Shown: positions 1-64,000 of the stretch, in pieces
Layout of the letters: each line of letters starts with the position of its first letter
Position numbering within the stretch: position 1 is the stretch's first letter
Origin: a virus
Taxonomy: Duplodnaviria > Caudoviricetes
DNA: 64,000 bases
Direction: 5' to 3' (one strand)
IMG/VR virus record: IMGVR_UViG_2582581314_000001
Span: 1-64,000 of that record
Program-made: the position numbers and the translations under genes
The notes under the pieces: generated by a model
Told to the model about the DNA's origin: nothing
The model's database searches: none
What the model saw: the letters and a program-made list of their open reading frames with translations, nothing else

Positions 1-661
1 CCGACGCGGACAGCTCCCGCATCAGCTCGTCGAGGTCGACGCGCCGGAAGGAGCCCAGTCGTCGCACAAGTTGGGAGGCGAGGAAGGTCGGAAGGTTGGG
101 ATGCCCGTACGGCAGCGGAGCGTCAGGCTGCGCGACCACACGGACGCCGTCCTGTCCGTAGCCGTAGACGGTGCCGTGGACCCCGTACATGGGCGCGCTC
201 TGCGCCAGGTAGACCACGGGCCGGCCGTCGAGGTACGGGCACAGGCGAGCCGCGGGGACGATGTGCCGCCGACACAGCGGCGGCTGCGCGGTGATGACCG
301 ACGTCTTGTCGGCCTGGTCGTCATCGGGCCCCGCGAGGAAGACGAAACCCAGGGACGTTCGCGCGGGCTTCACACACACCTGGCACAGCAGCGACTGCAT
401 CGTCTCCCGCTGCCGGGCGGGGTGCATGAGCCTCCACCGGGGTTTGCCCGTCGGCATGTTGCCCTCGTCCCGGCGGGTCTGCGAGCAGCGGGACCACAGA
501 ACACCCCGCACGTCCCGGTCGTCGGGTTCCTCCTTCAGGTAGCGCAGTCGGGGCCGGTTGCTGGGCCATTCCCTGACGATGCTCAGGGTGTCCGGGGCGC
601 CTTCTTCACCTTCTCTGAGGGTGACGTAGGGCACCAGGCCTGGCTCGATAGACGTTGGCAC
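1..661 (-). CDS. Conserved actinobacterial hypothetical protein with Cys/His motifs (3' end runs off the window)
   Basis: Hand translation from GTG at 661 is open to the window edge: VPTSIEPGLVPYVT...LWSRC...HPARQRETMQSLLCQVC...TAQPPLCRRH...CPYL. It is missing from the ORF track because no stop lies in the window. Confidence 0.75.
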   Translation of the reverse strand, partial: MPTSIEPGLVPYVTLREGEEGAPDTLSIVREWPSNRPRLRYLKEEPDDRDVRGVLWSRCSQTRRDEGNMPTGKPRWRLMHPARQRETMQSLLCQVCVKPARTSLGFVFLAGPDDDQADKTSVITAQPPLCRRHIVPAARLCPYLDGRPVVYLAQSAPMYGVHGTVYGYGQDGVRVVAQPDAPLPYGHPNLPTFLASQLVRRLGSFRRVDLDELMRELSAS

Positions 662-706
662 GGAGTCGTCTTCTCTCTGGTCTGTGTCGTAGCGGGGTGA
701 CGTGCC

Positions 707-1135
707 TCAAGCCGCCGCCTTGAGGCACTGGTTCTCCACCAGCCGCTCAAGGAGTTCGTTCACGGTCCACGCCATCCGGCGCACGTGGCCGACGGCTTGC
801 CGGTGGTCCCCGGGCAGTTCCTCGTCCCGTATCTCGCGCCCGGTGGTGACGAGCTCGGCGACCTCCTGGTCCTGCTCGTCCGCCTGGGAAGTGACCGCGA
901 GGTTCACGAGCCGCATCAAGTGGCCGCGGAGCCGGAGCGCGATGTCCTCCACGTCGTCCTCGGTCGGTGTGTAGTCGTCCAGGACGATCGCGAGGTCGTC
1001 GAGCAGGAGGCCATCCACGTACGGCGCCCACTGCTGGACTTTCTTGAGGACCCACCGGAGCCGGTCCGGGTCAAAGGGCCTGTCGGCCGGCCGCACCGAG
1101 TGCTCCCAGCGCGGGGCTGTCTCCGTGGCCATCAT
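707..1135 (-). CDS. Hypothetical protein, DUF6415-like, typical of Streptomyces XRE/ATP-binding clusters
   Basis: ORF 707..1168; ATG at 1135 overlaps the upstream stop (ATGA); LRGHLMRL and HVRRMAWTVNELL motifs. Confidence 0.6.
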   Translation of the reverse strand: MMATETAPRWEHSVRPADRPFDPDRLRWVLKKVQQWAPYVDGLLLDDLAIVLDDYTPTEDDVEDIALRLRGHLMRLVNLAVTSQADEQDQEVAELVTTGREIRDEELPGDHRQAVGHVRRMAWTVNELLERLVENQCLKAAA

Positions 1136-1611
1136 GACGCCTCCGCCGTGGGGACCTTGAGACGGCACCAGGTGGTCGCGCCGGCGTCTCTGGCCCCCCA
1201 GGTTCCGCCGTTCTCCTGCACGATGTACTCAACGAGCGCGAGCCCCCGCCCCGACTCGGCGTCCGCGTCCGTCTGCTTAGGCCCGGCGCAACCCGGCATG
1301 CCGTCACCGACGGCGATGTGCAGGTCGTCCTTCTCGACGGTGATGGTCAAGGTGATCTGCGTGGTGCCAGAGTGCTGAAGCGCGTTCGTGAGCAGCTCTG
1401 AGACGATCAGCATTACCTCGTCGTGCAGCACCTCAAGGCGGCAGTGTCTGAGGCGGGCGGCCGCAATCCGGCGCATGATGCCGACGCGGACGGCGTCCTC
1501 GGCGCGGGGATCGTCGTCGCCGTGGTGGGGAACGACGCGGAGGGTCTCGTTCAGCACGTCGCCGCCGCGGTGGGGGAACGCGCGGAGTGGGCGCGTAGCT
1601 GTCGTCGTCAT
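1132..1611 (-). CDS. ATP-binding protein (HATPase_c, anti-sigma-factor-like)
   Basis: IVSELLTNALQH (N box), VGDG (G1), ESGRGLALV (G2), TWG...TW. Confidence 0.85.
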   Translation of the reverse strand: MTTTATRPLRAFPHRGGDVLNETLRVVPHHGDDDPRAEDAVRVGIMRRIAAARLRHCRLEVLHDEVMLIVSELLTNALQHSGTTQITLTITVEKDDLHIAVGDGMPGCAGPKQTDADAESGRGLALVEYIVQENGGTWGARDAGATTWCRLKVPTAEAS

Positions 1612-1774
1612 CCCTGCCCCTCGGTGGTTGTCTGCCAAGGCGGGCCATCTCCTATGAGGGCAGGGGACGTTCCCGCGCCACCGGCCCGGGGCGTAGCCCG
1701 ACGCGGTGCATGTTCAGTTCAACGGGCAGGAGCAGGTAAGGGGCAGGAAAAACCGCGGGTTAGTGGTCGCAGCC

Positions 1775-1851
1775 GACCGGAAATTTCCGGTGGTCCGCGT
1801 TCACCGATCATCAGCGCGGAGCTACGGTGAGTAGGTGACCGGAAATTTCCG
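1775..1851. promoter_or_regulatory. Two copies of a palindromic operator (ACCGGAAATTTCCG[GT]) plus a -10 box of a leaderless promoter
   Basis: Perfect 16-bp palindrome at 1776-1791, second copy at 1838-1851; TACGGT at 1823-1828 lies 6 nt before the GTG at 1835. Confidence 0.65.
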
Positions 1852-3094
1852 CCTCAAGATCGCCATGGCCGAACGAGGCTTTCAACAGGCCGAGTTAGCC
1901 AAGGCGGTCAATGCTGAGCTACTGGCCGTAGGTGAGCGGGACAGCGTGGGGGACCGCACCGTACGGACGTGGCTGACCGGAAAAACTACGTGGCCTCACC
2001 GTGCCAAGCGCACCGCCTTGGAGGCAGTATTTCGGTGCACCGTCGAGGCCCTCGGGTTCTACCCGCCAGGGTCGCCCGCACCACCGCAGGAGGACCCGGA
2101 CGTGATCCGCCGCCGCTTCCTTACCGGCGCCGGAGGTACCGCCGCCGCCGTCGCCATACCCATCGTTTCCGCTCGGCCATCCAACGTCGGCACCTCGGAC
2201 GTGATCCGACTCCGCAAGGGCATGGACGGCCTGACCGCCCTTGATCAGAAACGGGGCGGACACGCCGACCTCGAACGTGACGCTCTCGGCGGCGCGGCCG
2301 AAGCCGTCACTCTTCAAGGCAAGGCCGCAACGCAGCGGATCAGGCAACGCCTGTTCAGTGTCGCCGCCGACTACACCGCTATGGCCGCCTGGTCCTGCAT
2401 CGACGCCCGCCAGCTCGACCGCGCGCAGACCCATCTGAACGAGGCGCTCCGGCTCGCCGGGATGGCACAGGACCCCGTGGCACAGATGCGGGTATGGAAC
2501 TCCACCGCCATCCTCGCCCACCAGCGCGGCGACAGCGGACAGGGCCTCGCCGCCGCTCAGGCTGCACAGTCCACCGCGATCACACGCCATGATCCGCTCT
2601 TTGGCTCTCTCGCCCACGCCCGATCCGCCGTCAGTCACGCCGAACGCGGGGACCATCGAGCAGCCATCCGCTCACTCGGATACGCCGAGGAGGCCCTTGG
2701 CAAAGCGCAGCAGCAGCCGCGGCCGGCCTGGGTGGCGTTTTACGGGCCCGCAGAACTTCACGCCCTGGCCGCGGTCGTCCGCGAGTTCCTCGGACAACCG
2801 GCCGACGCTGAAGCCGCTTCATTCCGGGCTCTTGCCGCCCTGCCGAAGGAGTACCGGCGCAACCGGGCGATGGCCACGGTCCACCTCGCCATCGCACAGC
2901 TCCACCAGGGCGACGCCGAGCAGGCGTGCGCGTCCACCGAGGGAGTGTTCAACCTGATGTACGGCAGCCCAATGCCTGGCCGCCTCCGGGTCTTGCTCGG
3001 CGATTTCTACCGTGACCTTCTCACCCTTGCGCCGTCTGCCCAGGTGGCGCGGGAGTGGGCCGACCGATACCGATCCGAATGGAGCGCCCGTTGA
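1835..3094 (+). CDS. XRE-family HTH regulator with TPR-like helical C-terminus (NsdA-like); contains an in-frame TTA codon
   Basis: N-terminal HTH (QAELAKAVN...RTVRTWLTG...WP), RRRFL segment, helical repeats; TTA at 1895-1897. Confidence 0.8.
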   Translation: MTGNFRLKIAMAERGFQQAELAKAVNAELLAVGERDSVGDRTVRTWLTGKTTWPHRAKRTALEAVFRCTVEALGFYPPGSPAPPQEDPDVIRRRFLTGAGGTAAAVAIPIVSARPSNVGTSDVIRLRKGMDGLTALDQKRGGHADLERDALGGAAEAVTLQGKAATQRIRQRLFSVAADYTAMAAWSCIDARQLDRAQTHLNEALRLAGMAQDPVAQMRVWNSTAILAHQRGDSGQGLAAAQAAQSTAITRHDPLFGSLAHARSAVSHAERGDHRAAIRSLGYAEEALGKAQQQPRPAWVAFYGPAELHALAAVVREFLGQPADAEAASFRALAALPKEYRRNRAMATVHLAIAQLHQGDAEQACASTEGVFNLMYGSPMPGRLRVLLGDFYRDLLTLAPSAQVAREWADRYRSEWSAR

Positions 3095-3618
3095 CCACGG
3101 CAGTTCAGCTACGCCGCTACGGCCATGCCGACCTTCCCGACATCCGGCAAACCCTGCTCGACGTTCACGCCGACGCCTACGCCGACAGGCGCCACGAGGA
3201 GTTCGTGCAGCGGTTCCCCTGGTTCGTGGACCACTGGGGCGGTCGGGAAGAGTTCGCGTGCGTGGTCGCCTACGAGGACGGCGAGCCCGTCGGGTTCACC
3301 TACGGGGCACCTGGCGAGCCTGGCCGCGAATGGTGGCGTGAGTACCTGGACGAGGAGCCGGCCGATACGACCACCTTCTCCGTCTCGGAACTCATGCTCA
3401 GGCCGAAGTGGCGCAAGCAGGGTCTCGGGGAGCAGATGCATGCCGCACTGCTCGCCGACCGGCCAGAAGCGCTTGCCGTGCTCACCGTCGACACCAAACG
3501 GCCACGCTTGCAGGCACTGTACGAGAGCTGGGGGTATCGGAAGGTTGGTGAGCGGCAACCGTTCCCGGACTCTCCGCTGTACGCCGTGATGCTCAAGGAA
3601 CTCAAGCCCGCAGCCTGA
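3091..3618 (+). CDS. GNAT acetyltransferase
   Basis: ELMLRPKWRKQGLG acetyl-CoA motif and ALYESWGY; TTG start overlaps the regulator stop. Confidence 0.85.
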   Translation: MTTAVQLRRYGHADLPDIRQTLLDVHADAYADRRHEEFVQRFPWFVDHWGGREEFACVVAYEDGEPVGFTYGAPGEPGREWWREYLDEEPADTTTFSVSELMLRPKWRKQGLGEQMHAALLADRPEALAVLTVDTKRPRLQALYESWGYRKVGERQPFPDSPLYAVMLKELKPAA

Positions 3619-3630
3619 CCCCGCACTACT

Positions 3631-3666
3631 GCGGCCCGCCCCTCGCTCCGCCCGGGGGCGGGCCGT
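3631..3666 (+). terminator. GC-rich hairpin between convergent genes
   Basis: gcggcccgcccc...ggggcgggccgt inverted repeat. Confidence 0.55.
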
Positions 3667-3679
3667 CGGTCAGGAGCGA

Positions 3680-3877
3680 TCAGGCGTTGTAGCCCTTCTG
3701 TCGCACACCCGGCCCCCACTTCGCCGCTCGCTTCACGAAGCAGTCCCGACACAGCGGGTTGGCGCCGCTTCCGTAACGCTTGCACTTGGCGGAGCAGTTG
3801 GCGCACAGCCCCTCTTCAGAAGGGCCCCACACCGGCATCGGATAGTCCCTCAACGGTGTCTCTGGGGGTGTGGCCAT
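3680..3877 (-). CDS. Small Cys-rich (Zn-binding) hypothetical protein
   Basis: CANC...C...CRDC. Confidence 0.5.
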   Translation of the reverse strand: MATPPETPLRDYPMPVWGPSEEGLCANCSAKCKRYGSGANPLCRDCFVKRAAKWGPGVRQKGYNA

Positions 3878-3984
3878 GGTGCGCGTCCGTTCTACATGGG
3901 CGATGTGCGGTGGTATCGCCTCGAACGCAGAATAGAACACCCCGGCCTCGGTGCCCTGTCAGTGGCGCGCTTTACGGTGGGGTC

Positions 3985-4158
3985 ATGCCCTCCCCCTCCT
4001 GGCCTCACGGCCTGGTGCGCCCTGCCCCCGACGACATCAACGACCGCATCCGTAGCCTCATGGACCAGCCCGCCGGCGGACAGCGGTCCGCGGCGTACGC
4101 GGATCTCCTCGCCCTGTGGGCGGAGGTCACCAAGGACGACGTGGAGCAGGCCGCATAA
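3985..4158 (+). CDS. Small hypothetical protein, probably leaderless
   Basis: TACGGT-N6-ATG; INDRIRSLM...YADLLALW. Confidence 0.5.
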   Translation: MPSPSWPHGLVRPAPDDINDRIRSLMDQPAGGQRSAAYADLLALWAEVTKDDVEQAA

Positions 4159-4288
4159 ATCAAGGACGCCCCGCCCGAGGAGCAACGGGCAGAGCGTCCG
4201 GGGTGTCCGAGCAGCGCACCAAGCGGCCAGCAGAAGCACGTTTTCAGGACACCCCCAACGTACCGGCCGCCACCGACAACCGGGCCGG

Positions 4289-4753
4289 TCAGCGCTGCGG
4301 CTCCGGCTCCGGCTCCCGGGAGTCCACACGCCGCTTGAGCGGCTCCTGCCCGGGGTGCGCCGCACGGTAGTGGTCCCGCATGGCCTCCTCGATGCGCGCC
4401 TCCCGCGCCGCCTCCCGCTGCTCCGCCTCCGCGGAGATGGCGGCCGCCACGTCCTCGCTCGTGAAGTTCGCTGGCAGAACCCACGGGCCGGGCAACTCGA
4501 GGTAGGGGCACTCGTCGTGGAACCAGCCGCAGCCGGTCATGCAGTGGTATCGCACCATCCCGGACTGCGGGTGCCGGAGGCCGTACGGGAGCGCCGGCGG
4601 AGGCACAGTGGTGAACTCCGGCTCCCGAGCCTCCGGGCGGGGCGCGGTGGCCGCCTCCCACCACTGCCGCATCATGGCCTCAGCGACCGGTGCAGGCAGC
4701 TCGGCGAGCATCTGCTCCGCCTGCTTCAACGGTTCATCCATGGTCGTCAGCAT
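4289..4753 (-). CDS. Hypothetical phage protein
   Basis: 154-aa ORF directly after ku, CxxxC-H motif. Confidence 0.55.
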   Translation of the reverse strand: MLTTMDEPLKQAEQMLAELPAPVAEAMMRQWWEAATAPRPEAREPEFTTVPPPALPYGLRHPQSGMVRYHCMTGCGWFHDECPYLELPGPWVLPANFTSEDVAAAISAEAEQREAAREARIEEAMRDHYRAAHPGQEPLKRRVDSREPEPEPQR

Positions 4754-4757
4754 GGCA

Positions 4758-5519
4758 CTATCGGCTGTCGTCCCGCGCGTGTCGGATGCTGGCCTCCAGC
4801 GCGGCCATCAGGTCGACGGCGGGCTCCGGCTCGGGCAGCTCGGCGAGCTCCCCGCCGGTGGCCTTCGCGGTGACGAGCTGCTGGAGGGCCTGCGCGTAGT
4901 CGTCGTGAAGGTCGGCGAGGTCGACGCCGGCGAGCGCGTCCATGAGCACCTCGGCGAGTGTCAGCTCCCGGTCCGTGACCGGCGCGGTGCTCGCCAGGTC
5001 GCCGGGGTCGCGTATCTCCTGGGGCCAGCGCAGGGTGTGGCAGGTGAGGATTCCGTGCCGGGGCCGCAGGACTGCCAGCCGCTCCCTCGTCGTCAGTGTG
5101 ATCTTGCAGACGGCGACTGTGCCGTGCCGTGCCAGGGCTTCCACCAGCAGCGCGTACGGGCGCTGCGCGGCGGGCCCATCCGCCGCCGCGTTGTACGGCG
5201 TGGCATACATGATCGGGTCAACATCGCTGTCGGCGACGAACCCCAGAACCTCGGCCGTCTTGCGGGTCGGCAGCGGCAGGTGGGCCATGTCCTCGTCGCG
5301 TAGTACGACCATGCGACCGTCCGGCGCTTCCCATCCGCGCGCGATCTCCCACTGGGGCACCTCCTGGTCCTCACGCTCGCAAACGCGACGGTGCCGGATC
5401 CGCCCACCGCACGTGTGGACCTGGTGGAGCACCGGGCCAATCTCCTCCGTAGCCGCGTAGAGCCTCACGGGAATCGCGACCAGGCCAAACACCACGTGAC
5501 CGGTCCATACAGCGCGCAT
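4758..5519 (-). CDS. ku: Ku (NHEJ DNA end-binding) protein, phage-type without a long C-terminal tail
   Basis: MRAVWTGHVVFGLVAIPVRLY, ARGWE, RERLAVLRP, LRWPQEIR, DLMAALEAS. Confidence 0.92.
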   Translation of the reverse strand: MRAVWTGHVVFGLVAIPVRLYAATEEIGPVLHQVHTCGGRIRHRRVCEREDQEVPQWEIARGWEAPDGRMVVLRDEDMAHLPLPTRKTAEVLGFVADSDVDPIMYATPYNAAADGPAAQRPYALLVEALARHGTVAVCKITLTTRERLAVLRPRHGILTCHTLRWPQEIRDPGDLASTAPVTDRELTLAEVLMDALAGVDLADLHDDYAQALQQLVTAKATGGELAELPEPEPAVDLMAALEASIRHARDDSR

Positions 5520-5582
5520 ACCGCCAGTGTGCAAGCCGTGGGTCCACAGCGCGCGGCGAGCGGGGACCGCTGCCGGCGCAAA

Positions 5583-5618
5583 CGAACGCCCGCCCCGGAG
5601 CGGAAGGGCGGGCGTTCG
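5583..5618 (-). terminator. Hairpin ending the lysis cassette
   Basis: cgaacgcccgccc...gggcgggcgttcg, 13-bp stem. Confidence 0.6.
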
Positions 5619-5641
5619 GTCATGAGGGCGCGGGCGAGGCC

Positions 5642-5929
5642 TCACTTGAGTACGAACGCCAGGACGCCGGACACGGCACCGACCACGCCGGTGAGTGCAC
5701 CGACGGCCGGAAGCGGCCACCGGTTGCGCTTGAGCTCCTCCACGTCGTTCCTGAGCTTCTCCAGCTCGCCCTCGAAGTCGGCGCGCAGCTGACGAACGTC
5801 TTGGTCGGTGCGGTTCGTCCGCTCGACGAGGACCGCGAGGGAACCCTTGATGTCGGCGAGGCCCGTACGGATCTCCCCTCGTAGTTCGGACAGCTCGACC
5901 GCGAGCTCGGTCTGCCCCGGGGCGCTCAC
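5642..5929 (-). CDS. Coiled-coil protein with C-terminal TM helix (lysis-associated)
   Basis: Follows the holin; heptad-rich N-terminus and hydrophobic C-terminus. Confidence 0.7.
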   Translation of the reverse strand: MSAPGQTELAVELSELRGEIRTGLADIKGSLAVLVERTNRTDQDVRQLRADFEGELEKLRNDVEELKRNRWPLPAVGALTGVVGAVSGVLAFVLK

Positions 5930-6156
5930 CCCTTCCTGCCCTTGGCGTCCTCCGTGAGGCCCGGTCCGTTCGCGTTGCCGACGGCGAGCGCGATGAGCAC
6001 GGTCATGACCGCCGACCCGGCGGCCAGTGACAGCCCGTCCGACCAGGGCGCGTCCACGATGCCGACCTTGTCCAGGCCCAGCGACGCGACCAGCACGCCA
6101 GCGGCGGTGCGGACAGCGCGCTCACCGGTGGCCTTCCAAAAAGCACGGGTGAACAT
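5926..6156 (-). CDS. Holin (r1t-like)
   Basis: MFTRAFWKATGERAVRTAA, two TM segments, located after the endolysin. Confidence 0.85.
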   Translation of the reverse strand: MFTRAFWKATGERAVRTAAGVLVASLGLDKVGIVDAPWSDGLSLAAGSAVMTVLIALAVGNANGPGLTEDAKGRKG

Positions 6157-6172
6157 GGGGTACCCCCTCCTG

Positions 6173-6454
6173 CTAGACCTTCGGAACCTTGAGGCAGTCC
6201 CACGAGCTGCGGCCCGGGGGCCACGTCGCGGCGAGCCCGGTAGCACCGAGCTGCTGCGCGAACACCTCGTAGGACTTCACATGCGCCAGCGTCAGAACGG
6301 GCCCGGGCCCCTCCTCGAGCTGGCCGCAGCCCACCGCCACGAGGCGCTGCCCCATGGCCGTCCGTGACCGCTTACCGATGGCGGGCCGGAAGCCGTTCAT
6401 GAAGAACGAGGCGCCCGGGTACGGCTGGTGCGCGGGCATCCCGCTGGACGCCAC
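6173..6454 (-). CDS. Stand-alone copy of the endolysin C-terminal cell-wall-binding domain
   Basis: PYPGASFFMNG.RPA.GKRS...WPPGR.SWD.L.VP closely matches the endolysin C-terminus; GGGAG RBS before GTG at 6454. Confidence 0.65.
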   Translation of the reverse strand: MASSGMPAHQPYPGASFFMNGFRPAIGKRSRTAMGQRLVAVGCGQLEEGPGPVLTLAHVKSYEVFAQQLGATGLAATWPPGRSSWDCLKVPKV

Positions 6455-6472
6455 GGTGAGGCTCCCTTCCAC

Positions 6473-7285
6473 TCAGACGTTCGGCACGCGGAGCTTGTCC
6501 CACGTGGTCCGGCCGGGCGGCCACTTCGCGTCCGCACCGCTGAACCCGCACTTGCGCTGCCATGCCTCGTAGGAGTCGACGTCGGCCTGCCCGAGCACCG
6601 GGCCGGGGCCGACCTTGTACCGGCCGCACCCCTCCGCCACGAGCCGCTTCCCCATGGCGGTGAAGATCGGGGAGCGCTTGCCGAGCGCCGGCCGCGTCCC
6701 GTTGAGGAAGAACGAAGCGCCGGGGTACGGCTCGGTCGTCGGCTTGCCCGGTGCGGTGCCGGTGGCGCGGGCGACGATCCCGGGGAACACCACATCGTGG
6801 AACTGCCGCACCCGGGCATCCCCCGGGCAGGAGTGGCCATCGGGGTTCCACGCCGAGAACATCCGGTGGTAGCCGAACCCGGGATCGTCCGCGCTGCGGC
6901 ACAGGCGCAACGGGATGGCGTGCTCCTGGTGGAGCCAGACGCCGAGCCGGATCAGCGTTTCGACCTGCTGGGCCGTCCACGGGTCCGACGCCTGGAGGTT
7001 GGATGCCGACTCCAGGGAGACGGCTCCGGTGCCGTCGGCGCGCCGGTTCGCCGCGGCGTTGGCGTCCGCACGGGTCTGGGTGCCGATGAACTGCCCGAGG
7101 CTGCCGTCGTAGCCGAGGCCGAAGTGTGATTCGAGGTTCGTCGAGTCGCGCCAGTACTCATAGGTCCGCTCGGGTGTCCACGGGGCGACGATGCTGTGCG
7201 CGATGAACTGCGTGGGCCGGATCGCCGGCTGGTCATCCGACTCCGGCTGGAGTTCCATCTTCTTCGCGAACGGACACCAGGCCAC
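6473..7285 (-). CDS. Endolysin, N-acetylmuramoyl-L-alanine amidase with C-terminal binding domain
   Basis: AHS, SHF, SLE, GYHR and SCPG Zn-amidase motifs; AGGAGG RBS before GTG at 7285. Confidence 0.85.
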   Translation of the reverse strand: MAWCPFAKKMELQPESDDQPAIRPTQFIAHSIVAPWTPERTYEYWRDSTNLESHFGLGYDGSLGQFIGTQTRADANAAANRRADGTGAVSLESASNLQASDPWTAQQVETLIRLGVWLHQEHAIPLRLCRSADDPGFGYHRMFSAWNPDGHSCPGDARVRQFHDVVFPGIVARATGTAPGKPTTEPYPGASFFLNGTRPALGKRSPIFTAMGKRLVAEGCGRYKVGPGPVLGQADVDSYEAWQRKCGFSGADAKWPPGRTTWDKLRVPNV

Positions 7286-7310
7286 CGTCAGACCTCCTTG
7301 CGGTGAGGAG

Positions 7311-7346
7311 GCCCGGCCCAAAACCAGCAGCTCAGTGGGAAGTGTA
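7311..7346 (-). promoter_or_regulatory. Late element copy 1: TACACT-N9-GCTGCTGGTTTTGGGCCGGGC
   Basis: One of 10 copies; upstream of the endolysin. Confidence 0.8.
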
Positions 7347-7359
7347 AAGCCCCAGTGCT

Positions 7360-7659
7360 CTACGCGTTCTCTTCGATCTTCGGCTGGGGCGCTGTGTAGC
7401 CGGACAGGGTCTGCGCGACATCCGGAGTGAAGCCCGCCGCCACGAGCGCGTCGTACGCGTCCTTGTGGCGCGCGTTCTCCTGCGCCTGGGTGTCGGCCTG
7501 GCGCTGCTCCTGGGCCGCCTCGATCGCCGCTTTCTTCGCAGCGTAGTCCGCCGCCGTCAGCAGCGTCACGCCCTGCGGGTGAACCGGGTTGTCTGCGGTC
7601 GTGACGCGCTCGGCCACCGAGCCGTCCGGGTACTCGTAGTAGAAGGTCTGTTCTTCCAT
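7360..7659 (-). CDS. Small protein following a tail-fibre-like gene (possible chaperone)
   Basis: YEYPDGS...AL...G...A..LSGY; paralogous to 8424..8756. Confidence 0.7.
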   Translation of the reverse strand: MEEQTFYYEYPDGSVAERVTTADNPVHPQGVTLLTAADYAAKKAAIEAAQEQRQADTQAQENARHKDAYDALVAAGFTPDVAQTLSGYTAPQPKIEENA

Positions 7660-7672
7660 GGCTGGGCTCCCG

Positions 7673-8362
7673 TCAGCTGAACTGGTTGGACCAGACCCAC
7701 GCGCGCAGCGACTTCTGGATGCGGGTGATCGTCGCGCCGCCGCTGCCGCGACCGGCTTCGATGTCCATCGTGATCGTGCGCGTCTCCCCCGGGTTCAGCG
7801 TGAACACGGTGATCTTGTTGTCCTGTGAGTGGGTGCTGAAGATCGTCGCGTTGCCCTGGTTGCCCAGATAGTTCATGTTGTCGCCGTCGATGCCGGCCAT
7901 GGCGCCCGAGCCCGGCGGCAGTGTGAAGTCGAGGTCGACCTCACGAAACAGCAGTCCCAGTCCGCGGCGGCACGGGTCCGGGTTCCTGATGTCGATCGAG
8001 ATCGTGTCGATGACCGCCGATGCTGCGGTAGGCACCGGGAGCGGTGTGCTCAACGCGGTGGTGAGCTGGTCCCCTTGGAAGTCCGCCCAGTAGGGGGGAT
8101 CGGTGCGCAGTTCGCCCGTGACGGGGTCGCAGTACACGCCTCCGGCGGCGGCATCGAGGTCGCACGCGTACGCCCATGTGCCGACGTGCGCGGCGAGGGG
8201 AGCCGACTCGGTGCCGTCACCGGTCAGACCGCAACCGGTCACCGGCGGCTTCGCGCTGATGACGTAGGGGTTCGTCGTGCTGCCACTGCCGACGACCACG
8301 ACGCCAGTACCCGCAGTGACGGTGCACGCGCATCTGCGGCTGCCGCACCCGCAACCGGCCAA
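7673..8362 (-). CDS. Minor tail/fibre-like protein (paralog A)
   Basis: TTG start with GAGGAG RBS; GSGS..NPYVISA and GCGLTGDG..SAP motifs. Confidence 0.7.
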   Translation of the reverse strand: MAGCGCGSRRCACTVTAGTGVVVVGSGSTTNPYVISAKPPVTGCGLTGDGTESAPLAAHVGTWAYACDLDAAAGGVYCDPVTGELRTDPPYWADFQGDQLTTALSTPLPVPTAASAVIDTISIDIRNPDPCRRGLGLLFREVDLDFTLPPGSGAMAGIDGDNMNYLGNQGNATIFSTHSQDNKITVFTLNPGETRTITMDIEAGRGSGGATITRIQKSLRAWVWSNQFS

Positions 8363-8391
8363 GGGGACCACTCCTCATGCGGAGAGTTCTC

Positions 8392-8426
8392 GCCCGGCCC
8401 ACAACCAGCGGCTACCTGGGAGTCTA
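8392..8426 (-). promoter_or_regulatory. Late element copy 2: TAGACT-N8-GCCGCTGGTTGTGGGCCGGGC
   Basis: Repeat family; the -10 overlaps the upstream stop codon. Confidence 0.8.
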
Positions 8427-8756
8427 ACTTTCCTTCCGGGCTGGTCCGCCGTAGCCGGACAGGCGGCGCGCGGTCTCCTCGGCGAGGCCGAGCAGGGTGA
8501 GCGCCGTGTAGTCCGCGTGGGCCAGCCCCTGCTGCATGGCTTCCTCGTCGGCGAGGACCGCGGCCTCCAGGTCCTCCATCGCCTTGACCCGAGCCAGGTA
8601 GTCCGCCTCCTCAACGAAGCAGCCGGGGCGGGACAGTTCGGGTGCGGCACCGGTGGTGACTTCGATACGGCCGGCTGTGCCGTCCTCGTAAATGACGTGG
8701 TAGACGGCCGATACAGGTTCGGCCGGCGCGACGCTTTCAAGCATGGTCGTCCTCAC
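8424..8756 (-). CDS. Small protein following a tail-fibre-like gene (possible chaperone)
   Basis: YEDGT...AL..LG...ARRLSGY. Confidence 0.7.
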   Translation of the reverse strand: MRTTMLESVAPAEPVSAVYHVIYEDGTAGRIEVTTGAAPELSRPGCFVEEADYLARVKAMEDLEAAVLADEEAMQQGLAHADYTALTLLGLAEETARRLSGYGGPARKES

Positions 8757-9583
8757 AGGCTGAGCATCAAGCAGCGGATGATGGCGATGATCTGGGTGTA
8801 GCGGGCGCCGCCGGAGCCTCGCCCGACCGTGGCATCAAAGCTGACCGTCAGGGTGCCGCCCGGGGGGATCGTGCCGCCCGGAAGGACCTTGGTGGCCTGC
8901 GCGTGCGCGCCGCTGATGGTGCTCGATCCGCTGTTGCGGGTGTAGTACATCTCGTCGCCGTTGAAGCCCGTCGCCGCTCCGGCGCCAGCGGGAAGGGTCA
9001 GGAAAACGTCCACCTCGCGCTCTACGACCACGAAGGCCGGGCGGCACGTGTCCGGGTTGGTGATTGTGGTGGAGAACGTGTCCGCCCGCTGGATACTCCC
9101 GGACGGGACCGCCCTGTTGTAGGTCCGGCTCTCCGAGTACTGAGGCATCGAGACCTTCCCGCGCGGCTCCGAGCGCAGGACGCCGTTGCTGTCACAGGCC
9201 ACGACACCACCGAAGGTGTCCACGTCGCACGCATACGGCCACGCCCCGGTGTTGGCCGTGACAGGCGCACTGGCGGAGCCGTCACCGGTGAGGCCACACC
9301 CAACGCTCACCGTCGCCGCCCCGGTCGGCACGAACAGGCCGCCGTCCGGGCCGATGGCGACGTTGTTGCCGGCCTGGCCGGACAGGTGCGCTGATACGAC
9401 GCCGGTCGACGAGTCGTAGCTGATGCCGTCCCCGGCCGAGATACACGGGCGGACGTCCTCACAGCCGATGACGGCCGAGACCACATAGGGGTTCAGCGTG
9501 CTGCCCGCGCCCGTCACTTCGGCGTTCTCACCGGCGATGACCACGCAGTTGCAGCCGCCGCCGCCACACTGACACCTGGCCAA
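8753..9583 (-). CDS. Minor tail/fibre-like protein (paralog B)
   Basis: TTG start; MARCQCGGGGCNC, GAGS..NPYVVSA, GCGLTGDGSASAP. Confidence 0.7.
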   Translation of the reverse strand: MARCQCGGGGCNCVVIAGENAEVTGAGSTLNPYVVSAVIGCEDVRPCISAGDGISYDSSTGVVSAHLSGQAGNNVAIGPDGGLFVPTGAATVSVGCGLTGDGSASAPVTANTGAWPYACDVDTFGGVVACDSNGVLRSEPRGKVSMPQYSESRTYNRAVPSGSIQRADTFSTTITNPDTCRPAFVVVEREVDVFLTLPAGAGAATGFNGDEMYYTRNSGSSTISGAHAQATKVLPGGTIPPGGTLTVSFDATVGRGSGGARYTQIIAIIRCLMLSL

Positions 9584-9610
9584 GATGCCCCGCCCTTCAA
9601 GGTGATCTCG

Positions 9611-9646
9611 GCCCGGCCCACAACCAGCGGCGTGAACGTCAGTCTA
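9611..9646 (-). promoter_or_regulatory. Late element copy 3: TAGACT-N9-motif
   Basis: Repeat family. Confidence 0.8.
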
Positions 9647-9678
9647 CGGCGCGGGACAACGCCCCCAACTGCGGCAGA

Positions 9679-10401
9679 TCAGCCGTACAGCTCCACGATC
9701 ACGCAACCCACGCCGCCCGGCGAGCCGTTGACGGACCCGCCGTAGGAGAGGCCTCCGCCAGCGCCGCCACCGAAGCCACGCGGCCCGGTGCCGTTGCCTT
9801 CGCTCGCGCGCGCCTGCCCGCCGTGGCCCATGTAGGACTCCCCGCCTCCGCCGGAAATCCCGTTGGTGCCGTTGAGGCGGATCGCGCCTCCGCCGGGGGC
9901 GCCGCCCTGCGCGAACTGGCCGCGGCCGGCGAACGGGGCCGCCGCGCCCGACGACACGTCCGCCGCCGTGCCGGACGTCTGGATCGCGTGTCCCCCGTCG
10001 CCCCCGTTGGCCGTCACGAACCCGCCGAAGGAACTGCTGCCGCCCGCTCCGCCGCTCGTAGCCGTTCCGCCCGCGTCACCGCCGGCCCCCACCACGATGG
10101 TCTCCACAGCGCCCAGCGACGACGCGGCGATCAGCTGCTCGCTGTAGCCGCCGCCCGCGCCTCCGGGGCGCACGATGCACTGGTTGGCGGCCGCGTTCGC
10201 TCCGGCCGAGCCGCCTCCGCCCGCCTGGACCCGGACGAACACCCTCGCCACCCACGGGTAGTCGGCTTTGCGGAACTGGAAGGTCCCCGGGTCGTTGTGG
10301 ACGACGACCTGGCGCAGGCCCATCGTGCCCGGCTTGAGGCAGAGTTCGCCGGTGCCGCTGTCCACGGTGAAGTAGTCGTCGCATACGCAGGCGCGCGCCA
10401 T
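9679..10401 (-). CDS. Glycine-rich tail protein
   Basis: VQAGGGGS, GGAGGGY, GGSSSFG and GCVIVE motifs of the phage glycine-rich domain. Confidence 0.75.
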   Translation of the reverse strand: MARACVCDDYFTVDSGTGELCLKPGTMGLRQVVVHNDPGTFQFRKADYPWVARVFVRVQAGGGGSAGANAAANQCIVRPGGAGGGYSEQLIAASSLGAVETIVVGAGGDAGGTATSGGAGGSSSFGGFVTANGGDGGHAIQTSGTAADVSSGAAAPFAGRGQFAQGGAPGGGAIRLNGTNGISGGGGESYMGHGGQARASEGNGTGPRGFGGGAGGGLSYGGSVNGSPGGVGCVIVELYG

Positions 10402-10428
10402 GAAAGCCCCTCCCGGGGAATCGCACGT

Positions 10429-10464
10429 GCCCGGCCCACAACCAGCGGCTACCCGCAGAGGTTA
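10429..10464 (-). promoter_or_regulatory. Late element copy 4: TAACCT-N9-motif
   Basis: Repeat family. Confidence 0.8.
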
Positions 10465-10950
10465 GCTGGCCGGTTCACCGCTCGCGGTGACGTGCACTTC
10501 CACACCGGCACCCGCAGGCGTCGCCGGCAGCATGTGCAGGCCGAGGAGCGGCTGCGTCTGCCACACGCGGACCGTCGCGCACTCGCCGGTCACCTGCTCC
10601 AGGGTCACCATCACCATGTGGTCGTCGCCCGGGTGGTGGTCGACGGGGAGCGCGCTGATCACCGGGGGCGCCGCGAACGGTACGTCGTACGTCCAGATTG
10701 CCCGGCCGTCCGCCCCCGTGGAGATGACCGCGGCAGCGGGCGCCGCCCCGCGTGGTCCGGGCGGCCCATGCTCACCACGCTCCCCCGGCGGCCCGGGCAG
10801 CCCCGGCTCACCCGGCGATCCAGGCTCGCCCTGCGGGCCGCGCCTGCCGGGCTTGCGCGACAGCGTCCTGGACTGGCGGTTCAGGTCGCGCAGGACGCCG
10901 CCCATCGGGTTGTCCAGCGTGCGCCGGGCTGCGGATCCTCGTACCGCCAT
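10462..10950 (-). CDS. Collagen-like (Gly-X-Y) minor tail protein
   Basis: GPQGEPGSPGEPGLPGPPGERGEHGPPGPRG. Confidence 0.75.
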   Translation of the reverse strand: MAVRGSAARRTLDNPMGGVLRDLNRQSRTLSRKPGRRGPQGEPGSPGEPGLPGPPGERGEHGPPGPRGAAPAAAVISTGADGRAIWTYDVPFAAPPVISALPVDHHPGDDHMVMVTLEQVTGECATVRVWQTQPLLGLHMLPATPAGAGVEVHVTASGEPAS

Positions 10951-11975
10951 CAGTCCTCCAACTCACTGCTCAGCGGGGCAAGCGTGACCTGGACGCTCTC
11001 GCCGCTACCGTCTTCCGACACCTTCACACCGTTGATCTTCAGCCGCTGCCGCAGCGGCCGGCAGGTCGCCTGCGTCGCCACATCCACGCTCCAACCCGGA
11101 ACGAGCCTGGCCACGTCCACCGCGGCCTCCGGCGACAGAGTCACCTCGTCGGAACTGAGGAACACCGGCACCGGATAGTTCGCCGCACGCCGAGACCGTG
11201 CCGCCGCCCCAGCCGAGGCGCTCGTCGTCACCGAGGTCTCCTCCACACTGCGCTCCAGCAGCCCGTAATAGGCGTCCGCGCCGCCCGAGACGCCCTTGAT
11301 GCCGCTGTCCTCGTCTCCGTGGACGATGTAGCGGGTGGCGAGCGCGGAGCCGTCCTCGGCCACGATGAGGCCCTCGGGGAAGTCAACATCCGTGAGCGTG
11401 CCGATATTGGCGTCCCAGTCCTCCGGCATGAGGACGATCGTGGAGCCGATCGCCGTGTAGTCCAGGCCGGTGTCCGCGAGGTCACGCAGGTGATCGCCGG
11501 TCTGCCCGATGTCCTCGGTGTACTGCCGGCCGCCCTCCACACCGGAGGGAGCCAGGATCTGCACGGTGTGACCCGGGTCGTCCGGCGCGAAGGCGTCCTC
11601 GATCAGCCAGTTCGCGATGTCGGTGAGGTCGGAGCCGTCGAACACGATCGACTGGTGCGGGACGCGCCGGTCAAGCCACACCAGGATGTCGGAGGCCCAC
11701 AACTCCACCTTCCCGAAAGACCACTCGGCCTGAATGATCGGCCCCTCCCACACGGTGACACCGTCGCGGGCAAGCACCAGCTTGTGACGCCACGTGCGCA
11801 CTCTGCCGAGCTGCGCGCAGCAGTCGCCGTCCGGATTGATCACGACGTGCGCCGTGCTCACGTCGTCCAGGATCCTCGTCCAGTCCACGGACACCAACGT
11901 GTCCGCCGGCGACACCACCGAGCCGCCCCGATCCACGATGTAGGCGGAGTGGACGCCACACCCTGCTGAAGACAA
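10950..11975 (-). CDS. Minor tail protein (siphovirus Gp37-like hub/baseplate)
   Basis: W.R.LDDVS.A and RDG.TVWEGPI motifs; position downstream of the tape measure and distal tail genes; TTG start. Confidence 0.7.
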   Translation of the reverse strand: MSSAGCGVHSAYIVDRGGSVVSPADTLVSVDWTRILDDVSTAHVVINPDGDCCAQLGRVRTWRHKLVLARDGVTVWEGPIIQAEWSFGKVELWASDILVWLDRRVPHQSIVFDGSDLTDIANWLIEDAFAPDDPGHTVQILAPSGVEGGRQYTEDIGQTGDHLRDLADTGLDYTAIGSTIVLMPEDWDANIGTLTDVDFPEGLIVAEDGSALATRYIVHGDEDSGIKGVSGGADAYYGLLERSVEETSVTTSASAGAAARSRRAANYPVPVFLSSDEVTLSPEAAVDVARLVPGWSVDVATQATCRPLRQRLKINGVKVSEDGSGESVQVTLAPLSSELED

Positions 11976-11998
11976 TGTGCCCCCTGCGGGAGAAGGAG

Positions 11999-12033
11999 GC
12001 CCGGCCCAAAACCAGCGGCGCAAACTCAGGTTA
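11999..12033 (-). promoter_or_regulatory. Late element copy 5: TAACCT-N8-motif
   Basis: Repeat family. Confidence 0.8.
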
Positions 12034-12144
12034 GTGCTCTAACCGGAAGGGCTCGGAATGCCACCGACCAGCTCGCAAGCGTCAGGAGCGGAAGACGCTT
12101 CAGAGAAGCACGCCAGAGCGCCTCGACCAGTGCGGAGTGCCGGC

Positions 12145-12855
12145 CTACAGACGGAATTCCGAGGAATGCAGCACCGCGAAGTCCTCAGCGGCGGTCCACA
12201 GGCCGTCCAGGAGCCGCTCGGCATGAGCGAGCATCTGGTCCACGAGTGCCGTCAAGGGTTCGCCGAACACGGCCACGATGTACTCGTCGCCGGGACTGCC
12301 GACCGTCAGGGTCTGCCGGAATTCGAGGCCCGGAGCGACCCGGTGGGCGAGGATGTTCCGGCGTTCCAGCAGCACCTTGTAGTCCGGGTCCAGCGGCAGC
12401 TTGGTGAGGGCCTTCGCCAGGTCCTCAGCAGGCCAAGCGCTCGAGTACGCCTTGGCTGTGGACTCCAGCGTGATCTTCTTGCGCTTGTCGGAGGCGGCTA
12501 GCGTGAACTCGTGACCAGCGGGAGCGATAGCCGACCCGATGAAGTACAGGCTGTAGGCCGAACTCTCCACGGCCGAGTTCAGGCCGACGACGAGATCGAA
12601 CAGCAGCGTCTGCGTCCGGTAGAGCCACAGCGGCTTCCCCTGCGCTGAGCGGCTCGTGAGAGGAACGAGGGCCTCGGCTGCCTCGCGTGCGTTCCGGTGC
12701 CGGTAGACCGCCGCGTACAGGGCGGCAGTCGCTTCCCACCGGGCGTCATCGACGACGCGAGAGGGCGTGCGGACCACTGCCTCGTAGAAGGCGTGGTCGA
12801 TCTGCTTGCGCGGGAAGCCGAGGACAGCGTCAGCCGCAATCTGGGTGTTCAGCAC
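12145..12855 (-). CDS. Putative HEPN-domain protein (moron)
   Basis: Helical protein with the Rx4H motif RNILAH. Confidence 0.55.
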   Translation of the reverse strand: MLNTQIAADAVLGFPRKQIDHAFYEAVVRTPSRVVDDARWEATAALYAAVYRHRNAREAAEALVPLTSRSAQGKPLWLYRTQTLLFDLVVGLNSAVESSAYSLYFIGSAIAPAGHEFTLAASDKRKKITLESTAKAYSSAWPAEDLAKALTKLPLDPDYKVLLERRNILAHRVAPGLEFRQTLTVGSPGDEYIVAVFGEPLTALVDQMLAHAERLLDGLWTAAEDFAVLHSSEFRL

Positions 12856-12927
12856 AGCCCGATGCTGCCACCGAACAGGGGCGCCGGGGTTCCAAGTTGG
12901 ACAATCTCCGCTCGGACCAGCGGACTC

Positions 12928-13479
12928 TCACTCCAACAGTGGCTCCGCATCCTGCCACTGCCGCACGAACTCAATGCCCTTCGGCGTCAGGACGTACGTG
13001 TGCTCCACCTCTTGGTGGCCAACGCTGAGGCCACCGCGCGGTCCGGGAACCTTGCGGATGAGGCCATCCTTGAGCAGATGAGAGAGGAGCAGGGCCATCC
13101 CCCTGTGGACCGTCCATTGCCGCATGCCAGGGTCCGGCGGGACGGGCATGCCGTTGGCCATGCTGTACCGCTGGGCCACGGCGTCCTCCAGCACCCGGCG
13201 CTCCAGGTCGCTGTAACGACCGTTGAGCACGGCGAGGTTGGCCTTGTAGCGCAGGACCGACGCCTTCGGGATCTTCTTCTCCACGTCGTACAGCGTGTGG
13301 TGGTTCGGGCAGAGCGCGATCAGGTTGTCGAAGGTGTGTTCCTTCACCTTCGACCAGGGCTCGATGTGGGCAATCTCCACCGTGGCTATCCGGCAGACCG
13401 GAATGGCGCACGCGTATCCGGCCTCCTCCAGCACCTCGCGCCGCAGGGAGGTAGGGATCTTGGGGCGGTCCTCGGCCAT
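12928..13479 (-). CDS. HNH endonuclease with C-terminal wHTH-like region (moron)
   Basis: CAIPVC...EIAHIEPW...NLIALCPNHH. Confidence 0.85.
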   Translation of the reverse strand: MAEDRPKIPTSLRREVLEEAGYACAIPVCRIATVEIAHIEPWSKVKEHTFDNLIALCPNHHTLYDVEKKIPKASVLRYKANLAVLNGRYSDLERRVLEDAVAQRYSMANGMPVPPDPGMRQWTVHRGMALLLSHLLKDGLIRKVPGPRGGLSVGHQEVEHTYVLTPKGIEFVRQWQDAEPLLE

Positions 13480-13590
13480 CTAGGCAGCGTATCGGGGGAG
13501 TTCAGGCTCTTGTGCGGAATCTCGATGGGTGTGGCTCCCGGGAGCTACACCCTTCTGACTTCGTCTCAGGTGACGGCCAGACCTACTTGG

Positions 13591-14931
13591 TCACCAGCCG
13601 CGGCCGGTGACGCCAATCGTCAGCCGCGCATCGTCGGCAGGCGGATGGATCGCGTCGGTCTCCAGGCAGACGCAGATCGAGGCGCAGTCGAACGCCGGCC
13701 ACGTCGGAGAGGCGCCGCCAGCCCCCCACACACTCGTGCTCGTCTCACAGTTGCCGCCGCACTCCACGGTGGCGCGGCCGATCTGCCCGTCCAGCACGAG
13801 CGTGCCACCGGCGGGGACGAACCCGACCTCGAACACGGCGAGCGGGTCGCAGCGCTTGCGGTCCGCGATCTCCGCGCACGACAGGTCCCCGTCCTGCTCG
13901 GTCCGCTCGTAGAAGGAGATCGTCAGCCGCCGCAGGTCCTCACTCCCGGCGAAGACCGAGATCACAGGCACGTCCGTGCCCCACGCCGGCCGGTTGGACA
14001 GGTCAAGCTCGTAGCACTCCCGGTTGGTGGCGAGCGCCTCACAGAAGCAGGAAGAGGGCACGGCCGGTTGCGGGGGCGACGGCGGTGTGCACGCCAGATC
14101 CGCGCACGCAGCCGCCACGTCCGGGCAGCCCGCGAGCCTGCACCCGCCGTCGGCGCACTCACCGGATGCTCCCGCCCCGGTGTGCAGACACCACGTGATG
14201 CACTCGGTGCCGTCGTCGGTCGGCAAGTGGACGTCCAGCAGCGGGATCTCGTCCGTCCACGCCCACGGGGTGGCGGCAACGAGAACGAACTCCACGGTGA
14301 TGACGTCCGCCCCGATGGAGCACCGCCCGGAGCTGCACGAGCCGTCGCCGTGCCGGGCCGTGACCGTCGGCCCCTCCACGAGCGCCACCCGCCGGTAGGT
14401 GCGGCGGTGCCGCTCGTTGAACTCCGCCGACGTCTCCTCCTCGCCGGGACAGCAGTTGAACATGGTCACGCAGTCGCCGCCGCACGCGCTGCCGGTGCAG
14501 CCCTGCAACGCCTCCGCCAAGAAGTGCAGTCCGTACTCCACGGCGCAGCAGGTGGCGCCGAGGAGGAGGCCGGTCACGGTAATGGTGCGCGGCTGCACCC
14601 GGGCGGGGCCGAGCGCGCCGCCGCCGACGACGGCGTTGGTGACCGTCCGCTTCACCGGGTAGTCGTCGATGCCGTCGAAGGAGAGCGGCAGGAACCCGGC
14701 GAAGTCGGCGGACTCGGGGACGTCGGGGTCGTACCAGGGTGCGGGGTTGTCCGGGTCGTCGGGTGTCGTGTACGGCCGGCCGTCCGGGTCGAGGACGTCG
14801 GGGGTGAGGGTGTCGCAGCCGCAGATGTCCGGGCCGGAGTCCAGCGGGGAGCCGACGGTCTCGAGGTAGGCGCGTAGGCGGGCCGTGTTGATGACCTCGA
14901 TACCGCCTACCTGGAGGAAGTCGGTCAGCAC
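13591..14931 (-). CDS. Cys-rich minor tail (distal-tail-like) protein
   Basis: Immediately follows the tape measure gene; R.ITVTG.L motif. Confidence 0.7.
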   Translation of the reverse strand: MLTDFLQVGGIEVINTARLRAYLETVGSPLDSGPDICGCDTLTPDVLDPDGRPYTTPDDPDNPAPWYDPDVPESADFAGFLPLSFDGIDDYPVKRTVTNAVVGGGALGPARVQPRTITVTGLLLGATCCAVEYGLHFLAEALQGCTGSACGGDCVTMFNCCPGEEETSAEFNERHRRTYRRVALVEGPTVTARHGDGSCSSGRCSIGADVITVEFVLVAATPWAWTDEIPLLDVHLPTDDGTECITWCLHTGAGASGECADGGCRLAGCPDVAAACADLACTPPSPPQPAVPSSCFCEALATNRECYELDLSNRPAWGTDVPVISVFAGSEDLRRLTISFYERTEQDGDLSCAEIADRKRCDPLAVFEVGFVPAGGTLVLDGQIGRATVECGGNCETSTSVWGAGGASPTWPAFDCASICVCLETDAIHPPADDARLTIGVTGRGW

Positions 14932-14955
14932 GTGGCACCCCTAATTCGGTGAGGT

Positions 14956-14989
14956 GCCCGGCCCAAAACCAGCGGCGTCCCTCAGCTTA
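14956..14989 (-). promoter_or_regulatory. Late element copy 6: TAAGCT-N7-motif
   Basis: Repeat family. Confidence 0.8.
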
Positions 14990-15004
14990 CGGCCGCCCAC
15001 CTCG

Positions 15005-18000
15005 TCACATGCTGTACGTCAGCGCCATGCGGTGCATGACCCGGGCGGCGGTCGTCTCGGCGTCGCCCACCTGGGAGATGTTGAACACGGGCGCGATGGT
15101 GACCCCGCCGTCGCTGCTGGACGAGGTGGAGCCGTCACCGCCGAGCATCTCGGCCAGACCCGACTGCGCGGCCAACTGCCGGGCCCGCTTCGGCTTCGTC
15201 AGCGGGATGATCACCTCGGGCCCTGCCTCGCCGACGAGGGCGTGCGTCGGCCCGAGGACGATGCCGCCCTCCGCGAAGGGCAGGTACTTGCGTACGGCCG
15301 ACGGGAGGCCGCTCTTGATGCTCGACATGATGCGGGAGCCGATGTTGCCCAGCGCGCCGACGATCCTTCCGGGCAGGCCGGAGAACAGGCTGACGATGCC
15401 GGAGATCAGGGAGGATACGGCGCTGCGCGCGCTGCCCACCGCCGAGCGGAAGACGCCCGCGAGCCGGGACCCGAGCCCGGACAGGGCGGAGACGATGCGC
15501 CCCGGCAGGCTCGTGAAGAAGGACACGATGGAGGAGCCGACGGCGCGGGCGGCGGACAGCGCGCTGGAGCCCGCCGACCGGAACACGGCGGCCAGCCGTC
15601 CGGGCAGCGCGGCGAGCGCGCCGGCGATGCGGCCCGGCAGTTGCGCGAAGAAGGAGGCCGCCGCAGAAAGGAACGAGGAGATCGCCGAGCGCGCGGAGCT
15701 GAACGCGGAGGAGAACGCGGACAGGATCATCGAGCCGAGCGAGGACAGCGCGGAGTAGATGCGGCCGGGCAGTGCGGTGAAGATGAACACCACCGCGGCG
15801 ATCGCGGTCAGCAGCGCGATTCCGACGGCGGCGACCGCCTGCACGAACAGGGTGACGAGCAGGCCAGGCAGCGCCGCCAGCCCGGACATGATCAGGCCGG
15901 GCAGAGACGTGAAGAACGAGACGACGCCCTGAAAGCCCGTGGTCAGGGCGGTTGTCACGGTGGTGACGAGCGTCGAGAAGAACGTCCCGATCATCGAGCC
16001 GAGCGCGCTGAGCCCGGCCACGATCAGCGACGGCAGGTTCGTGATGAACGTGACGACCGCGGTGATTGCGGTGATCAGGCCGGTCAGGACGCTGACGACG
16101 CCCTGGATGATCGGGACGACGACGTTGATCGCGACCCACGCCTCGAACCCGGCCTCAAGTTGCAGGACCGGCGCGAGGAGGTTCGTCACCATCACCAGCA
16201 GCGGGGCCAGGGCGGCGGCGAGGTTCGCGATCGGCGGCAGGATCGGCAATAGGGCCTGCAACATCGCCGAGAAGGCGTCGACGAGCGACGGCAGGATGGG
16301 CAGCAGCGCGTTCGTGAATGCGGAGATCAGCGGGACCAGAGCGACCGCGACCTGCGCGACGACGCCCGCCACCTGGGCCAGGACCGGTGAGAGGACCTGG
16401 AACATCTGCGCGACCGCCTGGCCGACGCCGGCCGCGAGCGGGGTCAGCGCGGTGACCAGGGCGACGAAGGCCTGCGTGAGCGGCGGCAGGACGGGCATGA
16501 GCGCGTCCACGAGCGCCGAGATGATCGGCGTGAACAGCGTCACGAGGACCTGCAAGGCAGGTGCCAGGGCCTGCGCCAGGACCGCCACCAGCTGACCGGC
16601 CAGGGGCAGCAGCGGGGCCAGGGCCGACAGGACGGAGCCGACCGCGGCACCGACGGGCCCCAGGCTCGGGCCGATGGCGGCGAGCCCGTCCGCGAGCGCG
16701 GACGCGACGGTCTGCAGGCTCGGCGCGATCGCCGCCAGGGCAGGACCGAGCGCGTTGATGACGCCGGTGATCGCCGGGCCCAGGGTGGCAAAGACCGGCG
16801 CGAGAGCGGGCGCTATCAGCCCGATCTGCGTGACGAGCGCGGACAGGATCGGCCCGAGCTGCGCGGCGATCGTGGCGACCGTCCGAAAGACGTTCCCGAC
16901 CGCCGCTTGCCCGGCCGCGCTCTGGACGAAGTCGCGGAACGCTCCCGTGATCGTCTGGAGGTTGTTGAGCAGCCCGCCGCCCGCACCGCTCGCAGCGGAG
17001 AAGACGCCGGAAAGGATGTGCCCCACGTTCAAGGCGATGGCGCCGAGCTCCTGGAAGACGCCGACCGCGCCCCTCACGGCGTCGACCGCCCGGCCCGACG
17101 CGGCGAACTCGGAAAGGAACGTTCCGACTTGCGCGCCGATCTGCCCGATCAACGAGCCGACCTGCGGGCCGAAGGCCTTCGCGACCGCCGCGGCGACGTC
17201 GAGGAAGCCCTTCGCGACCGGCTGAATCGCCGTAGCGAGACCCGATACGGCGCTCTGCGATGCCGACAGCACCGACCGGACAGCGTCGACAGCCTGGGAG
17301 CTGCGGACGTACTCCAGGACATTCCGCGCAGCGAGCCCCCATTGCTGCGCGATCCCGGTCAGGCCGGACTTCAGAGGACCGGCGAGAGCGTTCGCCGTCT
17401 TGGTGATCTGCCCGTCGAGATTCCCGAAGAAGGCGCTCTGTACGGACTGCTGGAGCTGGTCGAACGCCGGCTTCAGCGCGCGGACCTCAAGGGTCGCCTT
17501 CTGCGCCGCCGGGGTGAGCTTCTCCAGCTCCTTGTTGAACTTCTCCGAGCTGTCCGTCAGCGCGGACTTGAAGGCGTCGCCTACGCCGCTCAGCGCGAAC
17601 TTGAGCGTGCCGAGCGCTGCCCCGTACCCCAGGATGACGGCAGGACCAGCAGCGATGATCCCGGCCGCCGGGGCGAGCGCTGCCGTCAGGGAGATGACGC
17701 CCTGCGCGGCGCCCGCCGCGGCGATCCCTATCGCCGCGAACTTCAGGCCTTTCGCGAGGACGCCGCCGACGCTCCCGGCGACGCGGCCGAGACCGGCGAG
17801 CGCCCGCGTGAACCGGTCGTTGTCGACGTCGACGTTCGCGTTGACCCTCACGTCGGGCGGCCTGTGTCCCCTGATCCGCGCGTCGAACCCGTCCAGGTCG
17901 GGGAACACCCGGATCGCGATCTCTTCCCCAGCGAGCGCGGCGCGGACGCGCTCGACGAACCCCGTCAGATCCGGGGCGACAGGAATGTTGATCGAGTCGA

Positions 18001-18247
18001 GGGAGCGGAGCCCGGTGAGGAGCTGCGCGTCGAACCGCCGCAGGTCCGGGTCGACCCGGACGGTGACCGCAGCGGCGTCCAGGCCGCGCTGGATGTTGCG
18101 GCGGATCTGCCCGCCGAGGTCGCGGGTAGCCCGGTTGAGAGCGCGCTGAATCCGGATGCCGAGGTCACGCGCATCCGCGACAGCCCCGCTGTCATCCAGA
18201 TCGATCCGGATGACCGCGCGGCCGTAGTCCTCGTCCTCGCCGGCCAC
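15005..18247 (-). CDS. Tape measure protein
   Basis: 1080 aa, Ala/Gly/Leu-rich helical repeats, C-terminal FAEGGIV.GPT..LVGEAGPEVIIPL. Confidence 0.92.
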   Translation of the reverse strand: MAGEDEDYGRAVIRIDLDDSGAVADARDLGIRIQRALNRATRDLGGQIRRNIQRGLDAAAVTVRVDPDLRRFDAQLLTGLRSLDSINIPVAPDLTGFVERVRAALAGEEIAIRVFPDLDGFDARIRGHRPPDVRVNANVDVDNDRFTRALAGLGRVAGSVGGVLAKGLKFAAIGIAAAGAAQGVISLTAALAPAAGIIAAGPAVILGYGAALGTLKFALSGVGDAFKSALTDSSEKFNKELEKLTPAAQKATLEVRALKPAFDQLQQSVQSAFFGNLDGQITKTANALAGPLKSGLTGIAQQWGLAARNVLEYVRSSQAVDAVRSVLSASQSAVSGLATAIQPVAKGFLDVAAAVAKAFGPQVGSLIGQIGAQVGTFLSEFAASGRAVDAVRGAVGVFQELGAIALNVGHILSGVFSAASGAGGGLLNNLQTITGAFRDFVQSAAGQAAVGNVFRTVATIAAQLGPILSALVTQIGLIAPALAPVFATLGPAITGVINALGPALAAIAPSLQTVASALADGLAAIGPSLGPVGAAVGSVLSALAPLLPLAGQLVAVLAQALAPALQVLVTLFTPIISALVDALMPVLPPLTQAFVALVTALTPLAAGVGQAVAQMFQVLSPVLAQVAGVVAQVAVALVPLISAFTNALLPILPSLVDAFSAMLQALLPILPPIANLAAALAPLLVMVTNLLAPVLQLEAGFEAWVAINVVVPIIQGVVSVLTGLITAITAVVTFITNLPSLIVAGLSALGSMIGTFFSTLVTTVTTALTTGFQGVVSFFTSLPGLIMSGLAALPGLLVTLFVQAVAAVGIALLTAIAAVVFIFTALPGRIYSALSSLGSMILSAFSSAFSSARSAISSFLSAAASFFAQLPGRIAGALAALPGRLAAVFRSAGSSALSAARAVGSSIVSFFTSLPGRIVSALSGLGSRLAGVFRSAVGSARSAVSSLISGIVSLFSGLPGRIVGALGNIGSRIMSSIKSGLPSAVRKYLPFAEGGIVLGPTHALVGEAGPEVIIPLTKPKRARQLAAQSGLAEMLGGDGSTSSSSDGGVTIAPVFNISQVGDAETTAARVMHRMALTYSM

Positions 18248-18274
18248 CGGGCAACCCCGCTTTCGCGTGTGGTT

Positions 18275-18334
18275 GCCCGGCCCAGAACCAGCGGCTACGG
18301 CAGCGCCCGTGGGCCTGCCGTGATCTCCAGACTA
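18275..18334 (-). promoter_or_regulatory. Late element copy 7: TAGTCT-N33 (spacer contains an extra hairpin)-motif
   Basis: Repeat family; the spacer holds the ACGGCAG...CTGCCGT inverted repeat. Confidence 0.7.
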
Positions 18335-18339
18335 TCCGC

Positions 18340-18686
18340 CTACCTGCGGCCCTGTAGCCGCCCGTCCTCGGCCGCCGCCTGTGCCATCAGCGCTCGCGCC
18401 TGGCCCGGGTCCATGCGCGCCGCAGTGCGCGGCCGTCCCTCTTCGGCCGACCGCCGGCGGACTCCCTTCGGCGGCGCGTACAACTGGGCCTTGTTTCGGG
18501 CACGCGTGGCGTCGTCCTCCGCCGCCATGTCCATGGACACCTCGGCGGCGTTCAGAAGCCGCCTCAGCGGCCAGCCGTGCGGGTCGACGCCCTGGAGGGC
18601 GAGACTCCCGTCCCACGCCTCCCAGCCTGCCGCGATGGAGTCGAGGAGGCGGAAGACGACGTAGTAGGGCGGGTACCACCACCCCC
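18340..18686 (-). CDS. Tail assembly chaperone, frameshift (gpT-like) extension
   Basis: Open -1 frame with no good start, overlapping the chaperone at GGGGGTGGTGG, directly before the tape measure gene. Confidence 0.6.
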
Positions 18687-19103
18687 GTACAACTCGACGA
18701 CCCATTCGAGCAGTTCGACAATAACGCGGGTGGGTAGGCGGAGCTCGTCGACGACGCGGGCGCCCTCGTGCTGGGCGGCGAACTCCTCAGCCTGGTCGAG
18801 GTCGTGGAACGTCTCCAGCGTCTCACTGTCCTTGGTGACGTTCAGCCGCAGGAAAGTGTCCGCGGAGTCTTCGAGCATCTGCCGGGCGAGGAACAGGCGC
18901 AGCGCGCGGGCGGTGCGGCGGACGTCCTTCGGGTCGGCGTCGGCGAGGTTGTCGAGGTCGACACCCTTCGCTTTCTGCGCGTCGCGCAGCTCGGCGTACG
19001 CGTCCATGAACTCATCGCCCATGACCTCGGGTTGGAAGAGTAGCTCGGTCCCGCCGATGTCGGCGACGTGGGGCTCGGTGTGGAGTGCGAACGACTTCCT
19101 CAC
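18564..19103 (-). CDS. Tail assembly chaperone (gpG-like)
   Basis: Position before the tape measure gene; LLEWVVELYGGG. Confidence 0.7.
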   Translation of the reverse strand: MRKSFALHTEPHVADIGGTELLFQPEVMGDEFMDAYAELRDAQKAKGVDLDNLADADPKDVRRTARALRLFLARQMLEDSADTFLRLNVTKDSETLETFHDLDQAEEFAAQHEGARVVDELRLPTRVIVELLEWVVELYGGGGTRPTTSSSASSTPSRQAGRRGTGVSPSRASTRTAGR

Positions 19104-19128
19104 GGGTGGTCCTTGTCTCCCGCTCCTC

Positions 19129-19164
19129 GCCCGGCCCAGAACCAGCGGCGTACCCGGCAGAGTA
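19129..19164 (-). promoter_or_regulatory. Late element copy 8: TACTCT-N9-motif
   Basis: Repeat family. Confidence 0.8.
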
Positions 19165-19419
19165 GCGACTCGGTGCGCCTCGTCCCCGACGCCGGTCCCG
19201 CGTCTGGGGCGAGAAGCGGCCAACAGGCGCAGGAAGCGCCCTCACGTTAGCCTGAAAATGAGACGCCAAGTAGATGCAAGCTTCGAATATGACGCGCTCC
19301 TACGAGGGGATTACGCGACGGCGCACTCTCCATCTTGGCTCTCTTCGGTGCGGTCGGTCTGATACCGGCAGTTGCCGCCGGGGGCGCGGCATTTACTCAC
19401 GGGATATCAGGAGGCCCCC

Positions 19420-20733
19420 ATGCCAGCATGGTGGCAGGACTGTGGATTCTGGGCCAGCCCCTACGACGTACGCCCTGTCCCCAGCTCCCACGTCGGCAAC
19501 AAAATCCTTATTGGACGCGAGGACGAGGCAAGCGAGCTCCAGAGCAAAATCGCTAGCGGCAATCTTCTCGCCACCATCAACGGCCCAGTGGGCGTAGGAA
19601 AGACGAGCCTCATAGCCGTGGCTGGATATCGCCTCCATCAGGCATTTCTGCAAGGGGAGGCCCCTCTCATCCCCCTGAGAAAACCCTTGCCCTTGTATCC
19701 AACAGAGACGGTCAGTTCTTTCGAAAGGAAACTATGCTACGAGCTGGCAGATGCATTCATCGAACACCGCGATGCCCTCAAGAAGCGCGGATACCACTTC
19801 CCCAATCCCAATGAAGTTCGAGGATGGCTAAGGAATCCCGTTTGGCGCACCAGGGGGCTTGGCGGAAGCGCCGTAGCAATTGGGGCACAATACACACAAG
19901 GCAGCTCTGGCACGTCATCTCCCGGCTACGTAGAATTCGGCCTCCCAAACACACTGGCGGCATGGCTACATGACTGCTTCCGCGGTGGTGAAGCTGGAGG
20001 TTTCATTTGCACCATCGATAATCTCGAACTTATCTGGCAGCACCGTCAACTACAGGGCGTCCTGGAATCACTGCGAGACTTCGCCTTCTCCCAGCCAGGT
20101 CTCCGCTGGGTATTTTGCGGCGCCGAGCAAGTGGTCCGAACCCTCGCTGCCACGACCCGCCTACACGGGCGACTGGACGATCCGATCGATCTGAATCCGA
20201 TAAGCGAAGACAAGATCGGAACGCTCATCGAAAAGCGTCATGAGGCATACACACGGGACAGGCAGACCAAACCGATCCCGTTCCTGGGACCCGAGGAGTT
20301 CCTCTTCCTGTACGACAAGCTAGGGAAGTCACTGCGAGATTCACTCCGCTACGCTGACTCATTCTCAGGCTGGGCCCACCGCACAGGGACCCATGCTGGG
20401 ACAGACGTGTTGCGCGACTGGCTCATCGAGCGCGGCGCAGAGCACTACCACGCCGCAAGCTACCGAGTGAAGGAAAGGGGATGGAAGCTGTTTGACGACC
20501 TTGTAGCAGCAGGGGGCTTGTGCACGTACAGTCAGCACAAGGAGTTCGGCTTCCTGAAGGATGGGCCCATGCGGGACCAAATGCAGAGGCTGCTCGACGC
20601 CAACCTGGTTCGAGCAGAAACGGTTCCAGGGAGTAGGCGTCACTCTCTAACCGTGACCCCCCTGGGACACCTCGTAGGAATGACGATGTCCAGCCCCCTT
20701 GCACAGCCACTCCATCACTCGCCAAGCGGTTGA
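19420..20733 (+). CDS. P-loop NTPase with C-terminal wHTH (moron, candidate defence)
   Basis: Walker A GPVGVGKTS, Walker B FICTIDNLE; opposite strand; visibly lower GC; AGGAGG RBS. Confidence 0.8.
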   Translation: MPAWWQDCGFWASPYDVRPVPSSHVGNKILIGREDEASELQSKIASGNLLATINGPVGVGKTSLIAVAGYRLHQAFLQGEAPLIPLRKPLPLYPTETVSSFERKLCYELADAFIEHRDALKKRGYHFPNPNEVRGWLRNPVWRTRGLGGSAVAIGAQYTQGSSGTSSPGYVEFGLPNTLAAWLHDCFRGGEAGGFICTIDNLELIWQHRQLQGVLESLRDFAFSQPGLRWVFCGAEQVVRTLAATTRLHGRLDDPIDLNPISEDKIGTLIEKRHEAYTRDRQTKPIPFLGPEEFLFLYDKLGKSLRDSLRYADSFSGWAHRTGTHAGTDVLRDWLIERGAEHYHAASYRVKERGWKLFDDLVAAGGLCTYSQHKEFGFLKDGPMRDQMQRLLDANLVRAETVPGSRRHSLTVTPLGHLVGMTMSSPLAQPLHHSPSG

Positions 20734-20775
20734 GTTCGGGGGGCTCCAGGGATCTAACCCGATGCGGACTGACAG

Positions 20776-21156
20776 TCACCGACCAAGGCGCAGCGCACGC
20801 GCCATGAAGTCATTGGGCCTTGTGCCCGGGTGCCGTACGAGGCGGGTGAAGACAACGCGCCCGTCAACCTCGAACCTGAGCACGCCCTTCGGTCTTCGCG
20901 GGCGGATGAGGTGGGGCCTCGTACCGTCGAGTACATAGCGGACGGCCGGGTGGTCGCACACGATTACGCCTTCCAGGCCACGAGGCCCCTCCTGCACCTT
21001 CCAGGAGATGTACCGGCCCATGCTGCCGGGCGCTTCTGCCTCTGCGATCCGTGCGACGCGCTCGGTGCGCTGGCTGATCCGCCGGTAGGCGATGCTGCCC
21101 CGGGCTCGCAAGAGTCTGGCTAGCCGGCCGGGCTCGATCTGCACCTCAACACTCAC
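20776..21156 (-). CDS. Neck/tail-completion protein (HK97 gp10-like)
   Basis: YV.DGTRPH.IRP and V.HPGT.PN.F motifs. Confidence 0.7.
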   Translation of the reverse strand: MSVEVQIEPGRLARLLRARGSIAYRRISQRTERVARIAEAEAPGSMGRYISWKVQEGPRGLEGVIVCDHPAVRYVLDGTRPHLIRPRRPKGVLRFEVDGRVVFTRLVRHPGTRPNDFMARALRLGR

Positions 21157-21736
21157 AGTCGGCCTCCGGGCACTTGCAGCCCGGCAGCGCGATGGTGACG
21201 CGCTGCTCGACGCCGACGCAGCCGCCTTGCGGGCCGAGGGTCTGCTGACGGCCGAGGATGTACGGCTGGCCGCGCCGCCGTCGTCCTCCGGCGGCGGCGA
21301 GGCAGCACGCGATCGCGTTGAAGACTGCGACGGCGTCGATGTGGGTGATGCGGGCCGCCGCTTCGAGGTCCTCGCACGACGGCGGGCAGCCCTCTTCGGT
21401 TGGGCCCGGCGCGCATCGCAGCACCGTGACGACGAGCTCGACAGCCGTCGACAGCGGCGGCGTGCAGCCGCGTACGTTCTGCGGGGTGTTGTCCTCGGCG
21501 GGGAAGTTCGTCGAGGCGTACATGCGGGACAGGTTCACCGTCAGCTGGCCGCCGACGTCGCCGGTGCACGGGTCGGCGCACTCGTCCCACGCGGGCAGGC
21601 CAGGCACGAGACAGCGGCGGCAGGTCGGGCAGCCCGGATAGTCCTCCACCTGCGTGGCGATCTCATCGAGGGTGGCGCACACGCAGGCCAGCAGATCGGA
21701 GGCGGCCTCGTGGATGGCGAGCGGAAGGAGCGGCAC
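21146..21736 (-). CDS. Cys-rich head-tail joining or tail terminator-like protein
   Basis: Position in the neck cluster; GPQGGCVG. Confidence 0.6.
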   Translation of the reverse strand: MPLLPLAIHEAASDLLACVCATLDEIATQVEDYPGCPTCRRCLVPGLPAWDECADPCTGDVGGQLTVNLSRMYASTNFPAEDNTPQNVRGCTPPLSTAVELVVTVLRCAPGPTEEGCPPSCEDLEAAARITHIDAVAVFNAIACCLAAAGGRRRRGQPYILGRQQTLGPQGGCVGVEQRVTIALPGCKCPEADCEC

Positions 21737-21751
21737 GGTGGTGGTCCTCTT

Positions 21752-22561
21752 CTACGGCCAGATCTGGATGCGCGGTCGCTTGAAGTCCGGGCTGTAGACC
21801 CGGCTCGGCGACGTCTGCCGGTAGGGGTTGACGGCGGTCAGCCACATGTCGACCGCGGGGAGGCCGGTCCGCATCTCCGAGTAGATGACGGTCGGGTCCG
21901 CGAACTCCAGGTCGACGCCTTGCCGGGAGATCCGGCTGAGGTTCTTGTTCGTGGCGACCTTGCACCCACAGCCGCCCGAGCAGTCCTTGACGAGGTGGCA
22001 GACCAGCGCGCTGAACGCGGCGATCGCCGCGTCGTCGAGGGGCAGGCCGATCCGGTAGGTGACGCAGAAGGTGTTCGGTTCGCCGCACGGTGCGGCCATG
22101 TCCTGGCAGTCGGGCCAGCACCCGCCGTCCGTACGGACCAGGAGGCCGGAGGCGTCGACGCGGTACGCGCCGGTCGGCAGGGTCTCGCCGTCGACCTCGA
22201 CGGCCAGGACGTCGTGCACCGGGCCTTCGAGACGCACTTCGCACAGCTCACCGCACGAGCAGTCGGACTGGCAGCCGCAGACGCTGGCGTTGCGCCATGC
22301 CCCATCGCGGCCGAGGTACGGAATCCACGGCCCGGCCGTGCCCCCGCGCACGGTGAGCGGGGAGGCGTCGAGGCAGCGCTTCCGGCACGGCCGCACCGTG
22401 TACGGGCAGGACGGGCCCCAGCGCCGGCCGGACAGCGCCCACAGGATGAACGTCGCGACGGCACGCTGCCGGTCGATGGTCTCCTGCCGGACGCCTTCCG
22501 GGAGTTGGCAGCAATCGGGTTCGAACGGCCACGGCTCGCACGGGCCGATGCGCAGCGGCAT
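21752..22561 (-). CDS. Head-to-tail adaptor protein
   Basis: LWALSGRRW, SRQGV and TGLP.VD.WL..VNP motifs of actinophage adaptors. Confidence 0.7.
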   Translation of the reverse strand: MPLRIGPCEPWPFEPDCCQLPEGVRQETIDRQRAVATFILWALSGRRWGPSCPYTVRPCRKRCLDASPLTVRGGTAGPWIPYLGRDGAWRNASVCGCQSDCSCGELCEVRLEGPVHDVLAVEVDGETLPTGAYRVDASGLLVRTDGGCWPDCQDMAAPCGEPNTFCVTYRIGLPLDDAAIAAFSALVCHLVKDCSGGCGCKVATNKNLSRISRQGVDLEFADPTVIYSEMRTGLPAVDMWLTAVNPYRQTSPSRVYSPDFKRPRIQIWP

Positions 22562-22562
22562 G

Positions 22563-23270
22563 TCACCGCCTCCCGCGCTTCTCGTACGGGCTCGACTCCG
22601 GGAACGCGCCACGGACGAGCCGGCCGACCGCGCCGTTGTAGAAGCTGTCCGGCATCGTCGACAGGAACGGGGAGGCGGCCTCGAACTGGGGGCCTCGGCG
22701 GGCGACCTTGACGTCCCGCATCGGTGTGCCGGCGATGCCGTTCACCACCCCGTACACGGTTCGCTTGTGGACGTCGTGGCCCTGCCCGACCTCCAGCGCG
22801 CGCAGCATGCCCTCCTTGTGCACGGGGAGCGGCACGTGCAGCTCGAACGACGTCGGATCCTCGTAGCCCAGGCTGGTGAGGAAGGCGTGCGTCTCCCTCA
22901 TGGCGGCCACGTACGCGCTGGAGCGGGCCCCGTACTGGCCGAACACTTCCCGCACCGGGCCGCGGTGGTACACCGGGAACGGGGCGGGCTGCGGGGCCAT
23001 GACGAAGAAGTCGTCGTTGGCCCACAGGAACGGGTCGGATACCTCCGGGTGCTCGCACGCGGCGCGCATCGCGGTGGTGGTGTTGACGTAGGCGGGGGTG
23101 TCGCGCTGGTGGGTGGGGATTTGGCGAGCACCGGCCGCCCACCATGGCCGGTAGCCGACGATCCACACGTGCCGGTGCGGGAGATGGGTCGCCCACGAGC
23201 GCAGCGCGTACCGCAGCTGCTCGTTGTGGGCCCCTTCCCGCACCGGAACGACGATGTCCGGCAACTCCAT
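22563..23270 (-). CDS. Stealth-like sugar-phosphotransferase / glycosyltransferase
   Basis: NEQLRYALRS, F.WANDDFF, ELHVP.P. Confidence 0.6.
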   Translation of the reverse strand: MELPDIVVPVREGAHNEQLRYALRSWATHLPHRHVWIVGYRPWWAAGARQIPTHQRDTPAYVNTTTAMRAACEHPEVSDPFLWANDDFFVMAPQPAPFPVYHRGPVREVFGQYGARSSAYVAAMRETHAFLTSLGYEDPTSFELHVPLPVHKEGMLRALEVGQGHDVHKRTVYGVVNGIAGTPMRDVKVARRGPQFEAASPFLSTMPDSFYNGAVGRLVRGAFPESSPYEKRGRR

Positions 23271-23968
23271 TACGACGCGAGGGACATGGAGTCGCAGGTC
23301 ACCGGTGTGTAGTCACACGACGGCTCCGGCGGGGCGACCGTGGTGATGAACGTCCGGCGGTGGCAGGACGAGTCCAGCGGGGTGAGCATCGGGCCCGGGG
23401 TGCCGGCCGCGTCGATCGGCTGCACGTCGTACGGGCCCACGCCCCACGAGCCGCCCGCGCGGGTGGAGCCGGTGATCTGGAGGGTGACCGCCTCCGAGCC
23501 GATCTCCAGGTCGCCGATGATCCCGTTGGTGACCCACGGCATCAGCCAGTACAGCCACTGCCCTTGGGCGCCGTCGGCGCACTCCTCGCCGAGGACCTCC
23601 GCCCAGAGCTCCAGCGCGAAGCCGGTGTTGCACTGGATGGAGCAGGTGTCGAAGCCGATCGGGGTTCCGTCGTAGCCGAGGTACACCGGGTTGCCGGTGA
23701 GGATCTCGACCATCTCCGGCGAGACACTGAAGACGTTGAGCTCCAGGTCCAGCCCGTTGAACGTCGGGCAGCCCTTCTTGAAGCCGCAGATCTTGCCGTT
23801 GGCGGCCTTGTACTGGATGTCGTCGCCGTCGTCGGAGTTGACTTTCATGGCGAGGGAGCTGAAGCACTCGAAGACGAAGCCGTTGTCGTCGCCGCAGACC
23901 GGGTTACCGCACTGGTCGACCCTGGTGATGCGCATGACGTCGGCGTTGGCAATCAGGGGACAGGACAT
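23270..23968 (-). CDS. Major tail (tube) protein
   Basis: RITRVD.CG, KAANGK.C, FALELW, YWL.PWV; position in the operon. Confidence 0.75.
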   Translation of the reverse strand: MSCPLIANADVMRITRVDQCGNPVCGDDNGFVFECFSSLAMKVNSDDGDDIQYKAANGKICGFKKGCPTFNGLDLELNVFSVSPEMVEILTGNPVYLGYDGTPIGFDTCSIQCNTGFALELWAEVLGEECADGAQGQWLYWLMPWVTNGIIGDLEIGSEAVTLQITGSTRAGGSWGVGPYDVQPIDAAGTPGPMLTPLDSSCHRRTFITTVAPPEPSCDYTPVTCDSMSLAS

Positions 23969-23996
23969 GCCCAAGGACTCCTGACATCTCGCAGAA

Positions 23997-24031
23997 GTCC
24001 GGCCCACAACCAGCGACTGAGGCACAGTCTA
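23997..24031 (-). promoter_or_regulatory. Late element copy 9: TAGACT-N8-GTCGCTGGTTGTGGGCCGGAC
   Basis: Repeat family with a compensatory T-A pair. Confidence 0.8.
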
Positions 24032-24170
24032 GCGATCAGCGCCTCTTCCCCGGAGAACCTCGCTGCGGCCGTCACTGGCGAAGCTTATAAAATTCGAACC
24101 GCAGTTGAGGTAGAGTCCTTATAAGCCTGCTCTCACCCTCTCGGAGGTCCCCTTGGCCCTGCCCCTCGCA

Positions 24171-24836
24171 ATGCCGTCTCCTGAACACGAGGACGTACAA
24201 GCCCAGTTGGGCGGCATGGGAACTCGGTTGGAGTTCCTGCACGATGTACTGCGCGCAGGTGAGGCAGCGCGGCGAACCGCCGTTCCCAATGACCCGACGG
24301 GAACGGCTGGCCGACGGGCCTATGAGGCACATGTAAGGACCATCCGCGAGCTGCACATCGAGCGGGAGGGGTGGGCCCGGCTCATTCACGGCCGCCTCGA
24401 ACTTGTCTGCAACGCGGACCGGTCGATCGCGATGGGGATAATGGTCGGCGACGCCGCCACGGGGCAGGCAAGCCTGTTCCCGAAGAACGCGCGTCGACGC
24501 GGACCCGCAACCGACATGGTCACTCGCGCCAATGCCGGCGAGGGTGCCCCACACGTTCAGACTGCGTTGTTCGTAGCCGGTGTCGGCCCTGACGGGGTTG
24601 CACTGAGCGAAGAAGAAGCATGCGCCCTGAAGACGTGGTTCCTGCTGTCCTATCGCACCAAGATCGGCGAGGCGGTGCGGATCGACTGTGAGCTGTCGCA
24701 ACCTAAGAGGTTCGAGGACGGCTTCGTGGTCGAATGGAGTAGGCGGATTCCACTTCCGGCCCTCGTGATGGACGGAATCGAACTTACGAACGATGATGGG
24801 CCCGGAGAGATCGACATCCCCGTCGACTTCCGCTGA
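24171..24836 (+). CDS. Putative toxin upstream of an HTH-metallopeptidase (RosmerTA RmrT-like)
   Basis: TWFLL...ELSQP...W..RI.L; operon with an XRE-IrrE gene. Confidence 0.5.
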   Translation: MPSPEHEDVQAQLGGMGTRLEFLHDVLRAGEAARRTAVPNDPTGTAGRRAYEAHVRTIRELHIEREGWARLIHGRLELVCNADRSIAMGIMVGDAATGQASLFPKNARRRGPATDMVTRANAGEGAPHVQTALFVAGVGPDGVALSEEEACALKTWFLLSYRTKIGEAVRIDCELSQPKRFEDGFVVEWSRRIPLPALVMDGIELTNDDGPGEIDIPVDFR

Positions 24837-24902
24837 GGCCCATTGGTGGGGCGGCGAGCCCTGTCGCCCCACCGTGCACCACCAATAACTGAGGCAGCCC
24901 AC

Positions 24903-25991
24903 ATGGTGACCCCGTCCCGCATCACACTGGCCCGCAAGCGCAGGGGCCTCACCCTCGCCGAGCTCTCGGACCGGGCCGGGGTGTCACTCCAGAGCCTGTC
25001 GAACTACGAAACAGGGCGCACCGCCCCACGTTCTGACACCGTCGCCAAGATCGCCTCAGCACTGGACTTTCCCGTTTCCTTCTTCGGAGGTCCCGCGCTG
25101 GACGAACTCCCGGCGGAAGGCATCTCCTGGCGCGCCCGCAGTAAGACGTCGGCAAGGATCCTTGAAGCCGCTCGGGCCGCCGGCACGCTGGGCGCAATGT
25201 TGTACGACTGGATCGACGAGAGGTTCCGCCTGCCAGCAGCGAACGTGCCCTCGCTGGGCAAACCCGACCCTGAGACAGCCGCAGGCATGGTCCGCACCCG
25301 CTGGGGTCTGGGAGAAGCGCCGGCACCCAACATGGTGCACCTACTGGAGGCACACGGAGTTCGGGTGTTCTCGCTGGACCCCGATCATGCCGAGGTCGAC
25401 GCATTCGCGGTGTGGCGCGACGGTGTTCCATTCGTGTTCCTCAACACGCTCAAGTCAGCTGAGCGAGGGCGCTTCGACGCTGCGCACGAACTGGGCCATC
25501 TCGTCATGCACGGCACCGAGCATGCCTGCTCAGGACCCGAGGCCGAACGTCAAGCGAACGAGTTCGCCTCCGCCTTCCTGATGCCTCGGGCGAGCGTTCT
25601 CGGGCACATGCCGTCGGGCGCGCACGTCGACCAGATCCTCCGTGCCAAACAGATCTGGAACGTTTCCGCGATGGCCCTGACTTACCGCATGCACGACTTG
25701 GGTCTGCTCTCCGACTGGCAGTACCGGTCCACATGCGCCGAGCTGAGCCGTTTGGGGTACCGGTCCGGCGAACCGCGGGGCATGGGCCATCGCGAAACGT
25801 CGCAGGTTTTGACGAAGGTCTTCACCGCGCTGCGTTCGAAGCGAGTTCGCCCCTCGGCCATCGCCGCCGAGCTCGGGCTCACAAGTGAGGAAATGAACCG
25901 GCTGCTGTTCGGACTCACTCTCACCACCTTCGAAGGTGAGGGACGATTCGCGGCAGCTTCGGCGGAGCGCAGTCTGTCAATCGTCCCCTGA
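24903..25991 (+). CDS. XRE HTH + ImmA/IrrE zinc metallopeptidase (RmrA-like antitoxin)
   Basis: HTH (LTLAELSDRAGVSLQSLSNYETG), RFDAAHELGHLV, E.QANEFASAFLMP. Confidence 0.88.
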   Translation: MVTPSRITLARKRRGLTLAELSDRAGVSLQSLSNYETGRTAPRSDTVAKIASALDFPVSFFGGPALDELPAEGISWRARSKTSARILEAARAAGTLGAMLYDWIDERFRLPAANVPSLGKPDPETAAGMVRTRWGLGEAPAPNMVHLLEAHGVRVFSLDPDHAEVDAFAVWRDGVPFVFLNTLKSAERGRFDAAHELGHLVMHGTEHACSGPEAERQANEFASAFLMPRASVLGHMPSGAHVDQILRAKQIWNVSAMALTYRMHDLGLLSDWQYRSTCAELSRLGYRSGEPRGMGHRETSQVLTKVFTALRSKRVRPSAIAAELGLTSEEMNRLLFGLTLTTFEGEGRFAAASAERSLSIVP

Positions 25992-26014
25992 GGAACCGCA
26001 GGCGTCCGGCATCG

Positions 26015-27997
26015 TTAGCCGAGGCACAGGAGCGTCTGGATGGCTTCCACCCACTCCTTGATCTCCGTGGTCATCTGGTCGGCGAGGAACGCGCTCCGGG
26101 CGAACGCGGAAGCGACCGCCGCGTCCCGACGCTCGCCGTCTGGGTACAGCTCCTTGACCGCCGCCACCCATGCGCGGACGTCCGCCCGGTCGATGAACGT
26201 GCCGGCGTCGCCGAGTGACTCGCGCAGGCCCGGGGTTGGGTGGGCGATGACGGGGATGCCGGAGGCGAGGGCTTCCACGGCGGCCATGCCGTAGCTCTCG
26301 TACACGGAGGGCACCATCAGGACCCGGGTCTGGGCCCACACGTCGGTGCGCATGTTGGAGGTCTGGGGGATGACTCGCATGTTCCGCATCACCGGGCGCA
26401 GGATCTGGCGGCCGTGGCCGCCGGTGACGCCGAGGAACGGCAGGGTCCGCAGGTGGGCGGCGGCACTCCTCCATGTGTCCACACCCTTGTGCCGGTTGAG
26501 GTTGACCAGCGTGACGCGCTCCCCCGTAGCCGGGGTGCGGTGCTCGTCCGGGATCACTGGAGGGTGGATCACCACGGAGGGGATGAGCCCGACTTCGACG
26601 TAGCGGGGTGCGAGGGAGGCGCGCACCCACTGCGTGTTGTAGACGCACAGGTCCGGCCACAGGGCCAACGGCCGCGCCGCGATGTCGAAGTCGTTGTGCA
26701 TCACCAGGACGGACCGGGCGCCGATGTCCTTGGCCAGGGACACGGTGCTCATGGCGAAGTCGTGGTGAGAGACCAGGACTCGCGGCCTCATGGACCGGAT
26801 CGCCGTTTCCGCCGCGGCCGGGTCCAGCTCTGCGTAGGAGACGCCTTCAACATCCCACGCTGGGGGCGCCTCCGGCATCGCCGAACACACCACCAGCACG
26901 TCAAGGCCCTCGTGCTTCAACGCGCGCATCATCGTGTGCAGCATCGTCTCCGAGCCCGCACGCCGGTAAGGCACCCCGAAGTGCAGCCAGGCGACGACGT
27001 CCGGCGACCGCCCTTGGAGGGTATCCAGGGCCATCGGAGTACGGGCGGCGGTCGTGGCTGCGGCGTCGGGCCGTACAACGCTCAGGCACGCGGCCTCGAA
27101 CTCTCGCAGGTTGCCCGCGAAGTCCAAGCCCTCGGCGTGCCCGCGCGCCCGAGCGGACGCCTCCGCGTACACGTCCGGATCGGACAGCAGGCGGCGCAGC
27201 TCCGCCACCCACCGGTCGATGTCCTCTCGCGGGACGTAGGTGGCGCCGTCCCCGTACGCCTCCCGCAGGGATGGCAGCGGGGCGGCGAGAACGGGGATGC
27301 CGGAAACCATGGCCTCAACGCCGGCCCGCCCGTAGGACTCCACCATGGACGGCACGAGCTGAACGCGGGTGCGGGCGTAGACATGCCGCGGGCCGGTGCG
27401 TTCGTTGACCTCCACGTTCGGCGGCATGCTGACGGCCTGCCTGCGAGATGCCCTGACCATGAGGAACCGCGTGTCCGGCATCCGTGCCGCCATCGCGGCA
27501 AGCACATCCGCGCCCTTGCCGGGCGTGGAGCCGTTCAGGGTGACCACGCCGCCCGGCGTCGTCCGGTACAGCTCCGGGTTGATCGGCGGCGGCAGCACGA
27601 TGGACCGGCCGCGGTAGCCGGGGAAGTGGTCCCGGCAAGCCTGCGACGGAAACCAGGCCAGGGCCGGCCTGCCGAGGTCGTGGTGGGAGGACATGCCGTG
27701 CACCATCAGCAGCTGCGGCACCGTCCGCAGCTGCCGGATGATCTGCGAGGCGCGCCGGTCCCCATGATGGGAGATGATCAGCTGTGGCCGGGCTTTGTGG
27801 ATGGCGTACCGCCAGTTGCCCAGCGGCCACACCTTCACCCCTTCCTCGGTGCGGGGCCGACTGGGCGCGCGGCTCGTGGTGACGACCTGCACCGAGTGGC
27901 CGGCCGCAGCGAGGCCCCGGAGGTACTCGCGGGTGGTGATGACCGCTCCGTTCGGGGGCACTGGCCCGTACGTCGGCAGGATTGCCAGGATGTGCAT
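26015..27997 (-). CDS. Tandem two-module GT-B (GT4-like) glycosyltransferase
   Basis: Two copies of PS..ESYG.A.VEA..SGIPV. Confidence 0.85.
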   Translation of the reverse strand: MHILAILPTYGPVPPNGAVITTREYLRGLAAAGHSVQVVTTSRAPSRPRTEEGVKVWPLGNWRYAIHKARPQLIISHHGDRRASQIIRQLRTVPQLLMVHGMSSHHDLGRPALAWFPSQACRDHFPGYRGRSIVLPPPINPELYRTTPGGVVTLNGSTPGKGADVLAAMAARMPDTRFLMVRASRRQAVSMPPNVEVNERTGPRHVYARTRVQLVPSMVESYGRAGVEAMVSGIPVLAAPLPSLREAYGDGATYVPREDIDRWVAELRRLLSDPDVYAEASARARGHAEGLDFAGNLREFEAACLSVVRPDAAATTAARTPMALDTLQGRSPDVVAWLHFGVPYRRAGSETMLHTMMRALKHEGLDVLVVCSAMPEAPPAWDVEGVSYAELDPAAAETAIRSMRPRVLVSHHDFAMSTVSLAKDIGARSVLVMHNDFDIAARPLALWPDLCVYNTQWVRASLAPRYVEVGLIPSVVIHPPVIPDEHRTPATGERVTLVNLNRHKGVDTWRSAAAHLRTLPFLGVTGGHGRQILRPVMRNMRVIPQTSNMRTDVWAQTRVLMVPSVYESYGMAAVEALASGIPVIAHPTPGLRESLGDAGTFIDRADVRAWVAAVKELYPDGERRDAAVASAFARSAFLADQMTTEIKEWVEAIQTLLCLG

Positions 27998-28014
27998 ACG
28001 ACCTTCCCGCCGTG

Positions 28015-28110
28015 TCAGTCGCTGTCCGTGTGCAGGGTCTCGGTCCAGTTCACGAGGAAGTCCGCCGTGGCGGTGACCCCGTTGAAGATCAGGGAGCCGT
28101 CGAGCTGGGC
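28015..28110 (-). pseudogene. Relic 3' end of a paralog of the 28614..29549 gene
   Basis: Translates QLDGSLIFNGVTATADFLVNWTETLHTDSD* versus ALDGSLLFTGTAAGADFLVHWTEHIYTDGD*; no start. Confidence 0.7.
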
Positions 28111-28139
28111 GTGAGTCGGGCTGCCGGAGCCGACCGCCC

Positions 28140-28610
28140 TCACGCGACGCGCTCCCACCGAAGTGTGGTGCGCCCGTTGCCGTCGGACTGGACACGGGCC
28201 ACGCTCGGCGCCGGGCCGCTGTAGTTCTTCACGGCCTGGAGGCGGACGAGCCGGGGGCCCGGGACCGTGTACGGGACGAGGATCGGCCCATGCTGGTTGA
28301 CGCCCTGAGTGATGACCGGCGTGGCAGTGGAAACGCTCAAGTCGAGCTGCTGGACGAGCAGCTCGGAGTCAGGCACGACCGCGCCCGCCGTGACGTCGAA
28401 CAGTCGGGCGCCGATCCACGCATTGGTGCCGTCCGCAGTGGTCAGCACGGAGCGCACGTTCGCGTCGAGGTGGTAGGTGCCGGCGACCGGCAACGTCACC
28501 TGGAGTCCCGTGTTCGCCCACGCCCCGCTCGCGGTGTCCGTCAGGTCAACAAGGGCGGGCAGCTCGGCGTAGCCGTGCCCCCTGATTTGCAGGCTGCTGG
28601 AGGTCCCCAT
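28140..28610 (-). CDS. Beta-rich virion-associated protein
   Basis: LPVAGTYHLDANVR...SDGNGRT; lies within the structural operon. Confidence 0.65.
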   Translation of the reverse strand: MGTSSSLQIRGHGYAELPALVDLTDTASGAWANTGLQVTLPVAGTYHLDANVRSVLTTADGTNAWIGARLFDVTAGAVVPDSELLVQQLDLSVSTATPVITQGVNQHGPILVPYTVPGPRLVRLQAVKNYSGPAPSVARVQSDGNGRTTLRWERVA

Positions 28611-28613
28611 GGC

Positions 28614-29549
28614 TCAGTCCCCGTCCGTGTAGATGTGCTCGGTCCAGTGGACGAGGAAGTCGGCGCCTGCGGCCGTGCCGGTGAAGAGCAGGCTGCCGTC
28701 CAGCGCGAGGTCATAGGAGTCCCCGTCGACGCCCCACGACAGCGTCACCCCTGCTGGCACGGTGACATCGTCTCCGAACGCGGTCGGCGCTCCCCCGTTA
28801 CGGGAGCCGGAGCCTGCCGCCTGGACTCGCACCGCGCCCGCCAGGACGGTGAGCGTCACGGCCTGGATGTCCGCGGCAAAGGTGTCGACATTGCCGCTCG
28901 TCTCTGTGCCGGTGAACCGCTTGATGCGCGGCCGTACCCGCTGCGTCGGCGTGACCCGGGCGTTGGGGGTGACCTGGACGGTGCACTCCACGATCTGGTC
29001 TGGGTTCGGGGCGGGCACTGTGGCGCCGGCATTGTTGGTCCACCGGATGCTGGTGGTGCCGTCGCAGTCCACTTCGGTGATGCGGCGGTAGAAGGTGTCG
29101 GGGACTACGACGTCGACCGGGGCGAAAGTGATCGTCTCGCCGGTGTCGTTGTCCACGGCGGTGAGGGTGCCGTACTTCGTTCCCGTGGGCGGGAGCGCCC
29201 TCGAGCGGATGTGGTAGGCGCACGCCTCCGACACGGTCGTCGTCCATCCGCCCGCGAACGGGTCCCACGTGTTCATGATGGCGGCCAGGTCGGACAGGAA
29301 CGGCGTGCCGCAATAGTCCATGCCGTCGTTGAACGGGGCGGGGATGACGTTCCGGCCGTTGATGATCCACGACGTGAACTTGAGGTTCGGACGGTCGCAG
29401 ACCCCGGCCGGGGCGCCGTTGATGGACGACACACCGCACGGCGTCGTGCCGGAGTTGTCGTAGGACACGTACCGGTAGCCGGGGATCTTCCAGCATTCGG
29501 TGCTCAGGGTCTGGGGGCAGTCGCCGACTTGACCTGCGGTGCCGCTCAT
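28614..29549 (-). CDS. Virion-associated protein with the shared C-terminal beta domain
   Basis: C-terminal VTLTV...VPAG..LSWGV..D..LDG.L...V.WTE. Confidence 0.65.
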   Translation of the reverse strand: MSGTAGQVGDCPQTLSTECWKIPGYRYVSYDNSGTTPCGVSSINGAPAGVCDRPNLKFTSWIINGRNVIPAPFNDGMDYCGTPFLSDLAAIMNTWDPFAGGWTTTVSEACAYHIRSRALPPTGTKYGTLTAVDNDTGETITFAPVDVVVPDTFYRRITEVDCDGTTSIRWTNNAGATVPAPNPDQIVECTVQVTPNARVTPTQRVRPRIKRFTGTETSGNVDTFAADIQAVTLTVLAGAVRVQAAGSGSRNGGAPTAFGDDVTVPAGVTLSWGVDGDSYDLALDGSLLFTGTAAGADFLVHWTEHIYTDGD

Positions 29550-29598
29550 CAGTTCTCCGTTCCGTAGGGATTCGCAGGGGGCCCGGTGCGGGCGACCG

Positions 29599-29639
29599 CC
29601 TGCCTCCCGCGAGGGCCGTCAGGCATCCCGCGGGAGGCG
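29599..29639 (-). terminator. Intergenic hairpin
   Basis: gcctcccgcg...cgcgggaggc. Confidence 0.45.
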
Positions 29640-29647
29640 TGGGGCTG

Positions 29648-30298
29648 TTACGGCTGGGCGGTCCAAAGGACCTGCCACGTCGCCGTGGCCGGGTCGCCGT
29701 CGATGGTGATCGTTCCGGTGAGTCCGGAGTCGACCGCGTCGCCGTCGACACCCCACGTGAGGGAGCTGCCGGCCGGGACGGTGAGGGTGCCGTCGGCGGT
29801 TGTGACCGTGACGGTGCCGTTGTAGACGAGCAGGGTCACGGACTGCGTGCCCGCGTTCGCGGCCAGGTCCCAGTTCGTGTTCTGCGTGCCGTGCGGGGTC
29901 ACGGTCTTCGGCGGGGCGGTGAGCGGGCACTGGCCGACGGTTCCGGCTGGGGTGTAGGCGGTGACCGCGTCCAGGGTGGTGTCGGTGACGGTCACCGTGC
30001 CGTCTTCGGCGATCGCCAGACGGCGCAGGAACGGCGTCACGGTGCCGTCGGCGGCAACGTCGCACAGTTCGATGACCTCGTAGTCGGTCACCTCGGCCGG
30101 GCACACGCCGACGGTGCCCGCCGGGGTGTACGCGGTGATGCCGTCGAGGGCGGTGTCGGCCACGGTCGTGTTGCCGGTGCTGTCGACGGACACGCGACGC
30201 AGGAACGGGGTAGGGGTGCCGTCGGCGGCGACGTCACAGAGGAGTTCGAACTCGCGATCCGGGGCGCTCGTCGAGATGCTTCCACCGGTACCAGACAT
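29648..30298 (-). CDS. Repeat protein (2x LCDVAADGT.TPFLRR...AYTPAGTVG.C) plus C-terminal beta domain
   Basis: Internal tandem repeat; AGGAG RBS. Confidence 0.75.
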   Translation of the reverse strand: MSGTGGSISTSAPDREFELLCDVAADGTPTPFLRRVSVDSTGNTTVADTALDGITAYTPAGTVGVCPAEVTDYEVIELCDVAADGTVTPFLRRLAIAEDGTVTVTDTTLDAVTAYTPAGTVGQCPLTAPPKTVTPHGTQNTNWDLAANAGTQSVTLLVYNGTVTVTTADGTLTVPAGSSLTWGVDGDAVDSGLTGTITIDGDPATATWQVLWTAQP

Positions 30299-30334
30299 GG
30301 CTCTCCTTGGAGGATGGTCGAAACAGGGGGCGGG

Positions 30335-30889
30335 TCAGGGGCGTTCGGTCCACGAGACGGCGACGATGTCCCCGGCGGTGGTCTCCACGGAGAGCGGGCC
30401 GGTGAGCTCGTCGGAGCCCGCGGCGACATCGGGGAGCGCCGACCATGTGACGGACTCCCCGCCGTACAGGCGGGAGGTGCCGGAGGCGGTCGTCACCGAT
30501 GGGCCTTCGGTGCCGGTGGCGATGACGGTCACGGTGACCGACTCGACGGTCCCGGCCGCCGTGGCGAATACGTCGAACGACTGGGCGCTGTCGAGGACTT
30601 GGCGGTGGCTGCTGGCCGTCTGGGTGGTGACCGGCGGCGTGGTCGTATCGCTGCTGGCATCGCAGACGGTCACGGTCCCGGCCGGGGTGTAGGCGGTGAC
30701 GCCGTCGAGGGCGAGGTCTGCTGTGGCGCTCAGCGTGCCGTCGGCGGCGTGCGTGAAGCGGCGCAGGAAGGGCGTTGAGGTGCCGTCGGCGGCGACGTCG
30801 CACAGCGTCACGTACTCGACGTCCATGCTCGGCGCGGTGGTGCTTCCGTTGCCGTTGCCGACGAGAATCGGCCCGCAGCATCCGCTCAT
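30335..30889 (-). CDS. Repeat protein (1x LCD repeat) plus C-terminal beta domain
   Basis: MSGCCGP start overlapping the upstream stop. Confidence 0.75.
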   Translation of the reverse strand: MSGCCGPILVGNGNGSTTAPSMDVEYVTLCDVAADGTSTPFLRRFTHAADGTLSATADLALDGVTAYTPAGTVTVCDASSDTTTPPVTTQTASSHRQVLDSAQSFDVFATAAGTVESVTVTVIATGTEGPSVTTASGTSRLYGGESVTWSALPDVAAGSDELTGPLSVETTAGDIVAVSWTERP

Positions 30890-33390
30890 AGCGTGGCTCC
30901 CGTGGTGAAGGTGATGGTGACGGTCCCGGTGCCGGCGCTGATCGTGAGCGGTCCGGTCAGGAGGGCGTCGGAGTCTCGGACGACGCTCCAGGACGCGGCA
31001 TCGCCGTCGTGCAGCGTGCTGGCGCCATCGGCGGTGGTGATGGTCCCGGTGCCACCGAATGCGGTGGCCGTGACGGCTTGCAGCGTCGGATAGGTGGCGG
31101 CGGACCAGGTGGCCCCCGGGTTGAGCTGGACACGGCGGGCCTGCGCGCCGGTGGCCGCGTCTGCGCCCCCTGCGCCGGTCTCGCAGTCCACGGGGGCGAC
31201 TGGCGTGTATGGGGCGGAGAGGTCCGCGGTGTACGTGCCGAGGCTGGTGAGCGCTCCAGCGCAGTCGACAGCCAGCAACTCGACGTAATCGGTGTCGGCG
31301 ATGCCGTCGCCGTCGGTGTCGTCGCAGCGGCATGCCTCAAGTACGTTCTGTGCCGGGCAGGGCTGCTCCGGGCAGCAGGAGCCGCCGGAGCCCCCGCAGG
31401 CCATGTAGCCGTCCGGGAGGCCGCCCTCGTACCGGTTGCCGTCCGGGTCGATGAACGTAGTGGTGCCGCAGTCGCGGTGCTCGACCGTCCAGTATTCCGG
31501 TACGCCCGGCACGCGGTAGGTGAGAGTGACGTCGAGCAGGACACCACCGTTGCTGCCAGGGCCGGCCTCGGTCACGCGGATGGCAAGGAGGTTGGAGCCC
31601 CGCACAGCGCCGGCGATGCGGTGTTCGGCCTCTCTGTAGGGCGGCTTGTTGAACCATGTCGCCGCCTGCGGGTTGGTCAGCGTCTCCGCCGCGCCGTTGA
31701 GGGCGTAGCCCGGCACGGAGTTGTCGGCGTTGAGCGTGTCGATCTTGATTGTGGTGGCGTCCAGGACCGCATCGTCCGGCAGCTCGAACGCCGTGACCAT
31801 GTAGTAGTCGACCGGGGCTCCCGGGGGCAGCGGCGTGGTCAGCGTGCTCGGGGTCAGGGACACCCAGCCGCCGCCGGGGGGACGCGGAGTCGTCCAAGCC
31901 GCCGGTCCGGCAACGTCGTAGACGGGGCGGCCTCCGGCCTGGGTCATTCCCCAGGTCCAGGCCGGGTCTACGCGCCCGCTGGTGTTGTTGCCGGGGTTGG
32001 AGACCACCCGCTGGGAAGTCGGCAGGAGTGGGGTGACGCAGACGGTTTCCCGTGCGGTCTTGCAGCACTCGCCGAGGCGCGTGCCTGCCGGCAGCGTGTA
32101 CGGGTCGCCGGTCATCGCATCGACGAGCCGCGTCGTGATCGCCTCGCCGTTGCCGCCGTAGACCGTCTCGCGGCGGACGCGAGCGACCGTGACGCCGCTG
32201 GCGTCGTCCACGACGCACAGGGGCCAGGACTCCACATCTGCCGTCTCGGGCTCAAGGCAGACGCCCACGGTGCCGGTCGGCGTGTACGGCTGGCCGTCCA
32301 GCGTGTAGTCGGTGTGCCCGGTGATCTCACCGCTCGCCGCATCCCGCCGGTAGTCCCGCACGAAGCTGGTGACCGTGCCGTCCGCCGCGGTGTCGCACAG
32401 GACGGTGAGGTCCTGCTCGGGCTGCTCGTCGGCGTCGGCGGGGCAGTGCCGTAGCTCGCCCTGGAGGGTGTACGTGTTGCCGGTGGCCGGGTCGACCAGG
32501 CGCACGGAGGCGAGGGAGCCGTCCGGGTTGTACGCGTACTCGACGAGGACCAGGCCGAGGACGTCCCCGCTGGCCGGGTCGACGTCGCAGAGGAGCCCGG
32601 CGAGCTCGAACGCGCGGGAGTCGCCGCATGCCATCGCGCCGGCCGGGGGTGGGCCGCTGGTGTAGGCGCCGGTGGTGAGGTTGAGCCATCCGTCCTGGGT
32701 GACGGTGCCAGCGCAGTCCCGGGTGATGAGGACGGCGAGCGGAGTGCCGTCCGGCAGGCACAGGCCGAGCGTGGCGGCCGGGGTGGTGACCGCCTCACAC
32801 GGCGCCTCCGGGTTGCCGTCCCCGGCGCACGTACGAACGGTGCCGTTCACCGTGTGCGGGGTGACGCCGTCCAGCTCGAAGTCGTCGAACGAGGCCGTCC
32901 CGTTGAGCCACGTGTAACGGCGCAGGAACGGCCCCGCGTCGTCGCAGAGGGTCAGCGTCTCCGTCTCAGTGCACCCGTACTCGCAGTCCACCGGCGCGGT
33001 CGGCGTGTACGGGGCGGCCGGGTCGTCCTGGTAGGTGAGGAGGAGCTCGGCGCTGCCGTCCGCACGGATGCACCACAGCTCGCTGTATGTCTGGTCGGCT
33101 GCACCGTCCCCGTCGGTGTCGTCGCAGCGCTGCACGCAGATCGTGTCGGCGCACCCGGTGTCACAGGAGCCCGTGTCAGCCGGGGCCGGGCCGGGCGTGA
33201 ACTGGCCGGTGAGGAGGTTGATCCAGCCTTCGGAGGTGATGGTCCCGGCGCAGTCCCGGACGACGGTCACCGCGATGGGGGTCCCGTCGGTCAGGCACAG
33301 GCCCACTGTCGCGACCGGCTGAGTCGGCGACTGGCAAGTCTCATTCCCTGGGCCGCAGTTGCAGTTGGTGAAGTTTCCGCCGACGGCCAC
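30886..33390 (-). CDS. Large Cys-rich mosaic repeat protein (capsid fibre/decoration-like)
   Basis: 834 aa; repeats LCL.DGTP..V..RDC.G, CDDTDGDG.AD, LCD...; jelly-roll-like insert (ADNS...LNG...N.L.IRV). Confidence 0.75.
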   Translation of the reverse strand: MAVGGNFTNCNCGPGNETCQSPTQPVATVGLCLTDGTPIAVTVVRDCAGTITSEGWINLLTGQFTPGPAPADTGSCDTGCADTICVQRCDDTDGDGAADQTYSELWCIRADGSAELLLTYQDDPAAPYTPTAPVDCEYGCTETETLTLCDDAGPFLRRYTWLNGTASFDDFELDGVTPHTVNGTVRTCAGDGNPEAPCEAVTTPAATLGLCLPDGTPLAVLITRDCAGTVTQDGWLNLTTGAYTSGPPPAGAMACGDSRAFELAGLLCDVDPASGDVLGLVLVEYAYNPDGSLASVRLVDPATGNTYTLQGELRHCPADADEQPEQDLTVLCDTAADGTVTSFVRDYRRDAASGEITGHTDYTLDGQPYTPTGTVGVCLEPETADVESWPLCVVDDASGVTVARVRRETVYGGNGEAITTRLVDAMTGDPYTLPAGTRLGECCKTARETVCVTPLLPTSQRVVSNPGNNTSGRVDPAWTWGMTQAGGRPVYDVAGPAAWTTPRPPGGGWVSLTPSTLTTPLPPGAPVDYYMVTAFELPDDAVLDATTIKIDTLNADNSVPGYALNGAAETLTNPQAATWFNKPPYREAEHRIAGAVRGSNLLAIRVTEAGPGSNGGVLLDVTLTYRVPGVPEYWTVEHRDCGTTTFIDPDGNRYEGGLPDGYMACGGSGGSCCPEQPCPAQNVLEACRCDDTDGDGIADTDYVELLAVDCAGALTSLGTYTADLSAPYTPVAPVDCETGAGGADAATGAQARRVQLNPGATWSAATYPTLQAVTATAFGGTGTITTADGASTLHDGDAASWSVVRDSDALLTGPLTISAGTGTVTITFTTGATL

Positions 33391-33409
33391 TAGTTCTCTC
33401 CGCTCATCG

Positions 33410-33964
33410 TCACGACGTGCCGCCTTGGTCGCAGGGGGCCAGGAAGTTGATGTATGCCGCCGCTCCGTCGAGGACCTGCACCGTGAACGGCGTGCACAGG
33501 ATCCCGGGGGCGCATCCGCCCGGCGGCGCGGACCAGCTCAGGCCCGTCCCGCATTCGTTGATCTGCGTCTCATTGCCGGCACAGTCCGTGATGATCACGG
33601 GCCCGCACGCGACCTGGACCGAGACGGACTCCGCGCCCTCGGGCATGGCCCAGGTCTCCGGCCCGGACAGGCCGAGGAGTTGAGGACACATCGGGGTGGG
33701 ATCGCACTGGTCGCACGCCCCGGCCCCCGCCGGGGGCGCCCCCGGCGTGAACGCTCCCTTGGTGAGGTCCACCCAGCCGGTGACGGCAGGCTGCGCGGCC
33801 GCGGTACCGCACTCGACGCACGCACCCTCGATCAGGACAGTGATCGGGGTTCCGTCCTGAAGGCACAGAGGCTGAGAGGTCAGCGACGGAGCACAGCACG
33901 TCCTCACCTCAACCGGTTCACCGCCGCCCCCGCAGGGCGTGCACGGGGCAGGCTCAAGGGCCAT
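33410..33964 (-). CDS. Cys-rich protein sharing the LCL.DGTP module
   Basis: PLCLQDGTPI...GWVDLT.G.FTPG.PP. Confidence 0.7.
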   Translation of the reverse strand: MALEPAPCTPCGGGGEPVEVRTCCAPSLTSQPLCLQDGTPITVLIEGACVECGTAAAQPAVTGWVDLTKGAFTPGAPPAGAGACDQCDPTPMCPQLLGLSGPETWAMPEGAESVSVQVACGPVIITDCAGNETQINECGTGLSWSAPPGGCAPGILCTPFTVQVLDGAAAYINFLAPCDQGGTS

Positions 33965-33967
33965 CGT

Positions 33968-34495
33968 TCATGCCTCCCGGTGCACTTGACGGTGATGGGC
34001 GTCCCTGCCGCGTGACGTGGTGAACGTGCGCGTGCACAGACGGCAGGCGTACGGCGGGCCCGGCTGGCTGGTCGGGCCGCTGCTGTCACCTCCGGCAGCA
34101 ACATCCGCGGCGGCCTGGACGACGGTCACCACTGCATCCACGACGGCCGGGACCGGTTCGGCGGCACCTTCCAGCCAGGCACCGTCTGCCTGCTTGCCGC
34201 CTGCGGCGTCGAGTAGGACGGCGTCCGGCCCGTACGCGGAGTCCGGTACGGGCGGCAGCGGCTCCCCGGGCACGGACGTCAGCCACTCCGGCCTCTCGTC
34301 CTCCACCGGCGAGACGTACCGGTGGCCGTCCACGAGGGAGCCGATGAGGAGGCGCTCCGGCATGTGCGTGAACAGGAGCGCAGGCACCGCGAAGTCCGTG
34401 GTGGAGCACGTGCGGACCTTCGGCCTCTGGGCGACCGCCCACCGGGCGAAGTCCACACGCAGGGCCCGTGCCGGCTGAACGGTAATCAGGTTCAC
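33968..34495 (-). CDS. Hypothetical protein with a C-terminal C2H2 zinc finger
   Basis: YACRLCTRTFTTSRGRDAHHRQVH. Confidence 0.65.
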   Translation of the reverse strand: MNLITVQPARALRVDFARWAVAQRPKVRTCSTTDFAVPALLFTHMPERLLIGSLVDGHRYVSPVEDERPEWLTSVPGEPLPPVPDSAYGPDAVLLDAAGGKQADGAWLEGAAEPVPAVVDAVVTVVQAAADVAAGGDSSGPTSQPGPPYACRLCTRTFTTSRGRDAHHRQVHREA

Positions 34496-35319
34496 GGGCA
34501 CAGCACCACCCGGATCGCTGCGGCCTCGCAGCACGCGACCTCGACCACGAACGACCGCTCGGCCAGAACGAACCGGTCGTTGGTGGTGATCCGGAAGCTC
34601 TCTTTATCCGTCTCCGGGACGACCTGCGGGGCCTCGCGCCTGATACGGATCGGGCCGGTGATGTACAGCCACGCCTCACCCGCGGGGGCCTGCGTGCAGT
34701 CCGGCGGCCCGACGTTCAAGGAGTAGCCGCTACCCATGATCACGCAGTTGCCCATGAGGGTCCGGGGAACACCGTCCTCCATGTGGACGACGTTGCAGCA
34801 GCCCAGCAACGCGGCGGCGCCGGCCGGGACGTGGAGGATGCCCTGCCCGCCGTAGTTCTCCGCGAGCCACCCCTCAAGGGCGGCCACACCCTGCGCGATG
34901 GACACGGCGCCCGCGGTGGGAGTGAGGTCGGCGGCCATGGGACAGAGCACATCCCGCGCAAACCACTCCTCCAGTGCGCGCTGCTCCCCCATGCGCAGCG
35001 TCTCGCGGGCGTGCTGGACCGCCTCCTCATACGGCCAGCCGACCGTGGAGCAGGTAGCCCCGGCGTAGATGGTGATCGGCGAGGCAGAGCACACGCCGGG
35101 CCGCTCGAACACCTTGGCCGTCGGCCCCGGGGTGGTGCTGTCCTCCGGGCACCACTCCCAGTCATGCGCGGCGGCACACGAGAGCGGCATCCACTCCGTG
35201 CCAAGGAGGTCGTGCACGTCCTCCACGTCGATGATGTCGACGCAGCCGCCGAGAATGCCGTGGGGCAACGGGGTGCCCGGGACGGCATCAACGCGCTTAC
35301 GGAGTCCGGCTGATGGCAT
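34492..35319 (-). CDS. Capsid-associated protein following the MCP
   Basis: Position; EQRALE, G.LHVP, TND..VLAER. Confidence 0.65.
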   Translation of the reverse strand: MPSAGLRKRVDAVPGTPLPHGILGGCVDIIDVEDVHDLLGTEWMPLSCAAAHDWEWCPEDSTTPGPTAKVFERPGVCSASPITIYAGATCSTVGWPYEEAVQHARETLRMGEQRALEEWFARDVLCPMAADLTPTAGAVSIAQGVAALEGWLAENYGGQGILHVPAGAAALLGCCNVVHMEDGVPRTLMGNCVIMGSGYSLNVGPPDCTQAPAGEAWLYITGPIRIRREAPQVVPETDKESFRITTNDRFVLAERSFVVEVACCEAAAIRVVLCP

Positions 35320-35342
35320 CTGCCTCACCTCCTCTCATCCGG

Positions 35343-35374
35343 GCAGCTCCGGCCTGGCAGAAGGCCGGGGCTGC
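35343..35374 (-). terminator. Hairpin after the major capsid gene
   Basis: gcagctccggcct...aggccggggctgc. Confidence 0.55.
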
Positions 35375-35392
35375 GTGTCCGGGAGAAGGGGG

Positions 35393-37033
35393 TCAGCTGC
35401 TGCCGGCGGCGCAGACGAGCTCCAGCTGCGCGCCGGTAGCGCCGTCCGGGCAGACCGGGACAGTGACGATGCGGGTGTCCACCGAGCGGTCGACGAGGGC
35501 GGAGCATTCCTCCGCGAAGAGAGCCGTGTAGTCGTTGGTGACGAACTTCGTACTGTCGTGCACGACGCCGAGGTTGACCTCCTCGCCGCGACCGATCTGG
35601 AGGGTGCCGGACGGGTACATGAGGAACCGCACCGCGGCGGGCCAGTCGACGGCTACGTTGGCGCCGCCGATCTCGTCCGGGACAGCCGGGGACAGGCCGC
35701 GTGCGAACTGCACGCGCACCCCGAGCGTGCTGAACACGTCCTGGATGCAGGTCGGGCTCAGGTCACAGATGTTGACGCCGTTCTGCCGCGCCAGGTCGGA
35801 CAGGAACAGGTTCCGCGACCACCAGGGGAACACGACCTCCAGGGCCGTGGTCTCGCAGAGGCTGTGCCGCTCGATGACGTCGGCGGCCTGGAGGGCGACC
35901 GCGCCGTAGATTGCGGACAGGGCGCCGAACGTCGGCGCGAGCACGACCGGGGTCGCGGTGTTCAGGGCCTGCTGGAACAGGACCTGCTTCACCCGGATCT
36001 CGTGGGCGACCATGGCGTTGCGGAGGTACCAGGCCACCAGCTCCGGGAAGTGGCGCTGCGTCAGGATGCCCGCCTCCAGACACACACCGATGGCGTCGCA
36101 GCGGACCTCTACCGGGTCCGGGCACGGGATGCGGAAGCAGGGCTTCGTCGCGCCGGAGATGTCGTCGGCCTCGGTGTGGACCCACGTCATCGCGCCGACG
36201 TCCAGGGACAGCGGCTTGTAGTAGCGCAGGCCACCGCGAGCGAGCTGGATCTCGGGGGCGTCCCACAGCATGTCCGGGCAGGCCACGCCGGTGATGTCGT
36301 ACAGCGTCTCCGACGGGGCGCACCAGCCGCCGGAGGCGACGAGTTCACCCTGCGGGAGCCGCGCTTGGTTCTGCGCGGCGATCGCCACGGTGGTGCCCTC
36401 GGGCGCGGAGCTGGAGTCGGTGACGATCAGCTCGTCCGGGTACGGGTGCCGGTAGGAGATGACCTGGCCGGTGCCGCCACCGGCGGTCTTGAGGGCGTTG
36501 GCGCGGCTGATGATGCCGGTGACGACCTGCCCGAAGTCCAGCGGGGCGCCCGGGGTGTAGCCGGGGACGTCGACGGCCGCAGTGATGTGCGTGCCCGGGG
36601 CCGGCGGCTCGGGAAGGACGCGCGGCTGCACGGCTCGCACCGAGGCGAGGTTGAGGGCGGGGCGCCGCGCCAAGGACGCGGAGGCTGCCACGACCGGCTC
36701 CGGCTCCGAGGCGGCCTCCACCTCGGCCGGGACCTCCTCGGCGACGGGCTCCTCCACGGCCGGGGCCGCGTTCGGGTCGTCGCCGCGAACCTGCGCGGCC
36801 AGCTGCTCGATCTCCGCAGCGGCAGCCCTGGCGGCGGTGATGCGGTCGTTCTGCTCCGTACGCATGGCCTCAACACCGGAGGCAAGAGAGCGGAGTTCGT
36901 TGATGTCCTTCTCGGTGACGAGGCTGGACGTTGCCTTGGCATCGAAGGCCTGGACGGCGCCCGCAAGGGCCGCAGCAAGCTGCTCGTCGTCCAGGGACGT
37001 GAGGTCTTCGGGGAGCTCGAACGGCTCGGGCAT
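35393..37033 (-). CDS. Major capsid protein with N-terminal scaffold-like region
   Basis: LVASGGWCAPSE..YD, RGG, FPELVA, LGVVHDS...NDY; coiled N-terminus. Confidence 0.88.
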   Translation of the reverse strand: MPEPFELPEDLTSLDDEQLAAALAGAVQAFDAKATSSLVTEKDINELRSLASGVEAMRTEQNDRITAARAAAAEIEQLAAQVRGDDPNAAPAVEEPVAEEVPAEVEAASEPEPVVAASASLARRPALNLASVRAVQPRVLPEPPAPGTHITAAVDVPGYTPGAPLDFGQVVTGIISRANALKTAGGGTGQVISYRHPYPDELIVTDSSSAPEGTTVAIAAQNQARLPQGELVASGGWCAPSETLYDITGVACPDMLWDAPEIQLARGGLRYYKPLSLDVGAMTWVHTEADDISGATKPCFRIPCPDPVEVRCDAIGVCLEAGILTQRHFPELVAWYLRNAMVAHEIRVKQVLFQQALNTATPVVLAPTFGALSAIYGAVALQAADVIERHSLCETTALEVVFPWWSRNLFLSDLARQNGVNICDLSPTCIQDVFSTLGVRVQFARGLSPAVPDEIGGANVAVDWPAAVRFLMYPSGTLQIGRGEEVNLGVVHDSTKFVTNDYTALFAEECSALVDRSVDTRIVTVPVCPDGATGAQLELVCAAGSS

Positions 37034-37061
37034 GACCGGTGTCTCCTGTGGGATCAAGGAG

Positions 37062-37095
37062 ACTCGGCCCTAAACCAGCAGTCGGAGGAATCTTA
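37062..37095 (-). promoter_or_regulatory. Late element copy 10: TAAGAT-N7-ACTGCTGGTTTAGGGCCGAGT
   Basis: Repeat family with two compensatory A-T/T-A pairs. Confidence 0.78.
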
Positions 37096-37149
37096 GCTGT
37101 TGAGGCGGCTGGCCTGGGGCGTCAAGGCCAGCCGCCTGTACTGCTGGTG

Positions 37150-37371
37150 TCAGGGTTTGGTGACGCTGTCGGTGTCGGTGGCTCCGAGCGGGCGGACGAC
37201 GCTGCTGGGGTAGTTCCCGGACACGCTGTCCGCGAGCGGCTTGTTGCTGGTGGTGAAGGCGACGCGGCCGTTACCGCCGTCGAGGACGACCTGATACGTC
37301 GTCTTGCTCGGACGGGCGGCGGACTGGACGCCGGCCGACCGTTTGCGGTTGCCGCCGCAGCCACATCCCAT
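37150..37371 (-). CDS. Small MGCGC-type protein
   Basis: AGGAAG RBS; MGCGCGG...YQVV. Confidence 0.65.
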   Translation of the reverse strand: MGCGCGGNRKRSAGVQSAARPSKTTYQVVLDGGNGRVAFTTSNKPLADSVSGNYPSSVVRPLGATDTDSVTKP

Positions 37372-37386
37372 GGGGCTCTTCCTTCC

Positions 37387-37539
37387 TTACTTCTTGGCGA
37401 CTTCGCGGACCTCGCGGCCTTCGCCGCGCTCGGCCATGGCGTCCGCGGTGGTCCTGTACGGGGTGGGCCCGAACACCCGCTTCCCGGAGGCGTCGACGAC
37501 CTCGAACTGCGTCTTGTTCTTCTGGCACGCGCACGGCAT
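37387..37539 (-). CDS. Small MPCAC-type protein
   Basis: AAGGA RBS; MPCACQK...FEVV. Confidence 0.6.
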   Translation of the reverse strand: MPCACQKNKTQFEVVDASGKRVFGPTPYRTTADAMAERGEGREVREVAKK

Positions 37540-37541
37540 GG

Positions 37542-40500
37542 TCAGTTCCTTTCCGGCTGCTGGGCAGCGCTTGCGGCGAGCTCGGCGCGGACGGGTGCGA
37601 GCCGGGCGGTGAGTTCTGCGAGTTCGGCGCGCGCGGCAGCAGCACGCTGTTCCTCGCGGGCCTTGAGGGCGTCGGTGAACTGGTCGAGGAACGCGGGCTC
37701 CAGGAGCGCGGCGGTGATCTCGTCGGCGACGCTGGCAGCCGAGGCCCCGTCGCTCGCGCGGCCGTGGTCGGGTTCCGGCTCGCCGACCGGGGGTTCGGGG
37801 GCGGTGATCGTGGCCTCGTCGATGGCTGCTGCGGCGGCGGTGAGGGCGAGGTTTGACCGGTCGATGACGGCGGCCGCGGTGAGCGGCGACGAGTGCCCGG
37901 GTACCGGCACCGAGAGCACGGCCTTGAGCTGCCAGCGGCCGTCTGCGCCCTGCGTCATGTGATAGCTCGGCTGGCACGCCTGGAAGACGGTGCGATCCCA
38001 CGGGGACAGCCAAGGCGCTGCCGCGCCGGAGAACCACATACCGCCTTCGTTCATGCCGACGGTGACGACGGCCGCGACGGTGCGGGTGTCGTCGAACTGG
38101 CAGACCGCGCTCTCGCATTCGAACCCGTCGCGGTGGTGGCCGACGTTCATCGTCATCGCACCAGCGCGTACCTCGCTGCCGTCGTCGAGGCTGAACCTGG
38201 CCCGCAGGAAGTGAGTCAGGTCCAGGCCCCGGGCTGCGAGCTTCTCGATGGTGACCTTCCGGCCGTGCGCGGCGTGCGGCACGCCGCGCTGTGCCACCCA
38301 GCCGTAGGCGCGGCCGTCGACGATGTGGACGCCGCCGCTACCGGGGGGCAGCTCTTCGGGGGTGGGCTCGGCGAACCATGCGGCGGGCATCGACTGTTCG
38401 GCCTGCATCGCCTGCCAGGCGGAGGCGACGATGTCGGCGCCTCGCTCGTCGTACAGGGCGTCGAGGGCTGGGGCGGCGGTCGCCTCTTCTGTCGCGGGCG
38501 GGGTGAGCTCCACGTCGCCGCTCGCGGTGGCCGTGATCTCGCCCTCGGGCAGGGTGGACGCGCCGACGTAGAGGCCGCGGGCGATCCGTACGACGGTGCC
38601 GGCCTGCACGGCATGCGACAGGTGGCTGTGGACCGTGTCGACGCTCATGCTGAGCTTGTGGGAGAGGTGGCGGGGGCCGACCGGGGTTGGGGAGCTCCGC
38701 ACGTAGGTGACGACTCGTTCGTGGCCGTCGCCGGACGACGCTATGACGGGCGCGGACGCTGTCTGTTCGTCGGGCGGGTCGAGGACGATGCGGGCCTTGT
38801 CGTAGGCGGGCATCGACACGAGGGTTGCACCGCGCAGCCGGGCCCGGGTGATCCGTACGAGGTAGTCGCCGGACTTCTCCTCGTGGAAGACGACACCCTC
38901 GCCCGGGTCGGAGTCGCCGGCGGCCGCGGTGACTTCGTCGCCGAAGACACGGCGGGCGGTCGCGCGGGTGATGGTGCCGCCGGGGCTGGTGAACAGCATC
39001 ACCGAGCGGGCGCTGTGCGCCATCTCGGCACCGGAAGCCGTCCACTCGGCGCCACTGCGGGCGGTGATCATCCACGCGCCGTCGGCGAGGCGCATCACGC
39101 TCGCCGACGCGAACGACGCCGCCAGGAACGGCATATCAGCCTCGTCGTCTTCGGGGCTGGTGGTGGTGTCGACGAGCTGCACGTCGACGTCGTCCAGGTC
39201 GACGGACACCCCGAGAGGCGCTTCCTGGTCCAGGAGCATGGCGGCGTCGAATCCGGCGGGCTGCGTCATGTACAGCACGCCGCTGCCGGTGATGCGATTG
39301 CCGGTCCGGCCGAGGGTCTGGATCGCTCCGGCGAGTTCGGCGCCGTGGTGGCCCTCGCCCATGGCCTCCGCGTACTGGAGCGGCCACGGGCCTGTGCCGT
39401 CCCAGAACAGGGCGCTGGGGGCGAAGACTCGGCCGTCGCCGGTCTGTTCGTTCTCGAAGGCGAGCGCGGCACCGTCGGGGGTGGACCAGCTGCGGACGGG
39501 CGGCGGCGGGGCTTCCGGTTCCGCCTGCACGGGTGTGGCCATGGGGGGTTCCTCCTCTGCGGGGCCGAGCGGAATGTCGTAGTGGTCGCCGGCGAACGCC
39601 AGGCGGATCCGGTCGAAGGTGATCGGGCCGAGCCGCTCGCACATCGGGTCGAACGGCCACGTGTCGGCTGCGTACGCGCCTGTGACATGGGCGACCCACG
39701 GCGAGTGCTGGGCGGGTGTCTCCGGGCGGTCGTGGGCGTCTTCGAGGAGCTGGCCGGCGAGGGCACGGGCTTCATGAAGTGCGGGGCCGTCGCGGTCGCG
39801 GTCGTCGCCGATGGCCCACACCCAGGCCGGGGAGTCCGAGTCGGGGTTCCAGTGGTTCACGCCGAACGCGCGGGCGACGACGGGGCCGGTCAGGGCGGCG
39901 GCCTGGGCGCGGACGACTGCGACGAGTTCGGTGCGCTGGTCCTCGGTCCACTGGGAGGCGTCGTCGCCGAGGAACCACAGTGTGCAGTGGAGTTCGCCAG
40001 GGTCTTCACCGTCCGGGAGGGCAAGGAAGCGCGCGTCTTCGTCGCGGGGCAGGAGCGCGATCATGCCGCCCATGAGGTGACTCCCATCCGCTGCGGCCAT
40101 CTCTTCCTTCGATTCGGAGACTTCAGGCCGCAGCTCTTCTTTCGATCCGTAGGCGGCGGTGCGCTGTTCGGGTGCCAATCGCAGGACGCACCGGCAGTTG
40201 ACGGTGAGCTCGGGCGGCGCGGCCGGGTCGCCGGGGTAGGCCATGGCGACGCCGCCGACAGTGAACGCTTCGTCGAGGAGGCGGAGTTGCCCGTCGGCGT
40301 GGTCGTGGGCGTCACGCACGCGGGCGTCGCGTCGGGTCTGCCACTGCTTGACGAGGGGACGCCCCTCACTGGTGAGGTCTTCAGCTGCGGCGAGCGTGGC
40401 GGCGTTCCATGCCCGGGTGGACTCGGTGCGGGCTATGCGCTCTTCGCGCATCTCGCCGAACTGGGCGCCGTCGCGGGAGAACAGGTCACGCAGCCGGGCC

Positions 40501-40934
40501 CGCAGCGCCTGGATGTCTTCTCCGGCGTCGAGGCCTGCGGCGAGTTCGGTGACGGCGGCCTCGGTGAGCCGGTCACCGACGGCACGCAACAGGTGCTCGG
40601 TGTCGGTGACGTAGGTGCCGAGGGAGGGCGGAAGGTCGTCACCACGGTCGTGGCGGCCGGGCAGGTCGTTCCAGCCGTCGGGGAGTTCGGTGTCGACGTC
40701 GCTCGCCGCCTGCTGGCCGGCTGTTTCTGCGACGCCGAGGAGACGGCGCACGATGCGCGGCATGCGGGACGTCCACATGCGGCCGATCTGGGCGAGGGAG
40801 AACCGGGCGGCGACGATCTCTGTCGCGTCGGCGAGTTCGCGGCCGATGTCGGCGGCGACGTCGTCCAGGACGGCGCGCACCTCGTCGGCGACGGTCTGTT
40901 CTGCCGCGGTGAGCGCGTCGAGCGGGTCAGCCAC
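37542..40934 (-). CDS. Head morphogenesis polyprotein: MuF/SPP1-gp7 domain + 2H phosphoesterase + protease-like region + wHTH
   Basis: RIARTES, KQWQTRRDARVRDAH, NCRC (MuF); HCTL and HVTG (2H); TGDGR.F and P.GVSVDLD; wHTH ...VVRIARGLY. Confidence 0.8.
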   Translation of the reverse strand: MADPLDALTAAEQTVADEVRAVLDDVAADIGRELADATEIVAARFSLAQIGRMWTSRMPRIVRRLLGVAETAGQQAASDVDTELPDGWNDLPGRHDRGDDLPPSLGTYVTDTEHLLRAVGDRLTEAAVTELAAGLDAGEDIQALRARLRDLFSRDGAQFGEMREERIARTESTRAWNAATLAAAEDLTSEGRPLVKQWQTRRDARVRDAHDHADGQLRLLDEAFTVGGVAMAYPGDPAAPPELTVNCRCVLRLAPEQRTAAYGSKEELRPEVSESKEEMAAADGSHLMGGMIALLPRDEDARFLALPDGEDPGELHCTLWFLGDDASQWTEDQRTELVAVVRAQAAALTGPVVARAFGVNHWNPDSDSPAWVWAIGDDRDRDGPALHEARALAGQLLEDAHDRPETPAQHSPWVAHVTGAYAADTWPFDPMCERLGPITFDRIRLAFAGDHYDIPLGPAEEEPPMATPVQAEPEAPPPPVRSWSTPDGAALAFENEQTGDGRVFAPSALFWDGTGPWPLQYAEAMGEGHHGAELAGAIQTLGRTGNRITGSGVLYMTQPAGFDAAMLLDQEAPLGVSVDLDDVDVQLVDTTTSPEDDEADMPFLAASFASASVMRLADGAWMITARSGAEWTASGAEMAHSARSVMLFTSPGGTITRATARRVFGDEVTAAAGDSDPGEGVVFHEEKSGDYLVRITRARLRGATLVSMPAYDKARIVLDPPDEQTASAPVIASSGDGHERVVTYVRSSPTPVGPRHLSHKLSMSVDTVHSHLSHAVQAGTVVRIARGLYVGASTLPEGEITATASGDVELTPPATEEATAAPALDALYDERGADIVASAWQAMQAEQSMPAAWFAEPTPEELPPGSGGVHIVDGRAYGWVAQRGVPHAAHGRKVTIEKLAARGLDLTHFLRARFSLDDGSEVRAGAMTMNVGHHRDGFECESAVCQFDDTRTVAAVVTVGMNEGGMWFSGAAAPWLSPWDRTVFQACQPSYHMTQGADGRWQLKAVLSVPVPGHSSPLTAAAVIDRSNLALTAAAAAIDEATITAPEPPVGEPEPDHGRASDGASAASVADEITAALLEPAFLDQFTDALKAREEQRAAAARAELAELTARLAPVRAELAASAAQQPERN

Positions 40935-41127
40935 GGTTCACCTCCGGGTCGTCGGGGTCGTCGCAGATCTCGCAGACGGCGACGGTGCTGATGAACGTCA
41001 CGCCGGTCGGGAAGAGCGCGAACACGTCGACGGCGAAGGCGCTGTTCGCCTTGCAGTCCGGGCACCACTTCGGCCGTGGCCGGCTGGTGGCCACGGTGAC
41101 GGTGAGGTGCGCTTCCCGGGAGTTCAC
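40927..41127 (-). CDS. Small Zn-ribbon protein
   Basis: WCPDC...CEIC; GTGA overlaps at both ends. Confidence 0.55.
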   Translation of the reverse strand: MNSREAHLTVTVATSRPRPKWCPDCKANSAFAVDVFALFPTGVTFISTVAVCEICDDPDDPEVNRG

Positions 41128-42872
41128 GCGGCCTCGGCTATGCACGGGGCGCGCAGTACGCGGGCCGTGTCCTCGTACGTGTGCGGGTGCCGGGCGGCGA
41201 ACAGGGCCCGCGCGTAGTCGTCGAGGACATCGGTGAGGCATCCCGGGTTGAGGCCGTAGCGGCGTGCGATCTCGGGGACGCGAGCCCATGCGCCGTCGAG
41301 GAGATGCCAGGCGTCGATCATGTCCGGCTCTACCGGGAACACGGTGTGGAGCTCGGCGGGGACGATCTCGCGGGCGCGAGCGCGTTCGGAGCGGGGGCAG
41401 GCCGGCTTGTTCCGGAGGCGTTCCCCGGCGGCTTGGAGGGCGGCCCAGATCAGGCCGTCGACGGCGGCGAGGACGCGTTCCGGGTGGGCGGCGGAGGCGG
41501 GGATGGTGTCCGGGATGCTGGTCGTCTCTGCGACGGGCAGGGTCGTCACGTTGCTCGGCGTCTCCTCTGCGGCGTTGTCCGCGGTGGTGTTGGTGGCGGG
41601 CTCGCGCGCTGCGGTCTCGGCCGCGGTGGGGGCGTCGGACTCGTCGAAGCCGGTCTCGCGGCGGGCGGCGGCGGCGGAGATCAGGCCTGCCTGGAACGCT
41701 TCGAGGGCGGTCTGGGCGCGGTTGGCCTGGATGCGGAGCTGGCTGGTGTCGTACCAGACGAGCCACTCGTCGGCGTCCTCCACGCCCTCGTCTTCGAGGA
41801 GGGGGCGCAGCCACTGTGTGGTGAGGGCGTAGGCGACGAGCGCGAGGCGCGGCTCTACGCCGAGGCGGACGGCTTCGGCGGAGATCGCCCACGCCGACCA
41901 GTGGTTCGCGTCCGACAGGCCGAGGAGGATCTCGGCCGGGACTTCGAGGCCGTTCGCGAAGCGGCGGATCGCCTCGTCGCGGAGCTTCAGCGCCAGCTCG
42001 TCGAAGTTGGACTCGAACGACATCCACTTGATGTCGCTGATCACGTCGGAGGGCACTTCGAGGATGATCGGCACCGTCGCCGCCGCGGAGTCGGGTTCGC
42101 GGATCGCGGTCGAGGCGACCTCAAGGAACACCTCAAGCAGGTCGTCCTCCGCGTCCCCGGCCGTGCCGGGCGAGGTGGGGAACCTGGTGCCCTTGGGGAC
42201 GAGGAGCACACCACGGCCGGTGATGCGGGAGCGGGCGATAGCGGCGACGGCCGCGTTGAGCAGCTGGAGTTCTTCCAGGAGGACGAGGCTGGACCGTACG
42301 GGGCTGTCGGCCTCGATGTGCCGGTCGGGGGACGGCTTCCACACGCGGATCGCGATGGGCGCGCTCGGGTCGGGCTCGGCGTCCGGGTCGTACGGCGGGA
42401 TCGGTATGTCCTCGCCGTCGATCTCGACGGTCAGCTTCCCGCCGCCCTGCTGCTTCACCTCGCGCGTGGACAGGACACGCCAGTCGTAGCCGTCGATCGT
42501 GTCGGTCTTGTCGACGGTGGGCCGGACAACGACCCAGCCCTCGCCGGCGACCACCAGGTGCGGGCCGAAGTCGCCGAGGAGGTTGGACTGCCCGTCCGTG
42601 CCGCCTGCGATGTCGCGGACGATCTCCGATGCCGGATGACCTTCGGGGGCGCGTTCGACGGTGCCGTCGGCGGCGCGGCGCCCGGCGTACAGGGTGGCGC
42701 CGGACATGGCGTTGCCGACCCAAGTTCCGGCGAACCGGACCTCGGGGACTTCCTTGAAGAACCGCCACGCCTCTTGCTGCCACGACGTGTCGGTCCTGGA
42801 CGCCCTGCTGTTGGTTGTCTTGACGCTGTATCGGGAGGCTGCCGCGGTGAGCTGACGAGGAGACACAGTCAC
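41124..42872 (-). CDS. Portal protein
   Basis: WQ.EAW, GEGW, RVW.P.P, A.VPI, NHWSAW; lies between the terminase and MuF genes. Confidence 0.82.
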   Translation of the reverse strand: MTVSPRQLTAAASRYSVKTTNSRASRTDTSWQQEAWRFFKEVPEVRFAGTWVGNAMSGATLYAGRRAADGTVERAPEGHPASEIVRDIAGGTDGQSNLLGDFGPHLVVAGEGWVVVRPTVDKTDTIDGYDWRVLSTREVKQQGGGKLTVEIDGEDIPIPPYDPDAEPDPSAPIAIRVWKPSPDRHIEADSPVRSSLVLLEELQLLNAAVAAIARSRITGRGVLLVPKGTRFPTSPGTAGDAEDDLLEVFLEVASTAIREPDSAAATVPIILEVPSDVISDIKWMSFESNFDELALKLRDEAIRRFANGLEVPAEILLGLSDANHWSAWAISAEAVRLGVEPRLALVAYALTTQWLRPLLEDEGVEDADEWLVWYDTSQLRIQANRAQTALEAFQAGLISAAAARRETGFDESDAPTAAETAAREPATNTTADNAAEETPSNVTTLPVAETTSIPDTIPASAAHPERVLAAVDGLIWAALQAAGERLRNKPACPRSERARAREIVPAELHTVFPVEPDMIDAWHLLDGAWARVPEIARRYGLNPGCLTDVLDDYARALFAARHPHTYEDTARVLRAPCIAEAA

Positions 42873-43201
42873 CCGCTGAACGTGTCGTCGCGACGGTTGA
42901 GGAGGGCCTGCACGCCGGCCACCGCGAACCACTCGATGCCGTGGACGACCCAGGGGGCATCGCCCCAGCTGTCGGTGGCGAGGAGGTACACGAGGAGCGT
43001 CACGCCGGACAGCCACCAGCCGAGGCAGTAGACGCAGCCCATCAGCTGCATCAGGAAGGCGCGCGGCTTGGAGTCGAGGTTGCTCGCCTGCCAGGCGGCT
43101 ATCCGCTCCCGGGGCCCGTCGAGAATCGAGTCATGCACGCCGAGCTGGGTCGCGCGGTACGCGGCGAAGCCGAGTAGTGCGAGCACGGGCAGAGAGATCA
43201 C
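42869..43201 (-). CDS. Small membrane protein (DUF1360-like)
   Basis: YR.T.L...D.I and L..C.YC.GWW motifs. Confidence 0.7.
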   Translation of the reverse strand: MISLPVLALLGFAAYRATQLGVHDSILDGPRERIAAWQASNLDSKPRAFLMQLMGCVYCLGWWLSGVTLLVYLLATDSWGDAPWVVHGIEWFAVAGVQALLNRRDDTFSG

Positions 43202-43533
43202 GGGCCGCCTCCTGTGAAGATCCCCAGGTCAAGATCGGCGGCAAGGATACTGCGCACCACTGCATGCGTAGTGCGCGGCAGTGCGCGGATCATCGAGAGT
43301 GGCGGGCGGTGCTCGACTTCGGCCATATGGGCACTGACGGCGCGACCAGGGAGGCGGCGCCGAGGCCGGCGCCGCGGAGGGTGGTCCTCGGACCCACGCC
43401 CAGCCCAAGGCGGGTTGCAACGGCGGGCTACCGGATCGAACTGCTCACGCATTCGCCAAGGTTCTGGATATCCGGCGCATCGGCCCTCGACCCCTGGGAG
43501 GCTTGATCAGGCCGTACGCGGAGAGGAACCCCC

Positions 43534-44745
43534 TTGATCATTCTGGACACCAGCGTTCTCCGATCCTTCAGCCCGGAGAGCAGCAGCGCCGATCTCCTAC
43601 AAGTGATTCAGCAGATCGGCGCCCAGGAGGTCGGAGTCCCGTGGATGGTCATGGAGGAGCTTGCCGCTCAACAGGCCATCAAGTACCGGGAGAAGTACGA
43701 AGCGGCAGTTCAGGCCGTCGAGTCCTTGCGTCTAGTCACACCATGGCCGCTGGACGTGCAGCTCGGCGAGTGCGAGCTGGACGGCGTCCGTGAATACTGG
43801 CGAGCCACGTGGCGTGATGTCGTCGAGACGATCCCGACGAGCGAAGGAGCGCTGCGCGAGGCTGCCTTCCGGGAAGCGAATTCCCTCGCCCCATGCAAGA
43901 CAGCGAAGGGCGATAAGACCGGTTCTCGGGATGCCGCGATCTGGCTGTCAGCGGTGGAGTACGCCCGCAAGTACGACAACAAGACGGTGTACTTCGTCAG
44001 CGCCAACACCAGGGACTTCGGTCAGGGAACGTCCTACCCCTCACCCATGCGCGAGGACATCGCCGGCATGGAGGACCGCTTCGTGCACTTGACCAGCATG
44101 GACGACATCGTCACCCGCTTCACGGAACCGGCGGAGACGGACGAAGCGCTCGTCGTCGACATCTTGAAGTCGCCGGGCGTCCTGAATGACATCCTGGAAA
44201 CGGCTCAGGACTTCATTCCGAATCCCATGCACGGAACCATTGAGTGCACTGTCTCAACCGGACTCGCCGACGAGTGCGTGATCGTCCCGGCGCGATCATG
44301 GACAGCTACCAAGGCAACCTTCAGCGCCGTCGAGAGAGTCCAAACCTATCGCATCAAGAACCGCGAATTCTGCATAGCTGTTGTGCAGTGGCACCTCGGC
44401 GGCGCCATCCTCTCTGAGGCGCTCTCTGGGGCTGCTTGGGCAGGCTGTAGTTGGAGGACGACCGTATTGTTCACGCCGAACATGGACGCTCCGGGCCTTG
44501 AGTACCTGCGCGACGACATGCCGCGCCCGCTGAGTGGCGAGGCTTTCAAGGCCCTCGGGCTGCCTCTGAACGATCCCACCCCACCCACCCCCGTGGAAAC
44601 GGCTGTTGCGGAGCTGACCCGGGCCGCCGCGTCCCTCGCCCAGCAGTCCCAGGGGTTGCACCCGTTGCGAGGGCAGCGTGCCTACGAGGGAGCACTCGCC
44701 CGGGATGTGGCTCGGATACGGCTCGGTGACACCTCCGCCGGCTAG
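43534..44745 (+). CDS. PIN-domain protein (moron, candidate defence)
   Basis: IILDTS.L, V.EEL, RDAAIWLS, FVS.NT.DF; opposite strand. Confidence 0.8.
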   Translation: MIILDTSVLRSFSPESSSADLLQVIQQIGAQEVGVPWMVMEELAAQQAIKYREKYEAAVQAVESLRLVTPWPLDVQLGECELDGVREYWRATWRDVVETIPTSEGALREAAFREANSLAPCKTAKGDKTGSRDAAIWLSAVEYARKYDNKTVYFVSANTRDFGQGTSYPSPMREDIAGMEDRFVHLTSMDDIVTRFTEPAETDEALVVDILKSPGVLNDILETAQDFIPNPMHGTIECTVSTGLADECVIVPARSWTATKATFSAVERVQTYRIKNREFCIAVVQWHLGGAILSEALSGAAWAGCSWRTTVLFTPNMDAPGLEYLRDDMPRPLSGEAFKALGLPLNDPTPPTPVETAVAELTRAAASLAQQSQGLHPLRGQRAYEGALARDVARIRLGDTSAG

Positions 44746-44820
44746 ACCCTTGCCGGGAGGTAAGCCGCCTGCCTGCTGATCCTCCGTCCGTACATGCTCG
44801 CGGCTCGCCTGGCCCGCGCC

Positions 44821-46386
44821 TCAGCCGATGCGGCGCCCGTACGCCGACGCTGCGCCGCTCGGCCGGGCGCCGGGCTGCGGGGCTTGCGGGAGCGGGGCAT
44901 GGACGATGGCGCCCTGGTTGGCGTCCGGGATCAGCCCGTACACGAGGATGCAGGAGGCGTCGATCCGGCCCGGCGAGTCCGGGTCGCTGGACTGCCACGT
45001 CGCCCACTCGCGTTCCATGTCCGTGAACACACCACGGAAGCGGACCTTGTCCTGCACCATCTGCTGCGCAATCGGCTCAGCGCGGAGCAACTTGCCCTGC
45101 TTGGCCCGCACCGGGGCGATGGCGGGCATCAGCTTGCCCTTGGGGATCTCCCCGTCGTTCTGGAGCTTCTCCCACGACGTCTGGATGGCCAGCACGCACA
45201 TGTCGCGGCCAAAGTTCCACTCGACATAGATGATCGCCGCGTCCGTGCGGTGCGCGAGCCGGCACGCCGCCGTGGACCACTCGGCCGACGGCATCGCCGC
45301 CGAGACGTCGTCGGTGATCCATACGCGGCCGTCGTCGCCGAGGAACCCGCCGATGACGCCGGCAACGTCCCGGCCGCCACCCGAGGGGTCGATAGCGACG
45401 GCGATCTTCTGCGGCTCCACGGGCGTGGTGGTGTCCCGCAGCAGGCGCAGCAGTTCCTCGGACACGAGCGCTCCTTCTGCAGGCTGCGGGTCGCCCTGGG
45501 CGAGGGCGTGCCAGTCCCGCACGATCGAGGTCTTCTTCATGTCCGCCCACCAGGCCAGGAGTGCCTTCCGGTCACGGGTGGGGATCTTCGGGTGCGGCAG
45601 CGGGTCGCCGGGGTTGCGGCCGAGCGGGTCGGGGCCGAACTTCGGGTCGGCGATCGCCGGGAGGTGGATCACCTTCCACCGGCCGCCGTCCTCGATGCGG
45701 CCCTCTTCCTGGAGGCGGCGCCCAGCGAAGTCGTCCGGGTGCCAGCGGGTCTGGATGGCCACCACGGCATTGCGGTCCGGCTGGAGGCGCTTGAGGGCGG
45801 TGGACGAGTACCAGTCGTGCAGCGCCCTCCGGGAGGCCTCCGATTCGGCGTCCGCGCGGTCCTTGTGCGGGTCGTCGACGATCAGCAGGTTCACCGGGTA
45901 GCCGGTCAGGCCCTTGCCGACAGACACGGAGCGGACGCCGCCACTCTTGGTCAGCTCCCAGTCCTGCATCGCCCCGGAGCCGGCCCGCAGGTACAGCTCC
46001 CACTCGTCGCCGTACTCCTCAACGTAGGAGCGGATCGTCTTGCCGCGCTTCAGCGCCAGGTCGTCGGAGTAGGAGGTGGCCGCGATCCGGTCCATCGGGT
46101 AGGTGCACAGCCACCAGAAGGGGAACCACTCGGCGACCGTCGTGGACTTGCCGACCTGGGGCGGGGTCAGGATGAGCAGCCGGTCGGTCTCGCCGCGCCC
46201 CACCTCGGCGAGGGCGTCTCCGATGATCCGTAGGTGCGGGCGCATCCGGAACGTGGAGTCGAGGCCGCGAGCGAGCGTCACCGGATCCCGCAGCAGGTCG
46301 GCGCTCATGGACCGCTGCGCGGCGTGCAGCCGCCGGTAGACCTCCGCGTCGTCCAGGTGCTCCAGCTCGCTCAGGGCCGTCGTCAC
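44821..46386 (-). CDS. terL: Terminase large subunit
   Basis: PPQVGKS (Walker A), LLIVDDPHK (Walker B), IQTRWH.DD, AIDPS, SPGRIDA. Confidence 0.93.
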   Translation of the reverse strand: MTTALSELEHLDDAEVYRRLHAAQRSMSADLLRDPVTLARGLDSTFRMRPHLRIIGDALAEVGRGETDRLLILTPPQVGKSTTVAEWFPFWWLCTYPMDRIAATSYSDDLALKRGKTIRSYVEEYGDEWELYLRAGSGAMQDWELTKSGGVRSVSVGKGLTGYPVNLLIVDDPHKDRADAESEASRRALHDWYSSTALKRLQPDRNAVVAIQTRWHPDDFAGRRLQEEGRIEDGGRWKVIHLPAIADPKFGPDPLGRNPGDPLPHPKIPTRDRKALLAWWADMKKTSIVRDWHALAQGDPQPAEGALVSEELLRLLRDTTTPVEPQKIAVAIDPSGGGRDVAGVIGGFLGDDGRVWITDDVSAAMPSAEWSTAACRLAHRTDAAIIYVEWNFGRDMCVLAIQTSWEKLQNDGEIPKGKLMPAIAPVRAKQGKLLRAEPIAQQMVQDKVRFRGVFTDMEREWATWQSSDPDSPGRIDASCILVYGLIPDANQGAIVHAPLPQAPQPGARPSGAASAYGRRIG

Positions 46387-46979
46387 GTCTGCTCCTCCTC
46401 GTCGTCTCCGCCGTCCACGGCCTTGATCCGCTGGTTCACCTGGGCTGTGAGCTCGGCGAGCCGGGCACGGCGCAGGTCCGGGGACATCTGCGCGAACTCG
46501 GCGAACTGCTGCGCCAGCGCGTTGGAGCCCTCACCGGTGACGGCGATCGTCTCGGTGGGGTCGCCGAACAGCACCCGGCGGTGCCGCATGGCGACGTCCA
46601 TCAGCCGGATGAAGTCGCCCGGGGACAGCTCAGCCGCGTTCAGCGACGTGAGCCGCTGGGCGAGCTTGCCGATCGCCGCGCCCAGGATCTTCGCGTCTGT
46701 CTCGGCCGCTTTCCGGCGCTCCTCCAGCCACATCGCCTGGTACTGCCGGTCCAGGTGCCGGTCGTACGCCTCGACGCGGTCCCGCCACCGGTACTGGGCG
46801 GCGAGGTTCCTCACGTGCCCGTACGCGAGTGTCAGTCTCTGCGCGGCTTCGGTCAGGGTGCGGGTCCTGCCGATGTCTCGGTACGCGGTGAACTGTCCGT
46901 GTTTGTGGGGGGTCTCGTTGGGCTGACGTTCCCACGGGTCCAGGTCGGGGTCGAGTGTGATGGGTGGGCGGGTGCTCAT
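46383..46979 (-). CDS. Terminase small subunit (probable)
   Basis: Directly upstream of terL; PWERQPNE...F..YRD.G..R...W..R...YD. Confidence 0.75.
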   Translation of the reverse strand: MSTRPPITLDPDLDPWERQPNETPHKHGQFTAYRDIGRTRTLTEAAQRLTLAYGHVRNLAAQYRWRDRVEAYDRHLDRQYQAMWLEERRKAAETDAKILGAAIGKLAQRLTSLNAAELSPGDFIRLMDVAMRHRRVLFGDPTETIAVTGEGSNALAQQFAEFAQMSPDLRRARLAELTAQVNQRIKAVDGGDDEEEQT

Positions 46980-47923
46980 GCCGCTTCGCTGGGGACGTGG
47001 TTGGGGCCGGAGAGGTACTCACCTGCCAGGCGTTCGAGGAGGCGCCAGCCCTGCCCTTGTTCGATCTCTCCGCGTCCTTCTGCGGCTGCGATGGCCTTGT
47101 TGATGGTGACGGCTGCGGGGGCTGGGAGGTGTCGGGCGCCGAGGACGGTCTCCAGTCCGACCTGACCGGTGTGCAGGGGCTCGCCCTGGGGGGAGGTGTA
47201 GCCGGCCTGGAGGTCGGTCAGGTGCGCCTCGACAATGCCGAGGATGGCGTGGAGGGCGGTGGCGACGTTGCCGACCTTGTGGGCGGCGTGGGTGGAGGCG
47301 AGCGTGTCCAACGTCTGGTCGTAGTCGGCGCGTGCGGCGAGCCAGCTTTCGTTCTGGCCGAGGCGGGCCTGTTCGAACGCCTCCCGGGCGGCGTCCAGCT
47401 CGTTGGGCAGGAAGATCAGGCTCACGGTGGCGAAGTCGAGGTTGGCTTCGGACAGGCCTTCGGGTGAGACCTCGGCGAGGAGGCCGAGGGCGTCGTCGTC
47501 GAGGCCGGAGTAGGCGCGCCAGTCGACGTCTTCGATCTGGTCGTACAGGGCCTTGAGCGTCGCCGGGTCGTCCTGCCCGTTGATCGCGTTGTGGGAGAGC
47601 TGGCGGGCCAGCAGCTCGTCTTTCTGCTGGGGGTCGTCGATCAGCATGCAGTCGATCTCGTCGAGCCCGACTTCCACGGCCGCCGCGGTGCGGTGATTGC
47701 CGGAGAGGATCAGCTCGCGGCCTTCCTCGTACTCCCCGGCGCCGTAGATCAGGGGGACGCTGGTGAGGCAGCCGTCGGCGGCGATGTTGGCGACGAGCCG
47801 GTCCCACTCCTCTTTCCGCATGAAGCGGGCGTTCATGTCGAGCGGGGTGAGGGTGCGCGGGTCGCGGCGGACGAGGCGGGGCCGGATCGTCTGCGCGGGC
47901 GTGGTGTGGGTGCTGTCGCTCAT
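46976..47923 (-). CDS. ParB/Srx-domain protein coupled to the DNA-modification gene
   Basis: NARFM, ILSGNHR..AA, LSHNAI.G.DD; ATGA overlaps on both sides. Confidence 0.82.
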   Translation of the reverse strand: MSDSTHTTPAQTIRPRLVRRDPRTLTPLDMNARFMRKEEWDRLVANIAADGCLTSVPLIYGAGEYEEGRELILSGNHRTAAAVEVGLDEIDCMLIDDPQQKDELLARQLSHNAINGQDDPATLKALYDQIEDVDWRAYSGLDDDALGLLAEVSPEGLSEANLDFATVSLIFLPNELDAAREAFEQARLGQNESWLAARADYDQTLDTLASTHAAHKVGNVATALHAILGIVEAHLTDLQAGYTSPQGEPLHTGQVGLETVLGARHLPAPAAVTINKAIAAAEGRGEIEQGQGWRLLERLAGEYLSGPNHVPSEAA

Positions 47924-49293
47924 CGGGTGTCCTCGTTCTTCTTCATGTCGCTGCCGTGCTTCCGCTTCCACAGGTCGAAGGCTTCGGCGAGGTCGTAGGC
48001 GCCGAGGGGGCCGCCGTACTGGAGCTGGTAGCGGTGGATTCCGTCGCCCGGGTCCTTCGCGCTCGCCTCGGTGCGTTTCTGGAGCTTCACGCCGGGGATG
48101 CCCCGGCCGTACTTCGCGCTGTTGGGCCGGTCGGTGAACGCCGTCGTCGACCAGGCGGTGAGCCGCTTCGACAGGGACCGCTGGAGCAGCAGTTGCGCCT
48201 CTTTGGTGGAGGCGGCCATGACGATGAGCTTGGCCAGGCGCCGGTACTTCGTCCACGACACCGGGAAGTCGGACATCAGGTAGGCGGTCGCCGGGTCGAA
48301 CTTCGGCGGGAGGAACGCGAACGCGCCGATCAGCTTCCCGTCGACCGCGACCCCACAGGCGAGGAGCGGGCTGCCGGGCTTGATCGACTTCGACATGAAC
48401 TGGGAGCGGATGCCGGCGAACTGGCCGCCGGTGAGGACGTGCAGGCTCATGCGGTCGCCGAGGTCCTCGCCGACGCCGATCTTCTGCATGGGGATCGGTT
48501 CGACGGGCTGCCGAGGCCGGACGATGCGTCGGGGTCCGGCGGCGGCATACACATAGATCGGCAGGCCGCGGTTCGCGGTCTGGACGACGCCGGCGAGCCG
48601 GTGGCGCAGCTCCGGGCGTTCGATGTGCAAGCCCAGCACCCAGTGGGGCCGGTCCTGTACCTGCGCGATGATCTCTTCCTTGCCGTCTTCGGTCAGCTCG
48701 CCGAAGTCGGGCTCGGGCCAGTCGAACGCGGCGTCGATGCTCGCGAACTGCGAGACGTAGTCGCCCGCGTAGAACGGCGGGAACATCACGACCGGTGCTT
48801 CGTCGGGGACCTCTTCGCGGAGGTAGGTGCGCACGTCCCCGGCGTAGAAGCTCCCGAGGCGGGTTTCGAGGCTCCGGAGCTTCGTCGCGGTCTTCTCGTG
48901 CATGCGCGGCCACTGGTCCTGTGTGGCGTCGAGCATCCGCCGGTAGTAGGCGCCTTCCTTCCCGACGTACTGGAGGAAGCGGGTGCCGAGCATCAGCGTC
49001 GCCAGGCGGTCAGCGCGGTCCTCCATGTACGGGGCGAGCCAGCCCAGCGAGTCCTCGTACTCCGGGCGCAGCGCGTACGGCAGTTCCTCCCCCGCGAGGA
49101 ACCAGCCCAGCGCGCACGAGTACGCGGTGATGTCGTTGCCATGCACCGGCCGCGAGTTGCCGAACCGGGAGTGCAACACCCGCTCGATCGTGAAGTTGCC
49201 CGAGCAGCCGACGTAGATGTCGGTCTCGGGCCAGGTCCCGGCGTGTTCGTAGATGATCGAGCGGAGGGGGGCGGGTATCGAGCCGTGGAACAT
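47920..49293 (-). CDS. Putative DNA-modification enzyme: N-terminal adenine-MTase-like fold fused to a C-terminal GNAT/Mom-like domain
   Basis: VGCSGNFTIE, NDI and FPPFY (MTase-like motifs I, II, IV); GVAVDGKLIGAFAF, YLMSDF, RLAKL and TTAFT...SAKY (GNAT-like). Confidence 0.65.
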   Translation of the reverse strand: MFHGSIPAPLRSIIYEHAGTWPETDIYVGCSGNFTIERVLHSRFGNSRPVHGNDITAYSCALGWFLAGEELPYALRPEYEDSLGWLAPYMEDRADRLATLMLGTRFLQYVGKEGAYYRRMLDATQDQWPRMHEKTATKLRSLETRLGSFYAGDVRTYLREEVPDEAPVVMFPPFYAGDYVSQFASIDAAFDWPEPDFGELTEDGKEEIIAQVQDRPHWVLGLHIERPELRHRLAGVVQTANRGLPIYVYAAAGPRRIVRPRQPVEPIPMQKIGVGEDLGDRMSLHVLTGGQFAGIRSQFMSKSIKPGSPLLACGVAVDGKLIGAFAFLPPKFDPATAYLMSDFPVSWTKYRRLAKLIVMAASTKEAQLLLQRSLSKRLTAWSTTAFTDRPNSAKYGRGIPGVKLQKRTEASAKDPGDGIHRYQLQYGGPLGAYDLAEAFDLWKRKHGSDMKKNEDTR

Positions 49294-49381
49294 AGGCCGC
49301 TCCTTGATCGTCGCTCTGAGGCGGGCGGAGATGGTAGCCGAGCTGCGGCTTTCTCCCGTGACCAAGAATCGGCGGGCATGC

Positions 49382-49440
49382 GGAAAGCCCCCGCCCTGGG
49401 GTGGGCGGGGGCCATCGTGGTACGCCTCTTGAGCGTGGTT
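49382..49440 (-). repeat. Degenerate copy of the tRNA 3' end plus terminator (partner of 50984-51050)
   Basis: ggaaagcccccgccctggggtgggcgggggccatcg-tggtacgcc-tc-ttgagcgtggt versus ggaaggcccccgccatggcgtgggcgggggccttcata-tggagcgcc-ggccacgac-ttgaacgtggt. Confidence 0.7.
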
Positions 49441-49467
49441 CTGCGCCTGTCCCTAAGAAGGGCTACA

Positions 49468-50538
49468 TCACCGCTTGCCGCAGCAGGGGGCCACTGAGCG
49501 AGCAGGCGCGGGCAGATACGTAAAGCCGTCCGCCCCTTCGAGCCCACTCAGGTGTCGGGCCTCGTTCTGCCGACAGGTGATGAACAGCGGGCGGCCCACC
49601 CACTGGCGGTTGAGCTCATCGATGGCGGCGGCTCTGCGCTCCGAGGGAAGCTCATCGAAGCCGTCGAAGATGGGGAACACGCGCCCACCCTCGATGAGAC
49701 GGCGGGACAGTGTGGGGCGCAGACCCAAGTACTTCTTCAGTGTGCTGATGACATAGTCCTCACATGACGTGACGTCAGGGTTCCAGTCCCTCATCTGGAC
49801 CCCCACAGGGATTCGCCGACGCTCATTCGCCGGCACGTCAAGCAGCCGGTGAGCGATCAACCCGCGGTAGCGGGGCCTGGCTGATCCTGGAGGACTGGCG
49901 AGGATGACGCGGCCTTCTGCGGGCCTCTTGAACAAGAGCCTGTTCATTTTGTGCTGACGGTAGCTGGACCGGATCACAAGGATGAGGGTGATGAATGCAG
50001 CCATGGCGCCTGCGCCCATGGCAAACCACATCAAATAGGCTCCGGCGACTGCGACCATAAGGGCCATTCCGCCGGCGACACCGGCTCGCATCGCGATCTC
50101 GACCGCGGAGGTTGGCGCTGCATGACGCCCACGCTTCGGCCGGCGCGCGCTTCGATTCTGGAGTCCAGCCTTCACGCTGGCCTTCGCTGCGAGGAATCCG
50201 CCACCTGCGGCCAGCGGAATCGCGAAGGTCATGCCGTCGATGAATCGCAGGAACCAGTGACGGTCACGGTTTTCGAGGATGCTCCAGAGCTCTGCCTTCC
50301 ACTCCTGACCTTGGTACTCCCATTCCGCCTTCGGCATGCCGAGCCTGGCGAACTTGAGGATAAGGAAGGGCAGACGCAGCGTCATCTTCCGCGTCAGCGC
50401 CATGGCCACCTCATAGAGCATGGCAGCGGGGATCGCGACGACGAGTGCGGTGCGCCAGCCTACGAAGTCCTCGCCGAGGAACGTCGGTCCGTGCTCGGCG
50501 GACTTGCCCGCCAGCTCGGCGACGATGCCGTGGTACAT
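49468..50538 (-). CDS. Membrane protein with a truncated/degenerate NACHT-like domain
   Basis: TM helices; degenerate Walker A (ILASPPGSAR), PIFDGFDEL, ITCR; ends early. Confidence 0.55.
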   Translation of the reverse strand: MYHGIVAELAGKSAEHGPTFLGEDFVGWRTALVVAIPAAMLYEVAMALTRKMTLRLPFLILKFARLGMPKAEWEYQGQEWKAELWSILENRDRHWFLRFIDGMTFAIPLAAGGGFLAAKASVKAGLQNRSARRPKRGRHAAPTSAVEIAMRAGVAGGMALMVAVAGAYLMWFAMGAGAMAAFITLILVIRSSYRQHKMNRLLFKRPAEGRVILASPPGSARPRYRGLIAHRLLDVPANERRRIPVGVQMRDWNPDVTSCEDYVISTLKKYLGLRPTLSRRLIEGGRVFPIFDGFDELPSERRAAAIDELNRQWVGRPLFITCRQNEARHLSGLEGADGFTYLPAPARSVAPCCGKR

Positions 50539-50543
50539 GAGGC

Positions 50544-50882
50544 TTAGATCCCCTCCGCGACAGGGCCTGCGTTCCACCCCGGCGACGAGGCCGGCGGCCT
50601 TACGCGGTGACTAAGTTCGGCCAGCGCCAGGTGCGCCTCTCGGGCACCACGGGCAGTCAGGGTGTAGTAGCGGCGGGCCGGGCGGCCTGCTTCGCTCGGG
50701 TCGATGTCTTCGGCCTTGCCCTCGACCCAGCCGGCCCCCTCGAAGCGCCGGAGCGCGGGGTAGAGGGATCCGCTGGAAACGTGGGCCTTCTTGATCAGCT
50801 CCATGCCGAAGTGAGGCTCGTCCGGGTCTTCAAGGAAGGCCTGGAGCAACCTCACGACTGCGGGCGTGAGTTTGAAGTCCAT
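50544..50882 (-). CDS. PadR-family regulator (leaderless)
   Basis: SSGSLYPALRRFE..GWV and RRYYTLT..G; TACTCT-N6-ATG. Confidence 0.88.
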   Translation of the reverse strand: MDFKLTPAVVRLLQAFLEDPDEPHFGMELIKKAHVSSGSLYPALRRFEGAGWVEGKAEDIDPSEAGRPARRYYTLTARGAREAHLALAELSHRVRPPASSPGWNAGPVAEGI

Positions 50883-50984
50883 GGACAGAGAGTACACCCC
50901 CTCAGTCACCACCCGACATAGGTATGAACAGTAAACTCGCCACCCGATATAGGGGGTTGAGCAGAGCGGGAGGTCAGAGACAGG

Positions 50985-51018
50985 GAAGGCCCCCGCCATG
51001 GCGTGGGCGGGGGCCTTC
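50985..51018 (-). terminator. Terminator hairpin after the tRNA
   Basis: gaaggcccccgcc...ggcgggggccttc. Confidence 0.7.
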
Positions 51019-51021
51019 ATA

Positions 51022-51095
51022 TGGAGCGCCGGCCACGACTTGAACGTGGTCCTTCCCCCTGGAAGGGGGCCGTGCGGCGGTTACACCTCCGGCGC
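51022..51095 (-). tRNA. tRNA-Gly(TCC), atypical
   Basis: GCGCCGG-AG-GTGT/AACCGCC/GCAC-G-GCCCC/CTTCCAG/GGGGA-AGGA-CCACG/TTCAAGT/CGTGG-CCGGCGC-T-CCA (74 nt). Confidence 0.85.
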
Positions 51096-51355
51096 GTGGC
51101 CCGATCGTGCCGCTGCTCGAAACGACCGGACGTCCGGATCGTACATCAGCCCTACCGCCATGGCGATCATGGAAACGTCCTCTCGTGGCTGGTAGGCGGG
51201 GCGGAAGTCCGGCCGGGATGGCCGTGGTTCCGCCTGTGGCCGCCTCGTTGCGCGGGCTTGGGGTGGTGGAGGGCTCGGGGGATTGGACGGCTTAGACGGG
51301 CTGGAGGCCAGGGAACAGGTCGAGTTGGTCCGCGGTACGGTCCTCGGCCTGCCGG

Positions 51356-51412
51356 GCGAGCGCCATAGAGGCCCGGGACACCGTCCGTGTCCCGGGCCTC
51401 TATGGCGCTCGC
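51356..51412. terminator. 26-bp perfect-stem hairpin ending the early operon
   Basis: gcgagcgccatagaggcccgggacac-cgtcc-gtgtcccgggcctctatggcgctcgc. Confidence 0.7.
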
Positions 51413-51421
51413 TGAGGTTGG

Positions 51422-51763
51422 TCAGTTGGCAGTGGGTCGGTCGCACGGCCAGCACGCGGTCAGGCCGTACTTGGCGTAGATGAGGGCGCCCGCCTTGTTC
51501 TCGAACTGGGCGGCGCCCTCGGTGTCGTGGTCGCACTGGTGGTGGAGAAGGCCGATCCTGGTGGTGCGCAGGGTGACCCCGTCGTCCCCTCGGATGACGT
51601 ACGGTTCTCCGCCCTCGGTGTCGTACACATGGTGCCTGTCCGGGCCGTCGCCCTCGGCGGGCTCGATGCGGTTCAGGACGGCGATCGCGGTCGGGGCGAT
51701 GACGAGGGTCACGCTGCTGGTGATCTCCACGGCGTACGGGGTGGCGGGCTCGCTGGTGGTCAT
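51422..51763 (-). CDS. Hypothetical early protein
   Basis: GGAAGG RBS; GC3-rich ORF. Confidence 0.65.
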   Translation of the reverse strand: MTTSEPATPYAVEITSSVTLVIAPTAIAVLNRIEPAEGDGPDRHHVYDTEGGEPYVIRGDDGVTLRTTRIGLLHHQCDHDTEGAAQFENKAGALIYAKYGLTACWPCDRPTAN

Positions 51764-51797
51764 GGATGCCTTCCGGGTGGATCTGGTTGGATCGTGG

Positions 51798-51832
51798 TGA
51801 GGCCGGGGAGCGCTGCCTGCTCCCCGGCCTCA
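51798..51832 (-). repeat. AGGCAGY-loop hairpin, copy 1
   Basis: 14-bp stem, loop AGGCAGC. Confidence 0.7.
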
Positions 51833-51851
51833 TCTGCTGCTTTCAGGCAGG

Positions 51852-52472
51852 TCAGCTCTGCGCCGCCGGCTGCACCTCGGCCGCCTCAGATGCGGCCAGG
51901 ACGTGGACGGCGGACCGCGCACCGGCCGGGCGGGGGCCGTAGCACAGGTACTCGCCCCACTCGTCGTTCACGCGCTTGCCGGAGCTGTCCCAGATGAGCA
52001 GTCGGCTGCACTGGGCGCACTTCCCGGCGTCCTCCCCCGGTGTCCCGTGCGGCTGGTCGTCGGCGGTCGGGGCGGTGTCCTGCGCCTGGTCCTTGTAGGG
52101 GTCCTCGGGCAGGGCGACGAGGAACCCGCCGGACTCGCGCGGGATCGGCTTCCAGTCGGCCGCACGAAGCAGGCTGTTGGAGCGGTTGAAGGAGAGCATG
52201 TCGAGCAGCGTGTCCCGGATGTGCTGCCGGGTCGGGGCGCTCATCTTGCGGAACATGGCCCCGTCGTTGAACCGCCAGATGGTGTCCTCGCCGTCGCGCA
52301 CGGAGGTCAGCACGCTGCCGTTGACGGTGATGGCGGTGGCTGTGGGCAGCTCTTCGCGGATCAGGTGGGCGATGAGGAGGAGGCCACGGTCGATGACCTC
52401 GCGCCGCTTCTTGCCGGCGTCCCGGTAGGCGTCCTCGAAGTATTCAGTCCAGAAGGCCTTGTTGGCGGGCAT
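51852..52472 (-). CDS. Hypothetical early protein (shared FEDAY...HL.R..LP domain)
   Basis: GAAGGGA RBS; C-terminal CAQC. Confidence 0.7.
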   Translation of the reverse strand: MPANKAFWTEYFEDAYRDAGKKRREVIDRGLLLIAHLIREELPTATAITVNGSVLTSVRDGEDTIWRFNDGAMFRKMSAPTRQHIRDTLLDMLSFNRSNSLLRAADWKPIPRESGGFLVALPEDPYKDQAQDTAPTADDQPHGTPGEDAGKCAQCSRLLIWDSSGKRVNDEWGEYLCYGPRPAGARSAVHVLAASEAAEVQPAAQS

Positions 52473-52515
52473 GACGGCTGTCCCTTCGTCGTGTCTGGTG
52501 GGAGGTTGGATTGCG

Positions 52516-52544
52516 GGGCCGGGGGCACTGCCTGCCCCCGGCCC
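52516..52544 (-). repeat. AGGCAGY-loop hairpin, copy 2
   Basis: 11-bp stem, loop AGGCAGT. Confidence 0.7.
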
Positions 52545-52554
52545 TCGTGGGTGG

Positions 52555-53301
52555 CTAGGAGTTCGCCCGGTCGAAGCCCTGGAGGGCGACAACGGTCTGG
52601 TGGAGGTTCTCCACGCCGTAGATGCCGATTCCGGCGACGTCGATGGCGGTGAGGTCGTCGTCCGCGATGAACGCGATCGTGCAGCCGCTGGCGATGGCGG
52701 AGCGGACGGCTTCGTTGACGTCGGGCACGGGCCGCACTCGGCCGTCGAGGCCGAGTTGGCCGATGAACGCGACGTTGGCCATGGCGTTGGGGCCGTAGTG
52801 TCCTGCCGCGCCGAGGATCGCGCAGGCGATGGCGAGGTCGTGCATGCTGCCCAAGGGGCGGGCGGCGACGCTCTCGACCGTGACCGTGACGCGACCAGCG
52901 GGCCAGTCGTAGCCGCCGTTGATGATGGCGGCACGGGTGCGGTCCCTTGTCTCCCGCTCGTGGCTGACGCCTTCGACGATGTACGAGTGGTGGGTGGGGC
53001 TGACCGTCGCATGGATCACGGCGGCGGAGTCGCTGGCGGCACGCACCTTGGCCCGGCCGCGACTTGGAGTGGTCCGCTCGGCGGGCCAGGCGACTCCCCG
53101 GCCGTGGCCGTCGGCGTCGACGACGAGGCCTGTGCGGTACACGGCGTCTCCCGCCACGTAGTTCGGGGTGGTGACGTCGTTGAGGATCCCGTCGGGCTGG
53201 GTGTCGAGGACCACGTACTTCAGGTTGTAGGGGTTGCCGTCTTCGGTGAGGACGGCATCGCGGATGACGCCGATGCGGGTCGGGCGGGCGATGGTGGCCA
53301 T
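52555..53301 (-). CDS. Protein with a ComM/YifB (Mg-chelatase ChlI-like) N-terminal S5-fold domain, no ATPase
   Basis: TRDRTRAAIINGG..WP...VTV, HDLAIA.AIL, IGQLGLDGRVRPV. Confidence 0.75.
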   Translation of the reverse strand: MATIARPTRIGVIRDAVLTEDGNPYNLKYVVLDTQPDGILNDVTTPNYVAGDAVYRTGLVVDADGHGRGVAWPAERTTPSRGRAKVRAASDSAAVIHATVSPTHHSYIVEGVSHERETRDRTRAAIINGGYDWPAGRVTVTVESVAARPLGSMHDLAIACAILGAAGHYGPNAMANVAFIGQLGLDGRVRPVPDVNEAVRSAIASGCTIAFIADDDLTAIDVAGIGIYGVENLHQTVVALQGFDRANS

Positions 53302-53341
53302 TCCGGTGCTCCTTGGGTTGGTGGCTGGGCTGGTGCGAGAA

Positions 53342-53370
53342 GGCCGGGGAGCGCTGCCTGCTCCCCGGCC
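53342..53370 (-). repeat. AGGCAGY-loop hairpin, copy 3
   Basis: 11-bp stem, loop AGGCAGC. Confidence 0.7.
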
Positions 53371-53381
53371 CCGCTGGGCGG

Positions 53382-54320
53382 TTACTTGTCGGCGACTGCC
53401 TTGAGGAAGGCCAGGGCGTCGTGTAGGTCGCGCACGCCGACCAGGGCGACGTCCGGGTGTGAGGTGGCGGCCTCGGCTGCCTGCTCTTCGGAGACCACGA
53501 ACTTCTGATCGCCGACCGCAATTGCGGACCGCATGAGGACGTCGAGGTTGTGGACTGGGCGCACCCGGCCGTCGAGGTCGAGTTGGCCGATCAGGGTCAC
53601 GCCGCTCACGGCGCTCGGGGGGATGTGGCCGGAGGCGGCGAGGGCGGTGCAGGCCAGTGCGAGGTCGGCGGCTGAGCTGCCGCGTTCCATCGTCCAGTGG
53701 GCAGTGACGTTCAGCTCGCCGAGCGCCCACTGGATGTCGCTGTTGACGATGCCCGCGCGAATCCGTTCGGCGGTCCCCCGGACGTACTTCGGGTTCGGGC
53801 CGGTGAGCTTGAAGGCGTACTCCCCCGGTGTGAACTCGGCGTGCACCTTGGCCGGGCCTTCCGGGGTGGGGAAGTAGCTGGTTGCGGTCTGCCGCACGGC
53901 CAGTGCCGAGTGGTCGGCTGCCTCCGGTGCCGGGGCTTCCGGCAGGCGGATCGTGCGGAAGGGCAGGCCCTGCGGGGCCGCCTTCCAGCCTGCTGCGCCG
54001 GCCAGGCTGCCGAAGGGCGTCGTGTCGGAGAGGATGCCCTTGACCTCGTCGGTGATGCTGTCGGGCAGGCCGTGTCCCGCAGCGGTCGGGGCGTGCCACA
54101 GGACGTTGCCCTTGGCGTCCGCCGCCTCGTGCAGCTCCATCTCGTCGGTGTCGACGGTGAGCGTCGCGGCTTCGGGCAGGTGCGTACGGACGAGGTGGGC
54201 GGCGTACGCGACCGCGCGGGAGTAGAGGGTGCGTCGGGCAACGCTGGCGGCCTGGTAGGCGTCCTCGAAGGACTTGGAGTGGACGGCCGTTTCAAGGTCG
54301 GTGTGCAGGCTGTCAGCCAT
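53382..54320 (-). CDS. FEDAY-domain plus ComM/YifB N-terminal-domain protein, no ATPase
   Basis: ERIRAGIVNS, ADLALA..AL, IGQLDLDGRVRPV. Confidence 0.75.
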   Translation of the reverse strand: MADSLHTDLETAVHSKSFEDAYQAASVARRTLYSRAVAYAAHLVRTHLPEAATLTVDTDEMELHEAADAKGNVLWHAPTAAGHGLPDSITDEVKGILSDTTPFGSLAGAAGWKAAPQGLPFRTIRLPEAPAPEAADHSALAVRQTATSYFPTPEGPAKVHAEFTPGEYAFKLTGPNPKYVRGTAERIRAGIVNSDIQWALGELNVTAHWTMERGSSAADLALACTALAASGHIPPSAVSGVTLIGQLDLDGRVRPVHNLDVLMRSAIAVGDQKFVVSEEQAAEAATSHPDVALVGVRDLHDALAFLKAVADK

Positions 54321-54445
54321 GTGGCGTTTCCTCTCGTGGTGGTGGGGTGCTGCCCGGGGTGGGCTGGCGCGGCGGTTCCTGGGCGGGCGGCACGCATCGG
54401 GTCGTGCGGCCTGCTCAGGGGGCGGCCGGCTGGCCGCCCGGCCGG

Positions 54446-54655
54446 TCAGGAGTTGCCGAACTCGCAGTACTCGCAGAACACCGCCCGGACCTCGCCGTTG
54501 TTGCCGGTGAGCGCGGTCAGCTCGCTCCCGCAGTCCTCGCAGGTGCCGAGGCTCTCGGTGGGGGTGGGGGTCGTGATGAGCGCCTCGGTGGGCGCGGTGG
54601 GGACCTCCGCCTTGACGGGGGTCGTGGTGGTGGGGGTGAGGCGGACGTTCAGCAT
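54446..54655 (-). CDS. Small Zn-ribbon protein
   Basis: CEDC...CEYC; AGGAAGG RBS. Confidence 0.6.
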   Translation of the reverse strand: MLNVRLTPTTTTPVKAEVPTAPTEALITTPTPTESLGTCEDCGSELTALTGNNGEVRAVFCEYCEFGNS

Positions 54656-54690
54656 GGCTTGCGCCTTCCTGTGCGAGTTGGTGTGTTTTT

Positions 54691-54780
54691 GAACTACTTT
54701 CATTCTTCCCGAATCGACTTGCCCTAGCCAGTTTAGACAAGCTGATTCAGTAAAAGAACTTCTAAGAAACCGCAGGTCAG
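54691..54780 (-). repeat. Early ~85-bp hairpin/promoter repeat, copy 1
   Basis: CATTCTT..GAATC..CTTG-CCCTAGCCAGTT-..CAAG..GATTC..AAAAGAAC..CGCAGGTCAG (+ strand). Confidence 0.85.
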
Positions 54781-54818
54781 GAGGCTGGCGCCGAGCCGTC
54801 GGCTGCCTTGGGTGGGAG

Positions 54819-54847
54819 GGCCGGGGGACGCTGCCTGTCCCCCGGCC
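54819..54847 (-). repeat. AGGCAGY-loop hairpin, copy 4
   Basis: 11-bp stem, loop AGGCAGC. Confidence 0.7.
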
Positions 54848-54857
54848 GGGGCGCTGG

Positions 54858-55214
54858 TCAGGTGAGGTCGTCCGCCTTGGTACGCACGGGGAAGCTGGCG
54901 AAGGGGAAGGGATGGGTGAGCTTCCAGCCGTTGCGGGTGAGGGCCTCGGAGGTCTTGCCAAGGCTGAGGACCTGGTCGAGTACGGCGTGGATCGCGGCCC
55001 ATACGTCGTCGGGCAGGTCGTCATCGTCGAAGGTGACGGGCTGGCCGTCACTGTCGTAGTAGGAGTCCACGATCGCCTCATGGGTGTTGACGAGGAACGT
55101 GGCGACCGTGGGGAGGTGATCGCGGAGGAGGTCACCGATGTGGGCGGAGGCGGCCTCGGTCGCGGCGATGACGGCCTGGGTCGCGGTCTGGAACTCGGTC
55201 TCGAAGCGGCTCAT
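54858..55214 (-). CDS. Hypothetical early protein
   Basis: GGAAGGAAG RBS; LLRDHLP...GWK. Confidence 0.7.
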   Translation of the reverse strand: MSRFETEFQTATQAVIAATEAASAHIGDLLRDHLPTVATFLVNTHEAIVDSYYDSDGQPVTFDDDDLPDDVWAAIHAVLDQVLSLGKTSEALTRNGWKLTHPFPFASFPVRTKADDLT

Positions 55215-55250
55215 CTTGCTTCCTTCCCTTGCCGCCTGTGGTGGTTTGTT

Positions 55251-55340
55251 GATCTACATTCATTCTTCCCGAGTCGGCTTGCCCTAGCCAGTTAGAACAA
55301 GCCGATTCAGTAAAAGAACTTCTAAGAAACCGCAGGTCAG
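55251..55340 (-). repeat. Early hairpin/promoter repeat, copy 2
   Basis: Near-identical to copy 1. Confidence 0.85.
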
Positions 55341-57055
55341 GCAGCGAGTTCGAAGCGGCTGATCTCCTGGCCGGTGATGCACTCGACGAGCGCGCAGTAG
55401 AGAACCTCGGCGACCGCCGGGGTAACGGCGTTGCCGAGCTGGCGGACCTGGTGCCGCTTCGAGCCGAGGACCTTGTAGCCGGGCCGGAAGGCCATCGCCC
55501 GGTGGATCTCCTTCGGCTGGAGCATGCGAAACAGGATCTCGTCGAGCGTGAAGTTCTTCTTCACCAGCGCATACCGGTCGCGGGTCGGCATGGCCCCGAT
55601 CGGCTGGTCGACCGGGCGGGCCTGCCCGTTGCCGTAGTACGGGACGAGCAGGTGCTCGGGCATGTCCACCAGGCCGTGATGGTTGCCTCCGGCCGAGACC
55701 GTGTGGAGCGGGTGGCCGAGGTGCCGCGCCTTCTCCTTGTCGCCACCGCCGCGCATGGGGACCACGAACGGCGCGTGTGCGATGGCGAGTTCCGCGCGGG
55801 CCGTCTGGGTGCGCATCGGCTCGTCCACCCGCATCGGCTTCTTGCCGGTGCGGCCTTCGCAGGGCACGAGGAAGGGCGGGAAGGCGATGCCGTCGGTCTC
55901 GACCGTTGTGCGGGTCGGCATCGGCACGTCCACGCTGATCGCGTTGTTCCGCCAGGTCCCGCCGGCCGGGACGAGGAGCGGGCCGGGCTCGGCGCCGGGC
56001 TCGGCGTCCATGTCGCCGAACAGCGAGCCTTGGCCGTCTTCTTCGTCCATGCCCCAGCCCCAGTATTGGGCGCCTCCGGCGCGGACGCGGGCGATCGTGG
56101 CCGGGGCGAGGCCCTCGGGGCAGTCGTCCGTCTTCTCCCGGTCGCCGATCGGCGTGCCCAGGATCGAGAAGTCGATGGCCGCTGCTGCCGGGAGGACGGA
56201 GGGCTCAACGATCGCGCGGCAGCGCGCGTTCGGGCACCGGTAGTCGTAGCTCTGGCGGTAGCGCCCCATGTCCTTGCCGGGCTTGCGGAAGACCTGGACG
56301 GCGCGGACCTCTTCGTCGCAGTCGGAGCACCACGCGTCGGGGCGCAGTACCCATTTGTCGAAGTCCGGGTTGCGGCCGATGCTCTCGTGCCAGTAGACGA
56401 AGTACAGCCTGTCCCTGCTTTGTGGGACACGGAGCATGGTGCGCGGGGCGACGTGCATCGAGTTGATGGCGAGGAGCTTCGTGCGGTAGCCCAACTTGTG
56501 GAACTCGCCCACCCACCGGTCCCACTGGTCCCAGTCCCGGCAGTCGATCACGTTCTCGACCACTCCGGCGAGGACCAGGCCGCCGCGGTTGATGACGCCC
56601 CGCAGGTACATCGGGACTTCTTCCATCAGGGCGCGCGAGCGCTCCTCGGCCGCCCGCCGCTCCTTCTCGCTCTTGAACTCCTCCTCTTCGAAGTCGAAGT
56701 CGCCCTGCATGGTGCGGTCGAAGTCGCGTTTGACGCCCCTGGCTGCGCTCCACTTCGGGCATTCCGGGCTCGCCCAGAAGAGCTGGCAGACCGGCCATTT
56801 CTCGACCGGGGCCCGGCGGATGTCGCCCTTCCACACATCGCAGTCCGGGTTGTTCCACGCGTGCGTGGCGAGGGCGACGTCCCAGTGGTTCGCCGCCCGT
56901 GTGACCTGCACGCCGGGTACCGCGTCCCCGCCCTGCGTGTCGCCGCCGGCCCCGCAGAACCAGCTCATGGCGGTCAGCACGCTGCCGTCGTGCTTGTAGG
57001 CGCGTGCCGGACTGCTGGCTGCCCAGGCCTGAGTGGTGGCGTCTATGTAGGGCAC
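55337..57055 (-). CDS. C5-cytosine DNA methyltransferase
   Basis: FCGAGG (I), WASPEC (IV), VENV (VI), PQSRDR (VIII), QLGNAV (X). Confidence 0.92.
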   Translation of the reverse strand: MPYIDATTQAWAASSPARAYKHDGSVLTAMSWFCGAGGDTQGGDAVPGVQVTRAANHWDVALATHAWNNPDCDVWKGDIRRAPVEKWPVCQLFWASPECPKWSAARGVKRDFDRTMQGDFDFEEEEFKSEKERRAAEERSRALMEEVPMYLRGVINRGGLVLAGVVENVIDCRDWDQWDRWVGEFHKLGYRTKLLAINSMHVAPRTMLRVPQSRDRLYFVYWHESIGRNPDFDKWVLRPDAWCSDCDEEVRAVQVFRKPGKDMGRYRQSYDYRCPNARCRAIVEPSVLPAAAAIDFSILGTPIGDREKTDDCPEGLAPATIARVRAGGAQYWGWGMDEEDGQGSLFGDMDAEPGAEPGPLLVPAGGTWRNNAISVDVPMPTRTTVETDGIAFPPFLVPCEGRTGKKPMRVDEPMRTQTARAELAIAHAPFVVPMRGGGDKEKARHLGHPLHTVSAGGNHHGLVDMPEHLLVPYYGNGQARPVDQPIGAMPTRDRYALVKKNFTLDEILFRMLQPKEIHRAMAFRPGYKVLGSKRHQVRQLGNAVTPAVAEVLYCALVECITGQEISRFELAA

Positions 57056-57095
57056 GTCGTTCTCTCCTCGCTGGGGTGGGGGTAGGTGGTGCACT

Positions 57096-57175
57096 CATTC
57101 TTTTCGAATCGGGTTGCCCTAGCCAGTTTTGACAACCCGATTCAGCAAAAGAACTACTAAGAAATCGCAGGTCAG
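57096..57175 (-). repeat. Early hairpin/promoter repeat, copy 3
   Basis: Perfect arms GAATCGGGTTG/CAACCCGATTC. Confidence 0.85.
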
Positions 57176-58068
57176 AAGGTCGCTGGCCGGAAGGGAATCA
57201 GCGGGTGCAGGTCGTCGTCCAGCGCGTACCAGCACCAGTCATGGCCCCCGACCGCGTACCGGCCGACCGTGTTTGGCTGGAGGATCTCAGCGGCCTTCTC
57301 GTGCCACTCGCTGCCCAGGTACATCCAGGAGACGACCAGCACCACCGAGTGGAGCGTGCGGTGGCACGTGCCGAGCAGCGTGCGGTCGACCGTGCCGTCC
57401 AGCACGTGCACGGTGTCCACCGAGCCGTGGCCGAACCTGCGGGCCTCGGCCCGGGTGTCTGCCGCGAGCCGCCGGACGGTGTCGAGGTCGAACCATGGCT
57501 TCACGTACCCGTCGCGCTGGTCGGCGGGGTCCACTTTCGCCGGGTAGCGGTCGCGGTCGTTCGCGCACACCATGACGTCGACCATCGCGCTCAGCGGTGG
57601 GGCCGGGCTGGCTGGGGCGAGGGGGACGGCTGCCGCCCGCAGAAGGTCGAGGCGGTACGCCGGCCGCCCGTTGCGGTCGTCCAGCTCGGAGCACAGTGGG
57701 CGCCAGGTGTCCCGGGTGTCGTCATTCAGGTAGGCCGTCCACTCGCTCATGCCGTGGATGCCGTTCCCGGCCTCGTTCTCACCGACGGCCTCGGTGAAGG
57801 TGCGCTCTCCGCCTGCCGCCGTCCAGTACCGGCCGCTGGGGAACAGTGAGCCGTCCTCTCCTTCAACCAGCTCGACGGCGCTCGCGTCGAACGGGGCGGC
57901 GGGCTCGTGGCCGGTCAGGATGTCGCGGACCGCCGCGGCGGCCGTGACGACCATCGCGCGGCCGAGCCGCTCGTGCGCGGTGTGGGTGGCGTCCAGGGCG
58001 GCGTGCGCGGCGGCGCCGAGGCTGGCGGGGATCTCGTAGGCGGGGCGGGAGGGGGACTGGTCGTTCAT
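57172..58068 (-). CDS. Hypothetical two-domain early protein
   Basis: GAGGA RBS; shares the DP...G...P.F.LD..R.L...T...DT.HV.DG domain with 58098..59042. Confidence 0.7.
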   Translation of the reverse strand: MNDQSPSRPAYEIPASLGAAAHAALDATHTAHERLGRAMVVTAAAAVRDILTGHEPAAPFDASAVELVEGEDGSLFPSGRYWTAAGGERTFTEAVGENEAGNGIHGMSEWTAYLNDDTRDTWRPLCSELDDRNGRPAYRLDLLRAAAVPLAPASPAPPLSAMVDVMVCANDRDRYPAKVDPADQRDGYVKPWFDLDTVRRLAADTRAEARRFGHGSVDTVHVLDGTVDRTLLGTCHRTLHSVVLVVSWMYLGSEWHEKAAEILQPNTVGRYAVGGHDWCWYALDDDLHPLIPFRPATF

Positions 58069-58097
58069 GAGACGTCCTCGTTTCGTGTGGGTGGAGG

Positions 58098-59042
58098 TCA
58101 GTTGGTGCGGGCGGCCGGGAAGGTGATCCGGTACAGGCGGTCGGACTTCTCGTCCGGGACGTGCTCCCATCCGGCTGCGGCGAGGTCGGCCGGGGCGGCG
58201 TTGTCGAGGGCTCGGCGGAGGACTTCGTCGGCCCTGCCGAGGGTCTCGGTGTCGAACGGGCCTGTGTCATCGGCGGTGTCGATCTCGTCCTCGCCGGCGA
58301 CCGAGCAGATCGTTGCGAGGCGGGTGAGGTCGACCAGGGCCGACGTCGCCTCTGGGGCCCGGTCGTGCAGGACGCATGCGGCGGTCCACGTGGCGACGCC
58401 GAGCAGGGTGGCCGGTCGGGTGAGGCCGCACGCGCACTCGGTGTCGTGCCACTCCTCGTAGGTGCCGCAGCGGGGGCACCACCAGGCCTCACTGCTCCAC
58501 GTCCACTCCCAGCCGCCGATGCCGTACAGGCCGTCGCGGTTGGGCTCGATGACGTTGGTGGCGGTGTGGCTCTCCTCGGCCCACTGCCAGCGGACGTGGA
58601 CGACGACCGTGCGGGTCTCGCCCTTGCCGTTGGGCTTGCGTCGGCGGGCTGCCTTGCGGGCGGCCCGGGTGGCGACGGCGATCGTGGTGGCCTGCTCGGC
58701 TCCCTTGTCCAGGTCTCGCCAGTTGATGCGGATGGCTATGGCGAGCGGCTCGGGGTCCTGGTCGTCGTCCTCGTCGTCCGTGCTGCGCTTCACGTCGCTC
58801 TGGATGATGTGGACGGTGTCCCGGCTGTCCGCGCGGCCGTCGATGACGTGGATCGTGTCGACGCAGTCGTAACCGTCCTTCTGGGCCATGCGGATCGTCT
58901 GGGCGGACAGCTCGCGGGCGACGTCCAGCGTGAAGTAGGGGCTCATCCAGCCGTTCCACCGGTTACGGGGGTCCAGCTGGCATGCGAAGGGGCCGAGGAA
59001 CTCGTCAAGGTGGACGCGGCTCGCGATCATCTCGTGGCGCAT
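58098..59042 (-). CDS. Hypothetical multi-domain early protein
   Basis: WNGWMSPYFTLD; Zn ribbon CPRC...CAC. Confidence 0.7.
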   Translation of the reverse strand: MRHEMIASRVHLDEFLGPFACQLDPRNRWNGWMSPYFTLDVARELSAQTIRMAQKDGYDCVDTIHVIDGRADSRDTVHIIQSDVKRSTDDEDDDQDPEPLAIAIRINWRDLDKGAEQATTIAVATRAARKAARRRKPNGKGETRTVVVHVRWQWAEESHTATNVIEPNRDGLYGIGGWEWTWSSEAWWCPRCGTYEEWHDTECACGLTRPATLLGVATWTAACVLHDRAPEATSALVDLTRLATICSVAGEDEIDTADDTGPFDTETLGRADEVLRRALDNAAPADLAAAGWEHVPDEKSDRLYRITFPAARTN

Positions 59043-59123
59043 GGTGGTTCGCTCCGTTCGGATGTGAGTCCGGCCGGGACCCCGTGGGGTCCCGGCCGGT
59101 TGGTCGTGCTGAGCAGGGCGGTC

Positions 59124-59306
59124 TCAGTCGCTGCCCTGCGTGGGGTTGATGGCCGTCGTGTGGTCGTGGCCGGTCTGCTCGCGGTCGTGTTGCATGCCCC
59201 TGGAGCAGGTGGCGAGGTGCCCGGCCCATCCCTGCTGGGGGCCGTCGGGGATGACGCGGTAGACGAAGCAGCGGCGGTCGCAGAAGTTGCAGTAGGTGCC
59301 AGCCAT
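59124..59306 (-). CDS. Small Cys/His protein
   Basis: AGGAGG RBS; YCNFCDRRC...HLATC. Confidence 0.6.
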   Translation of the reverse strand: MAGTYCNFCDRRCFVYRVIPDGPQQGWAGHLATCSRGMQHDREQTGHDHTTAINPTQGSD

Positions 59307-59329
59307 GGCGTCCTCCTTGTGTCCGGCGG

Positions 59330-59740
59330 TCAGAAGAGGGAGGGCGGCGGGGTCGCCGGCTTGGAGCCGAGTTCGGGGATCTCCTCGCCGGTCTGCTCCA
59401 GCCACCAGCGCGCGAACTGCGTCCGGTGGCACCAGTTGCCCGGCTTGTCGAGCTTGTCGAAGCAGAGCAGGACGAGCCGGGCGCCGCCGTTGCGAGCGGC
59501 CAGGCCGGCCAGCTCGGCGTGGACGCGGTCGATGCCGTGGCCGTTCAGCAGGCGCCGGTAGCTGAACTCGTACGCATCCTCGGGGAGGTTGGCGGCGAGC
59601 AGGTCGCGGGTGGGCGTGATGAGCTGGGCGTGGCCGGCCAGGTGGTAGCCGAGCGGCCAGCGAGGGTTGCCTGCGGTGCTGCGGATCGGAGCGCCCATGC
59701 TGGGCGTGAACTCCTGGTAGGTGCAGGTGGCGAGATCCAT
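59330..59740 (-). CDS. DUF488-like protein
   Basis: LVLLCFD......WCHR...A.W. Confidence 0.65.
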   Translation of the reverse strand: MDLATCTYQEFTPSMGAPIRSTAGNPRWPLGYHLAGHAQLITPTRDLLAANLPEDAYEFSYRRLLNGHGIDRVHAELAGLAARNGGARLVLLCFDKLDKPGNWCHRTQFARWWLEQTGEEIPELGSKPATPPPSLF

Positions 59741-59807
59741 TCCCGTCCTTTCCGGGTGTGGGCTAGTGGTGGAGGAGGGGGCCGCCTGGGCGGCCCCCTG
59801 TTGGGTG

Positions 59808-60035
59808 TCAGCCGTTGCAGATGCAGGTCTCGCGGTTGAAGGGCTCGGCGTCGTAGAGCCGGTTCGAGAGCCGCATGACCTTGGCGAAGAGCTGGCACAG
59901 GTCCGCGTTTTCGTCCTTCCTCTCCTGACTGGTGAGGGTGTGGCGGAGCCAGGGGAGGACCAGGGCCATTTCCTCTCGGGTGAGGACGAAGAGGTCCCCG
60001 TTATTGATCTTCTTGATGATGTCCGCGTTTTCCAT
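59808..60035 (-). CDS. Small hypothetical protein
   Basis: First gene after repeat copy 4. Confidence 0.5.
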   Translation of the reverse strand: MENADIIKKINNGDLFVLTREEMALVLPWLRHTLTSQERKDENADLCQLFAKVMRLSNRLYDAEPFNRETCICNG

Positions 60036-60074
60036 GGCCCTGGCCTTTCCTGGGGTGGTTTGTGGTGCTACCTA

Positions 60075-60153
60075 CATTCTTTCCAAATCAGCTTGTCCTA
60101 GCCAGTTTTAACAACCTGATTTGGCGAAGAAGATCTAAAAAAGTCCAGGTCAG
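60075..60153 (-). repeat. Early hairpin/promoter repeat, copy 4
   Basis: Arms CAAATCAGCTTG/CAACCTGATTTG, same loop core. Confidence 0.8.
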
Positions 60154-60977
60154 GTGAGCGCGAACAGGTCGAGCTGTCGGGGCTGGCGCTGGTGCCAGCC
60201 GTGGGTCGGCAGGGGGCCGCCGGTCTCGGCGTCGACGACCAGGAGCACGGTGCGCACGCTGGTCCCGGACGGCGCGAACGACTCGGCGGGCAGCGGGATG
60301 AACTCCCCCTCGGCGAGGGCGATCAGCTCGCGGAACTCGACGGTCGCCCGGTCGCTGTGCCACATGACCGACTCGGGCATGACCGCGATGAGCGTGCCGT
60401 CGTCGTCGAGGAACCCGAACCCGTGGATGGTGTGCTGCACGGCCGCCGCGAAGGGAGGGTTCATCAGCACCCGGCGGTAGCCGTGCGGGCAGTCGAGCGG
60501 GTCGAGGTCGAGGAAGTCCGCCTCGACCACGCGGCGGGCGGCGCCCTGTTCGCGGAGGACGCGCACGCGCCGCTCGTCGATCTCCACGCAGTCGACGACC
60601 GCGCCGCGTCCGGCCGCCGGCCCCACGATGGAGCCGGTACCGGCCGACGGCTCAAGGACGCTCATGCCCTGCTTGATGTTCGCGTGCTCCAGGATGTCGT
60701 GCACGACGCGCGGCGGTGTCGGGTACCAGCCCTGCTCGTACCGGCTGGGGAACTCGCGGGTGGCGAGGCAGGCCCGCATGAACTCCTCGACGGGGAACGG
60801 GAAGACGTGGGCGCGAACCGCGTTGCGGCCGTCCCACCGGCCGCCGATCTCCTTCAGGACCTTGTTCACCTGCTCGTACTGGGCGCGGTCCAGCTCGAAC
60901 GGGATCTGAACCCGCTCGCCGCTGACGACCGTGCGGTTGTCGGTGAGGACGTCGTAGACGCCGCTTGGGATCTCCAT
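60150..60977 (-). CDS. Amino (N6-adenine-type) DNA methyltransferase
   Basis: WYPTP, VLEPSAGTG, MNPPF; C-terminal QLDLF. Confidence 0.85.
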   Translation of the reverse strand: MEIPSGVYDVLTDNRTVVSGERVQIPFELDRAQYEQVNKVLKEIGGRWDGRNAVRAHVFPFPVEEFMRACLATREFPSRYEQGWYPTPPRVVHDILEHANIKQGMSVLEPSAGTGSIVGPAAGRGAVVDCVEIDERRVRVLREQGAARRVVEADFLDLDPLDCPHGYRRVLMNPPFAAAVQHTIHGFGFLDDDGTLIAVMPESVMWHSDRATVEFRELIALAEGEFIPLPAESFAPSGTSVRTVLLVVDAETGGPLPTHGWHQRQPRQLDLFALT

Positions 60978-61027
60978 GAGGGCCCCTCCGAGGGGTTGGT
61001 ATGTCGGGCCACTGAACGGGGCTTAGG

Positions 61028-61327
61028 TCAGTAGAGGTGGCCGATGATCTCGGCGACCGCGCGGGCGATGGTGTCGAGTTCGTCGGTCGGCTTGACCGGC
61101 AGCGGGAGGGCGTCGCCCCGCTGGTCGTTGCGGACGAACAGCTCGCCGGTCGGGTTGGCGCCGATCGTGAACGGGGTGCGGTCCCAGCCGCGCAGGTGGC
61201 CGGTCACGGCCCAGGGGCCGGGTTCGGCGCCCCACTGGTCGCCGAGGTGATTGAGGGAGGCCTTCGCGATGTCGTACGGCGTGAACGGGGGAACCGGTTG
61301 CTCGTGGTAGCTGACGGGGTGCTGCAT
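61028..61327 (-). CDS. Hypothetical protein
   Basis: AGGAG RBS; W.AEPGPW.VTG.L. Confidence 0.6.
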   Translation of the reverse strand: MQHPVSYHEQPVPPFTPYDIAKASLNHLGDQWGAEPGPWAVTGHLRGWDRTPFTIGANPTGELFVRNDQRGDALPLPVKPTDELDTIARAVAEIIGHLY

Positions 61328-61400
61328 GGCTGCTGTCTCCTGGGCGTGTTGAAAGGGAGGCGCACCGCGCGTTGGGCGGTGCGCCGTGGGCGGGTTGGGG

Positions 61401-62603
61401 TCAGGCGGCGGCCTCGGCGCCGACCTCGACATCGGCCTCGGCATCGGGGTTGACCGTCAGGCCGCTGGCGCGGACCTCGGCGACCATCTCCGCCTTGCGG
61501 AGGTTCGCCATCGCCTTGGTCGCGATGTCCTGGAGGTGCTTGATGCGCAGGCGGTGACCGCCGATGCCGCCGGGCGTACCGGCGAGGAGCAGGGCCAGCT
61601 CCTCCGGGTCCGTGGCCGCGAGCAGCGAGAGGATCTCGCCGGCCTGCCCGAGCTTGTCGACCTTGCCGACGAGCTTGGCGCGGTCGGCGATGATCCGCTC
61701 GCGCTCATCGTCGGGCAGGTCGAGGGTGCCCGGGAGGGCGTCCTGCCCGTTGTCCTTGCGGGCGGCGGCGGCCTCCTCGGAGAGGACGAAGAACGAGCCC
61801 TGCTGCTCCTGGCGCTTCTCCTCGTCGTGGAGGGCCTGCGCGAAGGCCTCGGCGTCGCGGGCGCTCTTGAAGTCGCCGCGCACCCACTTGGCGAGGAATC
61901 GGACCTGGTTGTCCTGGGCGAGCTTGCCGACGTACCAGGCGAGGCCGACCGGCAGCTGGTTCTTGACGAGGGCCTCCTGCGCGGCCGGGCACAGGCGCAG
62001 CAGGTCGATGCGCCACTGGACGTAGGCGGCGCTCTTGCCGACGAGTTCGGCGACCTCATCCACCGTGTATCCGGGCTCGACCTGCTTGCCGTCCTCGTCC
62101 ATGAGGCCGTCTACGAGCTTCTTGAAGCCCTTCGCCTCCTCGATGGCGGTCATGTTCTCGCGGCCGACGTTCTCGGCGACGGCCTTCGCGAACGTCTCAA
62201 GCCCGTCGCCTGCGCCGTGCAGGACGACCGCCTGCATCTGGGGCAGCTCGGCGATCTGGGCGGCCCGCCACCTGCGCTCGCCCATGACGAGCGTGAACCG
62301 CTTCGTCTCCGGGATGTACCGGACGGTGATCGGCTGGAGCTGGCCCAGCTTCTTCATGGACTTGGCCAGCTCCTGAAGGGAGGCCTCGTCGAAGTGCTCG
62401 CGCGGCTGGCCCGGGTCGCGGTCGATCTTGCTGGTCGGGATCGTCCGCAGCTGCGTCCGCTTCTCGTCGCCGGCCTGCTTGGGGGCTGCCTGCTTGGGGG
62501 CGGCCGTCTTAGTCGCCGCGGTGGTCTTACGGGCGCGCGACTTGGCGGCCGGGGCCTTCTTGGGGGCGGCCTTGGTGGTGGTCTCGGTGGCGGTGGCGGT
62601 CAC
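61401..62603 (-). CDS. parB: ParB/RepB/Spo0J-family protein with a Lys/Ala-rich N-terminus
   Basis: QPREHFD, GQLQPITVR, GERRWRAA, ENV.RE.M..IEEA, HTH. Confidence 0.9.
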   Translation of the reverse strand: MTATATETTTKAAPKKAPAAKSRARKTTAATKTAAPKQAAPKQAGDEKRTQLRTIPTSKIDRDPGQPREHFDEASLQELAKSMKKLGQLQPITVRYIPETKRFTLVMGERRWRAAQIAELPQMQAVVLHGAGDGLETFAKAVAENVGRENMTAIEEAKGFKKLVDGLMDEDGKQVEPGYTVDEVAELVGKSAAYVQWRIDLLRLCPAAQEALVKNQLPVGLAWYVGKLAQDNQVRFLAKWVRGDFKSARDAEAFAQALHDEEKRQEQQGSFFVLSEEAAAARKDNGQDALPGTLDLPDDERERIIADRAKLVGKVDKLGQAGEILSLLAATDPEELALLLAGTPGGIGGHRLRIKHLQDIATKAMANLRKAEMVAEVRASGLTVNPDAEADVEVGAEAAA

Positions 62604-62635
62604 GTCATGTCCCTTCGGGGGGTGTGGGGTGGTTT

Positions 62636-62724
62636 GAACTACTTTCATTCTTTCCGAATCAACTTGCCCTAGCCAGTTTTGACAAGCAGTTTTGGCAAAA
62701 GAACTTCTATGAAAGCGCAGGTCA
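62636..62724 (-). repeat. Early hairpin/promoter repeat, copy 5
   Basis: Same core CCCTAGCCAGTT and CGCAGGTCA end. Confidence 0.8.
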
Positions 62725-62735
62725 ATGGCGTCGTG

Positions 62736-63785
62736 TCAGGCAGCCTCGGGGACCATGCCGAGGAGTTCCTGGGTGCGGCCGAGGGCGTACGCGATGGCCA
62801 TCTGGGCTTGGACGTCGTCTCGGCGCTCGACCATGGCTCGGCGGTGCTCGATGGCCCGGGGCCAGAGGTCGCCTTCGTGGAGGGTGTCGCCGCACGCCAC
62901 CATGGCCTTCGGGCCGAGCCCCCAGACGATCATGTTGACGGCGCATCCGGCTGCGGCGATCGGGTCGAGCTCCTGGGCGAACCACGTGTAGTTCACCGGG
63001 TCCAAGCCCATGGACCGAAAGTGCTGGGCTGCGGACCGGATCATGCCGCCGGTTCCGGCGCACGGGTCGAGGAGCGAGTAGCCCTCGTGGATCTCGTCCG
63101 GGTTCCGGCCGATGATCTGCGTGGCCATCATGTCGCAGACCTCCGGCGGGGTGTGGTACTCGCCGAGCCCTTCACGGGCCGACTTGTGCCGCAGGTTCGT
63201 GACGGTCCACGACATGAGGTCCACCCAGCTGTTCATCTCGGGGTCCTCGCGCCCGGTGTGGTCGAGAGCGTTGGCGTCCAGGGCCGCATGGAACGTGTCG
63301 CGTACGGCGTGCAGTTCGTTTGTGGTGAGCTCCCCTTCGGCCCAGGAGAACAGGGCCGAGGCGGTGTCGATGAGGTCGGGGCGGCGCATCCACCAGTAGG
63401 CGGCGACCTCGCGGACGCACTGGAGCAGCTGGGGGGTGTCGAGGCTGCGGAAGAACTTGGCCAGGGTCCGCGGGTATCCCTTCTGCGGCCAGAGCGCGAG
63501 GGTGGCGACGACACCCATGGGGATCTCCATGCGGGTGCCGCCGTAGGCGCGGTACCAGGCGGAGGCGACGGCCTCGCCGAAGGTGGCGCCGTCGGCGGGG
63601 TTCAGCGTGAACTCGGGGGCGCGGCGGCGGCTGGTGGGCTCGGTTGCGGTGCTGGCCGGCTCCTTGGGCTTAGGCGGGGCGGGCGCCCACTGGCCTGCCG
63701 TCGGCTTGGGGAGGGTGATCGCCGTTTCGGGCTTGGGGGGTTCGGGCTCATTGCCGAGCTCGGCGAACAGGTCGAGTTGCTGCAT
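62736..63785 (-). CDS. HsdM-like N6-MTase-family protein lacking the NPP(Y/F) catalytic motif
   Basis: GEYHTPPEV, LDPCAGTGGM, QELDP, CGDTL, then ends without NPPY; N-terminal QLDLF. Confidence 0.75.
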   Translation of the reverse strand: MQQLDLFAELGNEPEPPKPETAITLPKPTAGQWAPAPPKPKEPASTATEPTSRRRAPEFTLNPADGATFGEAVASAWYRAYGGTRMEIPMGVVATLALWPQKGYPRTLAKFFRSLDTPQLLQCVREVAAYWWMRRPDLIDTASALFSWAEGELTTNELHAVRDTFHAALDANALDHTGREDPEMNSWVDLMSWTVTNLRHKSAREGLGEYHTPPEVCDMMATQIIGRNPDEIHEGYSLLDPCAGTGGMIRSAAQHFRSMGLDPVNYTWFAQELDPIAAAGCAVNMIVWGLGPKAMVACGDTLHEGDLWPRAIEHRRAMVERRDDVQAQMAIAYALGRTQELLGMVPEAA

Positions 63786-63820
63786 CGCGGTTGCCTCCGT
63801 GGGCGCGTTCGGGGATGAGT

Positions 63821-63868
63821 CCGGCCCGGTGCTCGGGGCGCTTGAGAGCGCCCCGAGCACCGGGCCGG
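63821..63868. terminator. 22-bp stem hairpin
   Basis: ccggcccggtgctcggggcgct-tgag-agcgccccgagcaccgggccgg. Confidence 0.6.
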
Positions 63869-63915
63869 GTGGGGTGGGTGGCCGGGCGGTTACCGCCGGG
63901 CCGGGCGAGTTGGGG

Positions 63916-64000
63916 TCAGGGACGGGCCAGGCGGTCCCGCATCTCCGCGACGGTCAGGCGGGCAGTCATGTGCGGCACGACCGCCTCGATCTCGTCGAGG
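63916..64000 (-). CDS. 3' end of a gene starting outside the window
   Basis: Open frame LDEIEAVVPHMTARLTVAEMRDRLARP*. Confidence 0.45.
   Translation of the reverse strand, partial: LDEIEAVVPHMTARLTVAEMRDRLARP

Follow-up and report, generated by a model that had tools for sequence, protein, structure and literature searches.

Which described systems come closest to a short repeated signal that stands in front of many genes of one phage? The stoperators of cluster A mycobacteriophages are asymmetric sites of 13-14 bp that occur in many intergenic copies, in one orientation relative to transcription; they share the immunity-operator sequence and occur genome-wide. The lambda nut boxB and HK022 put sites are RNA hairpins that act in cis close to a promoter; their loop is conserved and their stem covaries, a genome has one or two of them, and they counter defined terminators. 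In the mom leader of phage Mu, Com acts on a small hairpin located 5' of a start-occluding helix, and the bound hairpin switches translation on. Stoperators of cluster A mycobacteriophages and relatives are mentioned in PMC13313380.

Microbacterium phages of cluster EC carry 12 copies per genome of an 18-bp asymmetric repeat, all in one orientation and in short gaps between genes; it begins with a -10-like TAGaCT and lies 21-30 bp upstream of start codons, before the ribosome binding site, and its authors state its function to be unknown (PMC7302621, available in part). The same portion of that paper describes the start-associated sequences (SAS/ESAS) that cluster K mycobacteriophages and Microbacterium phages of cluster EF carry ahead of certain start codons; these conserved repeats are thought to affect expression, their function is given as unknown, and SAS occupies the ribosome binding site itself (PMC7302621). 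Finally, the PeSLs of T4-like phages are composite promoter-terminator motifs at gene boundaries (PMC4122927, available in part).

A repeated signal in front of ten late genes

The window analysed here, a whole stretch of 64,000 nucleotides of Streptomyces phage DNA, contains ten copies of GCTGGTTNNGGGCCG, all on the minus strand, against an expectation of 0; shuffled sequences also give 0 exact matches. A preliminary description of this DNA had placed ten copies between genes, each upstream of a structural or lysis gene. Exact minus-strand matches confirm the position of every copy, and the placement holds for 10/10. Each 21-nt element follows a -10 hexamer, with which it forms a cassette:

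37062..37095, minus strand: cassette 1; -10 TAAGAT 37090-37095, 7-nt spacer, element ACT-GCTGGTTTAGGGCCG-AGT 37062-37082
35393..37033, minus strand: major head protein gene; phrog_777, E 7.6e-163; ATG 28 nt after element
23997..24031, minus strand: cassette 2; -10 TAGACT 24026-24031, 8-nt spacer, element GTC-...-GAC 23997-24017
23270..23968, minus strand: major tail protein gene; phrog_792, E 2.2e-92
19129..19164, minus strand: cassette 3; -10 TACTCT 19159-19164, 9-nt spacer, element GCC-...-GGC 19129-19149
18564..19103, minus strand: gene in tail assembly chaperone position; phrog_12617; homolog of TurkishDelight gene 26 (annotated tail assembly chaperone)
18275..18334, minus strand: cassette 4; -10 TAGTCT 18329-18334, 33-nt spacer, element 18275-18295
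15005..18247, minus strand: tape measure protein gene; phrog_305, E 3e-102
14956..14989, minus strand: cassette 5; -10 TAAGCT 14984-14989, 7-nt spacer, element 14956-14976
13591..14931, minus strand: phrog_838 protein gene; homolog of TurkishDelight gene 29 (annotated minor tail protein)
11999..12033, minus strand: cassette 6; -10 TAACCT 12028-12033, 8-nt spacer, element 11999-12019
10950..11975, minus strand: minor tail protein gene; phrog_837, E 4e-77
10429..10464, minus strand: cassette 7; -10 TAACCT 10459-10464, 9-nt spacer, element 10429-10449
9679..10401, minus strand: glycine-rich tail-fibre-like protein gene; phrog_863; Pfam Gly_rich_2
9611..9646, minus strand: cassette 8; -10 TAGACT 9641-9646, 9-nt spacer, element 9611-9631
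8753..9583, minus strand: 276-aa protein gene, TTG start; no family match; homologs in Mischief19 and Maih (tblastn)
8392..8426, minus strand: cassette 9; -10 TAGACT 8421-8426, 8-nt spacer, element 8392-8412
7673..8362, minus strand: 229-aa protein gene, function unknown; TTG start 8362; homolog in Mischief19
7311..7346, minus strand: cassette 10; -10 TACACT 7341-7346, 9-nt spacer, element GCT-...-GGC 7311-7331
6473..7285, minus strand: endolysin gene (N-acetylmuramoyl-L-alanine amidase domain); phrog_1493; Pfam Amidase_2

The genes behind the cassettes are those for the major head, major tail, tail chaperone, tape measure, minor tail and fibre proteins, two unknowns and the endolysin. In the major tail gene, ATG 23968 agrees with the start kept in related leaders, and an in-frame TTG lies at 23974; in the minor tail gene, TTG 11975 is preferred over GTG 11936 because of its Shine-Dalgarno site. 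The chaperone-position gene (18564..19103) overlaps an open reading frame at 18340-18705, and the TAA of the cassette 7 hexamer doubles as the stop codon of the upstream gene.

All ten copies are confined to the late region, 7.3-37.1 kb, and no 11th copy at ≤1 mismatch is present in the whole 93,902-bp phage record. With ≤2 mismatches the window gives 17 matches versus 4.66 expected, the 7 extra ones falling on both strands and outside the cassettes. A covariance model scores the ten copies at 30.9-36.9 bits and the next window match at 16.4. None of the 13 specified core bases differs among the ten copies, positions 11-12 alone vary, and the outer triplets are GCC/GGC in seven copies and GCT/GGC, GTC/GAC and ACT/AGT in one each, exactly the pattern of covarying triplets, invariant core and two variable loop positions first noticed.

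The same cassette is present in Streptomyces phage TurkishDelight, in more than 119 IMG/VR stretches, and in more than 120 actinomycete genome stretches from nine genera. Variants in Woodruffvirus and Gordonia phages precede capsid and major tail genes only, tandem copies precede some genes in relatives, and a variant is carried by phage Maih, in which neither a repressor nor an integrase is among the 70 annotated features. A comparison of the whole window with Rfam gave 0 matches at the gathering score and, at E up to 10 in 7200-12100, three chance-level matches only, none at a copy, in agreement with the initial impression that the motif had not been described; the literature search likewise found no description or explanation of the signal. 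The promoter-plus-hairpin signal is common to hundreds of related phages and prophages.

The promoter-like part and the predicted transcript start

Which promoter signals does the cassette carry? A TAnnnT hexamer is present at 10/10 copies and lies 7-9 nt upstream of the element in 9/10 (P about 3e-21), against a background in which such a hexamer occurs 6-10 nt upstream at 0.41% of window positions, with 52 hexamers in total on the minus strand. The remaining copy, already singled out for its longer spacer, is the tape-measure copy at 18275 with 33 nt; that spacer (18296-18328) contains its own hairpin, and the layout recurs in the tape-measure leaders of other phages. In 97 of 113 related cassettes the hexamer is TAnnCT, with C at -8, and the region from -52 to -15 nowhere exceeds 0.2 bit of information, which bears out the lack of a conserved -35. 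Consensus promoter-like sites number 1 versus 0.9 expected, and that one lies away from any cassette. The -35 is missing from many actinobacterial promoters, and its absence here therefore does not exclude the host primary-sigma class.

The spacer between the -10 and the stem is 6-10 nt in 95/192 IMG/VR contexts, with a minimum of 6 and never below; in the genome-set contexts it is shorter than 6 in 3 versus exactly 6 in 34. This sharp lower limit in two data sets suggests that the whole stem would fall within the transcript, and it upholds the predicted placement of the element at about +1. The RNA data covered were metatranscriptome contigs of relatives, a kind of record that does not reveal where transcripts begin. 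All three outer pairs are intact in 91/95 contexts with a -10 located 5-10 nt upstream, versus 45/97 without one. For tandem second copies and tape-measure copies the distance to the -10 is not fixed and ranges from 23 to 39 nt. The cassettes at 19129 and 23997 have upstream neighbours on the opposite strand, so the late genes that follow need their own promoter. Together with the many promoter-like cassettes, this sustains the proposal of a distributed late control rather than a single operon.

The proposed stem-loop and its leader

The hairpin was originally conceived with a 7+6 stem closed by two loop nucleotides, but GCTGGTT and GGGCCG are not complementary in that geometry; we rejected it, and the data support a bulged stem-loop instead. 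The covariation persists in the larger alignment of 36 distinct sequences, where both partners of the three outer pairs have changed in 6, 10 and 5 sequences, counts that stem from about six or seven leader lineages, many rows being orthologs. In these 36 sequences 94.8% of outer-stem cells are paired, versus ≤60% with the partner slid, and the observed covariation score is reached by 0/500 shuffles. RNAalifold independently recovers the same outer stem plus a 4-bp inner stem. The outer stem contains 16 G-U cells versus 1 A-C cell, and since G-U is tolerated and A-C almost never, the structure appears to be read on the sense strand, in keeping with the strand-specific structure envisaged at the outset. 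The five inner pairs show no compensatory change in the 36 sequences: two are invariant, one is altered one-sidedly (U9-G15 to C9-G15 in 6 variant sequences), and two depart by unpaired cells only.

The folding energies speak against the reading put forward below. The RNAalifold consensus fold reaches only -4.56 kcal/mol; the element alone folds at -5.3 to -6.5 kcal/mol (z -0.03 to +1.68), no better than shuffles; in 10/10 full leaders the minimum-energy fold lacks the covarying outer stem; and only 2/10 full leaders fold better than shuffles at z ≤ -2. In addition, the two conserved blocks, GCTGG and GGCC, flank a variable middle and lie about one helical turn apart, a layout that would also suit a DNA-binding protein.

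In 96/103 leaders the distance from the end of the element to the start codon is 21-34 nt (mode 27), and a separate Shine-Dalgarno site follows the element. For 22 tape-measure leaders RNAalifold predicts an alternative helix between positions 18-21 of the element and the GCCC that immediately precedes the start codon, in which 3 compensatory A-U to C-G changes are seen; in nine capsid leaders it pairs positions 12-22 with the stretch from the Shine-Dalgarno site to the AUG. A helix occluding the start site is predicted for these two leader classes only. The interaction energy between element and downstream leader has a median of -9.6 versus -7.2 kcal/mol in control leaders (P 1.4e-6), and TTG starts are found in 19/96 motif leaders versus 1/105 other TurkishDelight genes, two comparisons whose P values overstate independence because many rows are orthologs. 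The Shine-Dalgarno site is less accessible in motif leaders than in controls (0.26 versus 0.37, P 0.003); with the element removed, motif leaders equal controls (0.36 versus 0.37, P 0.43), which counts against the reading put forward below. The element has no special complementarity to 16S rRNA.

We put forward, as an evenly balanced proposition, a -10-only promoter whose transcript starts with a conserved bulged stem-loop acting as RNA. Each copy would constitute a compact expression cassette. Its promoter, gcTAnnCT, would be of the host primary-sigma type and have no -35. Transcription would probably start 0-4 nt before the 21-nt element, so that the element would form the 5' end of the late mRNA, and the Shine-Dalgarno site and start codon would come about 27 nt after it. 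In the transcript, an outer stem of three covarying base pairs (1-3 with 19-21) and a GC bulge (positions 4-5) would lead into an invariant, G-U-rich inner stem (6-9 or 6-10 with 14/15-18) and an apical loop of 3-5 nt, and the invariant bulge, inner stem and loop would most likely be a recognition surface for a putative factor. The 3' half of the element (GGGCCGGGY) could alternatively pair with C-rich sequence surrounding the Shine-Dalgarno site and the start codon, and we propose that two leader states may result: in state A the hairpin would be formed and the start site free, and in state B the hairpin would be open and the start site occluded. The likely output would be control of translation and/or 5'-end-dependent stability of the late mRNAs. 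The Pfam families matched by 62 non-structural proteins include no RNA-binding domain, sigma factor or RNA polymerase, and no non-structural protein is common to all six compared phages and prophages.

Alternative explanations and known systems

Could the element be read as DNA? We regard a double-stranded operator at +1 to +21, at which a regulator would bind the core and block RNA polymerase until late or in the lysogen, as unlikely; in a less usual variant the bound regulator would activate the late promoter. The asymmetric invariant core, with its GCTGG and GGCC blocks about 10 bp apart around a variable middle, would suit such a site, nearly every true copy is tied to a promoter, some genes have tandem copies, the phage encodes several helix-turn-helix proteins, and strong promoters before the endolysin gene would need silencing in a lysogen. 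For a duplex site, however, covarying flanks and the asymmetry between G-U and A-C would be meaningless, and a sharp 6-nt spacer minimum would be unexpected. Moreover, the immunity region (90.9-92.4 kb) holds no copy closer than 3 mismatches and has its own, different repeat, Maih carries a variant without an annotated repressor or integrase, and the tandem copies, 23-39 nt apart, are unphased. The strand asymmetry and promoter-proximal position could also reflect a signal in the non-template DNA strand that sigma or a NusG/RfaH-like factor would recognise within the transcription bubble, which we consider highly improbable. The exposed non-template strand of the elongation-complex bubble is shorter than the 21 nt of the element, G-T pairs are poor in DNA, some copies lie 23-39 nt downstream, and no NusG-like gene appears among the Pfam families of the 62 proteins.

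Two further explanations keep the hairpin but give it a different role. As a nut-, put- or TAR-like loading site, the nascent hairpin, alone or with a factor, would modify the polymerase that made it for read-through of the long late region; in its favour, the hairpin is on the sense strand, its loop and bulge are conserved and its stem covaries, and it occurs at every late transcription unit, sometimes in tandem and always near a promoter. We nevertheless hold it to be improbable: terminator-like sites in 6000-25900 are about as frequent as chance predicts (7 versus 6.5 expected, Rho-dependent sites lying outside the count), the cassettes fill the intergenic gaps and leave terminators no room, ten promoters leave little need for long read-through, the fixed distance from element to start codon points to translation instead, and the Pfam families of the 62 proteins include no N-, Q- or NusG/Nus-like protein. 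Quite improbable, in our judgement, is a factor-free 5'-terminal protective hairpin that would form a high-expression cassette with a strong promoter and owe its sequence identity to recent spread by recombination; the repeats would double as recombination linkers that join modules. The predicted 5'-terminal position agrees with it, as do the Woodruffvirus and Gordonia copies, which precede only the genes for the most abundant virion proteins (capsid and major tail), and the accessory genes inserted directly upstream of the cassettes at 12002, 19132 and 24000. Yet prophages of nine genera carry the 21-mer unchanged while the adjacent proteins are 40-70% different, and a mere hairpin would drift in sequence; the fold is also too weak for good protection, and the tape-measure and tandem copies lie away from the 5' end.

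How, then, does the proposed promoter with its RNA stem-loop compare with described systems? As far as the available part of its description goes, the cluster EC repeat shares the -10-like start, the intergenic placement in one orientation and a similar distance to the start codon; after the hexamer its sequence is unrelated, no covarying stem is reported in that part, and its copies lie mostly among non-structural genes, whereas those here all precede late structural or lysis genes. SAS/ESAS, in the same partial source, are likewise conserved actinophage repeats upstream of selected start codons, but the distance of 21-34 nt in 96/103 leaders and the separate Shine-Dalgarno site led us to reject identity with them. 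The available text on PeSLs suggests a shared composite of promoter and stem-loop at gene boundaries, possibly acting as recombination linkers; the stem-loop here, in contrast, lies downstream of the promoter, inside the leader and before late genes. Stoperators are also asymmetric, multi-copy, intergenic and in one orientation. Each copy here, however, has its own -10 and covarying flanks, and a variant occurs in a phage without an annotated repressor; with no copy in the immunity region and all ten in the late region, we rejected a stoperator or immunity-repressor site.

The RNA systems provide the remaining parallels. With nut boxB and put the element would share a promoter-proximal RNA hairpin, a conserved loop and a covarying stem, and it differs in its ten sites and in the lack of a terminator excess. 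Although this phage has ten targets instead of one, an element fused to the promoter, no Com-like zinc-finger protein among the 62 examined, and an occluding helix predicted for two leader classes only, by analogy a working similar to that of Com on the mom leader may apply here.

The late-gene cassette and its leaders

Where do the copies of the late element, a 21-nt unit repeated on the minus strand between 7.3 and 37.1 kb, lie with respect to the genes? The preliminary description had placed ten copies at 7311, 8392, 9611, 10429, 11999, 14956, 18275, 19129, 23997 and 37062, each intergenic and upstream of a structural or lysis gene, and both claims hold. An exact search of the window for GCTGGTTNNGGGCCG returns these ten matches, all on the minus strand, and none in shuffled sequences; no further copies occur in the remainder of the 93,902-bp record. 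Each copy sits in a gap of 60-208 nt between minus-strand genes or adjoins an opposite-strand insertion. The genes 3' of the copies encode the major head, major tail, tail-chaperone-position and tape measure proteins, a member of phrog_838, a minor tail protein of phrog_837, a glycine-rich protein of the fibre type, an amidase endolysin, and two proteins without an assigned function. Allowing up to two mismatches gives 17 matches versus 4.66 expected, the seven extra matches falling on both strands and outside the cassettes (a cassette being a -10-like TAnnnT hexamer, a spacer and the late element). A covariance model scores the ten copies at 30.9-36.9 bits, and the next best match in the window at 16.4 bits.

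Recounting the spacing likewise upheld the claim that a TAnnnT hexamer precedes every copy, with a longer spacer at the tape measure gene: nine of the ten copies have the hexamer 7-9 nt upstream, the exception being the tape-measure copy, where the distance is 33 nt. TAnnnT is found 6-10 nt upstream of only 0.41% of window positions, and the probability that nine or more of ten copies would have one by chance is about 3e-21 (binomial); the window contains 52 minus-strand TAnnnT hexamers, ten of them at cassettes. In the tape-measure leader, a separate hairpin at 18296-18328 on the minus strand separates the -10 hexamer from the element, and tape-measure leaders of other phages have the same hexamer-hairpin-element layout with different hairpin sequences.

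The anatomy of the cassette was defined in 113 IMG/VR cassettes, with start-codon distances taken from 103 leaders. Their hexamer reads TAnnCT (97 of the 113 have C at -8), and there is a weak preference for G at -14 and C at -13. The -35 region of the 113 cassettes contains no signal, as the preliminary description had noted. The spacer between hexamer and stem is 6 nt in 20 IMG/VR cassettes, 7 in 20, 8 in 20, 9 in 19, 10 in 16 and 11 in seven, a few being longer and none shorter than 6 nt; in an independent genome set it is 1 nt (1), 5 (2), 6 (34), 7 (32), 8 (30), 9 (55) or 10 nt (15). Bacterial transcription starts about 7 nt after the -10 hexamer. If that is the case here, the 6-nt minimum means that the first base of the stem is never lost from the transcript. 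Downstream, 96 of 103 leaders have 21-34 nt (mode 27) between the end of the element and the start codon, and a purine-rich Shine-Dalgarno site is located at about +37 to +40. TTG is the start codon in 19 of 96 motif leaders versus one of 105 other annotated plus-strand genes of the relative TurkishDelight (Fisher P 4e-6), the motif-leader starts being assigned heuristically and many of them aligning with a conserved N-terminus.

Pairing within the element and at the translation start

Which bases of the element pair? The hairpin first proposed, with arms of 7 and 6 nt and a 2-nt loop, cannot pair in its register. The pairing that the data favour joins positions 1-3 to 19-21 (the outer stem), bulges positions 4-5, and continues through U6-G18, G7-C17, G8-C16 and Y9-G15 to a loop of 3-5 nt, possibly with U10-G14 as an extra inner pair. 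In an alignment of 36 distinct sequences 94.8% of cells are paired in this register, versus at most 60% once the partner has been shifted one to three columns along, and RNAalifold, unaided, returns the same outer stem with a 4-bp inner stem. The three outer pairs show two-sided changes in 6, 10 and 5 of the 36 sequences, and in 500 shuffles neither the covariation score nor the number of double changes ever comes up to the value observed. This covariation derives from about six or seven leader lineages. GTC/GAC occurs mostly in major tail leaders and ACY/RGT in capsid leaders. The outer stem has 16 G-U cells versus one A-C cell, and in the inner stem all six variant sequences have C9-G15 in place of U9-G15, which argues that the pairing is read on the sense strand. 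In tape-measure copies an additional base stands exactly at the bulge, and in the variants a change at position 10 (T or G) goes with one at position 13 (G or A). Registers resembling sigma-54 sites, T-arms or tetraloops, judged by eye, were dropped because position 19 covaries with position 3, not 5.

Two of the five inner pairs counted are invariant, one has changed on a single side, and the remaining two deviate only through unpaired cells; the 36 sequences contain no compensatory change at any of the five, and the inner pairs therefore prove nothing. Folded alone, the element attains only -5.3 to -6.5 kcal/mol and does not outperform shuffled sequences. Of the structured hairpin envisaged at late-gene 5' ends, the covariation of the outer 3 nt survives in the larger alignment and the original geometry does not.

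In the full leaders of the window the outer stem is absent from all ten minimum-energy folds, and in most of them the 3' half of the element is paired with bases close to the start codon. RNAalifold applied to 22 tape-measure leaders pairs positions 18-24 with a stretch ending just 5' of the start codon, a helix that has three compensatory changes at one pair and leaves the inner stem of the element in place; the tape-measure leader of the window folds at -40.7 kcal/mol (z = -4.5). In nine capsid leaders the predicted partner of positions 12-22 begins at the Shine-Dalgarno site and ends at the A of AUG. Across 96 leaders, in which orthologs are not independent, the median interaction energy of the element with its own downstream sequence is -9.6 kcal/mol, stronger than the -7.2 kcal/mol for fused control leaders (P 1.4e-6), and Shine-Dalgarno accessibility is 0.26 versus 0.37 in controls (P 0.003). 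When the element is omitted the difference disappears (0.36 versus 0.37); a general occlusion of the ribosome binding site was rejected, accessibility without the element being the same as in controls.

Distribution of the element and make-up of the source genome

The source record, of which the window is the first 64 kb, is rated complete by CheckV at 93,902 bp. The G+C content of the window is 65-72%, and the minus strand carries almost all of its genes. Among named phages, Streptomyces phage TurkishDelight (93.6 kb) comes closest: it is 80.7% identical in nucleotide sequence over 70% of a query that covers the capsid gene plus its upstream cassette, and its annotation includes an integrase, an immunity repressor and a Cro protein. 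TurkishDelight contains nine copies of the element (seven exact, two with one mismatch). Single copies precede the capsid gene, the tail chaperone gene, a minor tail gene, gene 32 and the tailspike gene, and tandem pairs precede the major tail and tape measure genes.

A 14-base version of the pattern matches at least 119 IMG/VR stretches, and many contigs among the matches listed hold 2-5 copies. The exact 21-mer (20 specified bases) occurs in at least 120 stretches of bacterial genomes. Among the matches listed, isolated phages and prophages share the element letter for letter, and the prophages reside in nine genera of actinomycetes from three orders: Streptomyces, Kitasatospora, Embleya, Actinacidiphila, Nonomuraea, Planotetraspora, Planomonospora, Sphaerisporangium and Micromonospora. 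A 36-nt query against 50,697 phage records found only TurkishDelight (two records of one phage) and three Gordonia phage records. The Woodruffvirus phages Maih and Mischief19 contain the variant GCTGGCGTTAGGCCG or GCTGGCGGTAGGCCG: Maih has it before the capsid and major tail genes alone, each copy being preceded by a hexamer at a distance of 8-9 nt, and in Mischief19 it precedes the capsid gene, a more divergent copy preceding the major tail gene. Likewise, Gordonia phage EMoore has GCTGGCTAGGGGCCG before its capsid and major tail genes. In 101 sampled Streptomyces genomes the covariance model gave a match at E up to 0.01 in 27. Of 12 loci inspected, only the one at 34.2 bits was a true cassette; the 11 at 28-32 bits have no TAnnnT in the 45 nt upstream and mostly resemble GC-rich coding sequence. 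The E-values of the model are therefore too generous, and about six of the 101 genomes are credible by a score above 33 bits or by clustering, two of these six having been inspected.

The stretch 44,821-63,860, continuing to about 70.5 kb of the record and including the terminase, has no tblastn match in TurkishDelight (E 1e-4) and is common to Kitasatospora and Embleya prophages at 30-84% identity; the genome is thus a mosaic of modules. Several genes lie beside the cassettes or between late genes.

Genes and open reading frames beside cassettes or between late genes (coordinates, strand, feature)
12145-12855, minus: 236-aa ORF without a family match, inserted beside the HNH endonuclease gene
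12928-13479, minus: HNH endonuclease gene, inserted between two minor tail genes
19372-20733, plus: 453-aa ORF whose match to AAA_16 ATPase is weak, below the Pfam cut-off
24153-24836, plus: ORF accompanying the fusion gene that follows
24843-25991, plus: helix-turn-helix and Peptidase_M78 (ImmA/IrrE) fusion gene, E 1e-22
26015-27997, minus: group 1 glycosyltransferase gene (660 aa) between the capsid gene and the major tail gene, the position of gene 20 in TurkishDelight
37150-37371, minus: small basic protein, 73 aa, pI 9.8, N-terminus M-x-C-x-C
37387-37539, minus: small basic protein, 50 aa, pI 9.2, N-terminus M-x-C-x-C

The insertion at 12145-13479 is immediately 5' of the cassette at 11999. 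The ORF at 19372-20733 is in DNA of lower G+C flanked by head-tail genes and the tail chaperone cassette, and the region 24153-25991, on the opposite strand and also of lower G+C, diverges from the major tail cassette. Both M-x-C-x-C proteins (37150-37539) are encoded just 5' of the capsid cassette, and M-A/S-x-C is also the N-terminus of several gene products 3' of cassettes.

The record contains other repeats. A second cassette, with core AACTGGCTAGGGCAAG, has nine copies, all on the minus strand, each core embedded in a unit of about 75 nt that is rich in A+T, and lying roughly 60-70 nt upstream of the start codon of a small non-structural gene. The arms flanking the core covary between copies, and its core CTGGCTAGGG is that of the Gordonia variant of the late element; the second cassette is absent from TurkishDelight. 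Three intergenic gaps contain a near-identical GC-rich hairpin with a GCAGGCAG-type loop, and these hairpins look like terminators or another repeated signal.

Other repeats (coordinates, strand where assigned, feature)
54718-54733, minus: second cassette
55278-55293, minus: second cassette
57113-57128, minus: second cassette
60092-60107, minus: second cassette
62663-62678, minus: second cassette
64507, 65716, 69025 and 70832 (record positions past the window), minus: second cassette
51764-51851: gap with GC-rich hairpin
52473-52554: gap with GC-rich hairpin
53302-53381: gap with GC-rich hairpin

Candidate factors, mechanism and relation to known repeats

What might recognize the element? The Pfam matches of 62 non-structural proteins fall in several helix-turn-helix families and in WhiB, ParB, RecT, methylase and other families; a sigma factor, an RNA polymerase or a known RNA-binding domain is not among them. 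A WhiB-like protein is the only regulator common to the window phage, TurkishDelight and Maih. It is present in only four of six comparators (the phages and prophages whose proteins were compared for a candidate element-binding factor) and absent from the 40-60 kb of upstream DNA examined in two prophages, those of Kitasatospora and Planotetraspora. Conservation does not extend to its arginine-rich tail, and as a candidate factor it is not supported. Upstream of the capsid gene, only the portal, the MuF-protease and a 110-aa DUF1360 protein occur in all six comparators, and none is regulator-like.

Several other roles were considered and rejected. Pairing with 16S rRNA is no better than chance would allow: 67 of 300 shuffles equal or beat the best duplex of the element with Streptomyces 16S rRNA, and 33 of 300 do so for the core alone. 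The element also stands apart from the ribosome binding site, unlike a start-associated sequence, and terminator-like sites in 6000-25900 are at chance level. As for a stoperator, the copies are restricted to the late region, and the immunity region (90.9-92.4 kb) holds no copy closer than three mismatches and carries a different repeat; Maih, moreover, has the variant and no annotated repressor or integrase. Within the immunity region, the divergent gap between Cro-like and repressor-like genes (91210-91591 of the record) contains repeated GCGTAG(T) words that are probably immunity operators and bear no relation to the late element. Two root metatranscriptome runs each contain 0.05 of the sampled words, and their contigs over 6000-25000 are 85-99% like the window and hence derive from relatives; some of these contigs span cassette sites (8105-8956, 9270-9732 and 14774-15518), but they mark neither start nor end sites and so do not bear on where transcripts begin.

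We propose that the most likely mechanism combines a promoter, an RNA hairpin and an alternative pairing that closes the start, the steps from the RNA onward being those we infer. A host-type, -10-only promoter would start the mRNA at the late element, which would form a sense-strand RNA hairpin whose invariant parts are recognized by a putative factor. The 3' half of the element could alternatively close the translation start, and hairpin formation or binding would then set the translation of late mRNAs, the stability of their 5' ends, or both. The main rival is that the element is a DNA operator. Such an operator accounts for the invariant, asymmetric core, but it leaves unexplained the covariation of the outer stem, the excess of G-U over A-C cells, the lower limit of the spacer, and the variant in a phage without an annotated repressor. 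Beyond the proposed RNA mechanism, we offer a broader reading tentatively, as one that is more probably wrong than right: all late mRNAs of a large actinomycete siphophage lineage would carry at their 5' end one and the same invariant bulged hairpin, an address label for an RNA-level late regulon whose sequence would be kept across hosts of three orders. A putative phage or host protein would bind it and either shift the leader from start-occluded to start-open or ride on the polymerase, and late expression would be governed mainly by steps that follow initiation, in ten or more units independent of one another.

A clear -10 hexamer, covariation and strand asymmetry that point to RNA, and letter-for-letter conservation together make the question of late control testable. 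The element would be a candidate for a new family of cis-regulatory RNA, it marks late transcription units in unannotated prophages, and the cassette may serve Streptomyces engineering as a compact, strong expression unit.

Finally, how does the element compare with known systems? The preliminary description had not recognized it as a described motif; in agreement, a scan of the window found no Rfam family match to it, and the literature searched yielded no published description. Late-gene control in actinobacteriophages is poorly understood, and several repeated intergenic motifs are unexplained (PMC7302621). For example, Microbacterium cluster EC phages contain an 18-bp, TAGaCT-led repeat 21-30 bp upstream of start codons (PMC7302621). 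It is of the same general kind as the late element, a repeated intergenic motif without a known role, and the supplementary motif figures of that paper could bear on the degree of likeness. Since unexplained repeats of this kind are already known in actinophages, the late element is a further case, new and better resolved than those before it.

What the first reader, a model, noticed from the sequence alone, without database searches (positions are those of the whole stretch)
46976..51095. Candidate tRNA-dependent DNA hypermodification system: dedicated non-proteinogenic tRNA-Gly + MTase-GNAT(Mom-like) fusion + ParB-like partner
Seen: a 74-nt tRNA (51095-51022) keeps the GlyRS identity elements (G1-C72, C2-G71, G3-C70, U73, anticodon UCC, encoded CCA) but has lost features of translating tRNAs. 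It has A at position 8, no G18G19 (D-loop AACCGCC), a G27.A43 mismatch, a possible C32-G38 pair closing the anticodon loop, and C49-G65/A51-U63 in the T-stem. Downstream, translationally coupled to the terminase genes, are a 457-aa protein with MTase-like N-terminal motifs (FPPFY) and a GNAT-like C-terminus, and a ParB/Srx protein. Established: staphylococcal non-proteinogenic tRNA-Gly, used by GNAT-fold Fem transferases, also lack the D-loop GG and carry EF-Tu-weak T-stem pairs such as A51-U63. Phage Mu Mom is a GNAT-fold enzyme that adds a glycine-like acetamido group to adenine N6; I recall it being reported to use Gly-tRNA, which should be verified. Inference: the element encodes its own EF-Tu-evading Gly-tRNA as donor for an anti-restriction base modification made at packaging time.
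Basis: partly seen in the sequence, partly recalled or inferred. Interest (0 to 1): 0.92.

Follow-up and report, generated by a model that had tools for sequence, protein, structure and literature searches.

The report
Phage DNA-modifying enzyme with private tRNA-Gly
This Streptomyces-type phage carries an odd glycine tRNA gene that travels, in phages of several bacterial phyla, with a two-domain enzyme (a methylase-like fold joined to an acyltransferase fold) and a ParB-like gene just before the DNA-packaging genes, so the tRNA probably hands glycine to phage DNA and not to ribosomes.

Summary
A 74-nt cloverleaf sits at 51022-51095(-); ARAGORN at default settings and Rfam's tRNA model both miss it. 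The 457-aa protein is Pfam DAM-like-phage1 + GNAT-phage-like, and the next gene is ParB-like. Four genes down to the large terminase overlap by 4 nt each.

The tRNA is not chance. A glycine-type tRNA lies beside homologues of the enzyme in 17 of 18 close viral loci, 75 of 80 genome loci (Actinomycetota, Bacillota, Chloroflexota, Dormibacterota), and phages Jeon, Sting and Clawz. It is rarer in distant clades (42 of 63 and 18 of 53 loci).

Across 83 distinct copies, G1-C72, C2-G71, U73, C35 and C36 never change. Position 34 varies freely, 24 copies lack U33, and 32-38 covaries as a base pair.

The best reading is a Mom-like, Gly-tRNA-dependent modification of phage DNA, fed by a private tRNA. 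This is inferred, not shown. The GNAT domain matches Mom only in fold (Z 10.7, tied with generic GNATs), and the Dam-like domain lacks the catalytic D/N/S of motif IV.

No modified base, charging or EF-Tu behaviour has been tested. This scan has noted the same module before on other DNA. I found no paper on it.

The parts
51022..51095 (-). Private tRNA-Gly(UCC)-like gene, 74 nt with encoded CCA
   Evidence: Sequence. ARAGORN finds it only at -ps90. R1 covariance model gives 89 bits, E 1.3e-16. The cloverleaf is supported by covariation in relatives.
50985..51018 (-). G+C-rich terminator-like hairpin directly after the tRNA, with no U-tract
   Evidence: Sequence. A second copy lies at 49382-49416. 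The same hairpin follows the tRNA in relatives L014 and L030. The simple terminator scan does not call it.
49417..50983 (-). Inserted cassette separating the tRNA from the enzyme gene: PadR regulator (50544-50882) and an ORF (49468-49806, possibly longer). Not part of the module.
   Evidence: PadR matches PF03551 at 7.1e-11. In L014 and L030 the tRNA-hairpin and the enzyme's upstream region are contiguous, and the hairpin is duplicated at both ends of the insert here. In L020 the related cassette lies upstream of the tRNA.
49382..49416 (-). Second copy of the terminator hairpin, just upstream of the enzyme gene
   Evidence: 89% identical over 35 nt to 50985-51018; blastn.
47920..49293 (-). 457-aa fusion enzyme. 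The Dam-like class I methyltransferase-fold domain is residues 2-272 (48478-49290). The GNAT-fold domain is residues 280-447 (47953-48456).
   Evidence: PF22555 at 1.8e-102 and PF22559 at 1.1e-55; phrog_7858. AlphaFold models have pLDDT 85.5 (whole protein) and 91.4 (GNAT domain). Fold matches. FPPF is invariant in 39 of 39 sequences.
46976..47923 (-). ParB-like (ParB N-terminal domain) partner, 315 aa. Its start codon overlaps the enzyme's stop codon (ATGA).
   Evidence: phrog_7405 at 8.7e-62 plus ParB-like PHROGs. Homologues are named 'ParB N-terminal domain-containing protein', and some carry PF02195. A homologue lies downstream of the enzyme in 98 of 101 loci.
46383..46979 (-). Small terminase subunit, overlapping the ParB-like gene by 4 nt (context)
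   Evidence: phrog_6299 at 7.6e-22. Present in 84 of 101 loci.
44821..46386 (-). Large terminase subunit, overlapping TerS by 4 nt (context)
   Evidence: phrog_38 at 6.7e-82; PF03237 at 1.1e-05.

Best explanation
This is a three-part phage module placed at the head of the packaging operon. It consists of (1) a phage-encoded tRNA that host GlyRS can still charge with glycine, (2) a fusion enzyme and (3) a ParB-like helper.

Proposed mechanism, all of it inferred. The tRNA is transcribed as its own unit and ends at its hairpin. Host GlyRS charges it through G1-C72, C2-G71, G3-C70, U73, C35 and C36. The Dam-like domain has kept the fold, the glycine-rich loop, the acidic residue after strand 2 and the PP-aromatic pocket, but has lost the catalytic D/N/S of motif IV. 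It binds double-stranded phage DNA and flips out a base, most likely adenine. The GNAT domain then moves the glycyl group from the tRNA's 3' end to the base's exocyclic amine, as Mu Mom does. The product may rearrange to N6-carbamoylmethyl-dA, as it does with Mom. The ParB-like protein may load or activate the enzyme on dsDNA near packaging.

What is shown: the parts exist, they are conserved together, and the tRNA keeps synthetase identity while its decoding features drift. What is not shown: charging, the donor role, the target base, the product and any protection from restriction.
For: 1. Linkage. A Gly-type tRNA lies within the fetched flanks of the enzyme gene in the following sets.
- 17 of 18 close IMG/VR loci. 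The miss is L022.
- 75 of 80 genome loci. 73 come from R1 at 49 bits or more, and L102 and L104 come from the search with filters off. 74 are on the same strand and L100 is opposite. L033, L067, L092, L097 and L098 have none.
- 3 of 3 cultured phages examined, out of 15 INPHARED records that hit. Jeon has an annotated tRNA-Gly(tcc) abutting gene 68. Sting and Clawz have unannotated copies.
The hosts span Actinomycetota, Bacillota, Chloroflexota and Dormibacterota (record titles). At default ARAGORN settings the tRNA next to the gene was Gly-type or of unassigned anticodon in every locus that had one. The only other default calls were odd ones: an 89-nt 'Arg' on the opposite strand in L052 and L058, and a 97-nt 'Ser' in L274.

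2. The RNA is a real folded family. 97.9% of cells are paired, 19 of 22 pairs show changes on both sides, and 0 of 500 shuffles reach the observed values. Slid controls give 29-44% paired. These alignments were fitted to the model.

3. Selection fits charging better than decoding. Counts over 83 distinct copies:
- G1-C72 83, C2-G71 83, G3-C70 81, U73 83, C35 83, C36 83.
- Position 34: U 58, C 17, A 7, G 1.
- Position 33 is not U in 24.
- Position 8 is A in 26.
- 47 have no GG in the D-loop.
- G55 in 17.
- The anticodon loop is 6 or 8 nt in 4.
- 32-38 is C-G 51, G-C 11, U-G 5 and paired in 97.2% of cells.
Only 5 of 19 family loci reach Rfam's tRNA gathering score, whereas host tRNA-Gly copies score 70.2 and 54.9 bits. 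The conserved positions are those listed as GlyRS determinants in Rietmeyer et al. (PMC7826273, passage seen).

4. Precedent. Mu Mom, a GNAT, transfers glycine from Gly-tRNAGly to N6 of adenine in dsDNA (PMC13219725; abstract and section 10).

5. Folds. The GNAT domain gives Foldseek probability 1.00 and E about 1e-6 against GNATs. Mom 8bv8_B ranks 2 of 48,161 chains, with Z 10.7, rmsd 2.9 and 140 residues aligned. The N-terminal domain is a class I methyltransferase fold, and the longest alignments are to DpnM (Z 11.5, 196 residues), T4 Dam (11.0, 182) and E. coli Dam (10.8, 197).

6. Motif IV reads FPPF in 39 of 39 sequences and (F/Y/A)P(P/Q)xY-like in 13 distant ones. It is never D/N/S.

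7. The ParB-like partner is kept in 98 of 101 loci. A phage ParB homologue is known to activate a DNA-modifying enzyme on dsDNA (O'Toole et al. 2026, PMC13229309; abstract).

8. GGA makes up only 71 of 1023 Gly codons in 28 long phage genes, so there is no evident need for an extra UCC decoder.
Against: - No chemistry has been shown. There are no data on modified bases, charging or expression, and no RNA run was listed.
- The GNAT domain is not a Mom family member. hhalign gives probability 0.1, Mom belongs to a different Pfam family, and Mom's Z ties with many generic acetyl-CoA GNATs.
- The Dam-like domain keeps a cofactor-type loop (G29-C30-S31-G32) and an invariant D54, so SAM binding and some methyl transfer are not excluded.
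- The tRNA is not universal. It is missing in 21 of 63 and 35 of 53 more distant viral loci and in 5 of 80 genome loci. The enzyme must therefore be able to work without it, perhaps with host tRNA, or the link is looser than proposed.
- Host Streptomyces tRNA-Gly(UCC) shares the missing D-loop GG and the UGCAAU-type T-loop, and in one genome also C32/G38. Part of the oddness is inherited from a tRNA that presumably translates.
- Loci are not independent. Several IMG/VR loci are the same prophages as genome loci, and many contigs are near-identical.
- In this window the tRNA is 1.7 kb from the enzyme gene.
Confidence: 0.62

Rival explanations
1. The enzyme does use the private Gly-tRNA, but the acceptor is not adenine in DNA. 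It could be another base (cytosine N4 or guanine N2), RNA, a packaging or virion protein, or the ParB-like partner.
For: Nothing tested here fixes the acceptor. GNAT and tRNA-dependent transferases act on many acceptors, for example the Fem transferases on peptidoglycan precursors (PMC7826273 abstract). The N-terminal domain matches RNA methyltransferases (ErmE Z 12.7, Trm14 and TrmN 12.3) at least as well by Z as it matches Dam. Motif IV is not that of a known adenine methyltransferase.
Against: The longest structural alignments are to DNA adenine methyltransferases: DpnM, T4 Dam and E. coli Dam, with 182-197 residues aligned against about 141-161 for the RNA enzymes. The module sits with ParB-like and terminase genes, a setting that Iyer and colleagues described for DNA modification at packaging (PMC4738411, passage seen). 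The only known tRNA-dependent nucleic-acid GNAT, Mom, targets adenine N6 in dsDNA.
Confidence: 0.15
2. The tRNA is an ordinary phage accessory tRNA, and the enzyme is an unrelated SAM- or acetyl-CoA-using modification enzyme. The tRNA would serve translation, or act as a spare or decoy against host defences that attack tRNA-Gly, or replace a host tRNA lost on integration. The adjacency would reflect a shared insertion hot spot between early and late genes.
For: Phage tRNAs have been proposed to counter tRNA-inactivating defences (PMC13313380, passage seen). Some actinophages need their own tRNA for lysogeny (PMC10865867; passages and table seen). Toxins that single out tRNA-Gly exist: FaRel2 and AtaT2 (abstracts in the search listing only). 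Many family members are good tRNAs by ARAGORN's default settings. The host UCC isoacceptor shares several of the odd features. The module works without the tRNA in many distant loci.
Against: - The neighbouring tRNA is Gly-type in nearly every locus that has one.
- It sits mostly on the same strand, 30-300 nt upstream of this one gene, in phages of at least four phyla.
- 24 of 83 copies lack U33, 4 have 6- or 8-nt loops, and 32-38 covaries as a pair.
- 14 of 19 sampled loci fail Rfam's tRNA threshold.
- GGA is rare in the phage's genes.
- No att-like match to the rest of the record was seen beyond the hairpin copy.
Confidence: 0.12
3. The tRNA-like element is a cis-acting RNA and is never charged. 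It could be an RNase P/Z processing site, a transcript-stabilising or regulatory structure for the late operon, or a relic attachment site.
For: It sits at the early/late boundary next to terminator-like hairpins. tRNA finders score this window's copy below threshold.
Against: A processing signal would not need C35, C36 and U73 to stay invariant in 83 of 83 copies while the neighbouring positions drift. C74 is kept in 82 of 83. In this window a 1.57-kb cassette and a terminator hairpin separate it from the operon, yet it is intact (89 bits). In L100, L166 and L234 it lies on the opposite strand, and in L231, L232 and L237 it lies downstream. That fits a trans-acting product.
Confidence: 0.06

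Closest known systems
Bacteriophage Mu Mom (Pfam PF25680; PDB 8bv8; Silva et al. 2026, PMC13219725)
   Same: A phage GNAT-fold enzyme. Mom transfers glycine from Gly-tRNAGly to N6 of adenine in dsDNA, giving an anti-restriction hypermodification. The GNAT domain here superposes on Mom at Z 10.7, rmsd 2.9, 140 residues. The genetic link to a tRNA-Gly suggests the same donor.
   Different: No sequence or profile similarity, and a different Pfam family. Mom is a single-domain enzyme with an HTH-like insert and uses any host tRNA-Gly isoacceptor (section 10). Here the GNAT is fused to a Dam-like domain, is paired with a ParB-like gene, and usually carries its own tRNA. The main text of Silva et al. 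contains none of the words methyltransferase, ParB, Mycobacter, Gordonia or phage-encoded tRNA. I could not see its supplements.
Staphylococcal non-proteogenic tRNA-Gly with Fem transferases (Rietmeyer et al., PMC7826273)
   Same: Dedicated tRNA-Gly isoacceptors keep the GlyRS determinants but interact poorly with EF-Tu and the ribosome. They feed a GNAT-fold, tRNA-dependent transferase outside translation (abstract and passages).
   Different: The acceptor there is a peptidoglycan precursor, the tRNAs are chromosomal, and the lineage is restricted to staphylococci. Here the tRNA is phage-borne and linked to a DNA-enzyme-like fusion. The EF-Tu behaviour of this family is untested.
ParB-methyltransferase-terminase loci of phages (Iyer, Zhang and Aravind; as described in PMC4738411)
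   Same: [quoted passage not shown]
   Different: Those loci hold working-type N6A methyltransferases. This one has a methylase fold without the D/N/S of motif IV, a fused GNAT domain and a tRNA gene.
ParB-dependent phage thymine dioxygenases (O'Toole et al. 2026, PMC13229309)
   Same: A phage ParB homologue without an obvious DNA-binding domain is needed for its cognate DNA-modifying enzyme to act on dsDNA (abstract). This is a model for what the ParB-like partner may do here.
   Different: A different enzyme superfamily and different chemistry. I did not test any relationship between the two ParB groups.

Membership tests
Pfam PF22555 DAM-like-phage1 + PF22559 GNAT-phage-like (uncharacterised phage fusion family) | Both Pfam models matched above their curated cut-offs, in this order | tested here: met
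   342.7 and 188.4 bits against cut-offs of 27. All of the 120 listed homologues carry PF22555, and 118 of them also carry PF22559.
Mom family (PF25680) | Sequence or profile membership | tested here: not met
   Pfam gives only PF22555 and PF22559. Mu Mom matches PF25680. hhalign of the family profile against Mu Mom gives probability 0.1.
Mom family (PF25680) | GNAT fold | tested here: met
   Foldseek probability 1.00 against GNATs. Mom 8bv8_B has Z 10.7, rmsd 2.9 and 140 residues aligned, at rank 2 and tied with generic GNATs.
Mom family (PF25680) | HTH-like insertion and catalytic residues equivalent to R111 and S124 (Silva et al.) | not tested
   No residue-level structural alignment was available. 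Invariant candidates in this family are S392, K394, Y395 and R397, but their equivalence to Mom's residues is unknown.
Mom family (PF25680) | Uses Gly-tRNAGly as donor on dsDNA adenine | not testable with these tools
   The only support is the indirect genetic linkage to a tRNA-Gly gene.
Dam-type DNA N6-adenine methyltransferases | Class I methyltransferase fold with a Dam-like overall shape | tested here: met
   DpnM Z 11.5 (196 aligned), T4 Dam Z 11.0 (182), E. coli Dam Z 10.8 (197). Many other methyltransferases tie, at Z 11-12.7.
Dam-type DNA N6-adenine methyltransferases | Sequence-family membership | tested here: not met
   No Pfam methyltransferase family matches at E<=10. hhalign against E. 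coli Dam gives probability 0.2.
Dam-type DNA N6-adenine methyltransferases | Motif IV (D/N/S)PP(Y/F/W). The motif definition is recalled from memory. | tested here: not met
   FPPF is invariant in 39 of 39 sequences. In 13 distant sequences the first residue is F, Y or A.
Dam-type DNA N6-adenine methyltransferases | SAM-binding glycine-rich loop and acidic residue after strand 2 | tested here: inconclusive
   G29, C30, S31, G32 and D54 are invariant and lie after strands 26-29 and 50-54 of the model. No ligand modelling was done.
tRNA (Rfam RF00005), glycine-accepting | Cloverleaf supported by covariation | tested here: met
   97.9% of cells paired, 19 of 22 pairs with changes on both sides, 0 of 500 shuffles as high.
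tRNA (Rfam RF00005), glycine-accepting | Reaches Rfam's gathering score | tested here: not met
   The window's copy gives no match. 5 of 19 relatives pass.
tRNA (Rfam RF00005), glycine-accepting | GlyRS identity elements (G1-C72, C2-G71, U73, C35, C36, as listed in PMC7826273) | tested here: met
   All are present in the window's copy and invariant in 83 of 83 distinct copies.
tRNA (Rfam RF00005), glycine-accepting | Decoding and elbow features: U33, an open 7-nt anticodon loop, G18G19, U55 | tested here: inconclusive
   The window's copy has U33 and U55, but no GG, and has C32/G38. Family counts: 24 of 83 lack U33, 47 of 83 lack GG, 17 of 83 have G55, and 32-38 covaries. The host tRNA-Gly(UCC) shares some of these features.
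ParB/Srx superfamily | ParB N-terminal domain | tested here: met
   No Pfam match for the window's copy at E<=0.1. It does match phrog_7405 at 8.7e-62 and several ParB-like PHROGs at 1e-9 to 1e-5. Close homologues are named as ParB N-terminal domain proteins, and some carry PF02195.

The most novel reading that the evidence does not exclude
A second, independently evolved class of tRNA-dependent DNA aminoacyl-transferases. In it, a methyltransferase fold that has lost its catalytic motif serves as the base-flipping, sequence-reading module for a fused GNAT. The phage supplies its own tRNA, which has been reshaped into a non-ribosomal glycine carrier: a 6-bp anticodon stem with a 5-nt loop showing only C35 and C36, a free position 34, frequent loss of U33, and a weakened elbow. 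This would be the first viral 'private' non-proteinogenic tRNA. A bolder variant is that the glycyl-adenosine end of the tRNA occupies the former SAM pocket, since both ligands are an adenosine carrying an amino acid.
Probability: 0.45. Interest if true: 0.9.

Novelty: new variant of a known kind. Interest (0 to 1): 0.82.

Why it matters
tRNA-dependent DNA hypermodification is known from one enzyme, Mu Mom, which borrows host tRNA. This module would show that the chemistry is widespread: 1326 cluster representatives match the enzyme profile at E<=0.001, in phages of several phyla. It would also show that the chemistry arose in a different GNAT family joined to a disabled methylase fold, and that phages evolve tRNAs for purposes other than translation.

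It gives a concrete function to a class of 'odd' phage tRNAs that annotation pipelines miss or mislabel.

Cultured, harmless test systems exist: Gordonia phages Sting, Soos, Jollymon and Clawz, and Mycobacterium smegmatis phages such as Jeon. Nucleoside mass spectrometry on these would settle the question.

If the modification is sequence-specific, the enzyme-tRNA pair could become a tool for attaching an amino-acid handle to DNA.

Tried and rejected
- Energy alone. The cloverleaf's fold energy is only z -2.1 against shuffles, and ARAGORN at -ps90 gives 16 false calls in the record. I therefore dropped single-sequence evidence and relied on comparison with relatives.
- DNA search of the tRNA region against cultured phages (blastn): no match.
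- Profile search of the enzyme family against PDB sequences: only chance matches to CaMKII around the PPF motif.
- Profile comparisons with Mu Mom and E. coli Dam: nothing.
- NCBIfam: no model for the enzyme, although sources name it 'putative antirestriction adenine methyltransferase'.
- Promoter and terminator consensus scan of 49200-51900: no promoter, and the G+C-rich hairpins are not called.
- Expression. No RNA holder was listed for 47900-51400, and read laying was not used.
- Earlier scan notes say that other clades carry Lys-, Arg- or Pro-type tRNAs. I tried to test this.
  - The profile search gave 1326 representatives.
  - I then built alignment A9 from 12 distant representatives plus the window's protein and scanned viral contigs.
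  - In the 53 new loci, 18 had a Gly-type tRNA, counting L225's weak 29-bit match. None had a convincing non-Gly tRNA.
  - Rfam found no tRNA in the 12 of them that I sampled.
  - The claim is therefore neither reproduced nor excluded.
- Literature.
  - Zero papers for 'antirestriction adenine methyltransferase', 'DAM-like-phage1', 'GNAT-phage-like', PF22559 or PF22555.
  - The searches found no report of this fusion family or of its tRNA.
  - Subscription journals and supplements were not searchable.
- Attachment-site idea. The only internal repeat of the tRNA region is the hairpin copy, and the record's true tRNAs (Met and two Asn, at 93.3-93.7 kb) are unrelated.

Full report
WHAT THE WINDOW IS. 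The window is the first 64 kb of a 93.9-kb IMG/VR virus record with about 69% G+C. Nearly all credible genes lie on the minus strand (GC3-based ORF list). Read along that strand, the order is as follows. First come early genes, which include a C5 methylase domain, an N6 methylase, a canonical ParB with an HTH domain, and two ChlI-domain proteins. Then comes the region of the finding. After it come the terminase, portal-side and Mu-F-like genes, a glycosyltransferase, tail genes, an amidase and Ku. The closest protein relatives are Streptomyces prophage genes.

THE OBSERVATION. It also has A8, D-loop AACCGCC, G27.A43, C32/G38, C49-G65 and A51-U63. The element is invisible to ARAGORN at default settings and to Rfam's tRNA model, even at E<=10. 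ARAGORN finds it at -ps90, but at that threshold 16 of 19 calls in the record are spurious. Its fold energy is only 2.1 sd better than shuffles. Taken alone, it would not pass.

The 457-aa ORF is PF22555 (DAM-like-phage1) plus PF22559 (GNAT-phage-like), at 1.8e-102 and 1.1e-55. The next ORF is ParB-like. Then come TerS and TerL. The four genes overlap by 4 nt each.

One correction to the picture. Between the tRNA and the enzyme gene lies a 1.57-kb insert with a PadR regulator and another ORF. In relatives L014 and L030 the tRNA, its hairpin and the enzyme gene are contiguous. Here the hairpin is present twice, once at each end of the insert.

THE tRNA IS REAL AND LINKED TO THE ENZYME. The first sign was Mycobacterium phage Jeon. 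Its gene 68 is 43% identical to the enzyme, and an annotated tRNA-Gly(tcc) abuts it. Gordonia phages Sting and Clawz have an unannotated, more degenerate copy in the gap before their homologue.

I built a covariance model, R1, from 21 copies and counted across four samples.
- Close viral loci: 17 of 18 have the tRNA. The miss is L022.
- Genome loci from one genome per species: 75 of 80. 73 come from R1 at 49 bits or more, and 2 more from the search with filters off. L033, L067, L092, L097 and L098 have none. L100 has it on the opposite strand.
- A wider viral sample at 35-57% identity: 42 of 63. One of the 21 misses, L159, has no upstream DNA.
- A sample centred on the most distant representatives: 18 of 53.

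The carriers come from Actinomycetota, Bacillota, Chloroflexota and Dormibacterota (titles). At default ARAGORN settings, every tRNA next to the gene was glycine-type (tcc, ccc, acc or gcc) or of unassigned anticodon. The only other default calls were an 89-nt 'Arg' on the opposite strand in L052 and L058 and a 97-nt 'Ser' in L274.

Two cautions apply to these counts. The samples overlap, because several IMG/VR loci are the same prophages as genome loci, and many contigs are near-identical. So the counts are not counts of independent events. Also, a subgroup at about 41% identity (L152-L164, L167, L168, L200) has no tRNA. Most of the seven members I read have instead a gene upstream whose conserved residues recall DUF488. 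I recognised that motif from memory and ran no scan on it.

STRUCTURE AND SELECTION. On the model-fitted alignment of 74 distinct genome copies, 97.9% of cells pair and 19 of 22 pairs show changes on both sides. No shuffle out of 500 reaches the observed values, and slid controls pair at 29-44% (the smaller set is). A fitted alignment leans towards its model, but the margin is large.

Over 83 distinct copies the pattern is as follows.
- The positions that Rietmeyer et al. list as GlyRS determinants do not change: G1-C72 83, C2-G71 83, U73 83, C35 83, C36 83. G3-C70 is kept in 81.
- The wobble base is free: U 58, C 17, A 7, G 1.
- U33 is lost in 24.
- Position 8 is A in 26.
- 47 copies have no GG in the D-loop.
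- 17 have G55.
- 4 have anticodon loops of 6 or 8 nt.
- Positions 32 and 38 behave as a covarying Watson-Crick pair: C-G 51, G-C 11, U-G 5, with 97.2% paired. This would leave a 5-nt loop.

Only 5 of 19 sampled family loci reach Rfam's tRNA threshold. The host's tRNA-Gly(GCC) and tRNA-Gly(UCC) score 70.2 and 54.9 bits. This is the pattern expected of an RNA that is selected to be charged with glycine but released from decoding.

The main caveat is that the chromosomal tRNA-Gly(UCC) of two Streptomyces genomes also lacks the D-loop GG and has a UGCAAU-type T-loop. One of the two has C32/G38 and is missed by ARAGORN at default settings. Part of the oddness is therefore inherited, and I did not test whether those host tRNAs translate.

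A small further point concerns pair 4-69. It is C-G in 68 of 83 private copies, but G-C in the three host tRNA-Gly sequences that I read. This could let an enzyme tell the two apart, which is an inference.

GGA is 71 of 1023 glycine codons in 28 long phage genes. I had no host codon table to compare it with.

THE ENZYME. The GNAT domain model (pLDDT 91.4) matches GNATs with Foldseek probability 1.00. In the search that does not depend on Foldseek, Mu Mom (8bv8_B) ranks second of 48,161 chains, with Z 10.7, rmsd 2.9 and 140 residues aligned. The top hit has Z 11.0, and 89 chains score Z 8 or more. So the similarity to Mom is real at fold level but not specific.

There is no profile similarity to Mom, and Mom has its own Pfam family. 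By my own reading of the sequence, against a motif I recalled, the stretch after strand 4 lacks the Q/R-x-x-G-x-G/A loop that binds CoA's pyrophosphate in acetyl-CoA GNATs. I did not test this.

The N-terminal domain has a class I methyltransferase fold. Many methyltransferases tie at Z 11-12.7, and the DNA adenine methylases DpnM, T4 Dam and E. coli Dam give the longest alignments. No sequence family of methylases matches.

The glycine-rich loop (G29-C30-S31-G32) and D54 are invariant. Motif IV, however, reads FPPF in 39 of 39 sequences and starts with F, Y or A in 13 distant ones. The polar residue that methylases use is absent. I read this as a base-flipping, DNA-reading module whose methyl-transfer role has been lost or changed. 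This is an inference.

THE PARTNER. A homologue of the ParB-like gene follows the enzyme gene in 98 of 101 loci. The three exceptions (L064, L069, L095) have truncated enzyme matches. A recent paper shows a phage ParB homologue acting as the activator of a DNA thymine dioxygenase on dsDNA (PMC13229309, abstract). That suggests, but does not show, a similar helper role here. I could not test binding.

WHAT IS KNOWN. Silva et al. (2023 preprint, which I saw in the search listing only; Nat Commun 2026, of which I read the abstract, section 10 and 'find' passages) show that Mom uses Gly-tRNAGly, accepts all three E. coli isoacceptors, and needs dsDNA. Their main text mentions no methyltransferase fusion, no ParB and no phage-encoded tRNA. 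I could not see their supplements, which may describe the architectures of homologues.

Iyer and colleagues described ParB-terminase loci with methylases (passages in PMC4738411). In 2021 they still assumed an acyl-CoA donor for Mom (passages in PMC7824862). Searches for the Pfam names, the accession numbers and the database name of this family returned no paper, and four further searches found no report of the fusion or its tRNA.

Within this scan, other agents reached the same reading on other genomes. I reached mine before opening those notes. They are not independent evidence. Their added claim, that other clades carry Lys-, Arg- or Pro-type tRNAs, I could not reproduce in the loci I was able to fetch. 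It remains open.

VERDICT. The module and its tRNA are real, conserved and unreported in the literature I could search. The most likely function is a Mom-like, tRNA-fed glycine transfer to phage DNA before or during packaging (confidence 0.62). The donor role, the target base, the product and the tRNA's exclusion from translation are all still to be shown. Cultured, harmless phages that carry the module make the decisive experiment easy.

Noticed in passing
window 55337-57094(-), 60150-60977(-), 62736-63860(-), 61401-62648(-): The early region holds three more methyltransferase-like genes: a C5 cytosine methylase domain at the C-terminus of a 585-aa protein, a weak RrnaAD-like match, and an N6_Mtase. 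It also holds a second, canonical ParB (ParB_N + HTH_ParB). The phage therefore carries several DNA-modification genes besides the module.
   Followed up: partly
window 52555-53301(-) and 53382-54320(-): Two neighbouring proteins each carry a ChlI (Mg-chelatase subunit-type) domain. Their role is unknown.
   Followed up: no
window 51356-51412: A long, nearly perfect G+C-rich hairpin after the 113-aa gene 51422-51763. It produced spurious microRNA-family matches in Rfam. It is probably a terminator.
   Followed up: no
L109:1501-1573 and L108:1501-1575 (chromosomes behind L029 and L039): The chromosomal tRNA-Gly(UCC) of two Streptomyces genomes lacks GG in the D-loop and has a UGCAAU-type T-loop. 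One copy has C32/G38 and is missed by ARAGORN at default settings. Both sit next to a normal tRNA-Gly(GCC). It may be worth asking whether this isoacceptor also serves the glycine cross-bridge of the cell wall; that idea comes from memory and is untested.
   Followed up: partly
L110:1501-1572 (G001, far from the prophage): A further R1 match (52.4 bits) in the same Streptomyces chromosome, with a degenerate anticodon loop. ARAGORN calls it only at -ps90, as 'tRNA-???'. I did not examine its context.
   Followed up: no
proteins P0016, P0020, P0027 and others of about 700 aa; loci L070, L090, L137: Some homologues of the enzyme are about 250 aa longer and are named Hint-domain proteins. The match to the query restarts at about residue 171-176, right at the FPPF motif. 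This suggests an intein inserted at the putative active site.
   Followed up: no
L105:2772-2923, L199:2771-2922, L170:1478-1626, L183:2761-2924: Some Bacillota-type loci carry two tandem Gly-type tRNAs before the enzyme gene, for example CCC plus ACC.
   Followed up: no
L152-L164, L167, L168, L200; also L161, L190, L192: Loci without the tRNA often have a gene just upstream of the enzyme whose conserved residues resemble DUF488 (recognised from memory, not scanned). In the high-G+C subgroup there is also a conserved non-coding stretch of about 150 nt.
   Followed up: no
window 26015-27997(-) and 4758-5534(-): A 660-aa family-4 glycosyltransferase that also matches the 'GT4-conflict' Pfam family lies among the structural genes. 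A Ku homologue lies near the end of the late region.
   Followed up: no
L231:4466-4540, L237:4475-4549, L232:2750-2824, L148:2760-2833: In a few distant loci the Gly-type tRNA lies downstream of the enzyme gene and not upstream.
   Followed up: no
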